Positions 1 through 64,000 of a stretch of DNA of 64,000 bases are shown here, in pieces. Positions within the stretch are counted from its first letter, which is position 1. Every line of letters starts with the position of its first letter. The stretch spans positions 263,663-327,662 of the forward strand of contig CAVSIC010000039.1 of assembly GCA_963727905.1 (NCBI GenBank), in the 5' to 3' direction. This stretch comes from an uncultured Microthrixaceae bacterium (lineage in GTDB: Bacteria; Actinomycetota; Acidimicrobiia; Acidimicrobiales; VFJN01). The notes under the pieces were generated by a model. That model was not told the DNA's origin and did not search any database. It saw nothing but the letters and a program-made list of their open reading frames with translations. The translations under genes were made by a program, and so were the position numbers.

Positions 1-1674
1 CGTGTCGATGAAGGCCCCGCACGCGGCGGGCAGGCGAGACACGGCGCCGGCGACCCAGAGGAGGTGGATGCCGTGGTCCGGGCCGCGCTCGGCCAGCTCG
101 ACGAGCCGGCTGCGCTCGATGGGTGCGTCGTCCTCGACGATGACGATCACTGCCGGCACGGCACCGGCATCGGCGCCCTCGATGCCGGACCTCGTCGCTG
201 CTGCGGCGCGGTGCTCGAGCAGGTCCTCGAGATCGTTGACCAGGCGGAGCAGCGGCGCGGGCGAGGACGCCACGGTGTCTCCGGGCAGCGGGTTGTGGTC
301 GGACGTGACGTGGGGCAGCCACTTGAGCCACTCCCACTCGGCGGTCGTGGACCCGGACAGGGCCGCGCCCACCACCACCTCGCTCGAGCTGTGGAAGGCC
401 GCGAGCTCGACGACGATCGACCGCGCCATGTCCAGGGCCCGGTCGCGAGGACCCGCGACACCGATCGCCCGATGCTCGCGGAACCCGGCGACGGCCGGCA
501 CGGGCTCGACGAACGCGTGCGCATCGCGGACCGCGATCAGCTCGTCCCAGAGGTAGGGCAACGCCTTTCCACGGGACGGCAGCTTGATGGTGCTGCGCGA
601 GGGGAGCCGAGCGGTGCCGAGCCGCACCTCGAGGAACGCGCGCCGGTCGGGTCGCCGGTGCCACAGCAGGTTGTTGCGCTGGCTCACCGCCGACACCGCC
701 TCGGAGACCGCCGGGTACTCGGCGCGCCGGGACGCCACCTCGGCCGCGTTCGCCTCGGACAGCTCCGCGCCGATGGCTCCCAGCGCCTCGCGGAACAACG
801 CGATGGCCTCCTCGAGCGCCTTCTTGCCCAGCACCCGCTGCTCCAGGATGCTCCCGATCATCAGCACCGGGCTCATCGCCAGGAAGAGCACCGAGAAGAG
901 GCTCTTCGTGACGAGGTACATCACCCCACCCATCAGGATGGGGGCCACCACCGCCGCGATGGAGAAGCGAGCCTTGTCCGGCGGTGTCGGGACGTCCGGC
1001 CCCTCCAGCTCTTGACCCTCGTAGACGATGTCGAGGCGGGGCGAGCGGTTGAACTCGACGGTGGGCGCAGTCGCGGCGCCGACGACCCCACCACGACGAA
1101 CGACCCGCACGAGCGACTCGCCCAGCAGGACCGGGTCATCGGGACCGAGGATGGCGCGTGCGACGGGCTCGTCCCCGACGAGGACACCGTTGGACGAACC
1201 CAGGTCGACGATCTCGACGACGTCGGTGACGACGATGCGAGCGTGGCGGGTCGACACCATCGCGTCGTTGAGACGGACCGTGCTCTCGGCGTGCCGGCCG
1301 ATGTAGGAGACACCGGCGGGAAGCGGGAACTCCTTGCCCTTGTCCGGCCCCTCGACCACCACCAGCATCGCCGGGCCGTCAGCAACGTCGAGGTCGTGAC
1401 CCACCGGACGGCGCTTCACCACGCTCACCGTCTGGCCCGATCGGAGCCCGGCGTCGGCGACCGTGGCGTCATGCCGGATGGGCTGCTGCTTCGTGCCGTC
1501 CTGGAGCGCGAGCGTCACCCCCTCGGTCGGGATCTTCAGCGGCGCCAGCGGGTCGCGCTCGCCGATCGCCGCGGCCAGCTCGCCGACGGTGACCGTGGTG
1601 TCGACCGTGACCAGGAGATCCACGGCGGGATGCGGCTGCCCGGGCGGACGGACGAGGGTGAGCTTCAGCCTCAC
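1..1674 (-). CDS. FtsK/SpoIIIE (EccC/EssC-like) membrane ATPase, N-terminal part: ubiquitin-like (YukD/EsaB-like) domain + FHA + TM hairpin; runs off window
   Basis: Not in the ORF track (no stop in window). Manual translation from GTG at 1674 (GTGA overlap with upstream stop): VRLKLTLVRPPG..DATVADAGLRSGQTVSV; FHA IGRH..VSTRHARI..DLGSSNG; FNRSPR; two TM helices; LWHRRP..FLEVRLG; WEWLKWLPH. These are typical EccC/EssC N-terminal motifs. Confidence 0.85.
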   Translation of the reverse strand, partial: MRLKLTLVRPPGQPHPAVDLLVTVDTTVTVGELAAAIGERDPLAPLKIPTEGVTLALQDGTKQQPIRHDATVADAGLRSGQTVSVVKRRPVGHDLDVADGPAMLVVVEGPDKGKEFPLPAGVSYIGRHAESTVRLNDAMVSTRHARIVVTDVVEIVDLGSSNGVLVGDEPVARAILGPDDPVLLGESLVRVVRRGGVVGAATAPTVEFNRSPRLDIVYEGQELEGPDVPTPPDKARFSIAAVVAPILMGGVMYLVTKSLFSVLFLAMSPVLMIGSILEQRVLGKKALEEAIALFREALGAIGAELSEANAAEVASRRAEYPAVSEAVSAVSQRNNLLWHRRPDRRAFLEVRLGTARLPSRSTIKLPSRGKALPYLWDELIAVRDAHAFVEPVPAVAGFREHRAIGVAGPRDRALDMARSIVVELAAFHSSSEVVVGAALSGSTTAEWEWLKWLPHVTSDHNPLPGDTVASSPAPLLRLVNDLEDLLEHRAAAATRSGIEGADAGAVPAVIVIVEDDAPIERSRLVELAERGPDHGIHLLWVAGAVSRLPAACGAFIDT

Positions 1675-4049
1675 GGCGCGGACCTCGGTCGCAGTCGGAT
1701 CTGGGGAAGTCGCGTGACGAAGCCACGGGCACCGGCGAACGAGTCGGCCGGGATCCATCCGCCGATGAGCGACGTCGGGTTGCCGTGGAACCGCACCTTG
1801 CCGAGGAGGCTGCGGCCCGCCACCTGCTCCTTGCGATAGCCGTCGACCTGGGCCCACACCTGGTCCGCGTCGGCATCGCTCGGGTCGCCCGGGCCGAAGA
1901 TGCGCAGGTCCACCGTCGCCGCGAGCGCGGTGAGGGAGGGGTCGCCGATCAGCTGGGCCGCCTCGGCCCGGGTGAGGTCACCCGGTACAGGTCGGCCGGC
2001 GTCCCGGGCGGCGTCGAGGGCCTCGACGAAGCCAGCGGAGATCCGTCGGGCCGGCTGGCCCCGGTGCCGTCGTCGACGGCGGCGCTGGCCCTTGGCGAGC
2101 GCGAGCAGGGCCATCGGAGAAGCCACGGTCACAGCCGCCAGGCCCACCACCTTCGCCAGCATCACCAGCCAACGGATGAGGAACCCGGTCGAGCTCTCCT
2201 CGTCCGGCTCGCCCTTGTCGGTACGGGGGTTGTCGAGGTTGACGATCCGAGGCGGGGGCGTGGTGACCGCCGTCTTCGCCTCCTCGGTCTGGACCTCGTT
2301 GATCAGCACGGGCTGGGGCTCGTCCTGGGTCGTGTTGTCCCGATCGGGCGTCGGGAAGTACGGGACCCACCCGATGCCCTCGAAGTTGATCTCGACCCAG
2401 GCCTCAGCCTCGTCGCCGGTCACCACCCCTGCACCGTCGCTGAGGTGCTTCGGCTCGAACCCGACGACGACGCGCGCCGGCATGCCGAGCATCCGCGCCG
2501 CTACCGCCATCATCGCGGCGTACTGCTCGGCGTTGCCCACCGTCTTGTCCTGGACGCGGGTCTCCAGGAAGTTCCGCAGGTGGGCGAGCGAGTGACCCGG
2601 AGCGATCTTGAAGAGCCCGTCTGGGTCGTAGTACCAGTTGGCTTGGAACAGCTCCTCCAAGGCGAGCGCCCGCTCGGCGCCGTCGGTGCCCACCGCCTCG
2701 ATCTGCGTTCGGATGTCCTGGACCAGCGGATCGGGGAGCGTGTTCGGGCCGAGGCCACCCGGGTCGCCGCCGCGGAACTCCCCCGTGGTCGGCCGCGCAT
2801 CCAGGCTCCGCACGGTGGTCGAGTCGATCACACCCGTGAGCTCGACCCCGTCGCCCGCGACGAGCCCCAATGGGGTGGCGACGATGTCCGTCGCCCGGTT
2901 GAACCGGTAGGACTTCTGGAGCTCCTCGGCACGCGGCCCGGTGAAGCGCACGGAGGTCGCCGCCCCCACGGTGGGCACCCACACGCCCGTCGGGAGCGAA
3001 CCGGCGTCCTGGTCGGCCACGATCCTCACCTGCACGCGCTCACCCTCGGTGGGCGCATCGGGGATGACGGGGCCGACGTGCCGGAACACGCCAGCGGACC
3101 CCAAGGAGCGAGCATCCACCGGCGGGGCGACCGACCAGACGATCCCGTCGAAGTAGTCCATGACGGCGACACGGATCAGGCCCTTCTCCGGCAGCCCCGA
3201 CACCTCGAACAGGGGCCGATCCTTCACCGGCTCGATCAGGAACTTGCGATAGCCGACCAGGGGACTGGCGTAGTCACGCGCGTCGAACGGTGGGATGACG
3301 TCGTCCCGGAGGATCACGCGATCCGAGGAGCTGGGGGGCGCGCCCGGGAGGTGCGGGGCGACGTTCGTCGACAGTACGAGCACGGCCCCGAGCATCGCCA
3401 CCGCCGCCATCGGACGTCCCGCTCCGGTGCCACCGACGATCTGCGTCTGGCGCAGCTCGACCCGAGCGCTCACCCACGCGATCCCGACGGCAGCGAACAC
3501 GCCCCCCTGGAGCAGGAGGTTGGCGGGGGTCTTGATGCCCAGGAGCACGCTCGCGACGAGCACCACCATCGGCGGGAGCACGCACCACGGCACCGCGCTC
3601 CGCCGCCGGGCCAGGAGCATCGACAGGAACGCTCCGGCGAACGCGCACAGGTACGGCACGACGAGGACGTTGCCCTCGGTTCCCGCCGGCGCCGAGCTGG
3701 TGAGGAGGCGGGCCCACCCGTTCGCGGCGCCGTCCGCCAGGTCCGAGAAGGTGCTCGGTCCGGGGAGGATGCCGAGGAGCGCGGAGTCCGGCGTCGCGAT
3801 CCCACCCAGCACCACGAGGGTGACGATCGCGATCGCGGCCGCGACCACTGCGGGGAAGCGGTAGCGAATGACCGCCGCGGCTGCGCCGATGCCGATCGCG
3901 GCCGCGACGACACCGACCACGAGGAACTGCCAGCCACCGAACGATGTTCGGAAGCCGTACGCGCCAAGACCGACCAGCGCGACGGTGAATCCGGCGTCGG
4001 CGAGACCACGCCGGTCGAACGGGTTGGGGGCTTCGATCGCTGCCGCCAT
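1671..4049 (-). CDS. Membrane-bound transglutaminase-like (TgpA/DUF3488-type) protein, catalytic triad degenerate
   Basis: Multi-TM N-terminus; GNAEQYAAMMAVAARMLGMPARVVVGF...AEAWVEINFEGIGWVPYFPTP matches the transglutaminase-core pattern; lies next to DUF58 and MoxR. Confidence 0.88.
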   Translation of the reverse strand: MAAAIEAPNPFDRRGLADAGFTVALVGLGAYGFRTSFGGWQFLVVGVVAAAIGIGAAAAVIRYRFPAVVAAAIAIVTLVVLGGIATPDSALLGILPGPSTFSDLADGAANGWARLLTSSAPAGTEGNVLVVPYLCAFAGAFLSMLLARRRSAVPWCVLPPMVVLVASVLLGIKTPANLLLQGGVFAAVGIAWVSARVELRQTQIVGGTGAGRPMAAVAMLGAVLVLSTNVAPHLPGAPPSSSDRVILRDDVIPPFDARDYASPLVGYRKFLIEPVKDRPLFEVSGLPEKGLIRVAVMDYFDGIVWSVAPPVDARSLGSAGVFRHVGPVIPDAPTEGERVQVRIVADQDAGSLPTGVWVPTVGAATSVRFTGPRAEELQKSYRFNRATDIVATPLGLVAGDGVELTGVIDSTTVRSLDARPTTGEFRGGDPGGLGPNTLPDPLVQDIRTQIEAVGTDGAERALALEELFQANWYYDPDGLFKIAPGHSLAHLRNFLETRVQDKTVGNAEQYAAMMAVAARMLGMPARVVVGFEPKHLSDGAGVVTGDEAEAWVEINFEGIGWVPYFPTPDRDNTTQDEPQPVLINEVQTEEAKTAVTTPPPRIVNLDNPRTDKGEPDEESSTGFLIRWLVMLAKVVGLAAVTVASPMALLALAKGQRRRRRRHRGQPARRISAGFVEALDAARDAGRPVPGDLTRAEAAQLIGDPSLTALAATVDLRIFGPGDPSDADADQVWAQVDGYRKEQVAGRSLLGKVRFHGNPTSLIGGWIPADSFAGARGFVTRLPQIRLRPRSAP

Positions 4050-5350
4050 CAGCCGACCGCCACCGCCCCGAGCCGTGCCGCAAGGTCACGCGGCTCACGA
4101 ATGGTCAGGAGCTGCAGGTCGCGCACCGTCCGGACCTCCGGCTCGGCGACCGGGTCGATCCGCACCACCAGGACGCGGAGGTGCGACGGGAGCCACGACG
4201 AGGCCGAGCGGAGGTCAGCGATGCCGGCCCGGCTCCCAGTGACCAACACCGCGATGCTCGCCGCGGCCAGCGGGTGACGAGCGCGGCGGGCGACGGTCTC
4301 GATGCCGTCGCCGTCGGCCTCCAGCTCGACCGCGCTCAGGGCATCGAGCAGCTGCGTGCGGCCACGGCCCGCCACTGCGGTCGCGCCGTGGATCGAAGTG
4401 ACCTGCTGGCCGAGCTGGAGGGAGCTGACCCCGAGCGACCCGATCGTGGAGACGGCGACCTCGAACTCGTCCTCGTTCGCGTAGTCCGCCGCCCGTGTCG
4501 ACAGGATCAGCCCGAGATGGGCCCGCCGGGTGTCGACGTACTGGCGGACCATGAGCTTCCCGGTGCGCGCGGATGTGCGCCAGTGGATGCTGCGACGGTC
4601 GTCCCCCGGTACGTACTCGCGCAAGGTGTGAAAGGCGATGTCAGCGGGCGACAGGTCGTTCGTCGTCATGCCCTCGAGGTCCCGCATCCACCCCGCCGCG
4701 GCCCCGGGCAGCAGGTCGATCTTCGGGTGGACGATGAGGTCCATCGCGTCGCACCACACGACCTCCCGCCGCGCCAGGCCGAGCGGGTCGCCGCGCACCG
4801 AGCTCACGGGGCCCACGGGGATCACGGCTCGACGGTTGGTCGGGATGACGAACGGCTCGACGAACTCCGCGCCGTGGCCCAGGGTCGGCGGCGACAGCCG
4901 GGCCAGGCCGTCCCTTCCCACCGGCACCTCGAGCACGACGCCGAGCACCTGGCGGGCGCCCGTGTTGCGCACCCGCAGGCGCGCGATCGCCGGCTCTCCG
5001 ACGGTGACGCGCTGGGGATCGAGCTCGAGCTCCACCTCGAGCGCTGAGCGACCGAGGGTGAACAGCAGCGCGGCCACCACCATCAGCAGGCAGGCCGTCG
5101 CGAAGGTGACGAGCTCCTGCCATCCGAACTTCGACCCCACCATCCACCCCAAGACACCGAGGCCGAGCACCGCCCAGCCCGGCTCCGCGATCCGCTCGGT
5201 CACGGGACGGCTCCGCTCCCGCGCCGCCGCGCCGAACCGCGCGAGCACCGTCGTCACCTGCTGCCGGCGCCACACCGAGGTGACGGTGCGCCGGACGCTG
5301 CTGACGCGCGTGCCGAGGCGGCCGCGACGGGTGGGAACTGAGGCGCTCAC
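4049..5350 (-). CDS. DUF58 domain protein
   Basis: RGDPLGL, FHTLREYVPGDDRRSIHWRTSARTGKLMVRQY motif; GTG start at 5350 overlaps the MoxR stop. Confidence 0.9.
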   Translation of the reverse strand: MSASVPTRRGRLGTRVSSVRRTVTSVWRRQQVTTVLARFGAAARERSRPVTERIAEPGWAVLGLGVLGWMVGSKFGWQELVTFATACLLMVVAALLFTLGRSALEVELELDPQRVTVGEPAIARLRVRNTGARQVLGVVLEVPVGRDGLARLSPPTLGHGAEFVEPFVIPTNRRAVIPVGPVSSVRGDPLGLARREVVWCDAMDLIVHPKIDLLPGAAAGWMRDLEGMTTNDLSPADIAFHTLREYVPGDDRRSIHWRTSARTGKLMVRQYVDTRRAHLGLILSTRAADYANEDEFEVAVSTIGSLGVSSLQLGQQVTSIHGATAVAGRGRTQLLDALSAVELEADGDGIETVARRARHPLAAASIAVLVTGSRAGIADLRSASSWLPSHLRVLVVRIDPVAEPEVRTVRDLQLLTIREPRDLAARLGAVAVG

Positions 5351-6315
5351 GTGCCGGCGCGCTCCACCGGGGCCGGGACATCGGCGACCACGCGGGCGAG
5401 CACCTGGCTCGGGTTCAGGCCGTTGAACTCCGCGTCCGGCGTGAGGATCAGGCGGTGGCCGAACACGGGCCCGACGAGCGCCTTGACGTCGTCCGGCGCC
5501 ACGAACGTCCGGCCGGTCGATGCCGCCCACGTCTTGGCCGCCCGCACCAGTGCGAGGGCGCCGCGGACGCTCACGCCCAGCATCACGCCGTCAGCGCGAC
5601 GGGTCTCCTCCGCGAGCAGGCTCACGTAGGCGAGGACGGCGGGGTCGCAGTGCACTGTCGAGGCGAGGCCGGCCATCTCCGTCACGGTGCTGGCCGGGAC
5701 CAGCGGCTTGACCATGACCGAGCGGTCACGGGTGCCGGACTCCGCGAGCAGGCGGACCGTCGTGTTGTGGTCCGGGTAGCCGAGGCTGGTCCGCATCAGG
5801 AACCGGTCGAGCTGGGCCTCGGGGAGGCGGTACGTCCCGGCCTGCTCGATCGGGTTCTGGGTGGCGAGCACCATGAAGGGCGGCCCGACCTTGTGCGGGA
5901 TGCCGTCGACGGTGATCTGGCCCTCCTCCATCACCTCGAGCAGCGCCGACTGCGTCTTGGGGGAGGCCCGGTTGATCTCGTCCGCCAACACGATCGTGGC
6001 GAAGATCGGCCCGGGCTTGAAGTCGAAGTCCCCGGTCTGCTGGTTGTAGATCGACACCCCGATGACGTCGGTGGGCAGCAGGTCCGGCGTGAACTGGATG
6101 CGGCTCGAGGAGCCCTGCACCGTGTTCGAGATCGCCTTCGCCAACGACGTCTTGCCGGTGCCCGGAGCATCCTCCAGCAGCAGGTGACCCTCGGACAGCA
6201 GGCACGTGAGCGCGAGCCGCACCACCGCGGTCTTGCCCACCACCGCCTGTTCGACGTTGGCCACGAGGCTGTTGAAGGTCTGGGAGAACCAGCCCGCCTG
6301 TTCTGAAGTGATCAT
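5347..6315 (-). CDS. moxR: MoxR-family AAA+ ATPase
   Basis: GHLLLEDAPGTGKT, RIQFTPDLLPTD, LADEINRASPKTQSALLE, ATQNPIEQAGTYRLPEAQLDRF. Confidence 0.95.
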   Translation of the reverse strand: MITSEQAGWFSQTFNSLVANVEQAVVGKTAVVRLALTCLLSEGHLLLEDAPGTGKTSLAKAISNTVQGSSSRIQFTPDLLPTDVIGVSIYNQQTGDFDFKPGPIFATIVLADEINRASPKTQSALLEVMEEGQITVDGIPHKVGPPFMVLATQNPIEQAGTYRLPEAQLDRFLMRTSLGYPDHNTTVRLLAESGTRDRSVMVKPLVPASTVTEMAGLASTVHCDPAVLAYVSLLAEETRRADGVMLGVSVRGALALVRAAKTWAASTGRTFVAPDDVKALVGPVFGHRLILTPDAEFNGLNPSQVLARVVADVPAPVERAGT

Positions 6316-6367
6316 CGATCGCTCTCGTTCCTGAGGGTTGCTGACATTTCGATCCGGCGTGCGCCGG

Positions 6368-6790
6368 TCACCACTCGAGGTGGTTCGACTCGATACCGCC
6401 GACGACGGCCCACACGTGCGAACCGGGGAAACCGAAGGCGTACGCGGTGACGTTCTCGCCGTCCCGGACCTCGACCACCCCGGTGAGGCCCTGGCCCCAG
6501 TCCGTCGTGGTCTCGCCGCACTCGTCGCAGTGCAGTTGCGCCGAGTGCGGGCCCCTTCCGAACCCGCTCAGCTCCACAACGATCGCCCCACACTCGGTGG
6601 AGGTGCACCCTGCGGGGTTCAGTTGGCTACCTCGCGACACTGCGACCGAGCGCTCCGCAGCCGCGGGGCCTGTCGACGAGGTCGCCGAGGATCCTCGATC
6701 CTCAGATCCAGAGTCCTCACTGCACGCCGCACCAAGAACCAGGATCGCAGCGAGACCGACCGCCACGACCCGACGAGTCATCGCCGCCAT
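6368..6790 (-). CDS. Lipoprotein carrying a paralogue of the adhesin C-terminal 4-Cys tip domain
   Basis: Signal peptide with lipobox-like LGAAC; mature domain aligns by eye to the last ~90 aa of the upstream adhesin (NPxGC..C..GF..CxxCG..WG..VWAVVxGxESNH). Confidence 0.75.
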   Translation of the reverse strand: MAAMTRRVVAVGLAAILVLGAACSEDSGSEDRGSSATSSTGPAAAERSVAVSRGSQLNPAGCTSTECGAIVVELSGFGRGPHSAQLHCDECGETTTDWGQGLTGVVEVRDGENVTAYAFGFPGSHVWAVVGGIESNHLEW

Positions 6791-6792
6791 CG

Positions 6793-9700
6793 TCACCAGC
6801 CTCCTTGGTGGTTGGACTCGACGCCGTTGACCACTGCCCAAACCTCTCCACCTTCGCCGTAGGCGTAGCTGGTCGCATTGGCGCCGTCGTGCACCGTGAT
6901 GGCTCCTGTGAAGCTCCCGCCCCAGGTCCGGTTGTTGCTGCCGCAGGTCGAGCAGTACAAGACCGCTGAGTAGTTCCCAGCAGGGAACCCTTCGAGCGTG
7001 ACATTGATCCGCTCGCAGCCGCTGTTGCAGCCCTGCGGGTTGTAGGCCTCACCGATCGACACGATGACCCTTGGCGGCGTCGCTCCCGTGGTCCCCGAGC
7101 CAGAGCCCGGATTCGCACTCTGGCTTCCTGGCGCGTTCACCGCCCAGACGTACAAGCTGTGGGCCTGGCTCGCGCCGAAGCTCTGCGAGTACGACGTCTG
7201 ACCGGCACCGACCGAGAAGGTGCCGCCGCCGTCGACCCGAAGGGTGTAGCCGGTGATGGCTCGGCCGTTCGCGTTCGGTGCGGTCCAACTCCAGGTGAGG
7301 GTGTAGTCCCCCTGCGGACGCTGTCCGGGAGAGGACACGCTCGGCGTACCGGGCGGACCGTAGGGCGTCGCTGAGGGCGAGGTGCTTGCCGTGCCGCACT
7401 TCTGAGAGGTCGGGTTGTTGTTGCAAGCGGCGACGCTGAACGTGTACGCCGTGCCGTTGTTCAGGCCGGTCACGACCAGCGTGACCGTGCCCGAAGCGGC
7501 GCCGTTCATGGTCCGAGCGGACAGGCCGCTGGGCGTCACCCGGTAGCTGCTGATGGCATTGCCGTTCGGATCCGGTGCCGTGAACGTGAGCGTGACCTGG
7601 GTGTTCTGCTCCTGGGTGGTGATGGCGCCGACCTGCATCGGTGGGCCGGACGCGATGACCGCGGCCGACTTCGCCGTCGGGAGTGAGCGCCCGCGAGCGT
7701 TCTGGGCCACGACCTCGAACGTGTAGCCGGTGCCGTTGTCGAGGTTCTGCACCGTCGTGCTGTGGACGTCCGGGCCGAAGCTCTGCTCGCCGCCGTCCTT
7801 GGATCCGCCCTTGTACCGCTGCAGGTGGTACTGGGTCACGGGCGAGCCGTTGCTGTCGGCGGTCGGCCACTGCACATCGATCTGCTTGTCACCCGCAGTA
7901 GCGGACGGAGGCGTTCCGCCGAACAGTGGGACCCCATAGGGGCGCATCGACTGGGACGTCACCGCATCGGAGTCGCCGGCCTCGTTGTGGGCCGTCATCC
8001 GGACCTGGTAGTCGGTCCCGTTGGTCAGGCCGGTGAACGTGGCCTGGTGCGTGCCACCGGTCGGCGCCTGGGTGGCCTGGCCCCCGTGGGCCGGGATCAG
8101 CGTGAGGTCGTAGCGCTGGATCGCAGTGCCCTCGGAGGTGGTGGCGTCGGTCCAGGTGACGATCAGCTCCTTGTCGTTGATCGTCGGGGCCCCGAACGAC
8201 GGGGGATCCGGGATCTTGTCGGGGCGCAGGTCGGCACTCGCGGCGCTCCAGTCGCCCTCGATCTCATCGCCGCCGAACAGCGCCACCGCCCGCACCTCGA
8301 AGTGGTACGTGGTGCCGTTCTTGAGGTTGACGATCGTGCACGTGGCGCTGTCGCAGCGCTGGGAGACGCCGTTGGCCTGATCGCGCACCTCGTACCGGCT
8401 GATCGGCGCTCCGCGAGGCGTCGGGGCGGACCACCGCAGGTCGACCTGCTTGCTCCCGGCCTCCCCGGTGGGCGTCCCGGGCTTGTCGGGCTTGCCGACG
8501 ATGTTCACCGTGACGTTGCCCGTCACCTGGTGCGACTCCTCACCGGAGTCGTCGGTCACCCGGTAGGTGAACTGCGTGGTGCCGGAGAAGTTGCCCTCTT
8601 GATCGTCCGGGGGCGTGAAGACCAGCTTCTCCCCAGACGGGGACACCTGACCCTCGCCGCTCCGCGGTTGCTCGAAGTCGAGCAGCTTCAGGCCGTCGCC
8701 GACGTCGTTCCCGAGGATGTCCAGCTCCTTCCGGCCAGTCTTGCGGAGCACGTCGAAGGTGTCGTTGGTGACGGTGGGGGGCGGCGTCGATGTCGGTTGC
8801 AGCACCACGCGCACCTGGGCCTCCGCGGACAGCGGCGGTTCGCCGTTGTCCGTGACCTTGATCGTGAGCGGGGTGACCTGGCCCTTCGTCACCGAGTAGG
8901 CGTCCTTCTCGGCGTGGACCTTCAGGCGCGAGCCCTGCAGGTCGGGCTGCACCTTCTCGTGACCGCCCCCGAGGAGCTCGAACCGGAACTCGTCGCCTGC
9001 GTCGGCATCCGTGACGCTCCGGGCGAGATCGTCGATGGTCGCGTCGCCGCCCGCGGGCACGGTGACCTCGAGGCCGCTCAACGACGGCGGATGGTTCTCC
9101 TTGCGTTCGATCGTGATCGTGACCGCGCCCTCGGCCGTCTTCGACGGATCGTCCTTGAGGTGGACCTTGTAGCTGAAGCCGTCGACCGTGGCGTCGCCGT
9201 CCTTCGGCGCCGTGTAGAGGGCCTTGCCCCCGTCGTTCTCGACCGTGCCGGCCGTGGGGAGCTTCGTGAAGCTGTCGAGCTCGACGGCGCCCTTCGGCAG
9301 GTCGTTGGCCACCACGTCGATCGGGATGACCTGGCCGGGCTCCACGGTGAGGGCGTCGGGGGTGGTGCGGAGGGCCTCACGGGACGCGAGCGGCACCACC
9401 ACGAACGCCGACGCGCGGTTCTCGTCCTTGTCCACCAGTGTGTACCGGAGCTGTACCGGGGCCTCGGGCATCTCGAAGACGAGCCGCATGGTGCGGGCGC
9501 TCCACGTCGCCTTCACCGGCGAGGTCGGATCGACGACGACGTGGAGCGCCCCGACGAGCCCGTCGGGATCGGCGTCGTTGTCGAGGATCGGAACGCTGAG
9601 CTGGTCACCTGGCTCGGCCGGTGCCTGCAGGTCGTCGACCGCCACCGGCGGCGCGCCGGCCGTCCCGGGAGGCACGATGTCGACCACCAGGGTCGACTCG

Positions 9701-12700
9701 GCCGTCTGCCCGACGTCGTCGCGAATCCGGTAGCGGACGACGACCTTGTCGCCTGGCTTCGCGGAGTCCGACACCCGGACGAGGATGACACCGGTCCCCG
9801 GCCGGACCTCACGAACCTCACGGACGCCTTCGCGGAGCTCCGGAGCGTCGACCAGCTCGATGTCGTCGCCGTCGGGGTCGTTGTCGTTGGCCACCACGTT
9901 GGCCTCGAGGGTCTTGCCCGGGACCGCGGTGAGGTGGTCGGTGACGGCCACCGGCGGGCTGTTGGTGTTGCTCGGCACCACGGCGATCCGGACGATGCCG
10001 CGGCCCTCCAGGCCCTCGGGGTCGCGGACCGTGTAGGCGAACTCGTCGGAGCCCACCGTGGAGGGCACGTACCAGAGGGTGTTGGGCGCCACCTGGATGT
10101 CCTCGCCCTCGCGCAGCCCCCGTTCGTAGGTCAGGTGCTCACGCCGCGCATCGAGCACGAACCCCCTGTCGTCGATCGCAGGGAGCGTCCCGTGCTGCGG
10201 GGCGCTGGCGACGCCGACGAGCGACACCACGTCGCCGTCCGGATCCGCCCCCACCACCGGGATCTGCACCGGGATCGGCCGCCCCACCGACGTCCGCACC
10301 TCAAGGACCGGCGGCAGCGGTGCCTGGTTGTCGCGCGCCACCACGCTGACGTGGACCTCGGCCCCGCCGCGGTTCCCGCGGGTGTCGATCGTGGTGTAGC
10401 CGACGTCGAAGCTGACCGGCGTCTCCGGGGCGACGATGCGGACGACGTCGCCCTGGACGAAGGCCGTGCCCTCCGGGCACGGGTCACCCTGGCGGGTCCG
10501 GCACGGGAGATCCCCGACCGCGCCCCCGCGGCGGCGTCCGCGCTCGGCGGGGCGAGGATCAGCGGCCCGCCCTCGGGGTCGAGGTCGTTGTCGAGCACCC
10601 GAACCGCGGCCACCCGACCGGGGCGGATCACGAGCTCATCGTCGGCGGCGATGGGCGGTTGGTCCTGGGCCCGGTCGATCCCTCGCACCACGACCGCACC
10701 GAGCACCGGCGCCGTCGTGCCATCGGTGACGTCGTACCGGAACACCAGCGGTTCGTCGCGCGGGATGGCGCGCCGGGCGGTGACCCGGAGGTACTGCCGC
10801 TTGAGGACCTCGACCTCGACGCCCGCCGCCCGTAGGACCTCGCGCGAGCCGGGGTCGACCCCCGTCACGGCAAGCACGTCGCCGTCAGGATCGGAGTCGT
10901 TGGAGAGCACCGGGATCACGACCGGCACGTCGACGGCGACCGCCGCGTTGTCGCGCGCCGCGGTCGGGGATCGACCCTCACCGGCCGACACGATCAACCG
11001 GATCGTCCCCTCCCCAGAGGCGCCAGTGTCCTCGTCGACGGCGGTGTACTTCACGCTGTAGGTCCCCGGCTGCGCGGCGACGAACCGCACCTCCTCGTTC
11101 GACCGGTCGCGGACCTGGAGGGAGCCGGCGTTCGAGCCCTCGGCCGTCACGGAGGCGACGCGAAGCGTCCCGGACGGCGACAGGTCGTTGCCCAGCGGTC
11201 GCACGGTGAGCTGCTGGTCCGCCTGGCCCAATGCGACGTCGTCGCGAGCGACGACCACGGCCTTGTCCTCGACCGTGAGGATGAGCTGACCCGTGGCCTC
11301 GGCACCGAGGTCATCGACGATCTTGTAGTTGACGGTCTTGGGGCCGAGGTCGAGCCCCGCCCGGACCGTGATGATGCCGTCGGGCCGGTGCTGCGGGGTC
11401 GAGAGGGTGCCGTCGTCCGTGGTCGCGTCGACCAGGGAGAGCCCGTCGCCGTCCTCGTCCTGGTCGTTGGCGAGCACGTTCACGACCGCCGTGCCGTTCT
11501 TCGAGATGGTGATCCGGTCCTCGACGGCCCGCGGCACCCGGTTCTCGCCATCGAGCTTCAGGATCGTGACGGTGACCTCTCCCGTCGCTGTCCGCTCGGT
11601 CCCGTCGCTCACGGTGTACGTGAAGCTGCGGGTCGGCGGCCCGGACGGGCCGGGGTCGAACTCGATGCTCTGGCCGTTGAGCCCGACGGAGGCCGTGCCG
11701 GCGGAGGGCTGGCTCACCTCCCTGACGTAGATCGCGCCGGGCGCGGAGGCCAGCGCCGGGATGCTCCGCGGTCGGCCCTCGCGGGCGGAGATGTTGATGG
11801 GGTTGGCCTTCAGGTCCTTGTTGGAGTCCGCCGTGGTCGTGCGCTTCTCCCCCTCCTCGGGGTTCTCCGCCTGCTCCTCCGGTCGGACGGTCAGTGCGTC
11901 GATCCAGGCCTTGTCCACCGACTTCGGCGGCTTGCTGTCCATGATGAGCGCGGCACCATTGCCCAGGTCGTTGAGGGTGATCCGGTCGTGGTTGACCCGG
12001 AACTTGAGCCGGCCCCCGCTACCGAACGAGCTCGGCACCGGGTCTTGCCGGTCGCACGCACCGACGGCCCGGCCGGGCTTCTCCCACGCGCCGTAGCTAC
12101 AGCCCTTGAGCCGCACCGGCTCGATGGGCGACTTCGCCTCGTCTTGCACGTAGGCCCAGTCGGCGTCCCCACCACCGAGCGGCACGTTCACCAGCCCGCC
12201 GTCGGTCGCCACGGCCACCGTGTCGGCGTCGCCCGCGGGCTGCTGGAGGATCGCGTCCTCGCCGAAGGCCCCGAGGTCGACGCTCCGACCCCCCACGACG
12301 AGCAAGCGGCGGGTGGTCCGGTCGAGCACCACCGACCTCGACCCCGCGGCCGTGATGCTGAGCTCGGCGGCGGGATCCACGTCGATCTTGCGATCGCTGC
12401 GCTTCGACCCGTCCGCGTCGTAGGTCCGCACGTGGTCTCCATCGACGACGTGCACGGTCCCGTCCGTGCCCACCGCCATCCGGGCTGCCTCGGACACCTC
12501 GCCCGCGGGCTTGCCCTCGAATCCACCGGACTGGAAGCCATTGGCGGGGACGACGTGCAGGGCTCGTGACTCCGGGTCGAGGAGCGCGAGCGTGCCTCCG
12601 CCGAGACCGATGTCGACGCCCTCGCCACTGGGGAGGGCGGCCTTGACCGGCGGGCGGGACGGATCAGCGACGTCGACGCTCGTGAGACTGCCGGCGCCTC

Positions 12701-12977
12701 GAACGAACACGGTTCGGCCCGCCTGCAGGATGTCGGGGCCCTGCTCGACGTCGAGCTTGGTGTCGACCTGCCCGACCTCCATGTTGAGACGACCGACGCT
12801 CGAGGTCGTCGGCCCGCCCGTGGCCGAGAGCGTGGTCTTGGTGATCCAGATGCCCGCGTCGTTCAGGTCGACCTTGGTCTGGCGGTAGCCGTCCGAGGTC
12901 AGGACGACGATCGCGCCGGCGACCACGGCGAAGGCGATGACGACACATGAGAGCGCTCGCCGCGCACCGCCACTCAT
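6793..12977 (-). CDS. Giant surface adhesin (N-terminal anchor, propeller-like region, tandem Ig-like Big_9/cadherin-like repeats, 5 FN3 domains, Cys-rich tip); split by a frameshift near 10525
   Basis: ORF 10131..13037 (start ATG 12977) and ORF 6793..10344 join across a G5 run at 10523-10527; repeated PxAxDD..VLxNDxDPDGD units; FN3 patterns (WSAP..YEV..LKNGTTYHFEVRA). Confidence 0.85.
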
Positions 12978-13064
12978 CCGTCCACGTCCCGCCCGCACAT
13001 CTCGGCCACCCTCGCAGCACGGCGACGCGCGCTGCAACGGGGAGCACTCCCCCGAAAAGAGCCG

Positions 13065-14087
13065 TCAGTCTCGCACAAGGCGGGCCCAGCGATCACCGAA
13101 TCGCACCGTGCAGCCAGGGGTGACCGGGTACCGCCGGCCGGGGTGCACGTTGGTCGATCTCCCGTCCGGCAGCTCGAGCGACGTGCCGTTGGTCGAGGAG
13201 AGGTCCTCGAGCCACACGCCATCCGGCTCGACCAGGACGCGGAAGTGGCTCTTGGAGATCGTCCGCTCCCGGTCGTCCACCGGGATCGGGGTCCCCAGGG
13301 ACGGATCGGGGTGCCGCCCCACGACGATGGAGGCCGCGACCCGGTGGCGATCACCGGTGTCGAGCTCGAGCACGACCCGGGTCGTGGGCGCCGGGGCGGC
13401 GGGACCGCGCCGCGCCGCCCGGTAGGTCTGGTCGTCTACGGGGGTGACCGGCCCATCGTCGACCCGCTGCCTCGTGCCGTCATCCACCCGCTGCCGGGTT
13501 CCCTCGTCCACCGGCGGCGGGAGGTGACGGAGAGCCGGCCGGGTCGGACCGTCGACCACGAGAGGTGGTGATGCAACCGCACCGGGTGCCCCAGGGCTGG
13601 CGGAGGTCGCCCGGTGCCAGCGGCTGGCCCCCAGATCCGACCGCAGGCGGGCCATCGCGGCAGCCGGGACCGTGCCGACGACGGTGACCCGGGCGCCGGT
13701 GGGCGACTCCTCGATCGACACGTAGCACTCCTCTGTCCGGCGGAACAGCAGCGACGGGAGCGCAACCCCGAGGGTGACCACCGAAGCCAGACCCCCGCCC
13801 ACCGTCACCTGAAGCGGCCGCACGGCGCGTGCGTACCGGTAGCGCCCAGGGCCCACGGTCGCCTGGGCGCAGCCCGCGTCAACCAGGACCCCTGCGACGC
13901 GCGACTCCGTCTCCGACGCCGCCGGGCCTCGCACGGTGAACGTCTCCCGCACCCGGATGCCGCGCTCCCGACGGGCCCGCTCCCGCAAGTCGTCGGCTCG
14001 GCCTCGGAGCGCCGTTACCCCCGACCGCGCTGAGGCCAGAGCGCTCCGCCCGCGCTCCGTCGTCCCTGCCGCCCGCACTGCGCTCAT
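13065..14087 (-). CDS. Membrane-associated FHA domain protein
   Basis: C-terminal FHA VGRHP..ISKSH..DLSSTNG; hydrophobic hairpin in the N-terminal part; ATG overlaps the kinase stop. Confidence 0.8.
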   Translation of the reverse strand: MSAVRAAGTTERGRSALASARSGVTALRGRADDLRERARRERGIRVRETFTVRGPAASETESRVAGVLVDAGCAQATVGPGRYRYARAVRPLQVTVGGGLASVVTLGVALPSLLFRRTEECYVSIEESPTGARVTVVGTVPAAAMARLRSDLGASRWHRATSASPGAPGAVASPPLVVDGPTRPALRHLPPPVDEGTRQRVDDGTRQRVDDGPVTPVDDQTYRAARRGPAAPAPTTRVVLELDTGDRHRVAASIVVGRHPDPSLGTPIPVDDRERTISKSHFRVLVEPDGVWLEDLSSTNGTSLELPDGRSTNVHPGRRYPVTPGCTVRFGDRWARLVRD

Positions 14088-15631
14088 CAGCCCTCCCCGC
14101 TCAGACACCGTCGCGCTGGCGACGGACGTAGGTACCCCTCCAGGAACGCCTCCACCTCGGCGCACTGGAGCGACTCGTCGTGGACGACCAGCTCGCGGTC
14201 CCCGGTGACCTCCTCGTGCTCGCCGACATCGTCGGTGTAGGTCACGTGGTATTGGGTCCCTGCCGGGTTGGCCGAATCCGCCCAGGCCACCCGGACGACG
14301 GTCCCCTCCCGGGTGAGGGTCACGTCGGAGACCGGCTCGAGCACTGCGCTCAGCTGGTTCGTGCCCGTCGTGGACGTCGTGTCGTCACCCGTCGGGTCCT
14401 CGCTGCCCCCCAGGATCGAGGCGGCGGCGACGGCGACGACCGCCGCGATCACGAGCACTCCGGCAACGATGCGGGTCTTCGACGATGTCGAGGACGGAGC
14501 GACGGTCGCCTCGGCCGGCTCGGGCGCCTGGGCGCGTCGCCGGCCCGCCGTCTGGGTCTGGAGCTCGAGCCCGTCCGGGAGGTGGGCCCCTCGGGTGCCG
14601 GTGTGGGCGTCGGGCACGTCGAAGCGCTCGACGCTTGGCTCGAACGGGGCCGCCGAGGGCCGGGGCTGGCTCGTCGACCGATCCGGGGACACGACCTGGA
14701 TCTGGGCACGCGTGCCGTCGGGATCGTCCGTCTGACGGGGCTTGGCGTCGCCCTCGGTCCCGATCGTGCCGTCGAAGAAGTCCGTCGGGCGGTAGCCGAG
14801 GCTGCGCTCCACCTCCTGGATCGCCCGGGCCAGCGCCGCGGCTGACTGGGGGCGCGACCGCGGCTGGCGGGCGAGCGCGTACTGGAGGAGCGCCTCGAGG
14901 CCGTCGGGCACGCCGGGCTTGCCCGTGGACGGCGGGGTGGACGCCCGCATCCGGCTGAGGAGGCCCTCCTGGCTGTTGTCCCCGCCTCGAACCTCGTAGG
15001 GGCTCCGGCCGGCGACCAGCGCGTACAGGGTGGCGCCCAGGGAGTACAGGTCGGAGGTCTCGTCACCGGGGGCGTCCGAGAACAGCACCTCCGGCGCCGC
15101 GTACGGCACGGACACGCCGGCGCCCTCGTCGAGCTCCGACCCGCGACGCTCCCCCGCGATGCCGAAGTCGATCAGCACGGGCTCCTTGCTGGCCCGCACG
15201 AGGATGTTCGCCGGCTTGATGTCCCGATGGAGGATCCCGGAACGGTGGGCGGCGGCGACCGCTCCGCACACCTTGACGCCGATCCGGAGCGCCTCGTCGA
15301 CAGGCAGGCCGTTCGGACGGCAGCGCTGGCCCAGGTGCGGCGGCGGGCAGTACTCCATCACCATGTAGGCGCGGCCGTCGTCGCTCACGCTCGCCGCCGA
15401 GATGCGGACGATGTTCGGGTGCTCCCCGAGACCGGCAAGCCGGTTGGCCTCGTTGATGAAGTCCTGTTCGAGCGTGGCGCTGCGCTGGCGCAGGACCTTC
15501 ACCGCCACGCGCTGGCGGGGGAACTCCTGCTCGTAGAGGTACACGTCGGCGAAGCCGCCGCTGGCGAGGAACTCCTGGAACGCCAGGTTCGGCAGCCGAG
15601 GCGGCGGGGCGGGATCGCGGAGACCAGGCAC
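14087..15631 (-). CDS. Hanks-type Ser/Thr protein kinase, transmembrane
   Basis: ASGGFADVY, VAVK, HRDIKPANIL, DFG, YAAPE; TM helix followed by a small extracellular domain. Confidence 0.93.
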   Translation of the reverse strand: MPGLRDPAPPPRLPNLAFQEFLASGGFADVYLYEQEFPRQRVAVKVLRQRSATLEQDFINEANRLAGLGEHPNIVRISAASVSDDGRAYMVMEYCPPPHLGQRCRPNGLPVDEALRIGVKVCGAVAAAHRSGILHRDIKPANILVRASKEPVLIDFGIAGERRGSELDEGAGVSVPYAAPEVLFSDAPGDETSDLYSLGATLYALVAGRSPYEVRGGDNSQEGLLSRMRASTPPSTGKPGVPDGLEALLQYALARQPRSRPQSAAALARAIQEVERSLGYRPTDFFDGTIGTEGDAKPRQTDDPDGTRAQIQVVSPDRSTSQPRPSAAPFEPSVERFDVPDAHTGTRGAHLPDGLELQTQTAGRRRAQAPEPAEATVAPSSTSSKTRIVAGVLVIAAVVAVAAASILGGSEDPTGDDTTSTTGTNQLSAVLEPVSDVTLTREGTVVRVAWADSANPAGTQYHVTYTDDVGEHEEVTGDRELVVHDESLQCAEVEAFLEGYLRPSPARRCLSGEG

Positions 15632-15633
15632 GG

Positions 15634-17010
15634 TCAGCCCACCGGCGGGGCGAGATCGAAGGTGACGGAGCCGCCCAGCACCACGCGCACGCCCGGGGCG
15701 ATCACGTGCGGCTCGTGGGCCCGGAGCCGGATCGGGTCCTCGCCGGGGGCCTCCACCACGGTCCCGTTGGTCGAACCGAGGTCGGTGACCGCGATCTGCC
15801 AGTCCTCAACGGTCAGCTCGACGTGCGAGCGGGACACCGACGACTCGGGGTCGTCCACGGCCACCAGCCCGAAGTCGGAGGTGCGATCGGTGGCGGACGG
15901 GCGGCGGCCGATCAACAGCGAGCGGTCGAGCTCGACCGACTTCCCGCTGTCGAAGCGGAGGACGCTGAGCACCGGCCGCGGCGCCCACACCACCGACCGG
16001 TCGACGATGGCAGACCCGCACACCCGGCACGCAGCCGCGGCGGGGTGGCTCAGGTGCCCGAGCGGGCACGACACCGCCTGCACCTGCGGTCCGCTCGCCG
16101 GCTCGTCCGGTGCCCCGGAGGCGGTCGGCGCAGGCGCGTCAGGCGCCGGGGAAGACCACGCTGGCGGAGGCTCGGATACGGGAGCGACGGGAGCGCTCGG
16201 GGCGGCGGGGAGCGACGGGCCCCCCACGAGCGGCGGGGGCGTCCAGGTCCCGGGCGCGGACGGAGGCGGATCAGCGAACCCGCTCGAAGGCGCCGGCGTC
16301 GGAGCGGGCGGCGAGGCCTCCCAAGCCGGCTCGGGCACCGCCACCGAGCCGAAGTCGTCCTCCGGCTCGACGGCCGCGGTCTCCCGCACGGCCGCCGCCT
16401 CCACGCCGCGGTGCTGCGTGCCCTCGACCAGGTGGGCGAAGTCGAACTCGCCGGTCGGGGGGCCGTCGAGCCGTGGAGGCGGGTCCCACGACGGAACCGG
16501 CGCGGGCGCCGGCGCCACCCGCGCGGCAGGGACCGCCGGCACCTCGAAGCTCGGCTCCGGGTCGCGGAAGGCCTGCGTCCCGAGGTGCTCCGCGGCCGCA
16601 GCGACCGGCTCGGGTCCGAGGAAGAACGTGATCCGGACGTCTCCGCCGGGGCCTGGGCACCCCAGCTCGACCTCGGAGGGCGCGTCCACGACGAGCTCGC
16701 GCAACGTGGGGCCCGTGCCCTCCAGCCGATGGCTCTGCCCGTCCGTCGCCGTGATCGAGGCCCAGGCGCCGCCGCGAGCCAGGGCTCGCACGCCGTCCGG
16801 ATCCACGCGCACGTAGCCAGAGAACGCCGCGTCACCGCAGCCGAGCGCGAGCTCCGCGATGGACGGGCCGGCAGGCCCCCCGGTGCGCACGGCGCGCCCG
16901 AGCGCGCTGGCGACGGCCGCGTCGTGCCCGGCGCCCAGGAGCACGGCCGCATCCGGGCCCACGAGGGTCACCGGTCCATCGGCCATCCGCCCGTGCGGCA
17001 GCCCGCTCAT
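15634..17010 (-). CDS. FHA domain protein with Zn-ribbon and Pro-rich linker
   Basis: CPLGH..CRVCG; FHA IGRRP..VSRSH..DLGSTNG. Confidence 0.85.
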   Translation of the reverse strand: MSGLPHGRMADGPVTLVGPDAAVLLGAGHDAAVASALGRAVRTGGPAGPSIAELALGCGDAAFSGYVRVDPDGVRALARGGAWASITATDGQSHRLEGTGPTLRELVVDAPSEVELGCPGPGGDVRITFFLGPEPVAAAAEHLGTQAFRDPEPSFEVPAVPAARVAPAPAPVPSWDPPPRLDGPPTGEFDFAHLVEGTQHRGVEAAAVRETAAVEPEDDFGSVAVPEPAWEASPPAPTPAPSSGFADPPPSAPGTWTPPPLVGGPSLPAAPSAPVAPVSEPPPAWSSPAPDAPAPTASGAPDEPASGPQVQAVSCPLGHLSHPAAAACRVCGSAIVDRSVVWAPRPVLSVLRFDSGKSVELDRSLLIGRRPSATDRTSDFGLVAVDDPESSVSRSHVELTVEDWQIAVTDLGSTNGTVVEAPGEDPIRLRAHEPHVIAPGVRVVLGGSVTFDLAPPVG

Positions 17011-17073
17011 CCCCAGGTGCTCCGCCGCACGGCAGCACAGTAGCCGTCACCGTGCGTGGCCGATCCGAGCCGT

Positions 17074-17838
17074 TCAGCCGTCATCGTCGGCCGGCTCGCC
17101 GTCGAGGAGCGCGAGGTCCTCGTGGGTGACGAGCCGGACGGCGATGGCGTACTCGACGAGGCGGCCGCGCCGGTCCGACGCAAGCCGGTCCGGCCCGCCG
17201 TGGAGCCCTCGAACGCCCGCCTTCGTCAGCTTCTGGCACACGTTGTCGAGCTTGCGGTTGAACTTCGTGAGGGCCCAGCCGAGACGGGCGGCGGCCTCGG
17301 CCGACGTCGGCACGTGGGCTCGGCCGCTCGAGTGCGGCAGGAGGGCCGGCTCGGCGAGGGCGACCACGAGGAGCTTCTGCTCGGTCGTCAGCATCACCCG
17401 CCCGAGCGTCGTGTCGCCGGCCTCCGAGGCGGCGTCGATGCCCGGGCTGAACGGGGCCTGCTCGAGGTGGAGCACCAGCTCGTAGGCGGTGGGCCCGGCG
17501 GTGAACCGCACGTGCATCACCTCGAAGATGATCGGCAGGTGCGCGCCGGGCGCGAGCCAGCCCTGGAACAGCCCGGTGCCTTCCGACGTGGTGGCGGAGA
17601 GCTGCGTCCCAAGGTTGGCGAGCCACCACATGCCGTCGTGGTGCCGGACCTCGAGGAACCGCCGGTGGAGGTACGGATTGTCGTCGACGACCAGATCCGC
17701 GTCGCGGCCGATGGTGAACGGCTCGTCCCGCGACAGCTCGAACCACTCGCCGCAGAACTCGAGGCGGAGGGACGACCGGACCTCGACCGGGAGGTCGTCG
17801 CCCACGATCACCTCGTCCAGGTCGGTGTCGTCACTCAT
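17074..17838 (-). CDS. Degenerate FHA + C-terminal HTH-like protein (putative regulator)
   Basis: Starts MSDDTDL overlapping the PP2C stop; FTIGRDADLVVDDNPYLHRRF (FHA-like); PTSAEAAARLGWALTKFNRKLDNVCQKL (HTH-like). Confidence 0.7.
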   Translation of the reverse strand: MSDDTDLDEVIVGDDLPVEVRSSLRLEFCGEWFELSRDEPFTIGRDADLVVDDNPYLHRRFLEVRHHDGMWWLANLGTQLSATTSEGTGLFQGWLAPGAHLPIIFEVMHVRFTAGPTAYELVLHLEQAPFSPGIDAASEAGDTTLGRVMLTTEQKLLVVALAEPALLPHSSGRAHVPTSAEAAARLGWALTKFNRKLDNVCQKLTKAGVRGLHGGPDRLASDRRGRLVEYAIAVRLVTHEDLALLDGEPADDDG

Positions 17839-18653
17839 CCGTCGCCCTCCCGGGGATTGGTGTCCTCGTCCGCCGCGCCGATCGGGGCGATGCCTCGCGG
17901 GTTCGTGTCCTCGGCCGCGCCATCGAGGTCGGCCGAGCCCTCGATCGTGGCGACGACCACCGAGACGTTGTCGTGAGCACCGGCCTCGAGCGCGAGCGCG
18001 ACCAGCGCGTCCGCCTTCTCCTGCGGAGATCCGTCGGAGGCGAGGACGCCGCGGAGGACGTCGTCGCGCAGCTCGTCGGTGAGCCCGTCGGAGCACATGA
18101 GGTACGTGGTGCCCGTGGCGGGGTCGTCGGTCCACAGGTCCACCTCGAGCGGGCCCTCCATGCCGAGCCCGCGCGTCACCACGTTGCGCGACGGGTGGGA
18201 GAACGCGTCGTCGGCGGTGATCTCCCCGTCGCGCACCATCTCGGCGACCAGCGAGTGGTCGACGGTCACCTGGGTGAGGTCGGACCCCTTGGCGCGATAG
18301 GTCCGGGAGTCGCCGACGTTGAAGATCATCACGACGTCCTGCCCGTGCTGGCACCCGAGGACCAGCCCCGTGACCGTGGTGCCCATCCCCTCCCTGCCGG
18401 ACCCCGGCTCGGCGTCCTGGAGGATGTCCGCGTTGGCACGGCGCACCGCGTCGACCACCTCGTCGAGGCACGGCGTCCGCTCGATGCCCTCCAGGGCGCG
18501 CACCGCGAGCGCGCTTGCGACCTCGCCGGCCGCATGGCCACCCATGCCGTCCGCCACTGCGAACACCACGGGACCTGCCAGCACCGCGTCCTGGTTCGAG
18601 CGTCGGACGCACCCCACGTGGGTCGCCGAGCCCCATCGGACCTCGATCGCCAA
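17835..18653 (-). CDS. PP2C-family Ser/Thr phosphatase
   Basis: RRSNQD, VADGMGGH, GMGTT, NVGDSR, CSDGL, GAHDNVS. Confidence 0.95.
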   Translation of the reverse strand: MAIEVRWGSATHVGCVRRSNQDAVLAGPVVFAVADGMGGHAAGEVASALAVRALEGIERTPCLDEVVDAVRRANADILQDAEPGSGREGMGTTVTGLVLGCQHGQDVVMIFNVGDSRTYRAKGSDLTQVTVDHSLVAEMVRDGEITADDAFSHPSRNVVTRGLGMEGPLEVDLWTDDPATGTTYLMCSDGLTDELRDDVLRGVLASDGSPQEKADALVALALEAGAHDNVSVVVATIEGSADLDGAAEDTNPRGIAPIGAADEDTNPREGDG

Positions 18654-18800
18654 CCGTCCTCCTCATCCGCCGGCCGTGGAGGGACCCTACGCGCGGCCCG
18701 CACGACGGTCTACGGACGCGACCGGGGAGTTCTCCCCGGTCGCGTCGCCGGGGGACCCCTCCCCATTGTCCGGTTGGTCCGGGTCGGAGATGGTGCCGAC

Positions 18801-19469
18801 GTGCCCAGCACCCTGCGGATCAGCGTCGTAGATACCCCGGACGCGCTGCCCCGTCGGCAACGGGCGCTCGATGAGCTCCGTGGTGTGTCGCTGGCGGACG
18901 CGGCACACCACGGGGCCGTCGGCACACTGCGCCCCGAGGACGCGGACCTCCTGCTCGTCGCGATGGACACCGAGGGCTTCGATCGATGCGGCGGGCTGCT
19001 CGACGTGCCGGCGCTGACCGCGAGCTTCGGTGCGCATCGGGTCGTCGTCCTCGCTGACCACGCCCCGGGCACGGTCGTTCGCCTCCGCGCTCACCACGCC
19101 GGTGCTCGCCACCTGCTCCGCGACGGTGACCTCCGCACGGACACCCTCCGGTCGATCGCCGCCGGCTCGGCGGCCCCACTGGAGCGGCACGACCCGCGTG
19201 GCCTTCGGGCGCTGGGGCTGGGCCCGACGTCGCGCCCCGGAGCGGCGCTCGCCTACGTCGTCGAGCACGAGCTCCAGGACGCCTTCGAGGGGTCGCCCAC
19301 GATCGAGGCGAGCGGCCTGAGCCGTCGGCGCACGATCACGGTCCGGCAACACCTCACCGACGCCGTCGGCATCGAGCCGGTCGAGGGGGGCTCCGGCGCC
19401 GTCCTCGAGCGCTCGCTGCCGGGCTGGCGGCAGATCCACGCCGTGGTCTCCGCGGCGCGGGAAGCGTGA
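18801..19469 (+). CDS. Atypical response-regulator-like protein (degenerate receiver + HTH-like C-terminus)
   Basis: C-terminal part of ORF 17973..19469 from GTG 18801; beta/alpha pattern LRISVVD..DLLLVAMD..VVVLAD..AGARHLL. Confidence 0.5.
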   Translation: MPSTLRISVVDTPDALPRRQRALDELRGVSLADAAHHGAVGTLRPEDADLLLVAMDTEGFDRCGGLLDVPALTASFGAHRVVVLADHAPGTVVRLRAHHAGARHLLRDGDLRTDTLRSIAAGSAAPLERHDPRGLRALGLGPTSRPGAALAYVVEHELQDAFEGSPTIEASGLSRRRTITVRQHLTDAVGIEPVEGGSGAVLERSLPGWRQIHAVVSAAREA

Positions 19470-19570
19470 CGAACGGCACCTCCGCGAAAAGCGCAAGGTC
19501 GGCCCCGTACGGGACCTCCTACTGGCGTCCAGCGGGAACCGCCCGCCGGCAGCACCAAGGAGATCCACTC

Positions 19571-20245
19571 ATGCGCTCGGCAACCCTCGCCAAGCTGGCC
19601 CTCACCGCCACGGTGGGGATCGGCGCTCTCATCGGTCAGGCGAACATCGCCTCGGCCGGCCCCGGCCCGGTCATCAAGGCCGCTCCCACCACGCCCACCA
19701 CCGTCAAGCCGATCCCGGCTGACCCGGCGGACTACTGCGACATCCACCTCTGCCTCGAGTCCACCCCGGTGGACCCGCAGCCGGACCCGCCCTTCGACCC
19801 GGACCTGCCCATCGCGCAGCCCGAGGACGACGACGACTGCCCGGCCCAGATGCCCAACTGCGACAAGGCGCCGCCGCCCCAGGACGACGACGACCCCGAG
19901 GAGCCCTTCGACCCCGATCTCCCGCTCGACGGACCCGACCAGGGTTGCCAGCTGACCCACGGCTGCCCCGGCGAGGACGTGCCCGGCGACGACGAGCCCT
20001 GCCGCTCCGACCTCGACGCCCGCACCAACTGCGAGGGCGGGACCGATGGCACGCCGACGGATGACGGCACCACCGGCGGGACCGACGGCACCCCGGACGA
20101 CGGCACCACCGGCGGCTCCGGCGGTCGCCTGCCGAAGACCGGCGTCGAGATCATGAGCCTGGTCGGCCTGGGTGCCGGCGGGGTCGGCATCGGGGCGGCG
20201 CTCAAGCGCCTCGGCCGCCGCAACGAGGAGGACGAGGAGCAGTAG
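19571..20245 (+). CDS. Secreted Asp/Pro/Cys-rich LPKTG cell-wall-anchored protein
   Basis: RBS AAGGAG; signal peptide ..ANIASA; LPKTG + hydrophobic helix + KRLGRR tail. Confidence 0.8.
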   Translation: MRSATLAKLALTATVGIGALIGQANIASAGPGPVIKAAPTTPTTVKPIPADPADYCDIHLCLESTPVDPQPDPPFDPDLPIAQPEDDDDCPAQMPNCDKAPPPQDDDDPEEPFDPDLPLDGPDQGCQLTHGCPGEDVPGDDEPCRSDLDARTNCEGGTDGTPTDDGTTGGTDGTPDDGTTGGSGGRLPKTGVEIMSLVGLGAGGVGIGAALKRLGRRNEEDEEQ

Positions 20246-20300
20246 CTCGTCCAGCAGGCACTCGGTTCGAGCCACCCGCTCAGGCTCACCGAGCGAGGCA

Positions 20301-20336
20301 GCCGCCCCCTCCCCCCGTTCCAGGGGAGGGGGCGGC
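20301..20336. terminator. GC-rich hairpin downstream of the LPKTG gene
   Basis: gccgccccctcccc-N8-ggggagggggcggc, 14-bp perfect stem. Confidence 0.6.
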
Positions 20337-20404
20337 GCCGCGTCGACATGCTGGCTGCGGCTCGGGCGCACTCCGGCTAGCCCTCGCCCGCGTATGGTCC
20401 CGGG

Positions 20405-21202
20405 ATGGCCGGCACCGCAGGGACCCACCGACTCGTGCTCCTCCGCCACGGCGAGAGCACGTGGAACCGGGAGAACCTCTTCACCGGTTGGTGGGACGCC
20501 CCGCTCACCCAGCTCGGCGAGGAGCAAGCCCAGTCGGGCGGGGTCCTCATGGCCCGGCGGGACGTGCGCCCGGACATCGTCCACACGTCGCTGCAGACCC
20601 GGGCCATCCGCACCGCCGAGCTGGCCCTCGGCGCGATGGGGCGCTCGTGGATCCCGGTGCGGCGCGACTGGCGGCTCAACGAGCGCCACTACGGCGATCT
20701 CACCGGTCGCAACAAGGCGGAGACGCAGGAGCGCTTCGGGGCCGAGCAGGTCCTCGTCTGGCGCCGCAGCTACGACGTCCCGCCGCCCCCGATCGCCGAC
20801 GACAACGAGCACAACCCCAACTACGACGAGCGCTACGCCCAGGTCCCCCCGGGGGAGCTCCCGCTCGCCGAGTGCCTCAAGGACGTCGTCGAGCGCCTCC
20901 AGCCCTATTGGGACGAGGTGCTGGCCCCCGATCTCCGTTCGGGGCTCACCGTCCTCGTCGGCGCCCATGGGAACAGCCTCCGGGCGATGGTGAAGCGCCT
21001 CGACGGCATCTCCGACGACGGCATCGTCGAGCTCAACATCCCCACCGGAGAACCGCTCGTCTACGAGCTGGGCGACGACCTCCGACCGCTGGAGGCGCTC
21101 CCGGTCGAGGAGCGCTACCTCCGCAGCGTCGAGGAGATCCGGGCGGCCGCGGACGCGGTGCGCCGCCAGGCCGAGGGCGACCACCCCCAGGGCGAGGTGT
21201 AG
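20405..21202 (+). CDS. gpmA: 2,3-BPG-dependent phosphoglycerate mutase
   Basis: [45 protein letters not shown]. Confidence 0.96.
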
Positions 21203-21211
21203 CTAGCCCTC

Positions 21212-21733
21212 TCAGGCCTCGCGGGCAGTCGTCCCTCCGAGGCCGACCCCGCCGGCGCTGCGCTCGAGGAGGTAGCCGCGGGAGCGGACCGTGCGGATGG
21301 CGAGGGCCAGCGGCCCCAGCCGGCGCCGGAGCCGGAGCATGTGCACGTCGAGGGCGTTCCGGCCCGGGGCGCCGGCCGGCCAGCCCGCCCGGGCAAGAGC
21401 GTCACGCGAGACCACGGCCCCGTAGCGGTCGAGCAGGGCCGCCATCAGGCGGGCCTCCACCGGCGGGAGCGACACCCAGGCCCCGCCGAGGCGGAGCACG
21501 CCGTCCTCGTCGAGGTCCGGCACGGACGGGGCCTCGCACCGCCGCCGCAGCCCGTCCACCCGGGCCCGCAGGTCCTCCTCCGACGCGGGGACGCGGATCC
21601 AGTCCTCCAGATCGTCTTCGGGCACCGGCGGGGGCACCCCGTCCTCGAGCAGCAGCAACCGGGGACGGCCGGCGAGCTCGAGCTCTCCACGCCGCACTTG
21701 CTCCGCGGGCCAACGCACGAGGACGACATCCAC
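21212..21733 (-). CDS. OmpR-type winged-helix regulator with truncated, atypical receiver
   Basis: C-terminal LPPVEARLM..VVSRDAL..NALDVHMLRLRRRL..IRTVRSRGY (Trans_reg_C); probably leaderless (TACCTT 7 nt upstream of GTG). Confidence 0.85.
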   Translation of the reverse strand: MDVVLVRWPAEQVRRGELELAGRPRLLLLEDGVPPPVPEDDLEDWIRVPASEEDLRARVDGLRRRCEAPSVPDLDEDGVLRLGGAWVSLPPVEARLMAALLDRYGAVVSRDALARAGWPAGAPGRNALDVHMLRLRRRLGPLALAIRTVRSRGYLLERSAGGVGLGGTTAREA

Positions 21734-21756
21734 CCGTCAGAAGGTAAGGAGGCCCT

Positions 21757-21783
21757 GTTTCGCGACTGTTTCGGCCCGGTGAA
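21757..21783 (-). promoter_or_regulatory. GlnR-box-like site
   Basis: Minus strand TTCAC-n6-GAAAC-n6-GAAAC, 11-bp periodicity, just upstream of a -10-like TACCTT. Confidence 0.55.
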
Positions 21784-21850
21784 GCGTTCAGGAGCCTCCG
21801 GCGGCGAGGATCCAGCGCACGCATGGTCGTGGATACCTATGCTGCGCGCC

Positions 21851-22270
21851 ATGGCACGCTCACCCATCGACCACCTCGCTTCGGTGTCCTTGTTCTCCGC
21901 GTGCTCGAAGAAGGAGCTGCAGGCGGTGGCGCGGGCGTCCGACCAGGTCGACCTCGCCGAAGGCCGGGCCCTCTGCGAGCAGGGCAGCATCGGACGCGAG
22001 GCGTTCATCATCCTCGAGGGCACCGCGGAGGTGAAGCGCAACGGCAAGAAGGTCGCGACCCTCAAGGCGGGCGACACCTTCGGAGAGCTGGCGCTCCTCG
22101 ACCACGGGCCGCGCACGGCCACCGTCACGGCCACGACGCCGCTGAAGGTGCTCGTGATCGGCGCCCGCGAGTTCGCAGGCGTGATCGACGAGGTCCCGCC
22201 GATCGCGCACAAGCTCCTGAAGGCGCTCGCCGCCCTCGTCCGGGAGCTCGACACCAAGCTCTACGGCTGA
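21851..22270 (+). CDS. Stand-alone cyclic nucleotide-binding protein
   Basis: LCEQGSIGREAFIILEG..GDTFGELALLDHGPRTATV. Confidence 0.9.
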   Translation: MARSPIDHLASVSLFSACSKKELQAVARASDQVDLAEGRALCEQGSIGREAFIILEGTAEVKRNGKKVATLKAGDTFGELALLDHGPRTATVTATTPLKVLVIGAREFAGVIDEVPPIAHKLLKALAALVRELDTKLYG

Positions 22271-22274
22271 GGCT

Positions 22275-24479
22275 CTAGAGCGAGGAGTCCTGGGGGAGCG
22301 GGCGGGTGCCGGCGGCGTCGCCGGCCTCCAGCGCCGCGAGCACGTGCATGGAGATGTCGGCGACCTGCACCGTCTCCTCGGCGCCGGCGGCCTTCACGCC
22401 GTCGTCGAGCATGATGTAGCAGAACGGGCAGGCGGTCGCGACCTTGGTCGCGCCGGTGGCGATGAGCTCCTCGGCGCGCTCGTCGTTGACCTTCTTGCCG
22501 ATGCTCTCCTCCATCCACATGCGGGCGCCGCCGGCGCCGCAGCACATGCCGGTAGTGCCGTTGCGGCCCGCCTCCACGACCTCGACGCCACCGAGGCTGC
22601 CGATCACCTTGCGGGGCGAGAGGTACACGTCGTTGTGGCGGCCGAGGTAGCAGGAGTCGTGGTACACGACGCGCTCCTCGAGCCGGGCCTCGCTCATGTC
22701 GAGCTTCCCGGACTCGATCAGCCACTCGAGCAGCTGGCTGTGGTGGATCACCTCGAAGTGCCCGCCGAGCTGCGGGTACTCGTTGAGCATCGTGTTGAAG
22801 CAGTGGGGGCACTGCGTGATGATCTTCTTCACACCCATGCCGTTGAGCGTCTCGATGTTGGCCATGGCCAGCATCTGGAAGATGTACTCGTTGCCCGAGC
22901 GACGGGCGGGGTCGCCGGTGCAGCTCTCGGACGGGCCGAGGATGGCGAAGTCGATGCCGGCCCGCTGCAGGAGCTTGGCCATCGCCTGGCTGACCTTCTG
23001 GTTCTTGTCGTCGAACGACCCGGCGCAGCCGACCCAGTAGAGGTACTCGTGGTCGAACGCGTCGCCGGGCTCCACGATCGTGACGCCCTCGACCTTGTTG
23101 GCCCACAGGGCCCGGTCGCTCTGGCTCATGCCCCAGGGGTTCCCCGAGTTCTCCATGCCGCGGTACGCGGTGCCGAGCTCCGTCGGGAAGTCCGACTCCA
23201 TCAGCGAGAGGTACCGGCGCATGTCGAGGATCTTGTCGAGGATCTCGATGTTCACCGGGCAGATCTCGTCGCAGGCCTTGCACGTGGTGCAGGCCCACAC
23301 CTCCTCGGAGGTGATCCGCTCGAAGAGGCTGTTGGCCCCCACCGTGATCTCGGGATCCACGCCGAGGGGCGGTGACACCGCGGGAGAGCCGGTCCGGGCC
23401 ATGACCTCACCGGTCTTCAGCACGATCTCGCGGGGGTCGAGGGGCTTGCCGGTGGCGTGGGCCGGGCACACCGACGTGCAGCGGCCGCACATGGTGCAGG
23501 CGTCGGTGTCGAGGAGCTGCTTCCAGGTGAAGTCCTCGATGGTGGAGGCGCCGAAGCTCTCGAGCTCGGTCTCCATGAGGTTCGGCATCGGCCGCATGGC
23601 GCCCTTGGGCCGCTCGCGGTCCTTCAGGTACATGTTGATCGGCGAGGTGAACATGTGCCGCAGCATCGTCACCGGGATGATCGCCACGAAGAGGAAGAAG
23701 CTGGCGACGTGGGCGGCCCACCAGATCTGGTGGACGCCGTGCAGGTTGCCGGCCCCGTCGATCAGGCCCGAGATCGGATAGGAGACGAACGACCACTTCT
23801 CGTGGTCGGGGCGCCCGGCGATCGCGACGCGCCACACCTCGGAGCCGAAGCCCGTCACCCCGATGGTGAGCATCGTGCCCAGGATCAGCGCGTGCTCCGG
23901 CTTGGTCTTGATCCGGATGCGGTACGGGCGCTGCACGTATCGGCGGAGGATCGCCCAGACCAGGCCGATGATGAGCGTGACGCCGGCGAAGTCCCCGATG
24001 GCGGAGTACCCGCGGTACACGTCGCCGTGGAGGAACTTCCAGCTCTCGGGGACCTGGTGGTTGGCCTCCAGCACCAGGGTCACCGCGAACAGGATCAGGA
24101 ACGAGAAGTAGATGAGGCTGTGCATCAGCCCGGCGGCCGAGTCGCGCAGCAGGGTCTTCATGTAGACGCCGGCCCGGAAGTCGCGCAGGCGGCGCTTCAC
24201 GTTCTTCGGGGTGGTGGCGCGGTTGTCCGGCGCCCCCCGCTCCCAGTTCCGCACCCGCTGGCTGAAGAGGACCGACCCGTAGAGGATCAGGATCGGGAAG
24301 ACCACGTAGAAGACCAGCTTCCACGCGCCCGGGATGTTCCCGAAGACCACGCGCTGGACATCGCTGTCCTCGTCGTGGAACTGGAAGACCGTGGCGGCCA
24401 CACCCGACCCGATGGTGATCAAGGTGAGCAGGACACCGACGCCGATCGCGATCTGGTGAGGCTTCAGTCGGGACTTCAC
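22275..24479 (-). CDS. Membrane Fe-S oxidoreductase (FadF/HdrD-like, CCG domains)
   Basis: TM N-terminus, CTMCGRCTSVCP, CTTCKACDEICP, YHDSCYLGR, CCGAGG; start estimated. Confidence 0.9.
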   Translation of the reverse strand: MKSRLKPHQIAIGVGVLLTLITIGSGVAATVFQFHDEDSDVQRVVFGNIPGAWKLVFYVVFPILILYGSVLFSQRVRNWERGAPDNRATTPKNVKRRLRDFRAGVYMKTLLRDSAAGLMHSLIYFSFLILFAVTLVLEANHQVPESWKFLHGDVYRGYSAIGDFAGVTLIIGLVWAILRRYVQRPYRIRIKTKPEHALILGTMLTIGVTGFGSEVWRVAIAGRPDHEKWSFVSYPISGLIDGAGNLHGVHQIWWAAHVASFFLFVAIIPVTMLRHMFTSPINMYLKDRERPKGAMRPMPNLMETELESFGASTIEDFTWKQLLDTDACTMCGRCTSVCPAHATGKPLDPREIVLKTGEVMARTGSPAVSPPLGVDPEITVGANSLFERITSEEVWACTTCKACDEICPVNIEILDKILDMRRYLSLMESDFPTELGTAYRGMENSGNPWGMSQSDRALWANKVEGVTIVEPGDAFDHEYLYWVGCAGSFDDKNQKVSQAMAKLLQRAGIDFAILGPSESCTGDPARRSGNEYIFQMLAMANIETLNGMGVKKIITQCPHCFNTMLNEYPQLGGHFEVIHHSQLLEWLIESGKLDMSEARLEERVVYHDSCYLGRHNDVYLSPRKVIGSLGGVEVVEAGRNGTTGMCCGAGGARMWMEESIGKKVNDERAEELIATGATKVATACPFCYIMLDDGVKAAGAEETVQVADISMHVLAALEAGDAAGTRPLPQDSSL

Positions 24480-24504
24480 GGGGCTGACCGTACAAGACCC
24501 CTGT

Positions 24505-25080
24505 TCAGCCCTGGAAGTTCTCCCAGTAGCGGCTCGGCGTGGGGCCGCGCTGGCCTTGGTACTTCGAGCCGAGCGTGCCGGACCCGTAGGGCACATCAGC
24601 GGGCGTCGTCATGCGCAAGAAGCTGATCTGGCCGATCTTCATGCCGGGGTAGAGCGTGATCGGGAGGCTGGCCACGTTGGACAGCTCCAACGTGATGTGG
24701 CCGTCGAACCCGGCGTCGATGAACCCCGCGGTGGAGTGGATCAGGAGCCCGAGCCGGCCCAATGAGCTCTTCCCCTCGACGCGTCCGACGACATCGTCAG
24801 GAAGTGCGACCCGCTCGTAGGTGGAGCCGAGGACGAACTCGCCCGGGTGGAGGATGAAGGCCCGCTCCGCCTCGCCCTCCGGGATCTCCACCAGGCGGGT
24901 GAGCTCCTCCAGGTTCTGCTTCACGTCGATGACGGCCATCGTGTGGTTGAGGAAGACCCGGAAGTAGCGATCCAGCCGCACGTCGACGGAAGCGGGCTGC
25001 ACGAGCCCCTCGTCGAAGGGCTCGAGCACGATGCGCCCGGCGGCGAGCTCCTCGCGGATGGTGCGGTCGGACAGGATCAC
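24505..25080 (-). CDS. dcd: dCTP deaminase
   Basis: [40 protein letters not shown]. Confidence 0.96.
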
Positions 25081-25125
25081 GGCGATGAACCTAGTGCCAC
25101 CCTCCGGCTACGCTGACCGGTCCCT

Positions 25126-25196
25126 GCGGGTGTAGTTCAGAGGCAGAACATCAGCTTCCCAAGCTGAGAACGCGGGTTCGATTCCCGTCACCCGCT
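25126..25196 (+). tRNA. tRNA-Gly (CCC), CCA not encoded
   Basis: GCGGGTG acceptor / CACCCGC-T; anticodon arm TCAGC-TTCCCAA-GCTGA; T-loop GGTTCGATTCC. Confidence 0.96.
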
Positions 25197-25202
25197 CGCA
25201 GC

Positions 25203-25241
25203 AACGACAGCGGCCCCGCCAGTGGCGGGGCCGCTGTCGTT
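25203..25241. terminator. Bidirectional intrinsic terminator between the tRNA and the convergent repeat-protein gene
   Basis: aacgacagcggccccgcc-agt-ggcggggccgctgtcgtt, perfect 18-bp stem. Confidence 0.75.
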
Positions 25242-25259
25242 CTCGTGTGTGGCGCTGGG

Positions 25260-28200
25260 CTACGCCAGGTGGCGGGCCGTCCGGCGCAGGCCGAACCCGG
25301 CGAGCAGGAGCATGAGCGCCACGGCCGCCTCGACCTCGAGCGGGCCACCGGTGCGGGGCAGGCCCGGGGTCTTCTCGGTCTCGGGGACGTCGTCGCACTT
25401 CGACGGGTCGCCGATGATCGCGGTGCCGTCCGACACGTTGCTGGCCTCGCCCTGGTTGCTGACGATGCCGCTGCCGTCGGCGATCTGCTCGAGCTCGGCC
25501 CGGTTGACCGAGTCGTTGCCCACGCCCCGGTTGAGGCCGGCGTTGGCCAGGCCGAGACCCGCGTTGGTCGTCCCGCCGGCGATCGTGGAGATCGCCAGGG
25601 CGCTGTCGACGTCGGCCTCCTGGCCGAAGGTGGTGTCCGACTGGTTGCCGATGCCCGTGGCGTTGCCACTGGCCACCAGGGCCGTGCCGTCGGAGCTGTT
25701 GGAGCCCGTGACGCCGTTGCTGGCGATCTGGGGGCCGACCAGCGGCAGGCCGTCGATGGCGTCGTCGATGTTGCTCGACTGCCCCGCGTTGGCGAAGTTC
25801 ATCGACGAGTTGCCGATGGCCTCGTTGAGCCCGGAGTTGGCGATGCCGACGCCGAGGTTGAGCACGCCGCCGGCCTGGGTGAGCAGCACCACGCCGCCGC
25901 CCGTCGACAGGTCGAGGTCCTGCACCAGGTCGGTGGTGGACTCGTTGCCGCTGGCCGTGGCGTCACCGGTGCACACGCACGCCTCGCCGTCGGACGAGTT
26001 GGAGGCGTCGGCCGAGTTGGATGCCACGATCGGACCGAGCGCCGTGATGTCGCTCGGGTCGGGGTTGGCGGGGCCGGACGAGATCGTGGCGGACTGGACC
26101 ACGCCGTCCGTGAAGTCCGGTGCGGGCGAGATGGCGTTGGAGGACTCGTTGCCCACCGCCCGATTGGCTCCGGTGTTGGCCACGCCGATGCCGATGTTGG
26201 CCACACCACCGACCTGGGTGCCGATCACGAGCCCCGCGTCGTCGACCGACGACACCAGGCCTTGTCGAAGGGTGGTGGTCGACGCGTTGCCGCTGGCCAC
26301 CGCGTTGCCGGTCTTCACCTTGGCGTGGCCATCGGAGCTGTTGGCCGCCGTGGCGGTGTTGCTCGCGGCGAGCGGGCCGAGCGCCGCGATGGTCAGGTCG
26401 TCCACGCCGTTCTGGTTGTCTGCGCCGACGGAGGCCTCCTGGTCGACCCCGACGTCGTTCGGGGAGCCGAGGTCCTGGTTGCCCGAGTCGTTGCCGATGG
26501 CGACGTTCACGCCGCTGTTCGCCACACCGACGCCGACGTTGGCCACGCCAGCCACCTGCGTGCCGATGAGGCCGCCGAGGCCGGTGACGGAGCTCTCCGG
26601 GTCCTGCGACAGGTGGGTGGCGGATCGGTTGCCGTTGGCCCACGCATCGCCGGTGGCGATCTCGGCTGACCCGTCCGAACCGTTCGTGGCCGAGCCGCTG
26701 TTGGTGGCCGCGAGGGGCAGCGCGGCGACGACGTCGACGTCACCGGTGTTCCCCGAGCCGATGCTGGCCCGCTGGCTGACGCTGGCGGCGTCGTTGCTCG
26801 AGCCGTTGCCGGTGGCGAAGTTGAAGCCCGTGTTGGCCCCGGCCAGGCCGACGTTGGCGACCGTGGCGACCTGCGTGTCGAGGACGAACCCGGCGCCCGA
26901 GATCGCGGCGCCCGTCACCTGGTCGAGGTGGGTCGACGAGACGTTGCCGACGGCGGCCGCGTCGCCCGTGACGATGCGGGCACTTCCATCGGACGCGTTC
27001 CCGATCGTGCCGCTGTTGCTGGCGAGGACCTGGGGAGCAGCGACCACGGCGTCGCCCCCGTTCTGGGTCCCCAGGTTCGCGTTCTGGCTGAGGCCGGCCA
27101 CGGAGAACGAGTCGTTGCCCGTGGCCTCGTTGCCGCCGGTGATCGCACCGGCCGCGCCCACGTTGAGGACCAGGGCCGCCTGCGTGTTGACGGCGAACCC
27201 GATCCCGTCGATCGACCCGTCCTCGGTCTGGCTCACCGCCGTGTCGCTGTGGTTGCCGGTGGCCGTGGCGTCACCGGTGGTGATCGACGCACTGCCGTCG
27301 GAGGTGTTGCTGCCCTCGAGCGTGTTGGAGCCGATGATGGCGAGCCCCGCGATGGTGGTGGCGAGGCCGGGGCCGGTCGCCTCGGACCCGATCTGGACGA
27401 CCTGCTCGGTCTGCTGCTGCGGCAGGACGTCGGAGTTGTTCCCGAACGCCTCGTTGGCGCCGGTGTCGGCCCCCGCCGCCCCGGCGTTGACGACGAGCGC
27501 CGCCTGGGTGTTGACCACCAGGCCCGCCCCGCCGATCGCCGCATCAGAGGCCTGCGACGACGGAGGTGGCGCTCTCGTTGCCGGAGGCGGTGGCATCGCC
27601 GGTGGTGATGTCGGCGCTGCCGTCCGTCGTGACGGACAGGTCCGCGCTGTTGGACCCGATGAGGGCGCCGTACATCGTGACCGGCTCCTCGCCCGTCCCG
27701 AGGTCGACGTACTGGGAGCCGTTCAGCGGGTTGAAGCTGTTGTTGCCGATGTCGAAGTTGCCACCGGTGTTGGCATCGGCCACGCCGAGGTTGACCACGT
27801 CGGCGACCTGCGAGGGGAGCACGAGCCCGGTCGGGTCGATGACCTGGTCGAGGTCGGTGCTGGAGGTGTTCCCCGTGGCCCTGGCGTCGCCCGTGGTGAT
27901 CGAGGCGGTCCCGTCGGACGAGTTCGCCACCGACGCGGTGTTGCTGAGCACGACCGGGCCGATCTGGGTGCCCGCCAGGGTGGCGAGGTCCTGGTTGGCG
28001 GTGGTGGCGCTGCCCGACCAGTTGCCGGTGGCGTCGTTGTCCCCGGTGGTGGCCGTGGCGAGGCCGACGTTCTGCACACCGCTGACCTGCGGGAGGACGT
28101 TGAACACGTCGCCCTTGGCGACGGCCTCCTGGCTGACGTGGCTGGCGGAGCCGTTGCCCAACGCCCACGCGTCGCCCGTGTCGACGGTGGCATCGCCGTC

Positions 28201-29499
28201 GGAGCTGTTGCTGGCCGACGCCTGGAACGCGCTGACCCCGAAGAGGGGGAGCTCCCCGTTGTGCGCCTGGCTGATGGCGGCATCGTTGTCGCTGCGGTTG
28301 CCGATCGCGCTGTTCCCGCCGCTGCTCGCGTTGCCGAAGCCGGCGTTGAGGACGCTCGTCAGCTGGGAGGTGAGGGCCCCGGGGCCGGTGACGTCGCCCG
28401 TGGCGGTCTGGTCGACCGCGCTCGAGGAGCGGTTGCCGGCGGCGGTGGCGTTGCCGGTGTTGATCCCGGCCGTGCCGTCGCTCGCGTTCGACGCCTCGGC
28501 CGTGTTGGAGACGACGCCGGTGACGATGGGGATGCCGCCATCCGGGTTGCGCTGGAAGATGCCGGCGCCTTCGGGGAGGCCGAAGCCGTCGTCGGTGTTC
28601 ACCGAGTCGTTGCCGATGGCGAAGTTGTCGCCGGTGGTGGCCTGGGCGAGGCCGACGTTGGCGACCAGCGCGCCCTGCTCGATGATCACGAGGCCGCCGA
28701 CGTCGCCACCCGTGGAGCCGGCGCCCGACTGCATGAGCTTGGTGTCGGACTCGTTGCCGATCGCGGCGGCGTTGCCGGTGCTGATCGTGGCCTTGCCGTC
28801 GGAGTCGTTGCGGGCCTTGCCGTTGTTGGCGGCCAGCCCGGCGTTGGCCTGGGCGAGCTGGTCGAGGATCGAGTCGTTGGTCGACGAGTTCCCGGTCGCG
28901 TTGTTCTGGCCGGAGTCGGCGAGGGCCACGCCGCTGTTCAGCACCGCCGCGTTCTGCCCGATGATGATGATGCCGCCGAGCGTGCCCTGCGCGCTGGTGG
29001 CGTCCTGGGTGAGGTTGGTCGTCGACTGGTTGCCGACCGCGGACGCGTTGCCGGTGGAGACGAAGGCCGAGCCGGTGCTCCCGTTGTGCGCCGAGCCCGA
29101 GTTGACCGCCGGACCGAGCAGGTTCAGGGCGTCCTGGGTGCCGCTGGCGGTGTTGACGGAGCGGTTGCCCGTGGCGGTGTTGCCACCCGTGTTGGCCACC
29201 GCCAGGCCGGCGTTGCCGATCGCCGCGTTCTGGTTGGTGACCTGGAGGCCGCCGAGCGCGCCGGACGCAGAGGCCCCCTGGTTGGTGTTGGAGCCCGACC
29301 GGTTGCCGACGGCCTCGGCGTCACCCGAGTGGGCCGCCCCGGCGCCGTCGGACGTCGTGCCTGCGTCGCTCAGGTCGTCCGCCTGGGCGGCCGAGGCCCC
29401 CAGCAACGTGACGAGGGCACCGCCTGACAGCGAGAGCGCGAGGTTCCGGACGAACCGGCCGCTCGTACGGGTCAGGACATCACCGGTGGTGCTGGTCAA
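25260..29499 (-). CDS. Gly/Asn-rich repeat surface protein A, LPRTG-anchored; +1 frameshift near 27557
   Basis: ORFs 27544..29499 (TTG start, GGGGAG RBS, signal ..SAAQA) and 25260..27596 join; 13 NxSDG..TG[DN]A.A.GN repeats; LPRTG + TM + RR tail. Confidence 0.85.
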
Positions 29500-29533
29500 C
29501 GCGACTCCCCTGGCAGGACGACAAATCCGGTGG

Positions 29534-29555
29534 ATCGTACCCCGCGCGGTACTGC
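29534..29555 (-). promoter_or_regulatory. Candidate promoter element GCAGTAC-N9-TACGAT
   Basis: -10-like TACGAT; same architecture found upstream of paralogue B. Confidence 0.4.
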
Positions 29556-29629
29556 GCGCGGTACAACCCTCGGGCCAGAGTTATCCCCAGATTTCTGGGG
29601 ATTCCCCGGGCCGATCTGGGCCGAGAACG

Positions 29630-29663
29630 ACGAACGCCCCGCCGTTGCCGGCGGGGCGTTCGT
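29630..29663 (-). terminator. Intrinsic terminator after repeat protein B
   Basis: acgaacgccccgccg-ttgc-cggcggggcgttcgt, 15-bp stem. Confidence 0.7.
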
Positions 29664-29685
29664 GGCTGGCTCAGTGAGCCAGATC

Positions 29686-32600
29686 TCAGGCCAGGCTCTG
29701 ACCCTTCCGGCGCAGGCCGAAGCCCACGAGGAGGAGCATCAGGGCGATGGCGGCCTCGGCCTCGATCGGACCGCCCGTGCGGGGCAGACCGGGCGTGCCG
29801 GGCTTCTCGGGGGTCTTCTCGCCACCGGGGACGTCGTCGCACTTCGACGGATCGCCGATCGTGGCGTCGCCATCCGAGTCGTTGGTGGCCTCGCCGTCGT
29901 TGCTGACGATGCCCGAGCCGTCGGCGTCCTGCTCGAGGGTGGCCGAGTTGCGGGAGGCGTTGCCGACACCGAGGTTGAGGCCGGCGTTGGCCAGACCCAG
30001 ACCGGCGTTGGTCGTGCCGCCGGTGATGGAGGACACGGCCAGGGCGCTGTCGACGTCGGCCGCCTGGGCGAAGTTGGTCGTGGACTGGTTGCCCGTGCCC
30101 TTGGCGTTGCCCGTGGCCACCTTGCCGGCACCATCGGACTTGTTGCTCGCCGTGCCGCCGTTGTGGGCCGTCTGGGCCAGGGCGATCGGGAGCAGGGCGT
30201 CGTTGATGGTGGCGTCCTGGATGGTGGTGGCATCGTTCTGGGAGATGTTCCCGATCGCCAGGTTCAGACCGCTGTTGGCCAGGCCCACGCCGGCGTTGAG
30301 CACGCCGCCCGCCTCCGTGAGGATGACGAGGCCGCCACCCGTGGAGAGGTTGAGGTCCTGCGTCAGCGTGGTGGACGACACGTTGCCGCTGGCGAAGGCG
30401 GCGCCGGTGCACACGCACGCCTCGCCGTCGGAGCTGTTCGACGCCTCACCCGAGTTGGCCGCCGTGATGGGGCCGAGGGCGAGGAAGCTCGTCGGGTCGG
30501 TCTCGCCCGAGACGATGTCGGCGGACTGGCGCTCGGCGTCGTCACCGGTGAGGGTGGCCTGGTTGGCCGAGAGGTTGCCGACGGCGGCGTTGAGGCCGGA
30601 GTTGGCGACGCCGATCCCGATGTTGGCCACACCGGCCACCTGCGTCGGAGCGACGAGGCCGAGGCCCGACACCGTGCCGCTCTGGGCCTGGGTCAGGTTG
30701 GTGGCCGAGGCGTTGCCCGTGGCGAGGGCGCCGCCGGTCTTGACCTTGGCCGTGCCGTCCGAGCTGTTGCTGGCGGTGCCGGCGTTGGAGGCCGTGATGG
30801 CCCCGAGCGCCACGATGTCCAGGTCGTCGGTGTCGTCGTTGCCGGAGCCGACCCGAGCCGTCTGCTCGGCCTGGGCGGAGGCGTCGCTGCCCTGGAAGAA
30901 GTCGAACTGGCCGGCGGCGTTGCCGACGGCGGCGTTGAGGCCGGAGTTGGCGATGCCGACGCCCACGTTGGCCACACCGGCCACCTGGGTGCCGATCACG
31001 AGACCGGCGCCGTCGACGGAGCTGTCGGGATCCTGGTTGAGGAAGGTCGAGGACACGTTGCCCTGGCCCTGCGCCCCGCCGGTGATGACGTCGGCCTGGC
31101 CGTCGGACGTGTTGCTCGCCTCGCCGCTGTTCGACGCCGTGATCGGGCCGAAGGCGATGATGCTGACGTCGCCGGGATCGAGGTCGTTGTCAGAGCCGAT
31201 CTCGGCGGTCTGCTCCAGGTCGGCGGACGCGCCGCCGCGGGGGTCGCCGTTCAGCGAGGCGTTGCCGATGCCGACGTTGCCGCCGCTGTTGGCCACGCCG
31301 AGACCGTTGTTGATCACGCCGCCCAGCTGCGTGTTGAGCACCATCCCGAGGCCCGAGACGTCGCCGCCGGTGGCCTGGGTGAGCTCGGTCTGGGAGACGT
31401 TGCCGGTGCCCATGGCGTCGCCGGTGGTGATGTTGGCGGTGCCGTCGGAGGTGTTGCTGGCCGTGCCGTTGTTGGTGGCCGTGATGAACGTGCCGACGAT
31501 GTCGATGTCGTCGACGTCGGGCGAGTTGTCCGAGCCGATCGAGGCCTTCTGGTCGAGGTCGACGGCGTTCTGCGAGATGTTGCCGACAGCGACGTTGCCG
31601 CCGCTGTTGCCAAGGCCCACGCCGGAGTTGACCACGTCGGCGGCCTGGGTGTTGATGATGCCGCCGAGGCCGGAGATGGTGCCGCCCTCGCTCTGGCGGA
31701 GGTGGGTCTGGCTCTTGTTGCCCCAGCCCTCGGCATTGCCCGTGGCGATGGAGGCGCTGCCGTCCGAGCTGTTCGAAGCGGTGCCGTTGTTGGCGGCCGT
31801 GATGATCCCGGCGAGGACGTTGACGGAGCCGACGTCGTCGTTGTCCGAGGCGATCTCGGCGGTCTGATCCTCGATGTCCGCATCGTTGACGGAGGCGTTG
31901 CCGACGGCGAGGTTGGCGCCGCTGTTGCCCACCCCGAGGCCGGTGTTCTGCACGGCGGCGACCTGCGTGTTGAGGATGAAGCCCGCACCATCGATGGCGC
32001 CGGTGGAACCCTGCTCGACCCAGGTCTCGCTGGAGTTGCCGGTGCCCGTGGCGTTGCCGGTGCGCACCGAGGCGGCACCGTCGGAGCTGTTCGAGGCCTC
32101 GCCGTTGTTCGAGGCGACGATGGTCCCGGCGATGATCGTCGGGGCGACGTTGCCCTCGGTGCCGATCTCGGCCGACTGGTCGCCGGCGTCGGCGGTGTTG
32201 TTGGAGACGTTGCCGACGGCGACGTTGCCACCGCTGTTGGCGATGCCCACGCCGGCGTTGGTGACGACGGCGAGCTGCGTCGGCAGGATGAGGCCGGTCG
32301 GGTCGATCGTCTGGCCGATCGTGGTCTTCGAGTCGTTGCCGGTGGCGACCGCGTTGCCGGTGGTGATGTGGGCCGAGCCGTCCGAGCTGTTGGAGGCCAT
32401 GCCGAAGTTGCCGATGACGCCGATGCCGATGGCGTCGGCCGGGAGCTCGGCGTTCTGCTCGACGAAGGCGTCGCCCTGCGAGACGTTGCCGATGCCGGCG
32501 TTCAGGCCGGAGTTGGCGACGCTGGCACCGATGTTCTGGACGGAGTTGACCTGCGGCAGGAGCTGGAAGGCGCCGCCCTCGGCCACAGCCGTCTGGCTGA

Positions 32601-33981
32601 CGTTGTTCTCGGCCACGTTGCCGTTGGCCCAGGCATCGCCCGAGTGCACGTCGGCGGAGCCGTCGGAGCTGTTGGACGCCAGGCCGAAGTTCCCGACCAC
32701 ACCGACGTCGAGGCCGCCCGAGGAGGGAGCGGTCTGGTCGACGTCAGCGTAGTTGTTGGAGGCGTTGCCGACCGCGGCGTTGAGGCCGGAGTTGGCAGCC
32801 GCGAGGCCGATGTTCAGGACGTTCGAGCCCTGGCTGATGATCGCACCGCCGCCGGGGCCCTCGATGTCCGAGTTGGCGTTCTGCGTGACGTTGGTCTTCG
32901 ACTGGTTGCCGACCGCCGAAGCGTTGCCGGTGGTGATGCCGGCCGAGCCATCGGACCAGTTGGAGGCCTCGCCGTTGTTGGAGGCCACGCCGATGATGTC
33001 CGGGTCGACGTCGTTGCCGATGCCCTGCTCGAGGAACGCACCCTGGTCGCCCGGGAAGAGGCCGCCGTCGCCGTTGTCGGCGACGTTGCCCACCGCAGCG
33101 TTGCCACCGGTGTTCGAGGCAGCGATGCCGACGTTGGCCACGAAGCTGTTCTGGTCGATGATCACGAGACCGCCGAGCGCACCGCCGGCGGAGCCGGTGG
33201 CCGACTGGACGATGTTGGTCTCGGACTGGTTGCCCGTGGCCGACGCGTTGCCGGTGTTGATGGTGGCCTTGCCGTCGGAGTTGTTGGTGGCCTTGCCGCT
33301 GTTGGCGGCGATGCCGGCCGCCGAGTTGGCGTCCTGCACGAGGCCGGCGGTGTTGTTCGAGCCGTTGCCGGCGGCGATGTTGCCGCCGCTGTTGGCCAGG
33401 GCCACGCCGCTGTTCAGGACGTTGGCGTCCTGGTTGATGACGAGGATGCCGCCGAGCAGGCCGTGCGCCGAGCCGTTGGCGGTCTGGTTGATCGTGGTGT
33501 TCGACCGGTTGCCGACCGAGCTGGCGTCGCCGGTGGAGATGGCGGCCGAGCCGTTGCTCGAGTTGGCGGCGGTGCCCGTGTTGGACGCCGGGCCGAGGCC
33601 GCTCGCGCCGGTCTGCTCGCCCGAGGCGGTGTTCACCGAGCCGTTGCCGATGGCGATGTTGCCGCCGGTGTTGGAGACCGCGGCGCCGACGTTGGAGACG
33701 TTGGCGCGCTGGTTGATCACCTGGATCGTGCCGAGGTTGCCCGAGACCGTGACGGTCTGGGTGCTGTTGGTCCCGGACTGGTTGCCGACGGCGGTGGCGT
33801 CACCGGAGTGCGCCTGACCCGTGCCATCGGAGACCGTGCCGGCGTCGCTCAGATCCTCGGCGTGGGCGGCGGACGCACCCAGGAGGGTGATCAGCGCACC
33901 TCCCGAGAGAGACAGGGCCAGGTTGCGAACGAACCGACCGCTCGTCGTCCGGTCCAGGTCGTCACCAGTGGTGATGGTCAA
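29686..33981 (-). CDS. Gly/Asn-rich repeat surface protein B, LPRTG-anchored (intact paralogue of A)
   Basis: TTG start after GGAGGA; signal ..SAAHA; 13 repeats; DGEACVCTG; PSKCDD..LPRTGG + TM + RRK. Confidence 0.9.
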   Translation of the reverse strand: MTITTGDDLDRTTSGRFVRNLALSLSGGALITLLGASAAHAEDLSDAGTVSDGTGQAHSGDATAVGNQSGTNSTQTVTVSGNLGTIQVINQRANVSNVGAAVSNTGGNIAIGNGSVNTASGEQTGASGLGPASNTGTAANSSNGSAAISTGDASSVGNRSNTTINQTANGSAHGLLGGILVINQDANVLNSGVALANSGGNIAAGNGSNNTAGLVQDANSAAGIAANSGKATNNSDGKATINTGNASATGNQSETNIVQSATGSAGGALGGLVIIDQNSFVANVGIAASNTGGNAAVGNVADNGDGGLFPGDQGAFLEQGIGNDVDPDIIGVASNNGEASNWSDGSAGITTGNASAVGNQSKTNVTQNANSDIEGPGGGAIISQGSNVLNIGLAAANSGLNAAVGNASNNYADVDQTAPSSGGLDVGVVGNFGLASNSSDGSADVHSGDAWANGNVAENNVSQTAVAEGGAFQLLPQVNSVQNIGASVANSGLNAGIGNVSQGDAFVEQNAELPADAIGIGVIGNFGMASNSSDGSAHITTGNAVATGNDSKTTIGQTIDPTGLILPTQLAVVTNAGVGIANSGGNVAVGNVSNNTADAGDQSAEIGTEGNVAPTIIAGTIVASNNGEASNSSDGAASVRTGNATGTGNSSETWVEQGSTGAIDGAGFILNTQVAAVQNTGLGVGNSGANLAVGNASVNDADIEDQTAEIASDNDDVGSVNVLAGIITAANNGTASNSSDGSASIATGNAEGWGNKSQTHLRQSEGGTISGLGGIINTQAADVVNSGVGLGNSGGNVAVGNISQNAVDLDQKASIGSDNSPDVDDIDIVGTFITATNNGTASNTSDGTANITTGDAMGTGNVSQTELTQATGGDVSGLGMVLNTQLGGVINNGLGVANSGGNVGIGNASLNGDPRGGASADLEQTAEIGSDNDLDPGDVSIIAFGPITASNSGEASNTSDGQADVITGGAQGQGNVSSTFLNQDPDSSVDGAGLVIGTQVAGVANVGVGIANSGLNAAVGNAAGQFDFFQGSDASAQAEQTARVGSGNDDTDDLDIVALGAITASNAGTASNSSDGTAKVKTGGALATGNASATNLTQAQSGTVSGLGLVAPTQVAGVANIGIGVANSGLNAAVGNLSANQATLTGDDAERQSADIVSGETDPTSFLALGPITAANSGEASNSSDGEACVCTGAAFASGNVSSTTLTQDLNLSTGGGLVILTEAGGVLNAGVGLANSGLNLAIGNISQNDATTIQDATINDALLPIALAQTAHNGGTASNKSDGAGKVATGNAKGTGNQSTTNFAQAADVDSALAVSSITGGTTNAGLGLANAGLNLGVGNASRNSATLEQDADGSGIVSNDGEATNDSDGDATIGDPSKCDDVPGGEKTPEKPGTPGLPRTGGPIEAEAAIALMLLLVGFGLRRKGQSLA

Positions 33982-34092
33982 CAGTCTCCTCCAGGAGCTT
34001 TGTCGTGGGGCGGGCCCACGGGATTCAGATCGGGGGGGTGGCAGCGTCGAAGATCGGCGTGCCGCCGGGAAGCAAAGGCGTGAAGCCCGAGC

Positions 34093-34114
34093 AATGTAAC
34101 GCAAAACGTACTGC
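34093..34114 (-). promoter_or_regulatory. Candidate promoter element GCAGTAC-N9-TACATT
   Basis: -10-like TACATT in an AT-richer stretch; matches the element upstream of paralogue A. Confidence 0.4.
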
Positions 34115-34289
34115 AACGCCCGACACCAGTGGCGCACTGCTTCGGACGGCCCAGATCATGCCGCTCGTCGGGGGTCCGGTCAAACGCCCATCTCCCGGGA
34201 TCTCGGGCCTCGCACACCCGAAAATCCCGGAGAATCCGCCAGGGGGTGATGTTGCGCCACCTACCTACGTGTGGGTGAATGGACGGGCC

Positions 34290-36029
34290 ATGGCACCGGA
34301 CACCCCCGAGCCCGAGGCGCCCAGGCCCGGAACGCCCCGGTCGGAGGGCGACGCCCCCCGCCCGCCCAGGATCCTGGTGGAGGTCGGGGACCTCGAGGAC
34401 CCCGCGGAGTGGGACGTGATCCTGGTCGAGAACCAGGAGATCGACGACGAGACGGCCCGCCGGATCGCCGCCCAGCGGGCCGGGCGGCCCGAACCCCCGA
34501 CCAACCCCCGCCTCGGCCCCCGCATGCCGGCCGGGCCCTCCGTGTCGCTGCCCTCGCTCGACGAGCGGGACGTGATCCAGGCCTTCGAGACCGATCGCGA
34601 TGCCGAGGACGCCACCGAGATCGACGTCGACGCCTTCCTCCGCCCCGACGACGGCACCCCGCTGCGCCGCCGCGAGGTGGCGGAGCTGCCGCCGGAGCAC
34701 GACGCCTTCGCCGACCACCCCGAGCCCGGCGACGAACCGGACGAGCCGGAGCCGGTGGCGGAGGAGCCCGAGCCGGAGCCCGAGGTCGAGGAGCCCGAGG
34801 TCGAGGAGCCCGAGGCCGAAGCCGAGCAGCCCGTCGACGCGTGGGCGCCGGCCGTGCGCGAGGGCCCCGTGCTGCTCGACGACCCCGACGACGCGTTCTA
34901 CGCGCTCGGTGATGCGGAGGTCGTGGTCGACGCGCCGACGGTCGACGAGGACGCGCCTCCCACCGAGGACGAGGCGGCGTTCGCACCCGAGCCGTCCGGC
35001 GACGACGCCGACGACGCGACGTCCGAGGATGCGGACGACGACGAGGACGGCGACACCGGCGCGTCCGACGACGGGGACACCGAGGCCGAAGCCCAGACCG
35101 ATGCCCCGAACGAGCTCGACGGCGATGAGCCGGTCGAGCCGAGCGGGTGGGACCTCAGCGCGGTCGCGCTCGACGAGGAGCGCGAGCTGCTCGACGATCC
35201 CGACGACGCGTTCTACGCGCTCGGTCGCAACCGCATCGCCGCGTTCCGCCCGGTCCCCGGCGCACCCGTCGTGCCGCCCTTGCCGGCGCCCACCGCTCGG
35301 CTGAGCTCGGACCTGTGGGGCACAGACGGCACCGCACCGCCGCCCGAGGAGGAGGTGTTCGAGGACGAGGTGGAGGTCGACTCCAGCTTTCCGCTCGGCC
35401 CTGACGACCTGGTGATCGACGGTGACGTCGAGCCGGTCGCGCTCGACGAGCTCGACTACGCCAACGTGTTCGGCCCGGTGGAGGGCGACCTCAGCATCCC
35501 CGACCTCGACGCGCCGCCGACCGAGCGCCGCCGGCGCGGCGCCAAGCCGGCCTACGAGGACGACCTCTACGTGTTCGAGGACGACGATCGGCACTGGCCG
35601 GTCCCCGAGCCGCGAGGCGGCCGCCGCCGCGAGCTGGTCGCGCTCGGCCTCGCCGCCGGGATCGTCGTCGCCCTCGGCGTCGGGAGCCAGGTGTTCGCCA
35701 AGCCGGACCGGCAGGAGAACGTCACCGAGCAGTCGACCACCAGCACCACGCGCCCGCGGGTGCGCACGAGCGACACGAGCGCCCCCGACCTCACCCTGCC
35801 GACGGTGCCCGCCGACGAGCCCGCGGACCCGGGGGGCGTCACCGTCACCACCAAGCCGCGCACCAACACGACGGTGAAGGGCAAGCCGACCACGCCGACC
35901 ACGCCGACCACGGCGTCACCGACCCCGACCACCGAGGCACCCACCACCACCGCGGCGCCCACCACCACTGCGGCGCCCACCACCACTGCGGCGCCCACCA
36001 CCACTGCCCCGCCCGACGAGGGACCCTGA
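34290..36029 (+). CDS. Highly acidic, disordered cytoplasmic domain + single TM + Thr/Pro-rich extracellular tail
   Basis: D/E/P-rich ORF with high-GC3 codons; TM LVALGLAAGIVVALGVG; PTTTAA repeats. Confidence 0.7.
   Translation: MAPDTPEPEAPRPGTPRSEGDAPRPPRILVEVGDLEDPAEWDVILVENQEIDDETARRIAAQRAGRPEPPTNPRLGPRMPAGPSVSLPSLDERDVIQAFETDRDAEDATEIDVDAFLRPDDGTPLRRREVAELPPEHDAFADHPEPGDEPDEPEPVAEEPEPEPEVEEPEVEEPEAEAEQPVDAWAPAVREGPVLLDDPDDAFYALGDAEVVVDAPTVDEDAPPTEDEAAFAPEPSGDDADDATSEDADDDEDGDTGASDDGDTEAEAQTDAPNELDGDEPVEPSGWDLSAVALDEERELLDDPDDAFYALGRNRIAAFRPVPGAPVVPPLPAPTARLSSDLWGTDGTAPPPEEEVFEDEVEVDSSFPLGPDDLVIDGDVEPVALDELDYANVFGPVEGDLSIPDLDAPPTERRRRGAKPAYEDDLYVFEDDDRHWPVPEPRGGRRRELVALGLAAGIVVALGVGSQVFAKPDRQENVTEQSTTSTTRPRVRTSDTSAPDLTLPTVPADEPADPGGVTVTTKPRTNTTVKGKPTTPTTPTTASPTPTTEAPTTTAAPTTTAAPTTTAAPTTTAPPDEGP
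35940..36011 (+). repeat. 18-bp tandem repeat x4 (PTTTAA)
   Basis: cccaccaccac(c/t)gcggcg units; the last unit is degenerate. Confidence 0.85.
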
Positions 36030-36030
36030 C

Positions 36031-37803
36031 GTGAACGACGCCCCTCAGTCCCTCGACCTGGGCCCGCTCGACGAGATCCGTCCGGGCGCCTGGTTCGCGC
36101 CGGGACGGCAGATGGTCGTGAACGACCGGCTCGTGCAGGGCCTCCGCTTCTCGCGCCACATCACCCAGGACGAGCTCGTCTCGGGCTGGCTCGAGGTGGT
36201 GCCCGACTTCGCGGCGATCGCCGCGTTCGCCCATCGGGTGGAGCTCACGACGGGCGGCACCGTCGAGGTCGTCGAGCTCGACGGCGACGACCTCGCTCCC
36301 CACCAGCGCTCGCGGCTGGTCCTGCGGGGCGCCGACGGGTGGCTCGACGGGGGCGCCGCGGGGGGCACCGCGATCCTCTCCCTCGACGACGGGCGGCTCG
36401 ACCTCCGGTGGGCGCCCCCCCTCGGCGAGCTCGAGCTCGACCCCATGCCCATCGCGGCGACCTTCGAGCAGCTCGGCGGCGGCGAGCCCGTGCCGCTGCT
36501 GGACCTGGTGCTCCACCTGCTCATCGACCACCGCGGGCTCTTCGAGGCCGACGCCCCGCTGCCGCTGCGCGACCTCCTGCTCGTCGCGGGGCTCGACGTC
36601 GAGGGCACCACCGTCGTGCGCGCCGAGATGCGCCCCGCCGCCCGCGGCGCCGATCCCGTCGGCCTGCCCGGCCTGGGTCTGTCTTCGGCCCTGGCCGCCG
36701 AGCGGCTCCTCGGCGCGGCCCTGGACCCGTCCACCGCAGCCGTCGACGAGGTCCTCGAGGCGCTGGCCGATGCCGACGCCGTCGCCGCGGTCGCCGAGCA
36801 GATCGTGGGTGGCGCGCTCATCGAGCCCGGGCAGCTGGGCCAGCTCGTCACCACCCTCGAGACCGCCGCCGGACCCGCCCACCACGCCGCCGTCTCCTTC
36901 CTCCGCTCCCGGCTCGCCGAGTGGGAGGGCGACGCCGTCGCCCAGGAGGCCGCTCTGGCTCCCGCGGTGGCCGCGCAGCACCCGGCCGCCCTGCTCGACG
37001 CCGCGTGGTTCGCCGGCGACCGGGGCGACGCCCGCGAGGCGATCGCGCTCCTGCGCTCCGCCCACGTGCCGACCGACGACCCCGACCTCGAGCTCCTGGC
37101 CCGGTTCACGGCCAACGGGCCGCGCTGGGTCGGGCGCAACGACCCGTGCTGGTGCGGGTCGGGCCGCAAGCACAAGCACTGCTGCATCCACCTCAGCGGC
37201 CACGACCTCACCGCCCGGGTGCCGTGGCTGCACGCCAAGGCCGTGTCCTTCCTGCAGCGCCCCCCAGCCCGGGCCACGCTCCTCGCGGTCGCCACCACCA
37301 GCGCCGGGCTCACCTCGCCCGACGATGCCCCGGCTCGGGTGATCGCGGCCGCGTGCGATGCCTCCGTGGCCGAGCTGTGCCTCTTCGAGGGCGGGCTGTT
37401 CGCCCGGTTCGTCGAGCACCGCGGCGCGCTCCTCCCCGACGACGAGCGGGAGCTGGCGGAGAGCTGGGCGGCGCAGCGCCACCAGATCTGGGACGTCCTG
37501 GCCGACGGCAGCGCCCTCCGGCCCGTCGGCGGGGGCCCCGACCGGCCCCTGGACCCGTGGTCGCGGTCCAAGCTGCACGGCCCCGGGCTGGTCATGGCGG
37601 TCGTCCAGCCGGGCCCGATCGCGCTCCCCGGACCCGCCGTCACGGTGGTCCCGGGCCTGGTCGACCAGCTCGTCGGGCTGCTGGGCGGAGGCGACGTGCA
37701 CACCCTCGCCGGGTTCCTCGGACGCGAGCTCGGATGGACCTCGGCTCCCGACCTAGGCTCGGACCCCGACCCCGCACCGGACGCGCTGGCTCCCACGCCC
37801 TAG
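36031..37803 (+). CDS. SEC-C motif (Zn-binding) domain protein
   Basis: VGRNDPCWCGSGRKHKHCC internal motif. Confidence 0.85.
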   Translation: MNDAPQSLDLGPLDEIRPGAWFAPGRQMVVNDRLVQGLRFSRHITQDELVSGWLEVVPDFAAIAAFAHRVELTTGGTVEVVELDGDDLAPHQRSRLVLRGADGWLDGGAAGGTAILSLDDGRLDLRWAPPLGELELDPMPIAATFEQLGGGEPVPLLDLVLHLLIDHRGLFEADAPLPLRDLLLVAGLDVEGTTVVRAEMRPAARGADPVGLPGLGLSSALAAERLLGAALDPSTAAVDEVLEALADADAVAAVAEQIVGGALIEPGQLGQLVTTLETAAGPAHHAAVSFLRSRLAEWEGDAVAQEAALAPAVAAQHPAALLDAAWFAGDRGDAREAIALLRSAHVPTDDPDLELLARFTANGPRWVGRNDPCWCGSGRKHKHCCIHLSGHDLTARVPWLHAKAVSFLQRPPARATLLAVATTSAGLTSPDDAPARVIAAACDASVAELCLFEGGLFARFVEHRGALLPDDERELAESWAAQRHQIWDVLADGSALRPVGGGPDRPLDPWSRSKLHGPGLVMAVVQPGPIALPGPAVTVVPGLVDQLVGLLGGGDVHTLAGFLGRELGWTSAPDLGSDPDPAPDALAPTP

Positions 37804-37861
37804 CCTCGTCCGGGTCCTCTGCGGACCGTCCTGTTCCCGACCTCCACAAGGTGTCCACCGC

Positions 37862-38755
37862 ATGCTTGATCTGAGCACCGCTGTGCTGTGCGACTTCGCC
37901 CAGGTGCGCGACCGCCTCCTGTTCGTCTCGTCCGGCGCGGTGTCCCGCCTGTACCGCCAGGAGCTCCCGTCGCCCCTCGGCCTCATGGTCGGGCTGGTCA
38001 TCGAGGTGCCCCTCGAGGACGCAGGCATGGACCACCAGCTGCGGGCCGAGGTCATCAACCGCCACGGCACCGTGCTCGCCACCCTCGAGAACACCTTCCG
38101 GGTCAGCGACGTCGGCCTGTTCCCCCACGAGGTGCAGCAGGTCCCGCTGGTCCTGTCGATCACCGGTGTGCGGGCCCGCACCTGGGGCACCCACCAGGTC
38201 CGCCTCTACCTCGACGGCGAGCTGGTCCGCGCCCTCACGCTCTACGTCGTGCCCGCCGCCGGACCGCAGACGGCCGTCCGGGCGGCGCCCACCCAGAGCC
38301 GCGTGGCCGACGACGAGGGCACCTTCGCCGGAGGCGGCGAGGACGTTCCCGCGTCGCCGCTCGGAGACGGCGACACCGACGCTCCGCAGCCGAGCTTCGC
38401 CGACGAGCCCGAGGGTGACGGCCACAGCGTCGTCCTCGAGGGCGACGATATCGGCGACCTCGACGCACCCGTGGTGCTCGACGAGCTCACCGCCCCGCCG
38501 CCCGCCCCGGCCCCGGCCCCGGCGTTCGCCCCGGCCCCCGCGCCCGAGGGCGAGCCGCTCCAGGCCGCGCCCCCGGCCCCCGAGGAGGCCGTGAACTGGG
38601 GCGATGCCCCGGCCCCCGCTCCCGCTCCGGAGCCCGAGCCCGGCGTGTTCGACTTCGAGGACAGCGACGATCTGGACCGTGAGCCCCCGACGCGACCGGC
38701 GGACGACCGCGAGGGCAGCCGATTCTCGTTCCGCTACCTCGTCGACGAGGACTGA
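37862..38755 (+). CDS. Hypothetical protein (DUF6941-like N-terminal beta domain + acidic Pro-rich tail)
   Basis: AVLCDFAQVRDRLLFVSSG..GTHQVRLYLDGE pattern. Confidence 0.6.
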   Translation: MLDLSTAVLCDFAQVRDRLLFVSSGAVSRLYRQELPSPLGLMVGLVIEVPLEDAGMDHQLRAEVINRHGTVLATLENTFRVSDVGLFPHEVQQVPLVLSITGVRARTWGTHQVRLYLDGELVRALTLYVVPAAGPQTAVRAAPTQSRVADDEGTFAGGGEDVPASPLGDGDTDAPQPSFADEPEGDGHSVVLEGDDIGDLDAPVVLDELTAPPPAPAPAPAFAPAPAPEGEPLQAAPPAPEEAVNWGDAPAPAPAPEPEPGVFDFEDSDDLDREPPTRPADDREGSRFSFRYLVDED

Positions 38756-38756
38756 G

Positions 38757-39443
38757 TCAGCCGGACACGTCGAAGGCAGAGGCGGGCACCTCGTCCTCGA
38801 GCCGCGTCGCGGTGATCTTGGCGCCCTGGAGCTCCACCCGGAGCAGGACGCCGTCGGTGGTGACGCACGCCGCTCCGACGCCGGGCGCCTCGAAGCACCG
38901 AGCCTGGTAGCCGGCGATGTCCACCTCGTCGTGCGCCGTGAGCTTCGGGTCGGGGTCCTTCGCGTCCACCGCCCGGATGAACGCCACGAGCAGATCGACC
39001 GGATCGACCTCGGTGACCTTGCAGGTCTGGGTTCCCGCCACGGTCTCGCACGACCGCCGGGTGCGACCGTCGTACAGGGCGGTCTGGCGCCGGGTGCCGT
39101 TGGCGGCCCGCTCGATGATGTCCGAGCGGAACTTGTCGCCCTTCCGCCAGACCTCGACGGTCTGGATGAGCCCCTCGGGCAGCTGCGGGTCCTCCACGCC
39201 GTAGACGGCGTGGAAGTCGCTGAGCCGCCCGGCCGCGGCCAGCTCGTCGAGCTCCTCGCCGACCTCCCCCAGCGGGGCCAGGGCCACGACGGTGGTGGTG
39301 GTGCTCGGCGGGGCGGTCGTGGTGGTGACCCGGACGACCGGCTCGCCCTGGAGGGCGCCGATCACGCCCGCGACCGTGGCCGCGACGATCACGCCCGACA
39401 GGAGCGTGAGGATCAGGAGCCGCCTCGATCGCGTGCGAGCCAT
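38757..39443 (-). CDS. Membrane-anchored secreted protein (LolA/LppX-like fold possible)
   Basis: N-terminal TM; paired Cys; EVDIAGYQARCF..ACVTTDGVLL..EVPASAFD pattern. Confidence 0.6.
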   Translation of the reverse strand: MARTRSRRLLILTLLSGVIVAATVAGVIGALQGEPVVRVTTTTAPPSTTTTVVALAPLGEVGEELDELAAAGRLSDFHAVYGVEDPQLPEGLIQTVEVWRKGDKFRSDIIERAANGTRRQTALYDGRTRRSCETVAGTQTCKVTEVDPVDLLVAFIRAVDAKDPDPKLTAHDEVDIAGYQARCFEAPGVGAACVTTDGVLLRVELQGAKITATRLEDEVPASAFDVSG

Positions 39444-39503
39444 CCCCTGTTTCTAGTGGGCGTCCCGGGCCCCGAGGATCCTTCGACGGGATGACGCGGA
39501 GTG

Positions 39504-39544
39504 GAAACCTTGCGGAAACAGAGCCACGTCACTCTTGCGGCAAC
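39504..39544 (+). promoter_or_regulatory. GlnR-box-like site upstream of amt-glnK
   Basis: GAAAC-n6-GAAAC followed by GTCAC-n7-GCAAC. Confidence 0.6.
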
Positions 39545-39572
39545 CTGTCCCCACCAAGGAAACGGAGCACTG

Positions 39573-41170
<1,598 letters not shown>

Positions 41171-41182
41171 CCTTCCACCGCA

Positions 41183-41207
41183 ATTCCTGATTGATATAGT
41201 CGGCTTT
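41183..41207. promoter_or_regulatory. Rrf2 (IscR type-1/CymR-like) operator candidate
   Basis: ATTCCTGATTGATATAGTCGGCTTT matches ATASYYGACTRwwwYAGTCRRSTAT at 22/25 positions. Confidence 0.55.
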
Positions 41208-41226
41208 ACCGGATAGGGTCGGCGGC

Positions 41227-41466
41227 GTGCTCGCCGCCGACCCTCTCGGTTCCACGTCCCTGGCCCCCCGCTTCCTCCTCGGCATCGCGGAGGGCCTGGC
41301 CCGATCGCCGCTCTGGCACGGCCTGACCGACCCCTCCGAGGAAGGCCGGAGCGCCGTGCGGGTCGTGCGCACCGAGTGCGACGAGGCCTGGGTGCTCGAG
41401 GTCGACGACGCGGTCCGGGCCGACCTGGCCGCCCACCGCTGGCTCCACCCCGCCAGAACAGGATGA
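41227..41466 (+). pseudogene. Short ORF resembling a cysteine-dioxygenase-like N-terminus without the cupin core
   Basis: IAEGLARS..RSAVRVVRTECDEAWVL, then ends with no HxH motif; ATGA overlap with the rhodanese gene. Confidence 0.4.
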
Positions 41467-41834
41467 GCGCCATCGAGGCGCGGCTGGCCGCCGCGAGGGC
41501 CCGGCTCGACCGGCTCCCGGCCGCCGCGCTCGACGAGGCGCTGGCCGGCGGCGACCTGGTCGTCGACCTGCGCCCGGAGGCCGACCGGCGGGCGCAGGGC
41601 GAGCTGCCCGGTGCGGTCGTGATCGAGCGCATCCACCTCGAGTGGCGGGTCGACCCGACCAGCCCGGATCGGGTCCCCGAGGCCATCGCCGGCCGCCGGG
41701 TCGTGCTGCTCTGCAACGAGGGCTACGCCTCCAGCCTCGCCGCCGCCGACCTGCTCGAGCTGGGCATCGACGCCACGGACGTGGAGGGCGGCTACGCCGC
41801 CTGGGCGGCCCTCCGAACGGCCGATCCGGGCTGA
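41463..41834 (+). CDS. Rhodanese-like sulfurtransferase
   Basis: VVDLRP..GELPGA..LEWRVDP..LLCNEGYASSLAA..DVEGGYAAW. Confidence 0.88.
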   Translation: MSAIEARLAAARARLDRLPAAALDEALAGGDLVVDLRPEADRRAQGELPGAVVIERIHLEWRVDPTSPDRVPEAIAGRRVVLLCNEGYASSLAAADLLELGIDATDVEGGYAAWAALRTADPG

Positions 41835-41877
41835 TCCCGGATCGTCCAGCCGGTCAGGGGACCAGTACCCTCTGCGC

Positions 41878-43215
41878 ATGGACGCCCCCGCCACCTCGAC
41901 CACCGAGGGGCTCCCCGAGGCCTGGCGGATCGAGCCCGTCGGCCCCCTGCGGGGCGACGTCAACGTGGCCGGCTCGAAGAACGCCGTCACGAAGCACATG
42001 GTCGCGGCACTGATGGCGGACTCCCCGTCCACGATCACGAACGCACCCGTCGTGGGCGACGTGGGGATCACCGCGGACATCCTCCGGTCGATCGGCCTCG
42101 GCGTCGACATCGACGGCGACCGCATCACGATCACGCCGACCGACGACCCCACGCCGCGCGTGCCCCTCGAGTTCTCCGGGCTGAACCGGATCCCGATCCT
42201 GCTGCTCGGTCCCCTCCTGCACCGGGCCCACGAGGCCTTCGTCCCGCTCGTCGGCGGCGACCGCATCGGGCGGCGGCCGGTCGACTTCCACGTCACCGCG
42301 CTGCAGCAGATGGGCGCCGAGGTCGAGGTCCAGTCCCACGGGATCACCGCCCGCGTCGCCGGCCGGCTGCGCGGCACCCGGATCACGCTGCCGTACCCGT
42401 CGGTGGGCGCCACCGAGACCGTGCTGCTGTGCGCGGTGCTCGCCGAGGGCCGCACGGTCCTGCACAACGCCGCCACCGAGCCCGAGGTCGTCGAGCTGGC
42501 GCTGTTCCTCCAGCGCATGGGCGCCCACATCGCCCTTCGCCCCGATCGCCGGTTCGTGATCGAGGGCGTTCCCTCCCTGACCGGCGCCGAAGCCCGGCTC
42601 CAGGGCGACCGCCTCGAGGCGTTCAGCTACCTGGTCGCCGGGCTCATGACCCGCGGCGAGGTGCGGGTCGCCGGCTGCAACCAGGACCGGCTCGTCACCG
42701 CCATCAACACGCTGCACCGGATGGGCGCGCAGTTCACGATCAACGACACGTGGATCAGCGCCACCGCGTCGAAGCTCGACCCGGCCGCCGTCCAGACCGA
42801 CACCCACCCCGGGTTCATGACGGACTGGCAGCCGCCGCTCATCGTGCTCATGACCCAGGCCGACGGCATGTCCGTGCTGCACGAGACCGTCTACGAGGAC
42901 CGGCTCGGCTACGTCGAGGCGGTGAAGGCGATGGGCGGCGAGATCGAGCTGTTCGACACCTGCCTCGGCGGTCCCGCCTGCCGGTTCCACGACTCGTCCG
43001 CCGTGCACTCGGCCGTGGTGCGGGGCGTGTCGAAGCTGCAGGGCGCCGAGGTCACGATCCCCGACGTGCGGGCCGGGTTCTCGTCCGTGATCGCGGCCGC
43101 CGCCGCCGAGGGACCGTCGACCCTCCACGGGATCCACCACCTCGAGCGCGGCTACAACCAGCCGTTCGACACGCTCGTGTCGCTCGGACTCCGGCTCGAA
43201 CGCTCCGCTCCGTAG
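41878..43215 (+). CDS. murA: UDP-N-acetylglucosamine 1-carboxyvinyltransferase (Asp at the Cys115 position)
   Basis: GSKNA, GGDRIGRRPVDFH, SVGATE, NAATEPE, PGFMTDWQ, DVRAG, HLERGY. Confidence 0.93.
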   Translation: MDAPATSTTEGLPEAWRIEPVGPLRGDVNVAGSKNAVTKHMVAALMADSPSTITNAPVVGDVGITADILRSIGLGVDIDGDRITITPTDDPTPRVPLEFSGLNRIPILLLGPLLHRAHEAFVPLVGGDRIGRRPVDFHVTALQQMGAEVEVQSHGITARVAGRLRGTRITLPYPSVGATETVLLCAVLAEGRTVLHNAATEPEVVELALFLQRMGAHIALRPDRRFVIEGVPSLTGAEARLQGDRLEAFSYLVAGLMTRGEVRVAGCNQDRLVTAINTLHRMGAQFTINDTWISATASKLDPAAVQTDTHPGFMTDWQPPLIVLMTQADGMSVLHETVYEDRLGYVEAVKAMGGEIELFDTCLGGPACRFHDSSAVHSAVVRGVSKLQGAEVTIPDVRAGFSSVIAAAAAEGPSTLHGIHHLERGYNQPFDTLVSLGLRLERSAP

Positions 43216-43227
43216 CGGCGACCGTCC

Positions 43228-43436
43228 TCAGCCGGCGATCAGGCTGGCCACCGCCCAGATCGCGCCGACCAGGCCGATCAGCCGCGAAGGCGATGCTGCG
43301 GGCCACCGGGGCCTGCTCGAGGTCGCCCTCGCTGCGCTGCGTCGGCGGCCGCACCAGCGCCGCGATGCTGCCCACGGCCATGGCCGCCGCCGATGGCGAG
43401 CACGAGGTAGGCGAGCAGGTCCTGGCCGAGGAACAC
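43228..43436 (-). CDS. Small two-TM membrane protein with two apparent +1 frameshifts
   Basis: Reconstructed MFLGQDLLAYLVLAIGG/AMAVGSIAALVRPP..VARSIAFA/LIGLVGAIWAVASLIAG*. Confidence 0.6.
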
Positions 43437-43459
43437 GTCCGGGAGAGTAGTAAGTGGTG

Positions 43460-44125
43460 ATGCGTCCCCCCACCTCGCGCATCGTCGGCCTGCTCCTGTC
43501 TGTGCTGCTGCTGCTCTTCGCCGCCTGCAGCGACGACGACGGAGAGAGTGGCGACCCGTCGACGTCCAGCACCCCCGAGCCGAGCATCCCGCCGGACGAC
43601 CCCGAGCTCGAGCAGCTGCTGATCACCGCAGCCGACCTGCCCGGGACCTACGCCGCGGTGGAGGACGTCGGCGACACCGTCACGACGTTCTGCGCGGGCG
43701 AGGACGCCACCGCCGGCCTGCAGGCCTCGGGGCGCGCCATCGTCGGCTTCAACCGGACGACCCCAGGGGCGTCGGTGATCCACCTGGTGTTCCGCTTCCG
43801 CGAGGGCGACGGTCCCCGCTTCGTCCAGCAGGCGGGCGAGGTGCTCGGTCGCTGCAGCGCCGTCCCCGACCTCACCGGGCTGGCCTTCACCTACGAGCCC
43901 GTGGACGCCCCCGTCGAGGCGACGTTGGTCGGCACGGACCAGCACGTCGCCCGCTTCGGCGTCTCCGTCGGGTCCGCGTCGTTCACCGAGCAGATCGTCG
44001 TGTTCCGCCACGGCGACGTGGCCCACCTGGTCGCGGTGCTCGGGGCGGACCTGCCGAGGGCCGACCTCGACGCGCTGGCCACGGCCGCGTTCGGAGCCGC
44101 CGCCGCCAGATCCGCGGGCGGCTAG
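43460..44125 (+). CDS. Lipoprotein (PknH-extracellular-like sensor fold possible)
   Basis: Lipobox FAAC; LLITAADLP; two further Cys. Confidence 0.7.
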   Translation: MRPPTSRIVGLLLSVLLLLFAACSDDDGESGDPSTSSTPEPSIPPDDPELEQLLITAADLPGTYAAVEDVGDTVTTFCAGEDATAGLQASGRAIVGFNRTTPGASVIHLVFRFREGDGPRFVQQAGEVLGRCSAVPDLTGLAFTYEPVDAPVEATLVGTDQHVARFGVSVGSASFTEQIVVFRHGDVAHLVAVLGADLPRADLDALATAAFGAAAARSAGG

Positions 44126-44544
44126 GCGTCGGAGGGCGGCCGGCGGCGATCGGCCTTCCGGGCCGACCGGCGCTTCTTGGCCTCCAGCCGGCGCGTGACG
44201 CTGGCCTTGGTGGGACGGGTGGCCCGACGGTCCGGGTCCACCCGCAGGCCGTCGGCCAGCCGCTCCGCCAGCCGACGCTGGGCCAGCGCCCGGTTGCGGG
44301 CCTGCGAGCGCTCGTCCGACGCGACCACGCGGACCTCGGGCCCGAAGCGCTCGAGCAGGCGGGCCCGCTGCCGCGGGCCCAGCGACGGCGACCCGGCGAT
44401 GTCGAAGCGCACCTCGGCGCGGGTGTCGGAGGTGTTCGCGTGCTGCCCACCGGGACCGCCCGAGCGGGAGAAGCGCCACCGGAGCTCCGACTCCGGGATG
44501 CGCAGGCCGCTGTTCACGCGTAGGTGCGCGGGTCCCTCGGCCAT
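44122..44544 (-). CDS. arfB: Alternative ribosome rescue factor B (peptidyl-tRNA hydrolase)
   Basis: FSRSGGPGGQHANT, RSQARNR, basic tail RRATRPTKAS..RRLEAKK. Confidence 0.93.
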   Translation of the reverse strand: MAEGPAHLRVNSGLRIPESELRWRFSRSGGPGGQHANTSDTRAEVRFDIAGSPSLGPRQRARLLERFGPEVRVVASDERSQARNRALAQRRLAERLADGLRVDPDRRATRPTKASVTRRLEAKKRRSARKADRRRPPSDA

Positions 44545-44574
44545 CCCGTGAGCCTACGGACGTAGGTTCTCGTC

Positions 44575-44814
44575 ATGGCCGACCCCGATGCCCTCGCCGA
44601 CCCGACCGCCTGGATCGCCGCCTTCGCCGCCCGCCTCGGCCTCGAGCCGCCCGACGCGGCGACGGTCGAGACGCTGCTCGAGCTCGCCGGCGTCGCCGCG
44701 CACGCCTCCCAGCGGACCGCGGCGCCGATCGCCTGCTGGCTCATCGGTCGGGCCGGGCTGTCGGCCGACGACGGACTCGCCCTCGCCCGCGAGGTCGGCG
44801 GGTCAGGCGCCTGA
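44575..44814 (+). CDS. Small DUF6457-like protein
   Basis: WIAAFAARLG..LLELAGVAAHASQRTAAPIACWLIG. Confidence 0.7.
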   Translation: MADPDALADPTAWIAAFAARLGLEPPDAATVETLLELAGVAAHASQRTAAPIACWLIGRAGLSADDGLALAREVGGSGA

Positions 44815-45393
44815 ACGCCCGGTGAGGTAGGCCTCGCCGCGCGGCGAGAGCCGGTACCCGACCCCGAGGCTGATCGTGAGGCCGAGCCCCTTCAGCTTCC
44901 GGACGTCGAGCTTGAAGTCCTGCAGCTCGTCGCGCCCCGCCTGCGGGGCGAGGTCACCGGCCCGCACCGCCGGGTGGGCGGCGATGAGCTCGAGCACCTG
45001 GCGGGTCCACGGGCCGTGCTTGCTCACCTTGTCGAGGCGATCGAGTCGCCGGTCGAGCTCCGCACGGTCCCCCTCGCTCAGCACCGCTGTCGCGGCCAGC
45101 TCGTCGCGCGGATCGGGGCCCTCCGCCAGGTGGAAGCGGATCCGGTGCACCGGCGCGTCGGGATCGCCCCGCAGGTCGGCCACGAGCGCGGCGGCCGACG
45201 GGTAGCCGCCCGCCACCGCGTCGGCGTCGCTGATGTCCCCGGGGCCGATGACGTCGACCGCGGTCACCGCGATGCGGCCCGCCGGGGTGCGGTACACGTT
45301 GCCGGCGATCGCCTGGGTCCGCTTCCACCGCCGGAACGTGACCGTGATCGACCCATCCTTGATCCCCGCCCAGGACCACTGCGCGAACAGCAT
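44803..45393 (-). CDS. ASCH-domain + wHTH protein
   Basis: GIKDGSITVTFRRWKR..DAVAGGY; FKLDVRKLKGLGLTISLGVGYRLSPRG. Confidence 0.75.
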   Translation of the reverse strand: MLFAQWSWAGIKDGSITVTFRRWKRTQAIAGNVYRTPAGRIAVTAVDVIGPGDISDADAVAGGYPSAAALVADLRGDPDAPVHRIRFHLAEGPDPRDELAATAVLSEGDRAELDRRLDRLDKVSKHGPWTRQVLELIAAHPAVRAGDLAPQAGRDELQDFKLDVRKLKGLGLTISLGVGYRLSPRGEAYLTGRSGA

Positions 45394-45406
45394 CAGCCGA
45401 TGATGC

Positions 45407-45525
45407 CAAGGCGGCGGAGGGGGCGTGGCTTCGCCATCCCCCCGGAGCCACCTGCGAAGGCTGAAGCCCACGCCGGAGGGCGCAGCCCGGAAGCCACGCC
45501 CGACCGGAGCAAGCAGATGACTCAG
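45407..45525 (-). repeat. Dispersed REP/MITE-like repeat, copy 1 (begins at the dnaB stop)
   Basis: CTGAGTCATCTGCTTGCTCCGGTCG matches 57650-57674 at 24/25; similarity continues; internal 12-bp IR 45421-45432/45490-45501. Confidence 0.65.
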
Positions 45526-47999
45526 TCGAACCCGCGGGCCATGTTCGCGAACCTCGTGTACTGCGGGAGGAAGGCGAGGTTGGCGACGCCGGTGGGCCCG
45601 GAGCGGTGCTTGGCCACGATGATCTCGGCCTGGCCGGCGTTCTCCGGCTTCGGGTCGTAGATCTCCTCGCGGTAGATGAACATCACCACGTCCGAGTCCT
45701 GCTCAATGGAACCCGATTCGCGCAGGTCGGCCAGCATCGGGCGCTTGTCCGCCCGCATCTCGAGCCCGCGGGACAGCTGGGACAGCGCGACCACGGGCGT
45801 CTCCAGCTCGCGGGCGAGGATCTTCAGGCCGCGACTGAGCTCGGACACCTCGACCTGGCGGCTCTCCGCCCCCGACCGGCCGCTCATCAGCTGGAGGTAG
45901 TCGATCACGATGACGCCGAGGTCGCCGATCTGGCTCTTGAGGCGGCGGGCCTTGGCCCGGATCTCCATGATCGTGAGGTTCGGGTTGTCGTCGATCCAGA
46001 TCGGCGCCTCGGCGAGGCGGCCCATCGCCCGCGAGATCTTCGTCCAGTCGTCGGCTTGGAGCTGGCCGTTGCGGATGCGCTGCGAGTCGACCCGGGCCTC
46101 CGCGCACAGCAGGCGCTGGGAGAGCTCGAGGTTGCTCATCTCCAGGGAGAAGAAGAGCACCGGTCGGTTGGCCTCGAGGGCGGCGTGGGCGACCATGCCG
46201 AGGGCGAACGAGGTGTTGTGCACGAACACGTCGGCCGCCACGAAGTTGTGCAGCTCGGGGATCGTGAGGTCGTAGACCTGCTCGTCGCCCTCGGGCTCGA
46301 TGGCCACGATCTCGTCCCAGCGCAGATCCGCACCGGGCCCTGCGGACGCGTCGCGCACGCCCCCGGAACCGCGGCCGACGAGCACCCGCTGCGGGGCGGC
46401 CTGGGCGTGAGCCACGAGGTCGACGAGCGCGGCCTGCTGGCCGAGCACGCCGATGTCGTCGCGGAGCCGCTGCAGGTCGTCGCCGCCGGAGATCTCGAGC
46501 TCGTGGCTGACCCACGCGCTGTCGTTCGCGGCGACGATCGGTGCCCGCACCGCGGCGTTGATGCCGAACCGCAGGAACAGGTGCTGCAGGTCGCGGACGA
46601 GGCGGGCGCTCGGCGACGCGAGGAGCACCCGGCCGCGACCGGCGGCGCCCGCCGGGATCCAGGTGGAGCCACCGATGGCCAGCACGCGGTTGAGGAACGC
46701 GGCGAGCTGGTGGCGCGGGAGCCGGTAGACGGCCTCGGGCACCCGCCGGACCTCGGGGTCCTCGGACAGGCGGTGGCGGTGAGCGAAGCGCTCGATCGTG
46801 GGGCACGTCTCGACGTCGTACCGGGGCGTGGCCGGGTCGATCGTGCGGTCGAGGACCTCGAAGCAGGCCCGCGCTCCGAGCTCGCGCAGGTCGAGGGCCA
46901 GGGCACGGTCGGCGCAGCTGATGGCGGGCCCGTCGCCGAGCGGGAGCCCGGAGCCGACGAGGTAGCCCAACAGGCCGACCTCCGCACCGGGGAGGCCGTC
47001 GTGGCCGAACACCGGGAGCTCGCGGGGGACGCCGACCGTGGCCCCCTCCTCGAGGTCGACCAGGGGGCGCCAGCCCTGCGGGGTGAGGAACGGGTGGCTC
47101 GCGGTGGTCCGCACCTCGCGGCCGAGGCGCGTGCGCACCCGGAACACCGGCTTGCGACCGTCGTCGACGAAGGCGGACGGCGACGCGACCGCGAGGCGAC
47201 CGTCGTCTCCGAGGGCCAGCACGCGAACGTCCTCCCCGACGGTGCCGGCGCGGTGCAGCTCGGCGGCGGTGCGCACCGCACCCGAGCGGGGATCGACGAT
47301 CGGGGTGTCCCAGGCCACGCACTTGCCCATGGCGGGCCGGGCGCCGACGACGACCAGCGCGCTCTTCTGCAGGCCGGAGAGGAGGTGGTCGAGGTCGATG
47401 TAGCCGGTGGGGACGCCGGTGATCGAGTCGCCCTGCTCGTAGAGGGCCTCGAGTCGGTCCAGGTTCTCCGACAGGAGGTCGGCGAGGCGCTGGGTGCTGT
47501 CGGTGACGCGGCGCTCGTTGACCTCGTAGACCATCGACTCGGCGCGATCGAGGGCCTTGGCCACGTCCTCGGGCACCGAGTAGCCGAGCTCGGCGATCTC
47601 GCCCGCCACGCCGATGAGCCGGCGCAGCAGCGCGTACTCCTCGACGATGCGGGCGTAGCGGCCGGCGTTGGTGGTGGCCGGCGTGGAGGCCATGATCTGC
47701 GCCAGCACGGCCGGGCCGCCCAGCGACTCGAGCAGGTTCGCCCGGCGGAGCTCGTCGGCCACGGTGACCGAGTCGACCGGCTGGCCCGACGCGTAGAGGG
47801 TGTGGATGGCGTCGTAGATGTGCCCGTGGGCCGGCTTGTAGAAGTCGGACGCGGTGACCACGCCGGCGGCCGCGGCGATGGCCTCGGCCGACAGCATCAT
47901 GGCGCCGAGGAGCGACTCCTCAGCCTGGAGGTCATGCGGGGGAACCCGCCCAGCGGCCGCCCGCCGAGGCGCGTCAGGATCGTCGTTTCGAGTGGCCAT
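45522..47999 (-). CDS. dnaB: Replicative DNA helicase DnaB with intein
   Basis: PPHDLQAE, GARPAMGK|intein|TSFA, IDYLQLM, LSQLSR, LRESGSIEQDSD, AKHRSG. Confidence 0.97.
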   Translation of the reverse strand: MATRNDDPDAPRRAAAGRVPPHDLQAEESLLGAMMLSAEAIAAAAGVVTASDFYKPAHGHIYDAIHTLYASGQPVDSVTVADELRRANLLESLGGPAVLAQIMASTPATTNAGRYARIVEEYALLRRLIGVAGEIAELGYSVPEDVAKALDRAESMVYEVNERRVTDSTQRLADLLSENLDRLEALYEQGDSITGVPTGYIDLDHLLSGLQKSALVVVGARPAMGKCVAWDTPIVDPRSGAVRTAAELHRAGTVGEDVRVLALGDDGRLAVASPSAFVDDGRKPVFRVRTRLGREVRTTASHPFLTPQGWRPLVDLEEGATVGVPRELPVFGHDGLPGAEVGLLGYLVGSGLPLGDGPAISCADRALALDLRELGARACFEVLDRTIDPATPRYDVETCPTIERFAHRHRLSEDPEVRRVPEAVYRLPRHQLAAFLNRVLAIGGSTWIPAGAAGRGRVLLASPSARLVRDLQHLFLRFGINAAVRAPIVAANDSAWVSHELEISGGDDLQRLRDDIGVLGQQAALVDLVAHAQAAPQRVLVGRGSGGVRDASAGPGADLRWDEIVAIEPEGDEQVYDLTIPELHNFVAADVFVHNTSFALGMVAHAALEANRPVLFFSLEMSNLELSQRLLCAEARVDSQRIRNGQLQADDWTKISRAMGRLAEAPIWIDDNPNLTIMEIRAKARRLKSQIGDLGVIVIDYLQLMSGRSGAESRQVEVSELSRGLKILARELETPVVALSQLSRGLEMRADKRPMLADLRESGSIEQDSDVVMFIYREEIYDPKPENAGQAEIIVAKHRSGPTGVANLAFLPQYTRFANMARGFD
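46215..47321 (-). mobile_element. Class 1 intein (369 aa) in the DnaB Walker A motif, degenerate LAGLIDADG endonuclease
   Basis: Cys1 CVAWDT, block B TTASHPF, block F/G VYDLTIPELHNFVAADVFVHN, +1 Thr. Confidence 0.93.
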
Positions 48000-48103
48000 G
48001 CGCGCACCTACCCTCCCCCGGATGTCCTGGGGATCGATAGAGGAACAACCCTGTGGATCTCGGCCTCAGGCCTGTGGAGATCGTGTGGACGAGGCAGGTG
48101 CCT

Positions 48104-48550
48104 CTAGGAGGCCACGACCTCGATGGTGACCGGGAACTCGACCTCGGAGTGGAGCTTGGCCGGGACCAGGTGGGTGCCCAGCGCCTTGATCGGCTCCGTC
48201 AGCTGGAGCTGGCGTCGATCGATCGCGACCCCGGTCTGGGTCGTGATGGCCTCGGCCAGGTCGGACGTGGTCACCGAGCCGAAGAGCTTGCCCTCGGCCC
48301 CGGCCCGGGCGGTGATCGTGACCACCATCGGGACCAGCTTGCGGGCGACCTCCTCGGCGGCGGCCCGGTCCTGCGCGTCGCGCTGGTCCCGGCTCTTCCG
48401 CATCGACGCGGCCTGGGCCGCGACGCCGTCGGTGGCCTTGAAGGCCAGGCCCTTGGGGACGAGGTAGTTGCGGCCGTAGCCGTCGGCGACATCGACGATG
48501 TCGCCCTTCTTGCCGACCTGGTCGACATCGGTGCGGAGGACGAGCTTCAT
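48104..48550 (-). CDS. rplI: 50S ribosomal protein L9
   Basis: [33 protein letters not shown]. Confidence 0.96.
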   Translation of the reverse strand: MKLVLRTDVDQVGKKGDIVDVADGYGRNYLVPKGLAFKATDGVAAQAASMRKSRDQRDAQDRAAAEEVARKLVPMVVTITARAGAEGKLFGSVTTSDLAEAITTQTGVAIDRRQLQLTEPIKALGTHLVPAKLHSEVEFPVTIEVVAS

Positions 48551-48993
48551 CAGCCCTCCTCGCCCGAGGTCTCGACGGCCACCAGCTCGTCGTCCGTGCC
48601 CCCGTCGATGTCGGTCTCGAAGCCCTCGTCGAGCTCGACCTCGGTGCTGCCGAGCGGCTCGGTCTCGGGCGCCGGCAGGTCGCGATCGCGATCCCGGCCG
48701 CCACGGCGATCGCCGTCGCGCTTCGGACCGCGGGTCTGGGTGACCCGGCTGGCGTAGGGCAGGAGCGCCATCTCGCGGGCGTTCTTGATCGCTCGGGCGA
48801 TCTCGGCCTGCTGCTGGGCGTTGTTGCCGGACACGCGACGGGCCCGGATCTTCGCCCGGTCGGACATGAACCGGCGGAGCAGGTTCACGTCCTTCCAGTC
48901 GACGTACTCGACCCGGTCCGTGATCAGCAGGCTGATCTTCTTCTTGGCCCGACGGGCGTTGTCCTTGTTCTTCGTGCGGACGGGCTTGGCCAT
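48550..48993 (-). CDS. rpsR: 30S ribosomal protein S18 (Cys-less) with acidic C-terminal extension
   Basis: [39 protein letters not shown]. Confidence 0.95.
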
Positions 48994-49463
48994 CAGAAGG
49001 GCTCCTCGTTCGGGTCGTAGCCCGCAGGGGCCTCGTTGGCGACGGGCCGCGGCGCGGCGCTGCCGCCTCCACCCCCGCCACTGCCGCCGTCGCTCGGACC
49101 GGTGCGCTCGTTGCGCGTGATCTCCGCGGTGGCCCAGCGCAGGCTGGGACCGACCTCGTCGGCGATGATCTCGACCTTGGAGCGCTTGTCGCCCTGGTCG
49201 GTCTCCCACGAGCGCTGCTCGAGGCGGCCGGTGACGATGGCGCGGCTGCCCTTGACGAGCGTGTCGCTCACGTTCTGGCCCAGCTGGGCCCAGCAGGTGA
49301 TGTCGAAGAAGCTGACCTGCTCCTCCCACTCCTGGGTCTGGCGGTTCTGCCACCGGCGGTTGACGGCGAGGCCGAACGTGGCGATCGCCTGACCCGAGGG
49401 CGTGAAGCGCAGCTCGGGGTCGCGGGTGACGTTGCCGATGACGGTGACGGTGTTGTCAGCCAT
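48993..49463 (-). CDS. ssb: Single-stranded DNA-binding protein
   Basis: [16 protein letters not shown]-terminal EEPF. Confidence 0.97.
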
Positions 49464-49471
49464 GTGTCCTC

Positions 49472-49825
49472 CTACTCGGCCGCTGCAGCGGCGGCCGGCT
49501 GGGCGGCGTCGCCGAACAGGCCGCGGCGAGCGGCCTCTCCGTCGGGCAGCCGCACGAGCTTGTGGCGGACGACCTCGTCCGCGAGTCGGAGGGACCGCTC
49601 GAGCCCCTCGAGATCGGCGCCGTCGGCGGTCAGCTCCCACACGACGTAGTAGCCCTCGGTCTTGTGGTCGATCTCGTACGCGAAGCGCCGACGACCCCAC
49701 CGATCGGTGGAGGCGACGGAGCCGCCTCGGGTGCCGATGTTCGCGGTGACGGTCTTCACCTGGTCGTCGACCGCTTGGTCATCGAGTCCGGACTCGAAGA
49801 TGACCATGAGCTCATAGGCCCGCAT
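49472..49825 (-). CDS. rpsF: 30S ribosomal protein S6
   Basis: MRAYELMVI..WGRRRFAYEI..EGYY. Confidence 0.96.
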   Translation of the reverse strand: MRAYELMVIFESGLDDQAVDDQVKTVTANIGTRGGSVASTDRWGRRRFAYEIDHKTEGYYVVWELTADGADLEGLERSLRLADEVVRHKLVRLPDGEAARRGLFGDAAQPAAAAAAE

Positions 49826-49837
49826 GGGGCATCAGTT

Positions 49838-49890
49838 CCTCTCCCTGTGGACCCGACCGGAGTCGGGGCCCCCGACCTGGGGGCAGGGTG
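49838..49890 (-). promoter_or_regulatory. Probable S6:S18 ribosomal leader RNA
   Basis: CCCUG pairs with CAGGG next to the RBS; inner GCCCCC/GGGGGC stem followed by CCC; directly upstream of rpsF. Confidence 0.5.
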
Positions 49891-49970
49891 CCGAGGTGGC
49901 CCGGACAGGGTAGCGGCGGGGTCGGTTCGGCACACATCCGCAGACTGTGCCGCCCGGGTGTGACAGTGGG

Positions 49971-50555
49971 CTACGCGTCGGACGGCGGGGCGCACTTCCC
50001 GGTGATCTTGGTGGTGGAGCCCGGGATGATGCCGAGCTCCTCGAGGCCGCCCTTCGGCACCTCGACGGCCATGCGGTAGATGCCGTCCGCCGAGTAGATC
50101 GGGCAGTCCTCGCCGCCCTCGGGGCAGGCCTCCATGTCGGTGGTGCGCACGATCTGCCCGTCGATGTCGAGCCAGGCGATGCTCAGCGGGATCGGCACGC
50201 CCCGCATGTGGAACGAGTTCTGCCAGTCCTCGGTGTACACGAACAGCATCCCGGGGTAGCCGTCGAGGTGGTCCAACCCGATGAAGCCCTGGGAGCGCTG
50301 CTCCGCGTTGAGGGCGGCCAGCAGGCACCAGTCGAGCAGGCCGCGGCCGTCGCCGGGGTCCACGGAGATGGCGAGCTCGCGGAACCCCGGGAGCAGGACG
50401 CGGTCGGGATCCCCCGGCGCGTCGGCCGACGCGTCCCCGAACGAGGGATCGTCGGGGCCGTCGGCGCCGCGGATCACGAAGGCCCACAGCCCGGCGCCCA
50501 CGAGGGCGAGGGCGACCCAGAGCAGCCAGCGCAGGCGCCGGTCGGGGACCGTCAA
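49971..50555 (-). CDS. DUF192 family protein with N-terminal TM
   Basis: EQRSQGF..GMLFVY..FHMRGVPIPLSIAW..CPIY..AVEVPKG. Confidence 0.85.
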   Translation of the reverse strand: MTVPDRRLRWLLWVALALVGAGLWAFVIRGADGPDDPSFGDASADAPGDPDRVLLPGFRELAISVDPGDGRGLLDWCLLAALNAEQRSQGFIGLDHLDGYPGMLFVYTEDWQNSFHMRGVPIPLSIAWLDIDGQIVRTTDMEACPEGGEDCPIYSADGIYRMAVEVPKGGLEELGIIPGSTTKITGKCAPPSDA

Positions 50556-51436
50556 GCCGTGGGGCCGCCGTACAGACCGAGGGTCTCGGCCACGTCGGCG
50601 CTGAGGTGGTAGCTCTCGTCCGGGCCCGGGAAGGCACCGCTGCGGACGTCGTCGGCGTAGGCGGCGAGGCCGGCCACGGCCAGGGACCGCACATCTGCGT
50701 AGCGGCGCACGAACTTCGGCAGGATCCGGTCCTCGATGCCGAGGACGTCGTGGTACACGAGCACCTGGCCGTCGCAGCCCGGGCCGGCGCCGATGCCGAT
50801 CGTGGGGACGTCCACCGCGTCGGTGACCATCCGGGCGACCTCGTCGGGCACGCCCTCGAGGACGATGGCGAAGCAGCCGGCGGCGGCCAGGGACTTGGCG
50901 TCGGCCACCAGCTCCAGCGCGGCGCCGTGCTCGCGGCCCTGCACCTTGAAGCCGCCCATGGCGTGCACGGACTGCGGGGTGAGGCCGAGGTGGCCCATCA
51001 CCGGGATCTCCGCGTCGACGAGCGCCTCGACCATCGGCAGCCGCTTGCGGCCGCCCTCGAGCTTCACGGCCTGGGCGCCGGCCCGGATGAGCTGGGCCGC
51101 GTTGTTGACCGTGTCGACGGTGGTGGTGTGGTAGCTGAGCCACGGCAGGTCCGCGACCACGAGGGGCTTCGGAGCCTCGCGATCGGGGGCCGAGGAGGCC
51201 AGCCCGCGGGCGACCGCGGCGGTGTGGTGGGCCAGGTCGGCGACGGTCACCTGGAGGGTGTCGTCGTAGCCGAGGACGACCATGGCGACGGAGTCGCCCA
51301 CGAGCACGAGGTCGACCCCCGCCTCGTCGGCCATGCGCGCCCCCGGGGCGTCGTAGGCCGTGACCATGACGAGCGGCTCGCCGCCGTCGCGCACCTTGCG
51401 CGACCGAACGACGGGCGCGGTGACCTGCCTGCGCAT
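50552..51436 (-). CDS. panB: 3-methyl-2-oxobutanoate hydroxymethyltransferase
   Basis: MVTAYD, LVGDSVAM, AVKLEGG, GHLGLTPQS, TIGIGAG..DGQVLV. Confidence 0.96.
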   Translation of the reverse strand: MRRQVTAPVVRSRKVRDGGEPLVMVTAYDAPGARMADEAGVDLVLVGDSVAMVVLGYDDTLQVTVADLAHHTAAVARGLASSAPDREAPKPLVVADLPWLSYHTTTVDTVNNAAQLIRAGAQAVKLEGGRKRLPMVEALVDAEIPVMGHLGLTPQSVHAMGGFKVQGREHGAALELVADAKSLAAAGCFAIVLEGVPDEVARMVTDAVDVPTIGIGAGPGCDGQVLVYHDVLGIEDRILPKFVRRYADVRSLAVAGLAAYADDVRSGAFPGPDESYHLSADVAETLGLYGGPTA

Positions 51437-51544
51437 CGCTGCACCTCCTACCGTCCAGCGCCTGGGTGGCTGCCGGCGGCGTGAACAGCGTACGTGCCGG
51501 GACACCCCGTCTCCAACCGGCGGGCCCACGGATAGCGTGCCGCC

Positions 51545-51730
51545 GTGGACGAGATCGGTCGCTGCGACAGCTGTGGGGACGAGGGCGCGTCGGTCGTGGC
51601 CGTGCACCGGGTCTACGTGACCCCCGAGGCCTGGGACACGGAGGCGAGGGTGGAGGTGCTCGACGAGGTCGAGCGCTGGTGCTTCCCCTGCCGCACGAGC
51701 TATCCCCACGACGAGCTGGCCGGCTCCTAG
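51545..51730 (+). CDS. Small CxxC..CxxC Zn-finger-like protein
   Basis: CDSCG..VHRVY..ERWCFPCRTSYPH; plausible codon usage; fills the gap between genes. Confidence 0.65.
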   Translation: MDEIGRCDSCGDEGASVVAVHRVYVTPEAWDTEARVEVLDEVERWCFPCRTSYPHDELAGS

Positions 51731-51732
51731 CC

Positions 51733-53991
51733 TCAGGCCTTGCAGCCCAGCGGGAAGTCCGGATCGAGGTCCGGTCGGTTCGGCGGCTGGCACGGGCGCA
51801 ACGTGGTGGTCGGACCGGGCTGCGTCGTGGACGTCGACGGGAAGGTCGGGCCCGTGGGGCCACTGGGCGTCGAGGTCGAGGTGGAGCTGCCGCCGTCGCC
51901 GGGGATCGTGCTGCTCGTGGACGACGTGGCCGACTCGCTGAGCACCAGGTCCGGGTTGAGGACCTTGCCCGGGAACGAGCCGGGCTGGACGAACGAGCCC
52001 TGCTCGGTCCCGGCCGTGGCCGCCTTCATGTACTTGGCCCAGATCTGCGCCGGGAACGACCCGCCCGTGACCTTGATGCCATGGACGTCCTGCATCTTCT
52101 TGGGCTCTTCGTTCTCGTCCGGGTTGATGTAGCCCATCCACACCGCGGTGGTGAGCTTGGGCGTGAAGCCGACGAACCAGGCGTCGCGGTGGTCCTGGGT
52201 GGTGCCCGTCTTGCCCGCCGCCGACCGGCCGATGTTGGCCTTGGTGCCGGTGCCGGCCGTGATCACCTGGCGCATCGCGTAGGTGACGAGGTCGGCCTCC
52301 TTCTCCGTGAGCGTCCGCTCGTTGGTGGGACGGGCCTGCTCGAGCACGGTGATCTCGCCGTTCTCGTCCTGCTGCTCGATGCGACCGATGATCTCCGGGT
52401 CGTTGTGGATGCCGCGGTTGGCGAGCGTGCTGAAGCCGGAGGCCATGTCGAGCGGTGAGACGTCGGCGGTGCCGAGGGTCAGCGAGTTCACCGGCCGCTT
52501 CTCGCGGGGCGGTGTGAGCGGCGCGGTGACACCCATGTCGTGAGCGACGTCGGCCACCGCGTCGGGCCCGACCTTGAGCACGAGCTGCGCGAACGCCGTG
52601 TTGGACGACACGCGCAGCGCGTCGACGAGGTCGAGCGTGCCCTCCTCGTTCTCGTCGTAGTTGTGGACCACCCAGTCCTCGCCGTTGTTCGCCTTGGGCA
52701 GCGTGATCTCGGCTGGCGCGCGGAACTTCGAGTTCAGCGAGATGCCCTGCCGCACCGCCGCCGCGAGGGTGAACGGCTTGAACGACGAGCCGGCACCGCG
52801 ACCGGACCCGCCACCGGCGGTGCCCAGCGCGAGGTTCACCTTCTGCTCCTCGAAGTTCCGGCCGCCGATCATCGCCTTCACCTGGCCGCGGTCGTCGAGG
52901 CTGATCAGCGCCGCCTCGGGATCGTCGGGCTGGTTCAGGGTGCTGGTGACCGCCTCCCAGGCGTCCCGCTGCATCTCCGGGTCGACGGTGGCGTAGATCC
53001 GGAGGCCGCCGCCGTAGAGCACGCCCTCGCCGTACTTCCGGCGGATCTGCGTCCGGATCTCCTCGATGTAGTAGGCACCCCCGACCGCCTCGAACGAGGG
53101 GTCGATGTCGAGCTTGGTGCGGTCCCGGCGGGGGATCACGAGGTCCTCCCACTCGGCCGCCTTCGCCTGTGTGACCTGCTCGTCGGTGACCTTGCCCTCC
53201 GAGCGCAAGGCGGCGAGCGTGACGTCGCGGCGCCGACTCGCCTCCACCGGGTCGGCCAGCGCGTCGGCCGCCTCCGGCGCCCGGATCAGGCCGGCCAGGT
53301 AGGCGGACTCGGGCAGGCCGAGCTGCCGCACGTCCTTGCCGAAGTAGGCCCTCGCCGCCGCCCCGACGCCGTAGGCGCCGCGGCCGAAGTAGATGGTGTT
53401 GAGGTACCGCCCGAGGATCTCCTCCTTGTCGAGCTCGCGCTCGAGCTTCACGGCGAGCACCGCCTCCTTCACCTTCCGGGTGATGCTGCGCTCGGAGGTC
53501 AGGTAGACGTTCTTCACGTACTGCTGGGTGATCGTGGAACCGCCCTGCTGCACGCCGCGCCCGCGGACATCGTTGTAGAACGCGCGGGCGATGCCCACCG
53601 GGTCCACGCCGCCGTGCTCGAAGAAGTCGCGGTCCTCCGTGGCGAGCACCGCGTCGATCAGCACGGCGGGGACCTCGTCGAGGGGCACGTTGATGCGGTC
53701 CTCCTCGGCGGAGAACGTGGCGATGGCGTTGTCGGGTCCGCAGCCGGTGGTGACGTCGGCCAGGCAGACGAACGAGGTCTGCGACAGCACCTCCTCCGGC
53801 GGCAGGTTGATGTTGAAGATCACCGAGGCCGCGCCGCCGGTGGCGGCCACCCCGACGAGGCCGACCACGAACAGGCCGCGGCGCCAGCGCCACAGCGCGC
53901 CGCGGCGCTTGGCGGGGCGGCGGGGGCGGGGCACGGGCGCGGAGCGGCCCCGGGCAGCACGCTGGGAGGCGGGGGGGCGGCGCTGGGTCAT
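51733..53991 (-). CDS. Class A penicillin-binding protein (PBP1A/PonA-like)
   Basis: TG motifs EDRDFFEHGG, GGSTITQQ, RKVKE; TP motifs SSFK, SSN, KTGT. Confidence 0.93.
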   Translation of the reverse strand: MTQRRPPASQRAARGRSAPVPRPRRPAKRRGALWRWRRGLFVVGLVGVAATGGAASVIFNINLPPEEVLSQTSFVCLADVTTGCGPDNAIATFSAEEDRINVPLDEVPAVLIDAVLATEDRDFFEHGGVDPVGIARAFYNDVRGRGVQQGGSTITQQYVKNVYLTSERSITRKVKEAVLAVKLERELDKEEILGRYLNTIYFGRGAYGVGAAARAYFGKDVRQLGLPESAYLAGLIRAPEAADALADPVEASRRRDVTLAALRSEGKVTDEQVTQAKAAEWEDLVIPRRDRTKLDIDPSFEAVGGAYYIEEIRTQIRRKYGEGVLYGGGLRIYATVDPEMQRDAWEAVTSTLNQPDDPEAALISLDDRGQVKAMIGGRNFEEQKVNLALGTAGGGSGRGAGSSFKPFTLAAAVRQGISLNSKFRAPAEITLPKANNGEDWVVHNYDENEEGTLDLVDALRVSSNTAFAQLVLKVGPDAVADVAHDMGVTAPLTPPREKRPVNSLTLGTADVSPLDMASGFSTLANRGIHNDPEIIGRIEQQDENGEITVLEQARPTNERTLTEKEADLVTYAMRQVITAGTGTKANIGRSAAGKTGTTQDHRDAWFVGFTPKLTTAVWMGYINPDENEEPKKMQDVHGIKVTGGSFPAQIWAKYMKAATAGTEQGSFVQPGSFPGKVLNPDLVLSESATSSTSSTIPGDGGSSTSTSTPSGPTGPTFPSTSTTQPGPTTTLRPCQPPNRPDLDPDFPLGCKA

Positions 53992-54680
53992 CGGTGGCGG
54001 GAGATCGGCCGGAGGGCCGAGACAGGGTCCCTCACGGTAGGCGAACCCGCCAGGAGGCCGACCGCGGCGACCGCCGCCGCGATCACCACGCCTTGGCCCA
54101 CCAGGCCCCACGACAGGGTCGGAGCGCCGCTCGGGCCGGCGATGCCCACCGCCACGACGGCGCCGACGCCCGTGAGGGCGGCGAGGAGCCCGAGCCCACG
54201 GTCGAGCCGGGGCCGGTCGGCCCGCCACCACGCCAGGGCGAGCCCGGCGGCGGTGGCCCCGACCGCGACCGCCACGCGCACCGGGACCTCGCCTCCCGAA
54301 GCCGGCCCGGCGAGGATCGCGGCGGCGGTCGCACCCGCCGCCGCCACGCGCACCGGGTCCCGGCCGCACCCGAGGGCGAGCACCAGGGCGACCGCGGCCA
54401 ACCAGGAACCGGTGGCGCCGGCGGCCGGGCCGATGCCTCCGGCCGGCCCGAGCACGGCCTGCACGCCGGCCAGCGCCTCCAGCGAGGTCGTGCCCCAGCG
54501 CCACGACGACGCGAACACGGCCCCGGCCACCGCCGCCACCCGGAGGGCGAGGTCCCCGCGCCGGGCGTCGGGCACGAGCAGCAGGAGGCCGAGGACCACG
54601 AGCTCACCCCGGGAGGTCGCGGCCAGCACCAGCGCCGCCGCCGCGACGGCCCGGCCCGGTGTGACCGCCCGGCCGGTCAC
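53988..54680 (-). CDS. Hydrophobic Ala/Gly-rich membrane protein
   Basis: Multiple TM segments; overlaps both neighbours by 4 bp. Confidence 0.65.
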
Positions 54681-55072
54681 CCGTCGCCGAGCACGAACGT
54701 CTGCGCCAGGTGGTTCCACGAGCACGAGGGGCAGACCTCGACCACGTAGCAGGCGAGGTGGGCACGGCCCTTGGCCAGCTTCTTGACCTCGCCCTTGGCC
54801 GTGATGCACCGGCCCGACGCCGGGAGCCGGTCGCCGAAGGCGTAGGTGACGAGGACGACCTGGTCCTCCTCGCAGATCGGGCACTCCATCGAGGTGGGCT
54901 CGCTGGCCTGGGCGGCCGCCCGCCGGAGCTCGGGATGGGCGTCGCACACCTCGTGGCGGGCCAGCCGGCCCTTCCGGTACTCCGCGACCACCCCGAGGCG
55001 GGCCAGGCGGTAGTCGACCGTGGCACCGGGGCTCGAGCTGGCCCCACGGATGGCCTCGATGCGGAAGGTCAC
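54677..55072 (-). CDS. DUF5318 family protein
   Basis: [38 protein letters not shown]; usual position between PBP1A and PadR-ino1. Confidence 0.85.
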
Positions 55073-55117
55073 GGCCCCGCAGGCTACCGGCCGCCTGGGG
55101 CCCCGGTCTCCGGCGGG

Positions 55118-55183
55118 TTGACAGGGATCCCCCCGATCCCGCACACTGTCCGTTACATCGAATCGATACATCGTTCGGATGCA
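55118..55183 (+). promoter_or_regulatory. Promoter (TTGACA-18-CACACT) and candidate PadR operator for padR-ino1
   Basis: TACATCG direct repeat (55154, 55167) overlapping the palindrome ATCGAATCGAT. Confidence 0.5.
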
Positions 55184-55202
55184 ACGGTTCGCAACCCCTC
55201 CC

Positions 55203-55850
55203 ATGATCGACCTCGCCATCCTCGGACTGCTCACCGAGCAGGAGCTCCACGGCTACGAGCTCAAGAAGCGGCTCGCCGAGCTGCTCCCCGGCCGCGCCTC
55301 CGTCTCCTTCGGGTCGCTGTACCCGGCGCTCGCCCGCCTCGAGGCCCAGGGCTGCGTGAAGGCGGTCGAGGAGCGCACCTCCGCCCCGGTCGCCCCCATG
55401 TCGGGCTCGCTGGTCGGCGAGCTCGCCGCCTTCCGGGCCCGGGTCCGCGAATCAGGCCTCGTGAAGGGCACCAGCCGCGGCAAGAAGGTCTACGGGATCA
55501 CCGACGTCGGGCGGGCCCGGCTCGTCGAGCTGCTCTCCGACCCCGACGTGAGCGACGACCGCGCGTTCACGCTCCGGGTCGCCTTCGCCCCCGAGCTGGC
55601 CGACGAGGCCCGCCTCGAGCTGTTCGAGCGCCGGCGCACCGAGCTGCTCGGCCGGCGCGACGACCTGCGCCGCCGCCGCGACGACCGCGCCGGCGGTCGC
55701 ACCCACTCCTACCTCGGCGCGCTGCTCGAGCGCGACGCCGACCACCTCGCCAACGACCTCGCCTGGCTCGACCGCCTCATCGAGGGCGAGCGCTCCCGCT
55801 CGACCTCGGCGGCCGCGCCAGCGCTTCTCCAGGAGGAACCCACGACATGA
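55203..55850 (+). CDS. PadR-family transcriptional regulator (InoR/Rv0047c-like)
   Basis: [36 protein letters not shown]; upstream of ino1. Confidence 0.92.
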
Positions 55851-56931
55851 GCAAGATCCGCCTCGCCATCGCCGGCATGGGCAACTGCGCCAGCTCGCTG
55901 GTGCAGGGCATCACCTACTACGCCGACGCCGACCCGGCCGACCGTGTGCCCGGGCTGATGCACGTCGACCTCGGCGGCTACCACGTCGGCGACATCGAGC
56001 TCGTCGCCGCCTTCGACGTCGACGCCGAGAAGGTGGGCCTCGACGCCTCCAAGGCCCTGCGGGCCGAGATCAACAACACCATCCAGTTCGCCGAGGTGCC
56101 CCACCTGGGCGTCGAGGTGCTGCGGGGCCCGACCCTCGACGGCTTCGGCGAGTTCTACCGCCAGGTGGCCGAGGAGTCCCCCGCCGAGCCGGTCGACGTC
56201 GCCCAGGTGCTCCGCGACACGCAAGGCCGACGTGCTCGTCTCCTACCTGCCGGTCGGGTCCGAGGACGCCCAGCGCTACTACGCCCAGGCCTGCCTCGAC
56301 GCCGGCGTGGCCTTCGTGAACGCCATCCCCGTGTTCATCGCCTCCGACCCCGAGTGGGCCGAGAAGTTCCGCGACGGCCGGCATCCCGATCGTCGGCGAC
56401 GACATCAAGAGCCAGGTCGGCGCCACCATCGTGCACCGCACGCTGGCCCGCCTCTTCGAGGACCGCGGCACCACGATCGACCACACGTACCAGCTGAACT
56501 TCGGCGGGAACATGGACTTCATGAACATGCTGGAGCGCAAGCGCCTCAAGTCCAAGAAGATCTCCAAGACGCAGTCGGTCACCAGCCAGATCGACCAGGG
56601 CATCTCCGACCGCGACGTGCACATCGGCCCGTCCGACCACGTGCCGTGGCTCGAGGACCGCAAGTGGGCGCTGATCCGACTCGAGGGCCGCAACTTCGGC
56701 GACGTGCCGCTCACGGTCGAGCTCAAGCTCGAGGTGCACGACTCGCCCAACTCCGCCGGCGTGATCATCGACGCCGTCCGCTGCGCCAAGATCGGCCTCG
56801 ACCGCGGCATGGGCGGCCCCCTCGAGGGCCCCTCGGCCTACTTCATGAAGTCGCCGGGCAAGCAGTACCGCGACGAGGAGGCCCACCGGCTCGTCGAGGC
56901 CTATGCCAACGGCGAGGCCGACCTGAAGTAG
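55847..56931 (+). CDS. ino1: Inositol-3-phosphate synthase; two apparent +1 frameshifts (~56221, ~56376)
   Basis: [60 protein letters not shown], spread over three frames. Confidence 0.92.
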
Positions 56932-56945
56932 TAAGACTGCTGGGC

Positions 56946-57653
56946 ATGTACCAGCGCTTCTCGGTGGCTTCCCCGGCCGGGCACGACCTGCCCACCGACG
57001 TCGTCACCTACGGCGCCGACGTGCCCCGCGAGGACACCCTCAAGCTGCTCGGCTCCGTCGAGGGCAAGCGCATCCTCGACCTCGGCTGCGGGTGCGGCCA
57101 CAACGCCATCGCGCTCGCTCGCCAAGGGGCGAAGGTCATCGGCGTCGACGAGTCGTCCGACCAGGTCGCCGACGCCCGCGCCGCCGCCGACCGCGAGGGC
57201 GTGAAGGTCGAGCTGCACCACGCCCCGCTGGCCGAGCTGGCCTTCCTGCGGGCCGACACGATCGACGGCGCCCTCTCGGCGATCGGCCTGGCCCCCATCG
57301 AGGACATCGACCGGGTGTTCCGCCAGGTGCACCGCGTGCTGCGGCCCGAGATGGCGCTCGTCCTGTCGTTCCCGCACCCAGCCTTCGCGGTGATCGACGC
57401 CGACGATCCGGAGCGCCGGGTGCACCGGTCCTACTGGGAGACGTCCGCCATCCCGGCCGACGGTGCGCACCCGCCCGACGTGCCCCGCACCATGGCGGCG
57501 ATCTTCCCGAGCCTCGGCCGGGCCAACTTCCGGGTCGACACCGTGCTCGAGCCGGAACCGCCGAAGGGCGACCCGCGCAGCACCCGGTGGACCGACGCGA
57601 TGACCGTGCTCCCCGCCACCCTCATCGTCCGAGCCCGCAAGCTCGGCATCTGA
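56946..57653 (+). CDS. Class I SAM-dependent methyltransferase
   Basis: [20 protein letters not shown]. Confidence 0.9.
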
Positions 57654-57749
57654 GTCTTCTGCTTGCTCCGGTCGCAGGGCGCCTGCGGCGGGGGCTCGCC
57701 TCCGCAAGTGCCTCCGCTCGGGTCGGCAAAGCCGCCCGGCTCCGGCCTG
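57650..57749 (+). repeat. Dispersed REP/MITE-like repeat, copy 2 (begins at the methyltransferase stop)
   Basis: CTGAGTCTTCTGCTTGCTCCGGTCG plus downstream similarity to copy 1. Confidence 0.65.
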
Positions 57750-57753
57750 TGAT

Positions 57754-59145
57754 CTAGGCGCGCGCCGCGTACCACTCGTCGAGGCGGCGGTAGGCCTCCT
57801 CCTCCTCCAGCGGGCCCTCCTCGAGGCGAGCCTCGAGGAGCATGGCCAGGGCCTCGCCGACGATGCGGCCCGGCCGCACCCCGAGGTGGGCCATCACGGC
57901 CTCGCCGTCGAGGTCCGGGCGGATCGCCTCGAGCTCCTCGCGCTCGCGCAGCTCGGCGATGCGGGCCTCGAGCGCGTCCATCCGAGCGGCGAGGCGCTTG
58001 GCCTTCCGCTCGTTGCGAGTGGTGCAGTCGCAGCGCGTGAGCTCGTTGAGCTGGTCGAGCAGGGGCCCGGCGTCGCGGACGTAGCGACGGACCGCGGCGT
58101 CGGTCCACACGTCGTCGCCGTAGCCGTGGAACCGGAGGTGCAGGTACACGAGCTGGGCGATGTCCTCGACCTGGTCGTTCGGGAACCGCAGCGCCCGGAG
58201 CCGATCGCGGGCCATGCGGGCGCCGACGACCTCGTGGTGGTGGAACGACACCCCGCGCGGCCCGATCGAGCGCGTCTTCGGCTTGCCCACGTCGTGGAGC
58301 AGGGCGGACATCCGCAGCACGAGGTCGGGTGACGTCTTGGCCACCACGGCCAGCGTGTGGGCGAGGACGTCCTTGTGGCGGTGGATCGGGTCCTGCTCGA
58401 CCCGCATCGCGGGGAGCTCGGGGAGGATCACGTCGGCGATCCCGGTGTCGACGAGGAACCAGAGACCGTCGCTGGGGTCCTCGACCACCATGAGCTTGCC
58501 CAGCTCGTCGCGGATCCGCTCGGCCGACACGATCTCGAGGCGATCGACCATCGCCGTGACGGCGGCGACCAGCTCGGGAGCCGGTCGCAGCCCGTACCCG
58601 GCGATGAAGCGGGCCGCCCGCATCATCCGGAGCGGATCGTCGCTGAACGACACCTCGGGCCCGAGCGGCGTGCGCAGCACCCCGGCGGCCAGATCGGCGA
58701 CGCCCCCGTGCGGGTCGATCAGCTCCGGCTCCTCGCCGGGCGCGCCGGTCACCCGCAGGGCCATCGCGTTGACCGTGAAGTCACGCCGGCCCAGGTCTTC
58801 GAGGATGTCCGTGGAGTACGAGACCTCGGGCTTGCGGGAGTCCGGGACGTAGGCCTCGGCCCGGTGCGTCGTGATCTCGAAGGTCAGCCCACCCTTGCGC
58901 ACCCCCACCGTGCCGAAGCGCGCGCCCTGGTCCCACACGGCGTCGGCCCAGCCCGTGACCGCCTCGGTGGTGACCTCGGGTCGGGCGTCGGTGGTGAGGT
59001 CGAGGTCGTGGTCGTCGGCCAGCCGGCCCAGGACCAGGTCCCGGACCACGCCGCCCACCAGGTAGAGCCGGTGGCCGCGCGAATCGAACCGCTCGGCCAG
59101 GGGCCGGACGGCGTCGAGGATCGGACGCAGTCGCTCAGGGATCAC
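57754..59145 (-). CDS. CCA tRNA nucleotidyltransferase (class II, HD domain)
   Basis: LVGGVVRD..DLDLTT, RRDFTVNAMA, DDPLRMMRA, ERIRDEL, LLHDVGK. Confidence 0.94.
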   Translation of the reverse strand: MIPERLRPILDAVRPLAERFDSRGHRLYLVGGVVRDLVLGRLADDHDLDLTTDARPEVTTEAVTGWADAVWDQGARFGTVGVRKGGLTFEITTHRAEAYVPDSRKPEVSYSTDILEDLGRRDFTVNAMALRVTGAPGEEPELIDPHGGVADLAAGVLRTPLGPEVSFSDDPLRMMRAARFIAGYGLRPAPELVAAVTAMVDRLEIVSAERIRDELGKLMVVEDPSDGLWFLVDTGIADVILPELPAMRVEQDPIHRHKDVLAHTLAVVAKTSPDLVLRMSALLHDVGKPKTRSIGPRGVSFHHHEVVGARMARDRLRALRFPNDQVEDIAQLVYLHLRFHGYGDDVWTDAAVRRYVRDAGPLLDQLNELTRCDCTTRNERKAKRLAARMDALEARIAELREREELEAIRPDLDGEAVMAHLGVRPGRIVGEALAMLLEARLEEGPLEEEEAYRRLDEWYAARA

Positions 59146-59191
59146 GCGCTCACCAGGGTACGAGCGGGGGCCGGGAGGCCGGAACAGCGAA

Positions 59192-59234
59192 CTGGCGGCC
59201 CTCCGATCCCGACCGGGGATCGAGGAGCCGCCAG
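59192..59234 (-). terminator. Hairpin downstream of the DUF11 gene
   Basis: ctggcggc..cgatccc/gggatcg..gccgccag imperfect stem. Confidence 0.5.
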
Positions 59235-59262
59235 CTCAGCAGGCTGTTGGTGAGCCGAAGGC

Positions 59263-61485
59263 TCAGCCGATGGCAGTCCGTCGGCGCAGGGCCCGGAACG
59301 CCAGGGCCGCCGCGCCGAGGGCGATGCCCACCGAGGCCGGCAGCACGCCACCGGTCTTCGGGAGCGGGTGTCGGCTGGCCGGCGCCGGATCCTTCGGGAT
59401 GGAGTCCGGACCGATCACCGGGCCCTTGGTGGACACGGTGGTCGGCGAGCCGTTCTCCGGATCGATGATCGCGGTGTTGGCGAGCGTGCCGGTGGCGTCA
59501 TCGTCGACCTTCACGACCACCGAGAGGATGGCGCTCGAGCCGGCGGGGAGGTTCGTCAGGGTCCAGCTCACCTTGTCAGGCGGGCTGTTCGTGCACCCCT
59601 TGTTGCAGGACACGAAGGCGACCCGGGAGTCGAGGGTGTCGGTGATCTTGACGTTCGTGCAGTCCTCGCCACCGCTGTTGAAGGCGTGGACGTAGTAGCT
59701 GAACGTCTGACCCGGGGTGACCTGGATGTGGCTGGCGTCCTTGTTGGAGAAGCCGACGTTGCACGGGCCGGAGAAGTCGGTCCGCACGGTGGGCGTGTCG
59801 TCCACCCGGTCGTCCTTGGTGACCGGACGGCCGTCGCACTCACCGGTGACGGTGACCACGTCGTCGAAGGAGTCGCCGTTCTCGGCGTCCGCCGGGACCT
59901 TGATCGTCAGCGTGATGTTCTTCGTCTCGTTGGGAGCGAGGTCCCCGAGGTCGAAGGTCACCTTGCCGCCGTCGATGGTGCCGTCAGGCTCCGTGTCGAG
60001 GATCTGGAAGCCGGCGGGACCGGTGACCACGTCGGTGACGGTGACGTCCGTGACGGTGCACGGGCCCCGGTTCGGGACGGCGATGTTGTACTCGAAGGTG
60101 CCGCCAGGGGCGACCTCGAGGGCGGAGGCGTGCTTGTTGAGCTCGCGCAGCGGGTTGTTGGGCTCGCCGCACTTGATGCCGCCAGCCGGAGCGACGACGG
60201 AGGCGCCGAACGGACCGACCTGGACCTCGAGGAGCGAGTTGTCGATGTCGGCGCCGAGGGCGCTGAGGATCTGGTTGAGGCCGTCACGGAGCGGCTCGGC
60301 CGCACCGGCAGCGGTCGGCAGCAGCAGCTCGACCTTGACGATCGCGCCGCTGACCGAGGCGCTGGTGCCGTCGGCAGCCGTCGCCTCGGCGAACGGGATC
60401 GACACCTTGATGATCGGCTGGAGGGCGGCGAGGGCCTGGGCCAGCGCGTCGTCGATCGGGGTGGTGAGGTCGACCAGCGGGTCGAGCCCGAGGTCGAGCA
60501 CCAGGTCGGTGAGGAGGCCGGTGGTGTTCAGGCCGAGGAGGTCACCGAGCACGAGGTCGGTGAGCTGGGCCTCGGTGTCCGGGTTGGCGCCGTCGAGGGT
60601 GATGACGGAGCCGCCACCGATCTTGACGTCGACGACCGGAGCGGTGCCGGTGACGCTGGCGCCGCCGGGGAGGCCGCTGGCGCTGACGATGTAGTTCGGC
60701 GTCTGCACGACGTCGAGCTGGATGAAGGACGCGATGTCCGGCACCAGGTCGTTCAGCACGTTGGCGCTGCTGACGTCGGTGACGACGCGGGCCTGGACGG
60801 CACGCGGGTCCTCGTCGCCCGGGATCGAGGCCAGGTAGGTGGAGGCCTCGGTGTCGACGGCGCCGTCGGCGTCATCGGTGTCGAGGTCGACGACCGACTG
60901 GCCGTCCTCGGGGGCGAGCACCAGGGCGTCGGCCAGCGACTGGTCGGCGAGGGAGAGCGGGGTCTCGGCGTCGACGCACTCGGTGTCGCTGATGAAGTTC
61001 GCGACGGCGCTGGTGCGGATCACGTCGACGTTGAGCAGCGGCTCGAGGTTGAGCGGGATCGCGATGTCCTCGTGGGCCTCGGACTCGGGAGCCGACGCCT
61101 CGTTGGTCTGGACGGCGATCGCGGCACCGAGGAGGTCGGTGTCGCCCGTCGTCTCGGCGATGGCGGCGCTGCGCTGCGCGCCGGCCTTGTCGAGGTCGAG
61201 GTCGTTGCCCGAGTTGGCGTCGGCCCGGGAACGGCCCAGGTCGACGTCGGTCTGCGGGAGCAGGGCCGGCGAGAGCGACGGCACCTTGATGGTGAGGAGG
61301 CTGGCGTCAGCCGCGGCGGCGTAGTCGCCGGACATCTTCAGCTCGGAGGCACCGGCCGATGACCCGGCTGATGCCGAGCCTCCGGTCGAGGCGTGGGCTG
61401 GCGCCACGGTGGACACCAGCGCGAGGCCGAGGCCCGCGGCCAGGACCGCAGCAGCGGTTCGGGTCGGAGTGGATCGACGGAGCAT
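59263..61485 (-). CDS. LPKTG-anchored surface protein with two DUF11 Ig-like domains
   Basis: Signal ..PAHA; LNKHAS..PGGTFEYNIAVPNRGP; NKDAS..PGQTFSYYVHAFNSG; LPKTG + TM + RRR. Confidence 0.85.
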   Translation of the reverse strand: MLRRSTPTRTAAAVLAAGLGLALVSTVAPAHASTGGSASAGSSAGASELKMSGDYAAAADASLLTIKVPSLSPALLPQTDVDLGRSRADANSGNDLDLDKAGAQRSAAIAETTGDTDLLGAAIAVQTNEASAPESEAHEDIAIPLNLEPLLNVDVIRTSAVANFISDTECVDAETPLSLADQSLADALVLAPEDGQSVVDLDTDDADGAVDTEASTYLASIPGDEDPRAVQARVVTDVSSANVLNDLVPDIASFIQLDVVQTPNYIVSASGLPGGASVTGTAPVVDVKIGGGSVITLDGANPDTEAQLTDLVLGDLLGLNTTGLLTDLVLDLGLDPLVDLTTPIDDALAQALAALQPIIKVSIPFAEATAADGTSASVSGAIVKVELLLPTAAGAAEPLRDGLNQILSALGADIDNSLLEVQVGPFGASVVAPAGGIKCGEPNNPLRELNKHASALEVAPGGTFEYNIAVPNRGPCTVTDVTVTDVVTGPAGFQILDTEPDGTIDGGKVTFDLGDLAPNETKNITLTIKVPADAENGDSFDDVVTVTGECDGRPVTKDDRVDDTPTVRTDFSGPCNVGFSNKDASHIQVTPGQTFSYYVHAFNSGGEDCTNVKITDTLDSRVAFVSCNKGCTNSPPDKVSWTLTNLPAGSSAILSVVVKVDDDATGTLANTAIIDPENGSPTTVSTKGPVIGPDSIPKDPAPASRHPLPKTGGVLPASVGIALGAAALAFRALRRRTAIG

Positions 61486-61662
61486 GCGCAACCTTCCGTT
61501 GTTGCCCGAGCGGGCAGAGATCATCGGTGTGCGCGCGAGGGGGCACGCACACAGCGGGGAACAATAGGAGACCATTGCGGTCGCGTGTCGAATCGGATCT
61601 CGGATTGTCCGAAGTTGGTCGAAAAGACACAGGACCGTCGAGTTCCCCGAACTGGCTTCAGA

Positions 61663-62679
61663 TCAGCCCTCGGCGGCCACCTGCGCCTGCACCAGGGTGG
61701 CGGCGTGGACATCCGCCCGGCCCGGTCCACCGGTCGTGGAGGCCTCCGGGCGCCACTCGATCCCGGCCAGCGCGGCCACGAAGGCCCCGCCGCAGTCCCG
61801 CAGGGCGGCGAGGTCGTACCCACCCTCCAGGAACGCGAGGCGGCGCCCGGGGGGGGCCAAGGGGAGCAGCGCGGCGGTCAGGTCGGCCACGTCGCCCGCA
61901 GAGAGCCCGAGGTCGGTGAGCGGATCGGCGCGGTGCGCGTCGAAGCCGGCGGACAGCAGCAGCCACGTCGGAGCGAACCGCTCCGCCAGCGGGACGACCA
62001 GCTCGTCCACGGCCGCGAGGTACGCGTCGCCGGTGGTGCCGGCGGGCAGCGGCACGTTCACGGTCAGTCCGTGCCCCGCTCCCCCACCGACCTCACGACG
62101 ATCACCGGTGCCCGGGTAGAGCGGGGACTGGTGCAGCGATGCGTAGGCGACGCGCGGATCTGACCAGAACACGTCCTGCGTGCCGTTGCCGTGGTGCGCG
62201 TCGAAGTCGACGATCAGCACGCGCTCACCGCGTTCCGCCAGCGCCGCCGCCGCGACCGCGACGTTGTTCAGGAGGCAGAAGCCCATCGGGGTGTCGGGGG
62301 TGGCGTGGTGGCCGGGCGGGCGCACCGCGCAGAACGCGGCCGATCCGGCGCCCGCGTCCAGCGCCTCGATCGCGGCGAGGCCGGCGCCGGCGGCCAGCAC
62401 CGCTGCGTCGTACGACCCCGCTCCCATCGCCGTGTCGGCGTCGAGCCGGCCGCCGCCGGCGTCGCGTGCTCGCTCGAGCAGCGCCAGCAGGCTCGGGTCG
62501 TGGGCGCGGACCAGCTCGTCGCGCGTGGCTGCACGCGGCTCGCACGGCACGAGCGCGTCGCCCACCCCTGCCTCGGCGGCGCCGTCGAGCACCGCCCGCA
62601 GGCGCTCGGGACGCTCCGGGTGGCCGCGACCCGGGTCGTGGTCCAGGAACCGCGGGTGGGTGACGAGGAGGACGGTCAC
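61663..62679 (-). CDS. Histone deacetylase-family (AcuC/AphA-like) Zn deacetylase
   Basis: HPERPERL, RPPGHHA, GFCLLNN, DFDAHHGNGTQ, SAGFDAH, LEGGY. Confidence 0.94.
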   Translation of the reverse strand: MTVLLVTHPRFLDHDPGRGHPERPERLRAVLDGAAEAGVGDALVPCEPRAATRDELVRAHDPSLLALLERARDAGGGRLDADTAMGAGSYDAAVLAAGAGLAAIEALDAGAGSAAFCAVRPPGHHATPDTPMGFCLLNNVAVAAAALAERGERVLIVDFDAHHGNGTQDVFWSDPRVAYASLHQSPLYPGTGDRREVGGGAGHGLTVNVPLPAGTTGDAYLAAVDELVVPLAERFAPTWLLLSAGFDAHRADPLTDLGLSAGDVADLTAALLPLAPPGRRLAFLEGGYDLAALRDCGGAFVAALAGIEWRPEASTTGGPGRADVHAATLVQAQVAAEG

Positions 62680-62757
62680 GGGACGCCGAGGCTACAAGCG
62701 GTCCCGCCGACCCCGGCCCGGACCGAACGGGCGGGAGGGCGCTTGTACCGTGGCCCC

Positions 62758-63480
62758 GTGTCCGCCCGAAGCCTGCCGCTCGGTGATGACCGGCTCCGGG
62801 TCGCGCCGTGGCGTGGCGATCCCACCACCGCGTACCTCGTCGCGCGCCGTGGTCGCCCGAGCCCGTTCGCCCTGGCCCGGTGCCTCGAGCAGCTGGCCGG
62901 TGGCGGATACCGGGCGGCGCTCACCGCGGCCCTCGCGCCCGCCGACCAGGAGCCGTGGCTGGCCAACGGGTTCGTCGTGCACGAGCGCCTGCACCTCCTC
63001 TCTCGTGCGGTCGAGCCGGCCCTCGACGACCTCCCTGGCCGGGTGGACCTCCGTCGCGGGCGCCGGCGGGACCGCGCGGAGGTCCTCGCCGTCGACGGGG
63101 CCGCCTTCCCGACCTTCTGGCGGCTCGACGAGGCCGGGCTCGACGACGCGCTCGGAGCGACCCCGAGCTCGAGGTTCCGGGTCGCCACCCGTGGCCAGGC
63201 CGGGGGCGAGGTCGTGGGCTACGCGGTGACCGGTCGGGCCGGGCCACGCGGCTACCTCCAGCGGTTGGCGGTCTCGCCCGCCGTGCAGCGCGCGGGGATC
63301 GGCACGGCGCTGGTCGCCGACGGGCTCCGTTGGCTGCGACGCTGGGGGGCGCGCGAGATCCTGGTGAACACACAGGAGGACAACGACGCGGCGGTCGCCC
63401 TCTACGAGCACCTCGGCTTCCGGCACCACGACGAAGGCCTCGCCGTCCTGCAACGGCCGCTGTCGAGCCCCGTCCGGTGA
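62758..63480 (+). CDS. GNAT N-acetyltransferase
   Basis: YLQRLAVSPAVQRAGIGTAL..VNTQEDNDAAVALYEHLGF. Confidence 0.88.
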   Translation: MSARSLPLGDDRLRVAPWRGDPTTAYLVARRGRPSPFALARCLEQLAGGGYRAALTAALAPADQEPWLANGFVVHERLHLLSRAVEPALDDLPGRVDLRRGRRRDRAEVLAVDGAAFPTFWRLDEAGLDDALGATPSSRFRVATRGQAGGEVVGYAVTGRAGPRGYLQRLAVSPAVQRAGIGTALVADGLRWLRRWGAREILVNTQEDNDAAVALYEHLGFRHHDEGLAVLQRPLSSPVR

Positions 63481-64000
63481 GCGCCCGGTCCCGCGCCCTC
63501 GCCGGGGCGCTCGCCACCGTGGTGCTCCTCGGGCTGCAGCAGCCGAGCGCCCCTGCCGGCGCGCAGGACGGCCGGCAGGAGCCGAGCGACCTGACGATCA
63601 CCGCGCAGACCACCCTGGTTCAGGTCGGCGGCGCGTTCTCTGCCTCGGTGCGGGTGGACGGAGTGCCCGGAGCCACCGGCGTGCGGGTCACGGTCCACGA
63701 CCGCGTCCGCACCCGGTCGGAGCTGGCCCGCGCCCACGAGGGCACCGGCCTGCGAGCCAGCGTCGGCGCCACCACCTATCCCCTCGGCGAGCTGGCCCTC
63801 CGACCCGACGGCGGCCGGCTCCTCACCTTCCCGCTCGAGGCCGATGGCCGTGCCATCGCCACGCCGGGGGTGTACCCCGTCACCGTGGAGGCCGTGGCCG
63901 ACGACGGCGACGAGCTCGACGAGCTCGTGACCGACCTCGTGGTGCGACCGAACGCCAACGAGCACACCCCGCCGCTGGCCGTCGCGCTCGTGGCGCAGGC
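63477..64000 (+). CDS. Secreted DUF6049-like protein, N-terminal part (runs off window)
   Basis: GTG overlapping the GNAT stop; signal peptide; RVTVHDRVRTRSEL..PGVYPVTVEA; usual position near the CCA-enzyme gene. Confidence 0.7.
   Translation, partial: MSARSRALAGALATVVLLGLQQPSAPAGAQDGRQEPSDLTITAQTTLVQVGGAFSASVRVDGVPGATGVRVTVHDRVRTRSELARAHEGTGLRASVGATTYPLGELALRPDGGRLLTFPLEADGRAIATPGVYPVTVEAVADDGDELDELVTDLVVRPNANEHTPPLAVALVAQ

Follow-up and report, generated by a model that had tools for sequence, protein, structure and literature searches.

An Esr-type surface-sensing gene set in a probable type VII secretion locus of an uncultured Microthrixaceae bacterium

We analysed a stretch of 64,000 nucleotides (the window) from an uncultured Microthrixaceae bacterium (assembly GCA_963727905.1, contig CAVSIC010000039.1, positions 263,663 to 327,662). 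Positions 1-18653 of the window hold eleven genes, all on the minus strand, that form one co-oriented cluster according to GC3 frame analysis, Pfam and NCBIfam (Table 1). An earlier, sequence-only reading had proposed such a cluster, with a PP2C phosphatase, a Ser/Thr kinase, four FHA proteins, MoxR, DUF58 and a transglutaminase, and all of these are present. The 1-4 bp overlaps that it described occur at five of the ten junctions: the ATG of the FHA-HTH gene overlaps the PP2C stop as ATGA, the ATG at 14087 overlaps the kinase stop as TGATG, the DUF58 start (GTG 5350) overlaps the MoxR stop as GTGA, the transglutaminase ATG overlaps the DUF58 stop as TGATG, and the ATPase start (GTG 1674) overlaps the transglutaminase stop as GTGA. 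Two other junctions have gaps of 2 nt and the remaining three have gaps of 27-87 nt. The stop/start overlaps suggest translational coupling of neighbouring genes. PADLOC detected no known defence system, returning only generic kinase models, one weak PP2C match and one P-loop match. Beyond the cluster, a plus-strand gene is likely at 19466-20245; comparison of 18640-20420 with related loci by tblastx gave only composition-driven noise, and this stretch was left unannotated.

Table 1. Genes of the cluster, in window coordinates
Feature	Position	Strand	Evidence
PP2C Ser/Thr phosphatase, EsrF-like, prpC-like	17835-18653	-	Pfam PP2C_2; NCBIfam Stp1_PP2C_phos
FHA + LuxR/GerE-like helix-turn-helix (FHA-HTH) protein, 254 aa	17074-17838	-	predicted fold, hhalign
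EsrG-like output protein: N-domain, Pro-rich disordered linker, Cys motif, C-terminal FHA	15634-17010	-	Pfam FHA
Membrane Ser/Thr kinase, EsrE/TsdD/Pkb2-like	14087-15631	-	Pkinase E 6e-39
FHA protein, one weakly hydrophobic segment	13065-14087	-	Pfam FHA
EsrA/TsdI/FN3-like surface protein, ~2060 aa	6793-12977	-	Pfam, AF2
Lipoprotein copying the surface protein's C-terminal domain	6368-6790	-	BLASTP
MoxR AAA+ ATPase	5347-6315	-	AAA_3 E 4e-61, AAA_lid_2, bpMoxR E 4e-11
DUF58 protein	4049-5350	-	DUF58 E 3e-10
Polytopic membrane transglutaminase, EsrD/Tgm-like	1671-4049	-	TgpA_N + Transglut_core
FHA + EssC/EccC/TsdC-like ATPase gene, 5' part	1-1674	-	FHA, EssC, EccCa models

The surface protein has an N-terminal hydrophobic signal or anchor, followed by a beta-propeller, Big_9/cadherin-like repeats, four fn3 domains and a Cys-rich C-terminal domain. 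The propeller is a predicted fold (AF2 pLDDT 87) for which all 50 of the Foldseek matches listed are propellers. The proposal of a ~2000-aa adhesin was correct as to size, consistent with full-length homologues of ~2000 aa, but the gene is not a single intact ORF: in the assembly its frame breaks near 10540-10570, which leaves two overlapping ORFs. The protein ends in NHQGGW, with no sorting-signal tail (no LPXTG anchor), and a Kyte-Doolittle scan of its C-terminal 1254 residues found no hydrophobic helix. Searches with the propeller domain gave two proteins of near the same length when word-indexed and 472 clusters when exhaustive; an atlas search with the N-terminal part yielded nothing but fragments of this kind of protein. 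The neighbouring lipoprotein, whose signal peptide ends in LGAAC, matches the C-terminus of the surface protein with 45% identity over 116 aa (BLASTP, E 7e-25). It is a copy of part of the adhesin, as had been suggested; what the sequence-only reading called the "tip" is the C-terminal end. Locus L017 has an analogous lipoprotein/surface-protein pair, and a search for lipoprotein homologues of near length found only the protein itself. Complex prediction for the lipoprotein domain and the C-terminal 110 residues of the surface protein scored 0.00 in two runs, with the partner's own fold uncertain, and so counts neither for nor against an interaction. The lipoprotein may be a membrane base that receives the filament, in which case the beta-propeller would be the distal end.

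The PP2C protein matches NCBIfam Stp1_PP2C_phos with E 6e-63 (212 bits against a cut-off of 230), and its DGMGG, SDG and D..N columns are invariant across 10 orthologues. The kinase has HRD, DFG and APE motifs, found by eye, one TM helix (residues 388-406) and an outer domain of ~108 aa. In the EsrG-like protein, Pfam places FHA at residues 367-446, and GR, SRSH and STNG are visible in the sequence. Its N-domain is shared with FHA proteins of loci L003, L005, L006, L008 and L017, and the same arrangement of N-domain, Pro-rich linker and C-terminal FHA is found in a second protein to the left of the window (L001 12090-13388). Comparison of the N-domain with the PP2C profile gave 0.8% (hhalign), so that the published "pseudophosphatase" label was not reproduced. 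For the FHA protein encoded after the kinase, residues 280-357 of the long ORF match Pfam FHA; the hydrophobic segment of this protein lies barely above the cut-off and is a possible TM helix. MoxR matches the general AAA_3 model (205 bits) far better than bpMoxR (43 bits), and the transglutaminase has six hydrophobic helices. DUF58 is presumably a vWA-like family, and we take the DUF58 protein to correspond to the vWA partner that MoxR has in Esr.

No Pfam family matched the FHA-HTH protein. Its FHA fold was recovered from the predicted structure (AF2 pLDDT 86) by comparison with 6ccd (Foldseek E 1e-5; VIA-align Z 12.7), and its C-terminal domain matched the GerE profile with 81.6% (hhalign, E 1.1e-5), against 0.13-0.15% for controls. 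A wide VIA-align search listed FHA-domain matches only, so the helix-turn-helix is a profile-based assignment. Its homologues number at least 3853, all of them unnamed and outside any Pfam family; when 36 members were each searched against Pfam, just two stray matches rose above E 0.1, and the family alignment had no match among PDB sequences at E <= 10. We located 20 FHA-HTH loci in 17 genomes. A kinase lies within 10 kb in 15 of these, PP2C in eight, and MoxR with DUF58 in five. The cluster includes an EccC-like gene in ten, three of which surfaced only after four loci were extended; at the other half, no EccC-like gene was seen. Two genomes (G161 and G357) hold every component found in the window, G161 in nearly the same order. 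The FHA-HTH protein may bind DNA and link Esr-type Thr phosphorylation to transcription, and its FHA pocket, a variant without the usual Ser, may recognise the phosphorylated partner.

The ATPase had been read as an EccC/EssC-like FtsK protein. Its start is FHA- and EssC-like (FHA E 7e-11; NCBIfam EssC E 4e-32, EccCa E 9e-29; two TM helices), but only the N-terminal ~560 residues lie inside the window, and the gene runs on to the left to ~5214 of L002. Intact orthologues have open frames of 1462-1699 codons with FHA and three P-loop regions, and the phosphothreonine-binding residues GR, SxxH and SxNG are invariant in 10 of 10. The protein probably begins with a ubiquitin-like domain of ~95 residues. 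The left flank, which the earlier reading proposed to inspect for ATPase domains and WXG100 genes, encodes the ATPase domains, a 90-aa WXG100-like protein, two longer WXG-headed proteins, an FHA protein and a second kinase (L001 8249-9601). The 90-aa protein, with a WEG motif, matches WXG100 with E 1.2e-5 (26.0 bits against a cut-off of 27.3); the two longer paralogues carry WXG100-like heads, and all three matches fall under the Pfam cut-off. Across the whole MAG, which is 72% complete, EccB (PF05108) had no match at E <= 0.1 and YukD (PF08817) had one weak match elsewhere (E 0.02).

We determined how often these genes occur together by seeding 73 loci with the ATPase and searching them with the window proteins (tblastn, E < 1e-6); in ten, the ATPase match begins at residue 131 or earlier. 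Of these ten, four have PP2C, kinase and FHA genes nearby (L003, L005, L006, L008), L017 has PP2C and FHA, and L010 has kinase and FHA; the MoxR-DUF58-transglutaminase genes are present at L008 and L017. Four Leucobacter loci (L007, L009, L011, L012) had no Esr-type genes beside the FHA-EccC gene with the same queries. Across at least five families of the order the linkage is seen again, with differing gene orders. None of the refuting conditions that the sequence-only reading set was borne out: ATPase domains and WXG100-like genes lie to the left, and the FHA-EccC-like gene is joined to kinase, phosphatase and FHA genes in several families in shuffled order, and the MoxR-DUF58-transglutaminase-surface protein genes are often linked to it as well. 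We conclude that linkage of Esr-type genes with the FHA-EccC gene is frequent, not obligate. The cluster lies within a ~34-kb stretch that is absent at the same site from four same-genus genomes, and the FHA-HTH marker gene is found in none of 24 same-genus genomes. None of the sequencing runs contained half or more of the words sampled; shares peaked at 0.11, 0.10 and 0.06, all in runs labelled soil metagenomes, and with shares this small we name no habitat with confidence. We found no RNA evidence among the runs.

This gene content brings together three published systems. T7SSd of Actinomycetota comprises TsdA, TsdC and TsdD as well as TsdH and TsdI, in which an FHA-EssC protein accompanies a kinase and a large Ig-like protein, and phospho-control of the FHA-bearing TsdC has been proposed (Garrett, Higginson, Palmer 2024, PMC11217815). 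By that description, the locus has the EssC-like ATPase whose N-terminal FHA carries phosphothreonine-binding residues (TsdC), the membrane Ser/Thr kinase (TsdD), a sub-cut-off WXG100 candidate in its 90-aa protein (TsdA) and a very large Sec-exported Ig-like protein, and it has no separate ubiquitin-like protein. The C-terminal TM helix reported for TsdI was not found on the large protein by the Kyte-Doolittle scan. There was no clear candidate for the small single-TM TsdH, the hydrophobic segments nearby belonging to the FHA protein after the kinase and to one DUF2510 protein. MoxR, DUF58 and transglutaminase do not occur in the main text of PMC11217815. The EsaB/YukD component that is "absent" from T7SSd may be the ubiquitin-like domain, joined to the motor in one protein; an ATPase with such a start would account for the "missing" TsxB.

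Esr, for epibiont sensing and response, is described in Schaalia odontolytica, where its signalling module controls Esx secretion (Wang et al., bioRxiv Sept 2026, PMC13622651). According to this preprint, 40% of 3502 Esr pathways adjoin esx genes and EsrG-EccC fusions occur; Thr phosphorylation of EsrG1 depends on EsrA; and the Esx-linked Esr2 is required for secretion of a subset of substrates, with AesA/AesB secretion lost in an esrA2 mutant. Esr orthology was defined there by PSI-BLAST from S. odontolytica F0309, whereas we matched the window by domain content. Judged by domains and predicted fold, the window has what the preprint describes: a Sec-exported Ig-like filament with an N-terminal beta-propeller and no LPXTG; MoxR with a vWA-type partner, here DUF58, the two genes overlapping; the EsrD transglutaminase, EsrE kinase and EsrF phosphatase types, with a second kinase to the left; and a candidate for the FHA output protein, with N-domain, disordered linker and C-terminal FHA. 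As in Esr2, FHA is on the EccC-like gene and WXG100-like genes follow. The window differs in the four fn3 domains and Cys-rich C-terminal domain of its surface protein, the latter copied in the neighbouring lipoprotein, in its extra FHA-HTH protein, in its soil MAG carrier with a stretch absent at the same site from same-genus genomes, and in the lack of an EccB match across its genome (72% complete). The main text of PMC13622651 contains none of the words HTH, helix-turn-helix, lipoprotein and ubiquitin.

The PFNA operon of Bifidobacterium has the core pkb2, fn3, aaa-atp, duf58 and tgm, with prpC and fha as accessory genes (PMC8430577). The sequence-only reading held that the core is the same, and at the level of domain content this is so: a single co-oriented cluster holds all seven domain types. 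PFNA has been interpreted as a sensor of host cytokines, and its account in PMC8430577 does not discuss a secretion ATPase or WXG genes. None of the PFNA, T7SSd and Esr texts (PMC8430577, PMC11217815, PMC13622651) uses the key terms of the others. The fn3 protein of the window is far larger than that of PFNA and starts with a beta-propeller.

Two more distant systems share some of this logic. In the type VI secretion system of Pseudomonas, the membrane kinase PpkA and the PP2C phosphatase PppA set a phosphothreonine that is read by Fha1, switching secretion on. The logic is alike but the secretion machine is unrelated; in the window, the motor ATPase itself carries an FHA domain, with a MoxR/DUF58/transglutaminase/surface-filament module upstream of it. 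MoxR-vWA-beta-propeller ternary conflict systems, reportedly described by Kaur, Burroughs, Iyer and Aravind in 2020, likewise combine MoxR, a vWA-type partner and a beta-propeller sensor, and the window has a bpMoxR match. Here, however, the propeller heads a 2000-aa filament, and the proposed output is a kinase/FHA relay to secretion rather than an effector toxin domain.

We consider it probable (roughly 80%) that an Esr-type surface-sensing pathway is here integrated with a minimal type VII secretion locus resembling T7SSd. In such a pathway, the ~2060-aa protein would be exported, its Ig-like and fn3 domains forming the stalk that displays the N-terminal beta-propeller, and would be fixed at the surface by the membrane transglutaminase. 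MoxR and the DUF58 protein would relay engagement of the propeller to the membrane Ser/Thr kinase, and the PP2C phosphatase would reset the signal. FHA proteins would read the phosphothreonine, with two outputs: FHA on the EssC/EccC-like ATPase would gate assembly or substrate choice, the candidate substrates being the products of the genes just downstream, one WXG100-like and two WXG-headed, and the FHA-HTH protein would alter transcription. Gene content, domain folds, stop/start overlaps and conserved linkage were observed here; the signalling order and the effect on secretion come from the Schaalia literature. That the source organism would use the system as Schaalia does, and against what, we infer by analogy. 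The route from receptor through kinase, phosphatase and FHA proteins to a type VII-like ATPase, as the sequence-only reading proposed it, is thus supported by gene context, but its view that such coupling is not mechanistically described is out of date, given the Esr pathway (PMC13622651) and the phospho-control proposal (PMC11217815). The gene arrangement is real, but a coupling of sensor and secretion is already in print and no longer new. More tentative is the joint proposal of the FHA-HTH protein as transcription link, the ubiquitin-like domain of the ATPase as EsaB/YukD and the lipoprotein as filament base; we doubt that all three hold together.

The system could be dead in the source strain, given that frame changes interrupt its genes. 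In the assembly, about ten fall in the ATPase gene (L002 7561 to 6152), one in the surface-protein gene and one near the head of the third WXG gene; moreover, with the FHA-HTH marker in none of the 24 same-genus genomes, nothing shows selection keeping the locus in the genus. We nevertheless regard it as unlikely that the locus is a decayed remnant, with true pseudogenes for the ATPase, the surface protein and one or more WXG-headed proteins. All pieces keep high GC3 and 30-67% identity to intact orthologues, without large deletions, and split genes of the same kind occur in same-genus assemblies, such as the Fe-S gene of G006 in four pieces. All four predicted "extra base" sites (~7068, ~6920, ~6461, ~6352-6370) match single-base omissions (7070, 6939, 6466, 6352) in 90-99% alike contigs from three soil runs, at a depth of 2.5-5.2 each, although these contigs are possibly from other strains. 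The predicted "missing base" sites (7275, 7186, 6741, 6152) were bridged by no contig; several contig alignments stop at 7183-7189 and 7273-7284. The breaks in the ATPase and surface-protein genes look like assembly indels.

The genes might also be mere neighbours, with a generic MoxR-DUF58-transglutaminase and kinase module beside an unrelated type VII system on one horizontally acquired stretch. Locus L087, which is cut by a contig end, has MoxR-DUF58-transglutaminase with no EccC-like gene in view, FHA-EccC stands without nearby Esr-type genes at the Leucobacter loci, and the preprint puts esx genes beside only 40% of Esr pathways (PMC13622651). Uncoupled adjacency is nonetheless quite unlikely given the GTGA overlap between transglutaminase stop and ATPase start, the linkage in at least five families with differing gene orders, the intact phosphothreonine pocket of the FHA on the ATPase itself, and the Esr2 genetics reported in the preprint. 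Binding of a host factor by the fn3 protein, with the kinase passing on the signal, as proposed for Bifidobacterium, would suit a domain set equal to that of PFNA (kinase, fn3, AAA ATPase, DUF58, transglutaminase, PP2C, FHA; PMC8430577). We consider this very improbable: near-identical DNA is found only in soil-labelled metagenome runs, albeit at small word shares, which makes an animal host unlikely; the sensing end is a beta-propeller, as described for EsrA (PMC13622651); and FtsK, type VII and WXG do not occur in the main text of the PFNA review (PMC8430577). The strain-specific ~34-kb insertion might instead be a conjugative element with the FtsK-like protein as its DNA translocase. FtsK/SpoIIIE-type ATPases do drive actinomycete conjugation. 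This is the least probable of the alternatives, since the best NCBIfam models are EssC and EccCa, orthologues have two TM helices and then three P-loop regions, WXG100-like genes directly follow the ATPase gene, and no integrase, relaxase or replication family is among the genes scanned.

With sensing coupled to secretion as the preferred reading, one locus unites parts that have been described piecemeal in three literatures, PFNA, T7SSd and Esr. The FHA-HTH proteins are a very large family with no Pfam model or name, which matters for genome annotation. For questions that the preprint names (PMC13622651), the locus offers candidates: the FHA-HTH family for the route from phosphorylation to transcription, the FHA and probable ubiquitin-like domain of the ATPase for Esr action on EccC, and the paralogous lipoprotein for the attachment point of the filament. 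The Esr-Esx arrangement of the oral Schaalia is also found as a strain-specific insertion in a soil actinobacterium.

Because the G+C content of the window is 72%, we picked genes by third-position G+C and frame before any family search, and then identified them from Pfam, NCBIfam and hydrophobic segments. These criteria bore out the sequence-only reading of positions 1–18653 as eleven co-oriented genes, from a PP2C phosphatase to an FHA-bearing ATPase; all lie on the minus strand. Stop and start codons overlap by 1–4 bp at five of the ten junctions, two others have 2-nt gaps, and the remaining three have gaps of 27–87 nt. The ATPase domains and WXG100-like genes that the sequence-only reading proposed to look for to the left of the window were also found, the former by frameshift-aware alignment and the latter as matches below the Pfam cut-off. 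Upstream of the PP2C gene (18654–20400), annotation is insecure: a minus-strand ORF at 18687–19568 matches no family and its codon bias is ambiguous, and a plus-strand ORF at 19466–20245 has a GC3 of 0.92–1.0.

Features of the cluster and its flanks (L002, a stretch left of the window on the same contig, C39; other L numbers, loci from related genomes)
Feature	Position	Strand	Basis or remark
PP2C phosphatase	17835-18653	-	Pfam/NCBIfam
254-aa protein (FHA + HTH)	17074-17838	-	predicted structure and profile
FHA protein	15634-17010	-	Pfam
Membrane Ser/Thr kinase	14087-15631	-	Pfam, hydrophobic segments
FHA protein	13065-14087	-	Pfam
Big_9/cadherin-like/fn3 surface protein	6793-12977	-	Pfam
Lipoprotein, 140 aa	6368-6790	-	
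MoxR	5347-6315	-	Pfam
DUF58	4049-5350	-	Pfam
TgpA_N/transglutaminase membrane protein	1671-4049	-	Pfam, hydrophobic segments
FHA-bearing EssC/EccC-like gene, 5' part	from GTG 1674 leftward	-	Pfam, NCBIfam
90-aa ORF, WEG motif	downstream of ATPase gene		WXG100 E 1.2e-5, just below cut-off
Two longer paralogues, WXG100-like heads	L002 1434-4490		one with frame break near head
EsrG-like FHA protein	left of window, downstream of ATPase		
DUF2510 proteins, two	left of window, downstream of ATPase		
Second kinase, then dnaK-grpE-dnaJ-hspR	left of window		
dnaK/histidine-phosphatase junction	window 20096-20400; C39, leftward of the window (-13800)		relatives' loci L082-L085

The FHA-EssC/EccC-like ATPase gene runs left to about L002 5214, changing frame along the way. 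Frameshift-aware alignment to two of six relatives in which the gene is a single open frame of 1462–1699 codons (L005, L007, L008, L010, L012 and L013) put the number of single-base frame changes from L002 7561 to 6152 at about ten; despite these, no part of the protein is missing. We read the breaks as probable assembly indels; the rival reading is a true recent pseudogene. Contigs from three soil-metagenome runs, 90–99% alike, are without one base at L002 7070, 6939, 6466 and 6352, the same four sites at which the alignment called an extra base, and split genes of like kind are present in same-genus assemblies. The predicted missing-base sites were bridged by none of the contigs from these three runs.

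The nearest relative of the ATPase, from an uncultured Actinomycetes metagenome-assembled genome (MAG), is 59% identical. Ten orthologues align from the start codon, which overlaps the transglutaminase stop as GTGA. Residues 1–95 gave sub-threshold matches only, and the majority, including the best, were ubiquitin-like: in Pfam, TmoB (two of ten members, best 1.3e-5), YukD (0.12), ubiquitin (0.16) and OTU1-UBXL (0.27); in a PDB profile search, a redesigned ubiquitin (E 0.1) and ISG15 (E 0.46). The ATPase thus probably starts with a ubiquitin-like domain, a lead beyond what we found in print. In the FHA domain that follows, GR, SxxH and SxNG are kept in all ten orthologues. Across the MAG, which is 72% complete, EccB was not found and the YukD family gave nothing above threshold.

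The heads of the two longer WXG-headed paralogues are about 75% alike by eye over some 60 residues; their C-terminal parts are unrelated and without family. The two genes are separated by an ORF, the end of which looks like the second gene's head, displaced; this points to a frame break and possibly to an effector/immunity arrangement.

The surface-protein gene spans two frames, switching near 10540–10570 within an Ig-like repeat. Searching exhaustively with the N-terminal 374 residues, we obtained 472 clusters; full-length homologues are about 2000 aa, their N-terminus always formed by this domain, and we therefore treat the two ORFs as one gene of about 2060 aa. The N-terminal domain is modelled as a beta-propeller (pLDDT 87, pTM 0.83), and all 50 of the Foldseek matches listed were propellers. 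The lipoprotein gene starts two bases downstream, and its domain is 45% identical to the C-terminal domain of the surface protein over 116 residues (E 7e-25). An analogous lipoprotein copies the C-terminus of its own surface protein in L017, an uncultured Actinomycetes MAG; in a Microbacterium locus (L008) the surface-protein frame reaches almost to the MoxR start, and we read no separate small gene between them. A lipoprotein paralogue of the filament C-terminal domain is a further lead, from sequence comparison, beyond what we found in print. L017, which is from long reads, appears to have two tandem copies (4300–5500) of the stretch with the start of MoxR and the end of the region for surface protein and lipoprotein, through true duplication or through misassembly.

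No Pfam family matches the 254-aa protein at any threshold. An AlphaFold2 model built from 36 homologues (pLDDT 86) has an FHA fold at the N-terminus, with Rv1747 FHA-1 as the top Foldseek match (E 1e-5) and VIA-align Z scores of up to 12.7. Across the family alignment, the pocket Gly-Arg, His and Asn are kept and the pocket Ser is not. The C-terminal domain comprises five helices and matched, in hhalign, a GerE (LuxR-type HTH) profile made from 14 GerE domains of the source genome itself (81.6%, E 1.1e-5, 44 columns); two unrelated control pairs scored 0.13% and 0.15%. With 8000 candidates scored, the family numbers at least 3853 proteins, and none of the 120 matches listed comes with a precomputed Pfam domain, or with any name other than 'hypothetical protein'. 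From model and profile, this family is a candidate transcriptional output, again beyond what we found in print. Some genomes of one family (G185, G200, G363, G377 and G419) carry 3–5 FHA + HTH gene copies, and all nine sampled genomes of that family carry at least one.

Searches seeded with the ATPase yielded 73 loci; in 10 of them the match begins no later than residue 131. Four of these ten have PP2C, a kinase and FHA nearby, one has PP2C and FHA, one kinase and FHA, and two MoxR-DUF58-transglutaminase; by the queries used, the four Leucobacter loci are without any of these genes. The FHA-HTH gene is present in 28 of 401 genomes drawn from the class, source genome counted (9/9 in one family, 8/45 in another). 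Of 20 loci from 17 of these 28 carriers, 15 have a kinase no more than 10 kb away, 8 have PP2C, and 5 have MoxR with DUF58; an EccC-like gene belongs to the same cluster in 10, three of which became visible only after four loci were extended. Every component of the window cluster is present in genomes G161 and G357, and in G161 the order is nearly the same. The families differ in gene order, and this speaks for selection on linkage and against a single inherited arrangement. Linkage of the FHA-EccC-like gene to kinase, phosphatase and FHA genes recurs in several loci and, with these queries, is not seen in those of Leucobacter.

None of 24 same-genus genomes has the FHA-HTH gene; elsewhere in the order, 4 of 16 families carry it. 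The distance from dnaK to the histidine-phosphatase gene (window 20405) is about 34 kb here, against 70 bp (G022), about 0.8 kb (G006) and about 6 and 7 kb (G017 and G019, in either order) in four same-genus genomes. The 6–7 kb in G017 and G019 is other DNA, with an epimerase and two histidine kinases in G017. From these spacings, the whole cluster, second kinase through PP2C gene, is an insertion at a site variable in the genus.

Elsewhere in the window, the minus strand at 25260–34155 holds three large stop-to-stop frames chosen by third-position G+C (820, 678 and 1489 aa), with no Pfam family at E 1e-5; the stretch has a strong AT skew (about -0.22) and a positive GC skew, and may encode one or several repetitive proteins of very large size. 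At 45522–48065 (minus strand) the replicative helicase DnaB is split by an intein (DnaB, Intein_splicing, DnaB_C).

We compared the cluster with three systems. For PFNA of Bifidobacterium, PMC8430577 lists seven domain types, all of them present here too. T7SSd (Garrett et al. 2024, PMC11217815) has an FHA-EssC whose pThr pocket is intact, together with a kinase, a WXG100 protein and an Ig-like protein of about 1650 aa, and is, according to its authors, without a ubiquitin-like component. The Esr surface-sensing pathway of Schaalia odontolytica (Wang et al., bioRxiv 9 Sept 2026, PMC13622651) comprises a propeller-tipped Ig-repeat filament, retained by a transglutaminase, with MoxR, vWA, kinases, a phosphatase and an output protein that bears FHA; of 3502 Esr pathways 40% adjoin esx genes, EsrG occurs in 13 configurations, EsrG-EccC fusions exist, and AesA/AesB secretion requires the Esx-linked Esr2 pathway. 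Key terms of each of the three main texts are absent from the others, and a full-text search found MoxR, transglutaminase, FHA, EccC and WXG100 together only in the Wang preprint. The proposal that a surface receptor signals through a kinase/phosphatase/FHA switch to a type VII-like secretion ATPase is supported by gene context, and such coupling has since been demonstrated experimentally in that other genus; the computational leads for which we found no counterpart in print are the candidate FHA-HTH output, the probably ubiquitin-like start of the ATPase and the lipoprotein copy of the filament C-terminus.

Follow-up and report, generated by a model that had tools for sequence, protein, structure and literature searches.

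What is the role of a small lipoprotein whose gene lies between the gene of a giant exported protein and a moxR gene, and which carries a diverged copy of the giant protein's own C-terminal domain (the "tip")? The locus belongs to a 64,000-nucleotide stretch of DNA, hereafter the window. The original prediction had described the giant protein as an adhesin and had proposed that the lipoprotein could form a self-recognition pair with it or be a decoy or a spare variable-tip cassette; this interpretation is partly supported. Here we show, for the C-terminal module of the giant protein, EsrA, that it has been swapped among close relatives. At some loci, an additional gene encodes an exported, diverged copy of the resident module, either without the stalk or including a portion of it.

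The Esr operon and its giant protein

The genes surrounding the small lipoprotein gene (Table 1) are not an orphan adhesin locus but the PFNA/Esr operon, an epibiont-sensing pathway (EsrA-G) linked to type VII secretion. The Pfam matches followed the order PP2C, FHA, kinase, FHA, the Big_9/cadherin/Fn3 giant protein, MoxR, DUF58, transglutaminase-like protein and FHA-EccC. Thus, the esrA, moxR, DUF58, transglutaminase-like, kinase, PP2C and FHA genes that mark an Esr/PFNA locus were clustered, and the FHA-EccC fusion that marks Esx linkage was directly adjacent. Beyond the window, the Esr-Esx block (L174, G000:C39:245000-264500) continued with WXG100-like genes and more FHA-type and kinase genes and ended beside dnaK-grpE-dnaJ-hspR (names read from the sequence). 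Upstream of the operon, at 19466-20245 on the plus strand, the window encoded a secreted acidic protein of no clear family; its repeats contain Cys, and a sortase-like motif precedes its C-terminal membrane segment. A promoter scan found none, and the one terminator-like site was at chance level. The operon was patchy, being present in 12 of the 400 genomes in an order draw, and no close MoxR, above about 54%, was found in 29 genomes of the same genus. Genomes with Agromyces-like EsrA ends share no rank below the phylum with the host organism, which is therefore probably outside class Actinomycetes and likely belongs to Acidimicrobiia. This suggests that Esr-Esx loci occur patchily outside class Actinomycetes.

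Table 1. Features of the locus, with positions in the window
Feature	Positions	Strand	Remarks
FHA-EccC/EssC type VII secretion ATPase, 5' part, runs beyond the window	1..1674	-	two WXG100-like genes next
esrD, membrane transglutaminase-like protein without catalytic Cys, His, Asp	1671..4049	-	
esrC, DUF58 protein (approximate start)	4049..5350	-	Pfam
esrB, MoxR AAA+ ATPase	5347..6315	-	Pfam AAA_3, E 4e-61
small lipoprotein gene, 140 aa (P0001)	6368..6790	-	signal peptide (lipobox-type Cys23), then Ser/Thr linker and copied EsrA C-terminal domain
copied domain, 92 aa, four Cys	6371..6646	-	predicted Ig-like beta-sandwich; no Pfam or NCBIfam family
EsrA C-terminal domain (tip)	6793..7071	-	shares family and CxxC subtype with the lipoprotein domain
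esrA/fn3	6793..12977	-	from export signal and probable beta-propeller through Big_9/cadherin and Fn3 repeats to the tip; two frames, about 2060 codons together
FHA-domain protein (EsrG-type)	13065..14165	-	Pfam
esrE/pkb2, Ser/Thr kinase with transmembrane segment	14087..15631	-	Pfam
esrG-type protein: N-terminal domain, Pro-rich linker, C-terminal FHA	15634..17010	-	
conserved hypothetical protein of the cluster	17081..17746	-	55% identity to G178 counterpart
esrF, PP2C phosphatase	17835..18653	-	Pfam

The giant protein had been described as a stalk protein of about 2000 aa. The gene is not a single open frame here, since a single frameshift near 10500-10560 splits esrA. Both halves were collinear, end to end, with one 2050-aa protein of genome G178. 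An assembly indel error is probably the likelier cause because the EccC gene has two further frameshifts and gyrA, on the same contig (G000:C39:348252-350645), is broken over three frames, which points to indel errors in the assembly, even though rpoB and two dnaE genes are intact. In this incomplete genome, rpoC and secA were not found. Among the reads, one 248-base contig, perhaps from the same sample, matched the tip exactly, and no listed piece spanned the frameshift or the lipoprotein gene. Pfam matched Big_9, cadherin and fn3 domains in EsrA, and the hydrophobic N-terminus was judged by eye. A profile of the N-terminal region built from 15 sequences gave weak matches to hydrazine synthase beta (E 0.007), Atg18 and Pizza2, which we take to be propellers, and no Pfam propeller family matched this region. 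For the giant protein, EsrA, a sensor filament, is a better name than adhesin.

The Esr pathway is described in a preprint by Wang et al. (PMC13622651), and the following is taken from the available part of it. Schaalia needs EsrA1 to respond to a Saccharibacterium, and one strain evades EsrA1 sensing. EsrA1 is shed when EsrD1 is missing, Esr2 controls the export of Esx effectors, and 40% of Esr loci are linked to Esx, with FHA-EccC fusions. How Esr senses an epibiont is named as an open question, and the N-terminal propeller of EsrA is modelled as the sensor. The preprint thus puts the propeller at the sensing end, whereas we would place the C-terminus at the distal end of the filament.

A diverged copy of the EsrA tip

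The stop codon of the giant gene is followed by two bases and then by ATG at 6790, which is the most likely start of the small gene rather than TTG at 6841. The N-terminus of the small protein matched the lipoprotein signal pattern, for which we used a regular expression that we take to be the PROSITE lipobox pattern, and a Ser/Thr-rich linker came next. NCBIfam gave a weak, sub-threshold lipoprotein match in the same place (E 0.047). With a signal peptide that ends in a lipobox Cys, the small protein is classed as a lipoprotein and is predicted to be lipidated.

Local alignment of the tip (6796-7071, minus strand) with the domain of the small protein (6371-6646, minus strand) gave 45 identities over 89 positions. 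The score was 220, compared to 31 +/- 6 and a maximum of 67 for 1000 shuffles, and chance similarity was therefore rejected. All four cysteines were aligned, and the two domains had the CxxC and the long loop of their subtype in common. The proposal that the lipoprotein is a diverged copy of the tip, with about 45 identities over about 89 positions and four Cys kept, was thus borne out. At the DNA level, 182 of 290 bases were identical (63%), the longest exact shared run was 9 bases, and no homology to the EsrA stalk was found in the copy. The dN/dS between tip and copy was moderate, at 0.61. The source genome, which is 72% complete, contained the domain in two copies only; a domain search in 40 relatives gave 0 matches, and a two-sequence pattern scan of a set of genome contigs gave none that was confirmed.

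The segment had also been described as less GC3-biased than its neighbours. The GC3 of the small gene was indeed lower (112/140, p 4e-6) than that of the operon (0.922), but the drop sets in earlier, within the final repeats of the stalk, about 500 bases upstream of the tip (149/176 in the stalk just before the tip). In the tip itself GC3 was 76/92 (p 0.002), and the drop is weakest in the copied domain, where it is not significant (80/92, p 0.055). The deficit of the small gene sits mostly in the signal and linker (32/48).

A full HMMER search found 43 relatives of the domain, mostly as C-terminal or tandem modules of secreted proteins (CHAP, trypsin, M12 and S8 hydrolases, and Fn3 proteins), with others on kinases. 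Three other forms (P0003, P0017 and P0027) are stand-alone and lipoprotein-like. Such placement on secreted hydrolases and kinases is the usual pattern of binding modules. Downstream of its Esx genes, G178 encodes a second Ser/Thr kinase (L179, about 13300-15710) in which a domain of this family follows a Thr-rich linker at the C-terminal end. Folding from two sequences gave a pLDDT of 42, and a model from 27 sequences gave a pLDDT of 80. The latter resembled Ig/Fn3 sandwiches, with a best Z of 7.3 and an rmsd of 2.7 over 79 residues. Unrelated folds commonly reach this level; the domain is predicted to be a disulfide-type Ig-like sandwich. Foldseek gave no match at E <= 0.001 and VIA-align none at Z >= 8. 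The PDB sequence matches of alignment A2 arose from its Fn3 part, word-index protein searches returned the window's own proteins only or mostly Fn3 matches, and an atlas search with the window domain gave, as a weak lead, unnamed clusters at 0.91 with low recognition. A toxin tip was rejected, based on the lack of any family match, the predicted Ig-like fold, the presence of the family on hydrolases and kinases, and the lack of a toxin or immunity gene.

Tip exchange and recurrence of exported copies

By sequence comparison, the last ~100 residues of EsrA are a swappable module, a predicted four-cysteine Ig-like domain here and an SH3-like domain elsewhere. From N- to C-terminus, the identity between L035 and L038 was 96, 95, 34 and 28%, where the first value refers to the N-terminal 350 aa and the fourth to the final 100, and between L045 and L051 it was 89, 89, 32 and 27%. 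Six Oerskovia loci carried three tip types, with 77-83% identity between types in the N-terminal part and 24-30% in the last 100 residues. The EsrA proteins of the window genome (G000) and G178 were identical at 23 of the last 93 residues and at 49 of the preceding 93. G178 and G756 have the two closest operons, and a single clade of the G000, G178 and G756 tips was rejected (p-AU 0.005). Invariant tips among strains would have spoken against the original prediction; instead, close relatives differ greatly in their tips but share a conserved remainder. No tip swap was seen in Agromyces, Cryobacterium and L101-L105, where the N-terminus was about as divergent as the tip or more (some values were lowered by trimming). 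The EsrA of Janibacter (L059:6542-7981, L058:1751-3253), encoded directly before moxR, consists of an N-terminal domain and a Lys/Ser/Thr tail without stalk or tip, and the tip is therefore not essential to every Esr.

We surveyed loci with MoxR at >= 54% identity by inspecting the gap before moxR, leaving out duplicates (L016, L017), non-Esr loci (L142, L150), stalkless loci (L058, L059, L109) and loci with too little upstream DNA (L057, L096, L107, L191). A small copy between esrA and moxR was found at 4 of 39 informative same-class loci (G000, G178, G160, G156), and among 62 other loci copies were found in L115 and L125, sister strains from one metagenome, and in L155. These counts are lower bounds: where the upstream sequence extends to only 1.5 kb, a paralog of about 480 aa or longer could go unseen. 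In addition, the denominator is inflated by near-identical loci. An exported tip copy is thus uncommon but recurrent, and a one-off duplication, absent from homologous loci, was rejected.

Compared with 104 tips, the copy scored best with its own tip in G000 (232, next 144), G160 (291, next 104), G156 (222, next 73) and L125. The matched copies were all just 41-53% identical to their own tips, which suits diversified binders. The copies of G000, G160 and G156 were mutually unrelated (scores 30-36). The G160 domain is SH3-like (atlas 0.94; the related tip L162 matches SH3_3 at E 1e-4, below the cut-off), and the G156 domain is probably SH3-like, as judged by eye only. Because these two use different, SH3-like domains, the tip-copy arrangement would have arisen at least four times, and the pairing is present across lineages with different end domains. 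Tip and copy are thus matched in G000, G160, G156 and L115/L125, which points to co-variation across unrelated folds, but G178 has a mismatched pair: its lipoprotein was identical to its own tip at 18 of 75 positions and ranked it 12th of 104, and a clade of the two was rejected (p-AU 0.019).

The rarity of the copy, at 4 of 39 loci in an operon that is itself patchy, would fit a simple by-product: esrA would have a recombination hot spot at its 3' end, where duplications and swaps leave partial copies that persist with no role in Esr. The moderate dN/dS of tip versus copy also agrees with this explanation. However, every copy had its own export signal (with an atypical lipobox in G160 and none in the L115/L125 copy), and each of the independent copies has an intact signal peptide and linker, whether gained or already present at the outset. 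In addition, the cysteines and core residues are kept, G000 and G178 have the lipoprotein in the same position at a MoxR dS of about 1.1, and the stand-alone copies of L115 and L125 showed purifying selection, with a dN/dS of 0.078 at dS 0.53 (one sister pair, not the window gene). We consider a by-product improbable.

The three metagenome loci L115, L125 and L155 hold arrays. In L125 (L125:1-7950), esrA is followed by two secreted stalk-plus-tip paralogs and one secreted tip-only gene; the first paralog is identical to the esrA stalk at 986 of 1228 bases, with a 44-base exact run. At L155:2-3829, an array of secreted stalk-plus-tip paralogs lies behind esrA, one with a different tip and one without a tip. 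In phylogenetic analysis, the G000 tip and its lipoprotein grouped inside a clade with P0003 and P0017, with the tip nested among three stand-alone lipoproteins (supports 100/95, 99/92 and 91/91; 94/86, 95/86 and 80/76 in a second analysis). This suggests that the G000 tip came from a lipoprotein, but monophyly of the lipoproteins was not rejected (p-AU 0.115) and this direction stays a candidate. In G156, a duplicate of the moxR start (first 20 codons, 49 of 60 bases identical) lies before and in frame with the lipoprotein gene (L176:13113-13732). We infer that it is a recombination scar and that a cassette was exchanged there after tip and copy had diverged, because the moxR duplicate is much less diverged than they are. 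The swaps, the nesting of the G000 tip, the stalk-bearing paralogs and this scar would all fit a spare tip cassette, a downstream gene kept mainly as a recombination donor into esrA in the manner of the orphan C-terminal modules of polymorphic toxins. Such a cassette would nevertheless fit the stalk-bearing arrays only and suits the window locus poorly, where the copy has its own signal, no stalk homology, 63% DNA identity and no exact run beyond 9 bases. A silent cassette is unlikely because the copies have signal peptides of their own and, in the single case measured, purifying selection acts at the protein level, and as a general explanation we regard the spare cassette as rather unlikely.

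Candidate roles and comparison with known systems

At the position of the EsrD catalytic cysteine, the 58 loci that were matched had Gly (23), Ala (16), Asp (11), Ser (1) or Cys (7). The seven loci with Cys were non-Esr MoxR loci, and in all Esr-type loci aligned EsrD lacked the catalytic cysteine. An active transglutaminase was rejected for EsrD, as the Cys-His-Asp triad is missing. This suggests that the usual cross-linking chemistry is not open to EsrD, and it would conflict with the covalent anchoring of EsrA proposed in the available part of the Esr preprint (PMC13622651). Inactive versions of the transglutaminase-like fold serve as peptide binders, as described in the accessible part of PMC3495828, and since EsrD lacks the catalytic Cys, EsrA is probably retained non-covalently. 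This leaves room for like-with-like docking, in which the lipoprotein would bind the matching EsrA C-terminal domain and either tether the C-terminal end of EsrA to its own membrane, with the propeller outward, or mark kin cells, whose contact would then not set off Esx. According to the same portion of the preprint (PMC13622651), EsrA lacks a sortase motif and is shed when EsrD is absent. With EsrD lacking its catalytic residues, a non-covalent tether would be needed. The match of copy to own tip in four lineages, across unrelated folds, and the CxxC and long loop common to tip and lipoprotein point in the same direction. Docking is difficult to reconcile with the mismatched pair in G178, the lack of a lipobox in the L115/L125 copies and the lack of a small copy at 35 of 39 same-class loci, and recent duplication accounts for the tip-copy match without any binding. 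We judge docking to be unlikely.

The reading that we rank first, and favour tentatively, is that the lipoprotein is an auxiliary binder or decoy for the ligand class of the tip that also feeds tip renewal over evolutionary time. The EsrA C-terminal module would face outward and bind a ligand on the surface of a neighbouring cell or epibiont. The copy would bind the same ligand class with shifted specificity, near the membrane or, where the signal is not of the lipoprotein type, free, and would act as a second receptor or decoy that widens or buffers recognition. As lineages evolve, domains may move between stand-alone and tip position, and the copies would thereby supply new tips. The tip swaps, the recurrence of the copy, its match to the own tip across unrelated folds, the placement as a binding module, the dN/dS of 0.078 and the need for EsrA1 in sensing all argue for an auxiliary binder or decoy. 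Several observations argue against it: the Esr preprint, in its available part, models the N-terminal propeller, among the most diverse parts, as the sensing end (PMC13622651), no swap was seen in Agromyces, Cryobacterium and L101-L105, Janibacter EsrA has neither stalk nor tip, most loci have no copy, and purifying selection was measured in one sister pair only and not for the window gene. That the lipoprotein is a working accessory part of the Esr threat-sensing system is plausible, if a little short of probable. A broader proposal is more doubtful, namely that the exchangeable C-terminal domain of EsrA, and not only the propeller, sets which epibiont or neighbour Esr detects. In some lineages this domain would then have given rise to a small set of variant, exported binders, with a single lipoprotein in the window and as many as three additional genes in L125. 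These would serve as co-receptors or decoys and would also supply new tips, amounting to a diversified surface-recognition repertoire against Patescibacteria. No Saccharibacteria host of this class turned up in a literature search.

No description of tip exchange or of a tip-copy gene was found in the literature searched, which did not extend to subscription journals and the supplementary PDF of the preprint. In its available part, the main text of the Esr preprint contains neither "lipoprotein" nor "Acidimicrob", and Table S3 has no Acidimicrob or SH3 rows in the portion examined, where the first 30 of 54 "lipo" places were unrelated (PMC13622651). The window locus resembles Esr as described there in its EsrA-type filament, MoxR, DUF58, transglutaminase-like protein, kinase, PP2C and FHA proteins, and in the adjacent Esx genes with FHA fused to EccC (PMC13622651). 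It differs in having, between esrA and esrB, an additional gene whose exported product copies the EsrA C-terminal domain, in an EsrD without the triad, and in a host that seems to lie outside class Actinomycetes, to which the available part of the preprint confines Esr (PMC13622651). A swapped domain of about 90 residues that several lineages export separately makes the question of Esr sensing directly testable, and the small natural tip copies are ready-made reagents for finding ligands.

The PFNA cluster of Bifidobacterium has pkb2, fn3, aaa-atp and duf58 as well as tgm in the same order and requires a C-terminal FN3 region for TNF-alpha binding, according to the parts available of PMC8430577, PMC6803598 and PMC10688814; these genes are EsrE-A-B-C-D in the portion seen of Table S3 of PMC13622651. 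In the window, by contrast, the host is from soil, an extra FHA gene and the small lipoprotein gene interrupt the five-gene block, Esx is linked and the C-terminal domain is another one. The window locus also bears some resemblance to polymorphic toxin systems. In these systems (CdiA, Rhs, MafB), orphan C-terminal cassettes accompany a long conserved body with an exchangeable C-terminus. Likewise, Esr loci combine a conserved long body and an exchangeable C-terminus with related modules downstream, in arrays at some loci. Orphan cassettes have body homology for recombination and lack an export signal, neither of which applies to the window copy, although L125 and L155 have the stalk homology. 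The window tip also appears to be a binding-type domain with no toxin or immunity gene, and the modules downstream have signal peptides and appear to be expressed. SH3b and similar modules are C-terminal cell-surface binding modules. The window domain occupies the same position on secreted hydrolases but differs in being an unnamed, predicted disulfide-type Ig-like sandwich, and SH3-like domains replace it as both EsrA tip and lipoprotein in G160 and probably in G156.

Follow-up and report, generated by a model that had tools for sequence, protein, structure and literature searches.

The systems closest to the locus described here differ in the unit that they stack and in the way they are brought to the surface. 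Curlin repeats span about 19–23 residues in a strand-arc-strand arrangement, and the rungs of solved beta-solenoids are about 12–40 residues long. FapC is exported via the outer-membrane channel of the fap operon. The chaplins of Streptomyces, with domains of about 40 hydrophobic residues and two Cys, occur in long sortase-anchored and short secreted forms, and the sortase-anchored beta-helix adhesins of Firmicutes are three-sided, with rungs of about 20–25 residues. RTX rolls consist of nine-residue Ca2+-binding half-turns, and antifreeze proteins of polyproline-II bundles. The curli subunit CsgA (PDB 8c50, 8enq) also has many-repeat forms, such as the 15.5-repeat Pontibacter protein, and the curli repeat has been described by a seven-residue motif (excerpt of PMC10192328). 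Here, we analysed two paralogous genes, A and B, in a 64,000-nucleotide stretch (hereafter, the window) of the genome of an uncultured soil actinobacterium (Microthrixaceae), the products of which are probably wall-anchored, acidic, two-sheet beta-solenoids that serve as passive structural elements of the cell surface.

Both genes are real and lie on the minus strand (Table 1); the plus-strand ORFs at 25222-29427 and 29530-34083 were rejected as antisense artefacts of GC-rich repeat DNA. Gene A has a GC3 of 0.94, and the public collection already holds a protein identical to its product (P0004). The A and B proteins are 54–57% identical. The initial annotation had described two paralogues, each with a signal peptide, an LPRTG motif and 13 repeats, which the ORFs and a repeat HMM built from the window confirm. 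The HMM additionally found the 16-residue start of a 14th repeat in A and likewise a partial 14th in B, where a frameshift falls inside the seventh of the 13 full repeats. Each repeat match in A and B scored 66–95 bits (i-Evalue 1e-22 to 1e-31), far beyond chance. As for the split in gene B, skipping one base at 27555-27560 brings the repeat motif back into frame, and a 151-nt contig from an independent public short-read run (X1, depth 2.4) is without exactly one base at 27558 and is otherwise identical. An assembly error or a variant thus most likely accounts for the split, and gene B is probably intact, with a product of about 1410 aa.

Table 1. Features of genes A and B in the window.
Feature	Position	Strand	Evidence
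Gene A, 1431 aa, intact; predicted LPRTG-anchored repeat protein	29686..33981	-	ORF and translation
Gene A signal peptide, residues 1-41, n-region unusually conserved	33859..33981	-	Translation
Gene A repeat array, residues 45-1375, 13 repeats and partial 14th	29857..33849	-	HMM matches, 66-95 bits each; AlphaFold2 models of residues 615-1045 and 1046-1431
Gene A C-terminal region: Cys1381 (putative cap residue), Pro-rich stalk, LPRTG, membrane helix, RRK tail	29689..29856	-	Translation
Gene A LPRTG, residues 1399-1403	29773-29787	-	Translation
Gene B, whole	25260-29499	-	Sequence; two frames in window
Gene B N part, 651 aa: signal peptide, repeats 1-6, first third of repeat 7; TGA at 27544-27546	27544..29499	-	ORF and repeat HMM
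Gene B C part, 778 aa: remainder of repeat 7, repeats 8-13, partial 14th, LPRTG, membrane helix, basic tail	25260..27596	-	ORF and repeat HMM
Gene B LPRTG, residues 746-750 of C part	25347-25361	-	Translation
Single extra base splitting gene B, in a short direct repeat	27555..27560	-	Frame change located from sequence
Promoter-like site upstream of gene A	34155..34183	-	Weak consensus match only; 1 found against 0.3 expected in shuffles

The product of gene A matched no family in Pfam-A or NCBIfam at E<=1 (for Pfam-A, neither did the two parts of B) or in PHROGs at E<=0.01, and a search of PDB sequences gave no match. These searches support the earlier suggestion that the repeat belongs to no named family in Pfam, NCBIfam, PHROGs or the PDB sequences. 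Of 1.84 billion clusters searched with the repeat profile, 427 matched; the named ones that were looked up all came from uncultured Acidimicrobiales or Actinomycetota genomes. By a pattern count, LPx[TSA]G is present within the last 60 residues in 86 of 117 homologues. One homologue (MBA2609952.1, P0063) bears an S-layer protein name, which comes from its source record only; Pfam gave no families, and thus no S-layer homology or other known S-layer domain, for this protein or for A and B, and the S-layer assignment was not adopted.

Both proteins have the layout of a sortase substrate, with a signal peptide, LPRTG, a hydrophobic helix and a basic tail (in the C part of B, LPRTG is followed by the helix and then RR). 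Across 12 orthologues of A, residues R11 and R16-L21 and the hydrophobic stretch of the signal peptide are invariant, as are L1399, P1400, T1402 and G1403; the signal peptide would be cleaved after AHA. A sortase gene was not found in the window; elsewhere in the same genome, which is 72% complete, two PF04203 matches exceed the cut-off, one of them a class E sortase, which scores 177.9 bits where the cut-off is 160. The signals usually associated with class E sortases are of the LAxTG type, whereas A and B carry LPRTG. The substrate layout and the presence of a class E sortase in the same genome speak for the sortase anchoring that had been proposed; these predicted export and anchor signals support reading A and B as sortase substrates, and from them we infer actual anchoring.

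The conserved core of the repeat comprises 85 aa, with linkers of 6–36 aa and a period of 92–115 aa. Mean-field DCA, which does not depend on the structure models, was run on the 1213 of 1456 repeat matches that were left after removal of rows with over 8 gaps (Meff about 950). In all top pairs, namely 24-63 (z 17.8), 11-75, 31-55, 31-57, 33-53, 17-70 and 37-49, i+j equals 85–88, and therefore the two halves of the repeat would face each other in antiparallel orientation, with the sole chain reversal inside the core at positions 43-45. Among 1016 pairs of adjacent repeats, same-position coupling averaged 1.65, with 38 of the 85 positions above the 99.9th percentile of other inter-repeat pairs; the values were 0.87 (25/85) two repeats apart and 0.49 (9/85) four repeats apart. 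Because some coupling persists at the latter distance, part of the same-position signal is shared ancestry or composition. A cross term was one-sided, with 3.49 between position 63 of repeat n and position 24 of repeat n+1, against 0.40 in the reverse direction and 0.29 two repeats apart, which is exactly what a staggered solenoid predicts.

AlphaFold2, DCA and the pair contacts of ESMFold2 all predict that successive repeats are stacked in parallel and in register, with inward-facing ladders. Given that the halves would face each other antiparallel and successive repeats would stack in register and staggered, one repeat of about 100 residues is predicted to form one rung of a two-sheet, curli-like solenoid, as suggested by DCA, by the way in which the fold-search alignments extend across the repeats and by the ESMFold2 pair contacts. 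The two halves of the repeat, which the initial annotation had considered related, align over 24 columns (hhalign P = 7e-4, probability 26%), and a relationship between them is weak but plausible; the rung, though, would be the whole repeat, with no half-repeat or curli-size unit.

For residues 615-1045 of A, AlphaFold2, using an alignment of 54 of the 117 homologues, gave an all-beta model with four long strands per repeat (mean pLDDT 91.3, pTM 0.75). In the model of residues 1046-1431 (pLDDT 77.6, pTM 0.53), the beta structure covers repeats 11-13 and the incomplete 14th and is followed by a disordered stalk (residues 340-356 of the model at pLDDT < 50) and a helix (residues 361-385). ESMFold2 folds a 4.5-rung paralogue at pLDDT 83–85. 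The stacked cross-beta solenoid that had been anticipated is thus borne out at the level of prediction, by AlphaFold2, DCA and ESMFold2 alike, and the models support an undescribed beta-solenoid surface protein. It is very improbable that this fold is a modelling artefact and that the repeats are instead a flexible, low-complexity Gly/Asn/Ser-rich spacer or separate small domains. Such an artefact would fit the composition of the repeats (17% Gly, 14% Ala, 11% Asn and 10% Ser), the spread of the five AlphaFold2 models of residues 615-1045 from pLDDT 59.5 to 91.3 and the absence of a Foldseek match in the PDB at E<=0.001. AlphaFold2 also has a documented solenoid bias on repeats; the bias is described, however, for perfect repeats (excerpt of PMC11795689), whereas those in A and B are 35–60% identical to one another. 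Conservation along the repeat moreover follows a strict period of two, the conserved face being made of small or polar residues, with Gly and Asn positions that are near-invariant over long evolution, and repeat number and position-specific residues are kept in orthologues down to about 50% identity. Strong long-range couplings and one-sided inter-repeat couplings would be unexpected in a disordered spacer, and ESMFold2, too, folds a paralogue confidently.

The top matches in the fold search were the curli and FapC fibrils. VIA-align matched the model to several two-sheet solenoids, and each alignment drew its roughly 80–120 residues from all four repeats. These solenoids were the fibril of CsgA (8enq; Z 8.4, rmsd 8.0, 93 aligned), an antifreeze protein of springtails (7jjv; Z 7.4, rmsd 3.0, 114 aligned), SufB/SufD helices (Z 5.5–6.1, rmsd 2.6–3.3, 118–120 aligned) and RTX rolls (Z 3.5–4.7), and Z scores of this size are commonly seen with unrelated repeats. 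Membership of the curli, Fap or chaplin families was not borne out, as no Pfam family was matched, curlin repeat and chaplin included, and we found no evidence for the sheath component that had been suggested. Curli membership was rejected on 0 Pfam families at E<=1 and on the size of the core and period; the predicted rung of A and B, at about 85–115 residues, contrasts with the roughly 19–23 of curlin, and the host is of the Gram-positive type and the predicted anchor of the sortase type, unlike curli. In the 18 GC3-supported ORFs scanned in the window, no csgEFG-type domains were found. The predicted solenoid resembles CsgA in its design: imperfect repeats, one per rung, two sheets that are parallel and in register and offset by half a rung, a core zipper with Asn/Gln flanks and small residues or Ser/Thr between (N-x-S-x-T-x-hydrophobic-x-Q opposite Q-x-A-x-V-x-N), variable outward residues and a terminal half repeat, with CsgA also the best fold-search match (compared with the description in an excerpt of PMC10192328). 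In FapC (PDB 9u4u, 9nqd), too, imperfect repeats rich in Gly, Asn and Gln and joined by variable linkers form a cross-beta stack, but the structural matches to it are very weak (VIA Z 3.1 at rmsd 16.7; Foldseek E 0.17), the sequences share no family and no fap export genes were found near A and B among the window ORFs scanned. The binding region of the Lactobacillus reuteri serine-rich repeat protein (PDB 5nxk) shares with the predicted A and B structures a beta-solenoid ectodomain on an LPXTG anchor, yet aligns only at Z 2.2 (VIA-align), and the Firmicutes beta-helix adhesins are without the repeat-level sequence periodicity seen in A and B.

Chaplins resemble this family in being actinobacterial and in having long anchored-type and short secreted-type members in one genome. 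The anchorless secreted partners that the initial annotation anticipated do exist: the genome that carries A and B also codes for two short proteins of the family that have a signal peptide but lack an anchor (G000:C1, 395 aa; G000:C10, 302 aa). Of 129 other representatives of the family, 59 are <=480 aa, and a crude pattern test assigned a signal peptide without an anchor to 22 of these. The ends of the short members are conserved, beginning with a second half-repeat and ending just past a first half-repeat. ESMFold2 modelling of a C1 homodimer (residues 52-395, 11-row alignment) gave pair scores of 0.65, 0.65 and 0.67, compared with 0.00 for the best of three controls, which were unrelated proteins without other solenoids among them; among proteins of solved structure, 20 of 30 one-chain pairs and 1 of 23 single chains reached the mark used. 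Contacts agreed at >=97%, partner pLDDT was >=83, and residues 314-395 of one copy contacted residues 52-135 of the second with an offset that stayed constant, a predicted parallel, in-register, head-to-tail continuation of the solenoid.

These data could fit a functional amyloid or fibre with open solenoid ends, in which A and B would act as bases or nucleators and the short 4.5-rung paralogues would polymerise on the distal N-terminal end, by analogy with short chaplins on long chaplins and CsgA on CsgB. We regard this as unlikely, even with curli and FapC fibrils as the best fold-search matches. The modelled pair is of C1, neither A nor B, and any open solenoid end might score like it against unrelated controls. 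A covalently anchored 13-rung monomer would be stable without polymerisation, and the incomplete 14th repeat, which has a conserved Cys, may cap its C-terminal end. In two near-complete genomes with long anchored members (G243 and G255), no short paralogue was found, all matches at E<=1e-8 lying in frames of >=1713 aa; since the chaplin-like co-occurrence of long and short members failed in 2/2 other genomes, the family does not, as a rule, comprise a two-component fibre system. The repeats also differ from chaplin domains in having about 100 hydrophilic, acidic residues against about 40 hydrophobic ones, and chaplin membership was rejected with 0 Pfam-A families at E<=1. A bolder version, which seems to us rather unlikely, is a Gram-positive counterpart of curli that would follow a new principle, a 'single-chain amyloid protofilament' of 13 covalently linked serpentine layers, each with about 100 residues and thus similar in size to pathological amyloid layers; it would be sortase-anchored, and the open distal edge of A and B would template head-to-tail growth of the secreted 4.5-rung paralogues into wall-tethered fibres.

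The encoded protein is very acidic (pI 4.05; 128 acidic and 29 basic residues; net charge about -100), Asp is conserved at two predicted bends of the rung, and the linkers contain Asp runs in a D-x-D pattern. The solenoid might then be only a scaffold for an acidic plate and an Asp-rich linker ridge that bind cations such as Ca2+, mineral surfaces or ice, or adhere to a defined partner. Outward positions differ between orthologues and paralogues, as expected for a surface in contact with the environment, and RTX beta-rolls and springtail and snow-flea antifreeze proteins share with the predicted A and B structures the flat two-layer stack of extended Gly-rich segments and, for RTX, Asp at the turns. 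These proteins have no sequence relationship to A and B in Pfam or the PDB sequences, however, and the fold matches to them are weak and in the range common for unrelated repeats. No match to Ca2+-binding, ice-binding or adhesin families was found in Pfam and NCBIfam, the outward faces are without the regular Thr/Ser arrays of ice-binding proteins, and the neighbouring genes give no hint of a ligand; such a binding role is improbable.

In the structural reading that we prefer, Sec would export A and B, and the class E sortase of the genome would link them covalently to peptidoglycan via LPRTG. Each protein would fold alone into a rigid, very acidic, two-sheet parallel beta-solenoid, a topology drawn from prediction and coevolution. 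The first half of the repeat (profile positions 1-42) would go outward and bend at Gly-x-Gly, and the second half (45-85) would return opposite the first via a long zipper of Ala, Gly, Ser, Thr, Asn and Gln, with the rung closed by a variable acidic linker. The 13.5 rungs would lie in register with a half-rung stagger between sheets, each rung 4–5 times longer than in the curli subunit, with the same design principle. With the cross-beta rung spacing of 0.48 nm, the stack would be about 6.5 nm tall, on a short Pro-rich stalk. Core-facing residues would be conserved and outward ones variable, mostly hydrophilic or acidic. From these predicted features we infer the dimensions and the surface role, that of a coat, spacer or adhesive plate rather than an enzyme.

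If this is correct, a rung of about 100 residues with a 40-residue polar zipper would widen the known range of the beta-solenoid fold, and the proteins would offer a soluble, monomeric and genetically defined model of large flat layers otherwise found only in amyloid fibrils. Rigid, acidic, programmable plates may also be of interest as protein materials. Should the short paralogues polymerise on the anchored ones, they would constitute a new sortase-tethered functional-amyloid system. Acidimicrobiales are a widespread, almost uncultured lineage of soil and water, the cell envelope of which is, to our knowledge, essentially unstudied, and the solenoid proposed here would be the first structural idea for one of their surface proteins.

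The window has a GC content of 0.67-0.76 and many spurious ORFs, from which real genes were told apart by third-position GC. Genes A and B, whose products are 54-57% identical, lie on the minus strand; the description of the pair in the initial annotation was correct on every point except the strand and a frameshift in gene B. Two plus-strand ORFs at 25222-29427 and 29530-34083 (1401 and 1517 stop-free codons) were rejected as genes, being antisense to the repeat genes and translating into Arg/Gly/Ala-rich nonsense. Such stop-free frames are a by-product of GC-rich repeats coding Gly/Ala/Asn. Among public sequencing runs, four soil-metagenome DNA runs from one study contain parts of the stretch (at most 0.24 of sampled words), and no RNA run was among those listed.

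Features of the repeat-gene region and other genes of the window
Feature	Position	Strand	Remarks
Two very large surface-type proteins	6793-13037	-	1183 and 968 aa
dcd and Fe-S/CCG protein genes			further downstream of gene B
tRNA-Gly (anticodon CCC)	25126-25197	+	63 bases downstream of gene B stop, before dcd
Gene B	25260-29499	-	split into two frames in the window
Gene A	29686-33981	-	1431 aa; identical protein in public collection (P0004)
Acidic single-pass membrane protein	34005-36029	+	upstream, divergent; extremely acidic, apparently disordered, Thr/Pro-rich tail
SEC-C-motif protein (590 aa) and DUF6941 protein	34005-37803 and 37862-38755 (three-gene set)	+	upstream, divergent
amt, then EPSP synthase gene			beyond the DUF6941 gene
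Replicative helicase DnaB	45522-47999	-	intein-containing

The first frame of gene B stops at a TGA (27544-27546), and the same repeat resumes in another frame from about 27560; the conserved motif is regained by skipping one base in a short direct repeat (27555-27560). When contigs of public runs were compared with the stretch, the sole contig across this site, a 151-nt contig of the independent run X1 with a low depth of 2.4, lacked exactly one base, at 27558, and was otherwise identical. A long paralogue on another contig of the same genome (G000:C5:36391-43959, about 3300-10975 of locus L015) ends in LPRTG, has its repeats interspersed with Gly-rich GGxGG-type stretches and is read in at least five frames, with many frameshifts in a draft assembly; locus L004, from another genome, is similarly damaged across frames. 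Given that the X1 contig lacks a base at the predicted place and that the C5 paralogue changes frame many times, we read the gene B split as a probable assembly error or variant and not as a designed truncation.

Using an HMM grown from one repeat, we detected 13 full repeats in A, followed by the first 16 residues of a 14th, and the same pattern in B, where the seventh copy straddles the frameshift. The repeat core comprises 85 residues, its halves aligning weakly to each other (24 columns, P = 7e-4, hhalign), and is joined by linkers of 6-36 residues that are often Asp-rich. The composition is dominated by Gly (17%), Ala (14%), Asn (11%) and Ser (10%), and the gene A protein has a pI of 4.05, with 128 acidic vs 29 basic residues. 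An excess of N-x-S/T motifs (54 vs 29 +/- 4.8 in shuffles) was considered as a sign of N-glycosylation, a reading that we rejected, as structural Asn and Ser ladders account for the motif and a glycosyltransferase is absent nearby.

The C-terminus of each protein consists of LPRTG, then a helix and a basic tail. The only cysteines of A are residues 1189, 1191 and 1381 (window about 30409-30417 and 29839-29841), matched by 540, 542 and 734 in the C-terminal part of B; they form a C-x-C in repeat 12, invariant in 12 orthologues, and a third Cys directly past the partial 14th repeat. The three could staple a C-terminal cap by disulphide. At the other end, the n-region of the signal peptide (residues 10-21 of A, window about 33919-33954) is unusually conserved: R11 and R16-F-V-R-N-L21 are invariant across orthologues at 50-73% identity, and the region is conserved also in B. 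It does not fit a twin-arginine motif.

The repeat had not been recognised as a named family, and the searches agree: Pfam and NCBIfam gave no match at E<=1 for A or either part of B, PHROGs gave nothing for A and three neighbours, and among PDB sequences the repeat profile found no relative, the best hit (E 0.28) being an unrelated transporter. The best ESM Atlas look-alikes of residues 615-1045, with scores up to 0.87, were unnamed clusters under the level that counts. A word-indexed search yielded 117 relatives, of which 38 have 13 repeats and the remainder 4-19 (counted from the listing), and 86 carry LPx[TSA]G near the C-terminus by a pattern test. A profile of 25 window repeats, searched against 1.84 billion cluster representatives, matched 427 at E<=0.001, 316 at E<=1e-10 and 178 at E<=1e-30; in 23 diverse members the single Pfam match was weak and to the anchor motif. 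Source records call the proteins 'hypothetical protein', 'LPXTG...anchor' and, in one case each, 'filamentous hemagglutinin' and 'S-layer family protein'. As for the taxonomic range, all named records looked up were metagenome-assembled genomes assigned to Acidimicrobiales or Actinomycetota, apart from one that bears the label Chloroflexi. The distribution is patchy, considering that matches at E<=1e-10 occur in 12 of 301 sampled genomes of the class (own genome counted) and in 8 of the 237 of good quality, and are missing from a congeneric genome that is 99% complete. We found no literature on LPXTG repeat proteins of Acidimicrobiia or Microthrix, nor any such proteins in that on beta-solenoids with LPXTG, functional amyloid or residues per coil or rung; titles and abstract openings of papers on sortases of Acidimicrobiales mention nothing on the repeat family.

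AlphaFold2, using 54 of the 117 homologues for its alignment, modelled four repeats of A (residues 615-1045) as entirely beta, each repeat contributing four strands of 18-29 residues; the best of five models had a mean pLDDT of 91.3 and a pTM of 0.75, and pLDDT ranged from 59.5 to 91.3 across the five. The model of the C-terminal 386 residues (pLDDT 77.6) shows beta structure for repeats 11-13 and the partial 14th, a disordered stalk at residues 340-356 and a helix at 361-385. Foldseek found no match in the PDB at E<=0.001. In a fold search, the two-sheet solenoids matched were the CsgA fibril 8enq (Z 8.4, rmsd 8.0), 7jjv (Z 7.4, rmsd 3.0), SufB/SufD helices (Z 5.5-6.1) and RTX rolls (Z 3.5-4.7), Z values that on their own are not distinctive. 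Each aligns 80-120 residues spread over all four repeats of the model, which is consistent with one repeat forming one rung.

Given that AlphaFold2 over-predicts solenoids on repeat sequences, according to PMC11795689, the topology was checked by coevolution. Of the 1456 repeat hits in the 117 proteins, the 1213 rows with no more than 8 gaps were entered into mean-field DCA; couplings among near-invariant Gly columns we regard as artefacts. The strongest pairs within a repeat, 24-63 (z 17.8), 11-75, 31-55, 31-57, 33-53, 17-70 and 37-49, share an i+j of 85-88; the first half therefore faces the second antiparallel over a stretch that takes in at least positions 11-77, the chain bending at 43-45. 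In 1016 pairs of neighbouring repeats, the dominant couplings link identical positions (mean 1.65), and 38 of the 85 positions exceed the 99.9th percentile for the remaining inter-repeat pairs; these couplings decay to 0.87 (25/85) at distance two and 0.49 (9/85) at distance four, and what is left at that distance indicates that they stem in part from shared history. The cross term is asymmetric: position 63 in one repeat couples with 24 of the next at 3.49 vs 0.40 for the reverse, and at 0.29 two repeats apart. Such a pattern is characteristic of a solenoid whose two sheets are staggered by half a rung, with each repeat making up a single rung. The stacked beta-solenoid expected by the initial annotation is supported, as a prediction, by the AlphaFold2 model and by coevolution.

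On the side that faces the core, the pattern is N-x-S-x-T-x-(I/L/V)-x-Q set against Q-x-A-x-V-x-N, after which come more Ala/Gly/Ser/Asn pairs. It resembles the curlin core, given in PMC10192328 as N-$-Psi-$-Psi-$-Q on a pair of facing strands offset by 2.4 Å, and for this reason we call the design curli-like, although the rung is 4-5 times longer. None of the features tested places the repeat proteins in the curli, Fap, chaplin or S-layer family.

Two sortase-domain genes lie elsewhere in the genome, on contigs other than the window's, and one of them encodes a class E sortase (G000:C13; 177.9 bits vs a cut-off of 160). The gene order including the acidic membrane protein, SEC-C and DUF6941 genes is common to L001 and L004, repeat-gene loci of two other genomes, and the pairing of a repeat gene with a SEC-C gene also occurs in the near-complete genome G255; these neighbours give no clue to function. 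A conserved A+B heterodimer was dropped because tandem copy number varies (one in L003, at least two in L001, four in L002) and no B orthologue closer than 57% was found among the 117 hits. With the family distributed so patchily, the tRNA-Gly beside gene B could mark the insertion site of a possible genomic island, although the base composition is not deviant. Elsewhere in the window, the intein of the DnaB gene bears a LAGLIDADG endonuclease domain, and the two further surface-type proteins contain bacterial Ig, cadherin-like and fibronectin type III domains.

Anchorless secreted partners, which the initial annotation had suggested looking for, exist in the same genome: the short paralogues on contigs C1 (395 aa) and C10 (302 aa) each carry a signal peptide but lack an anchor. 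Short forms recur in the family, with 59 of 129 further representatives at most 480 aa long, 22 of which, by a crude test, bear a signal peptide and are anchorless. Their alignment, with a fixed architecture and a natural stop past a first half-repeat, suggests a conserved class. Fibre formation with these secreted paralogues is a live alternative, albeit an improbable one. Two C1 copies are predicted to bind head to tail with a constant residue offset, which would continue the solenoid (score 0.65 vs 0.00 for the best of three controls; at least 97% contact agreement between runs, partner pLDDT at least 83); of proteins solved as one-chain pairs, 20 of 30 reach that mark, against 1 of 23 with single-chain structures. 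However, the controls were unrelated proteins and not other solenoids, so the score supports binding without demonstrating it, and the modelled pair was neither A nor B; moreover, two other near-complete genomes with long members contain no short member at E<=1e-8, which argues against a general two-component system. With somewhat more confidence than doubt, we consider the best reading of A and B to be acidic beta-solenoids of a curli-like design, anchored by sortase and built of giant rungs, which would serve the cell as a passive surface structure.
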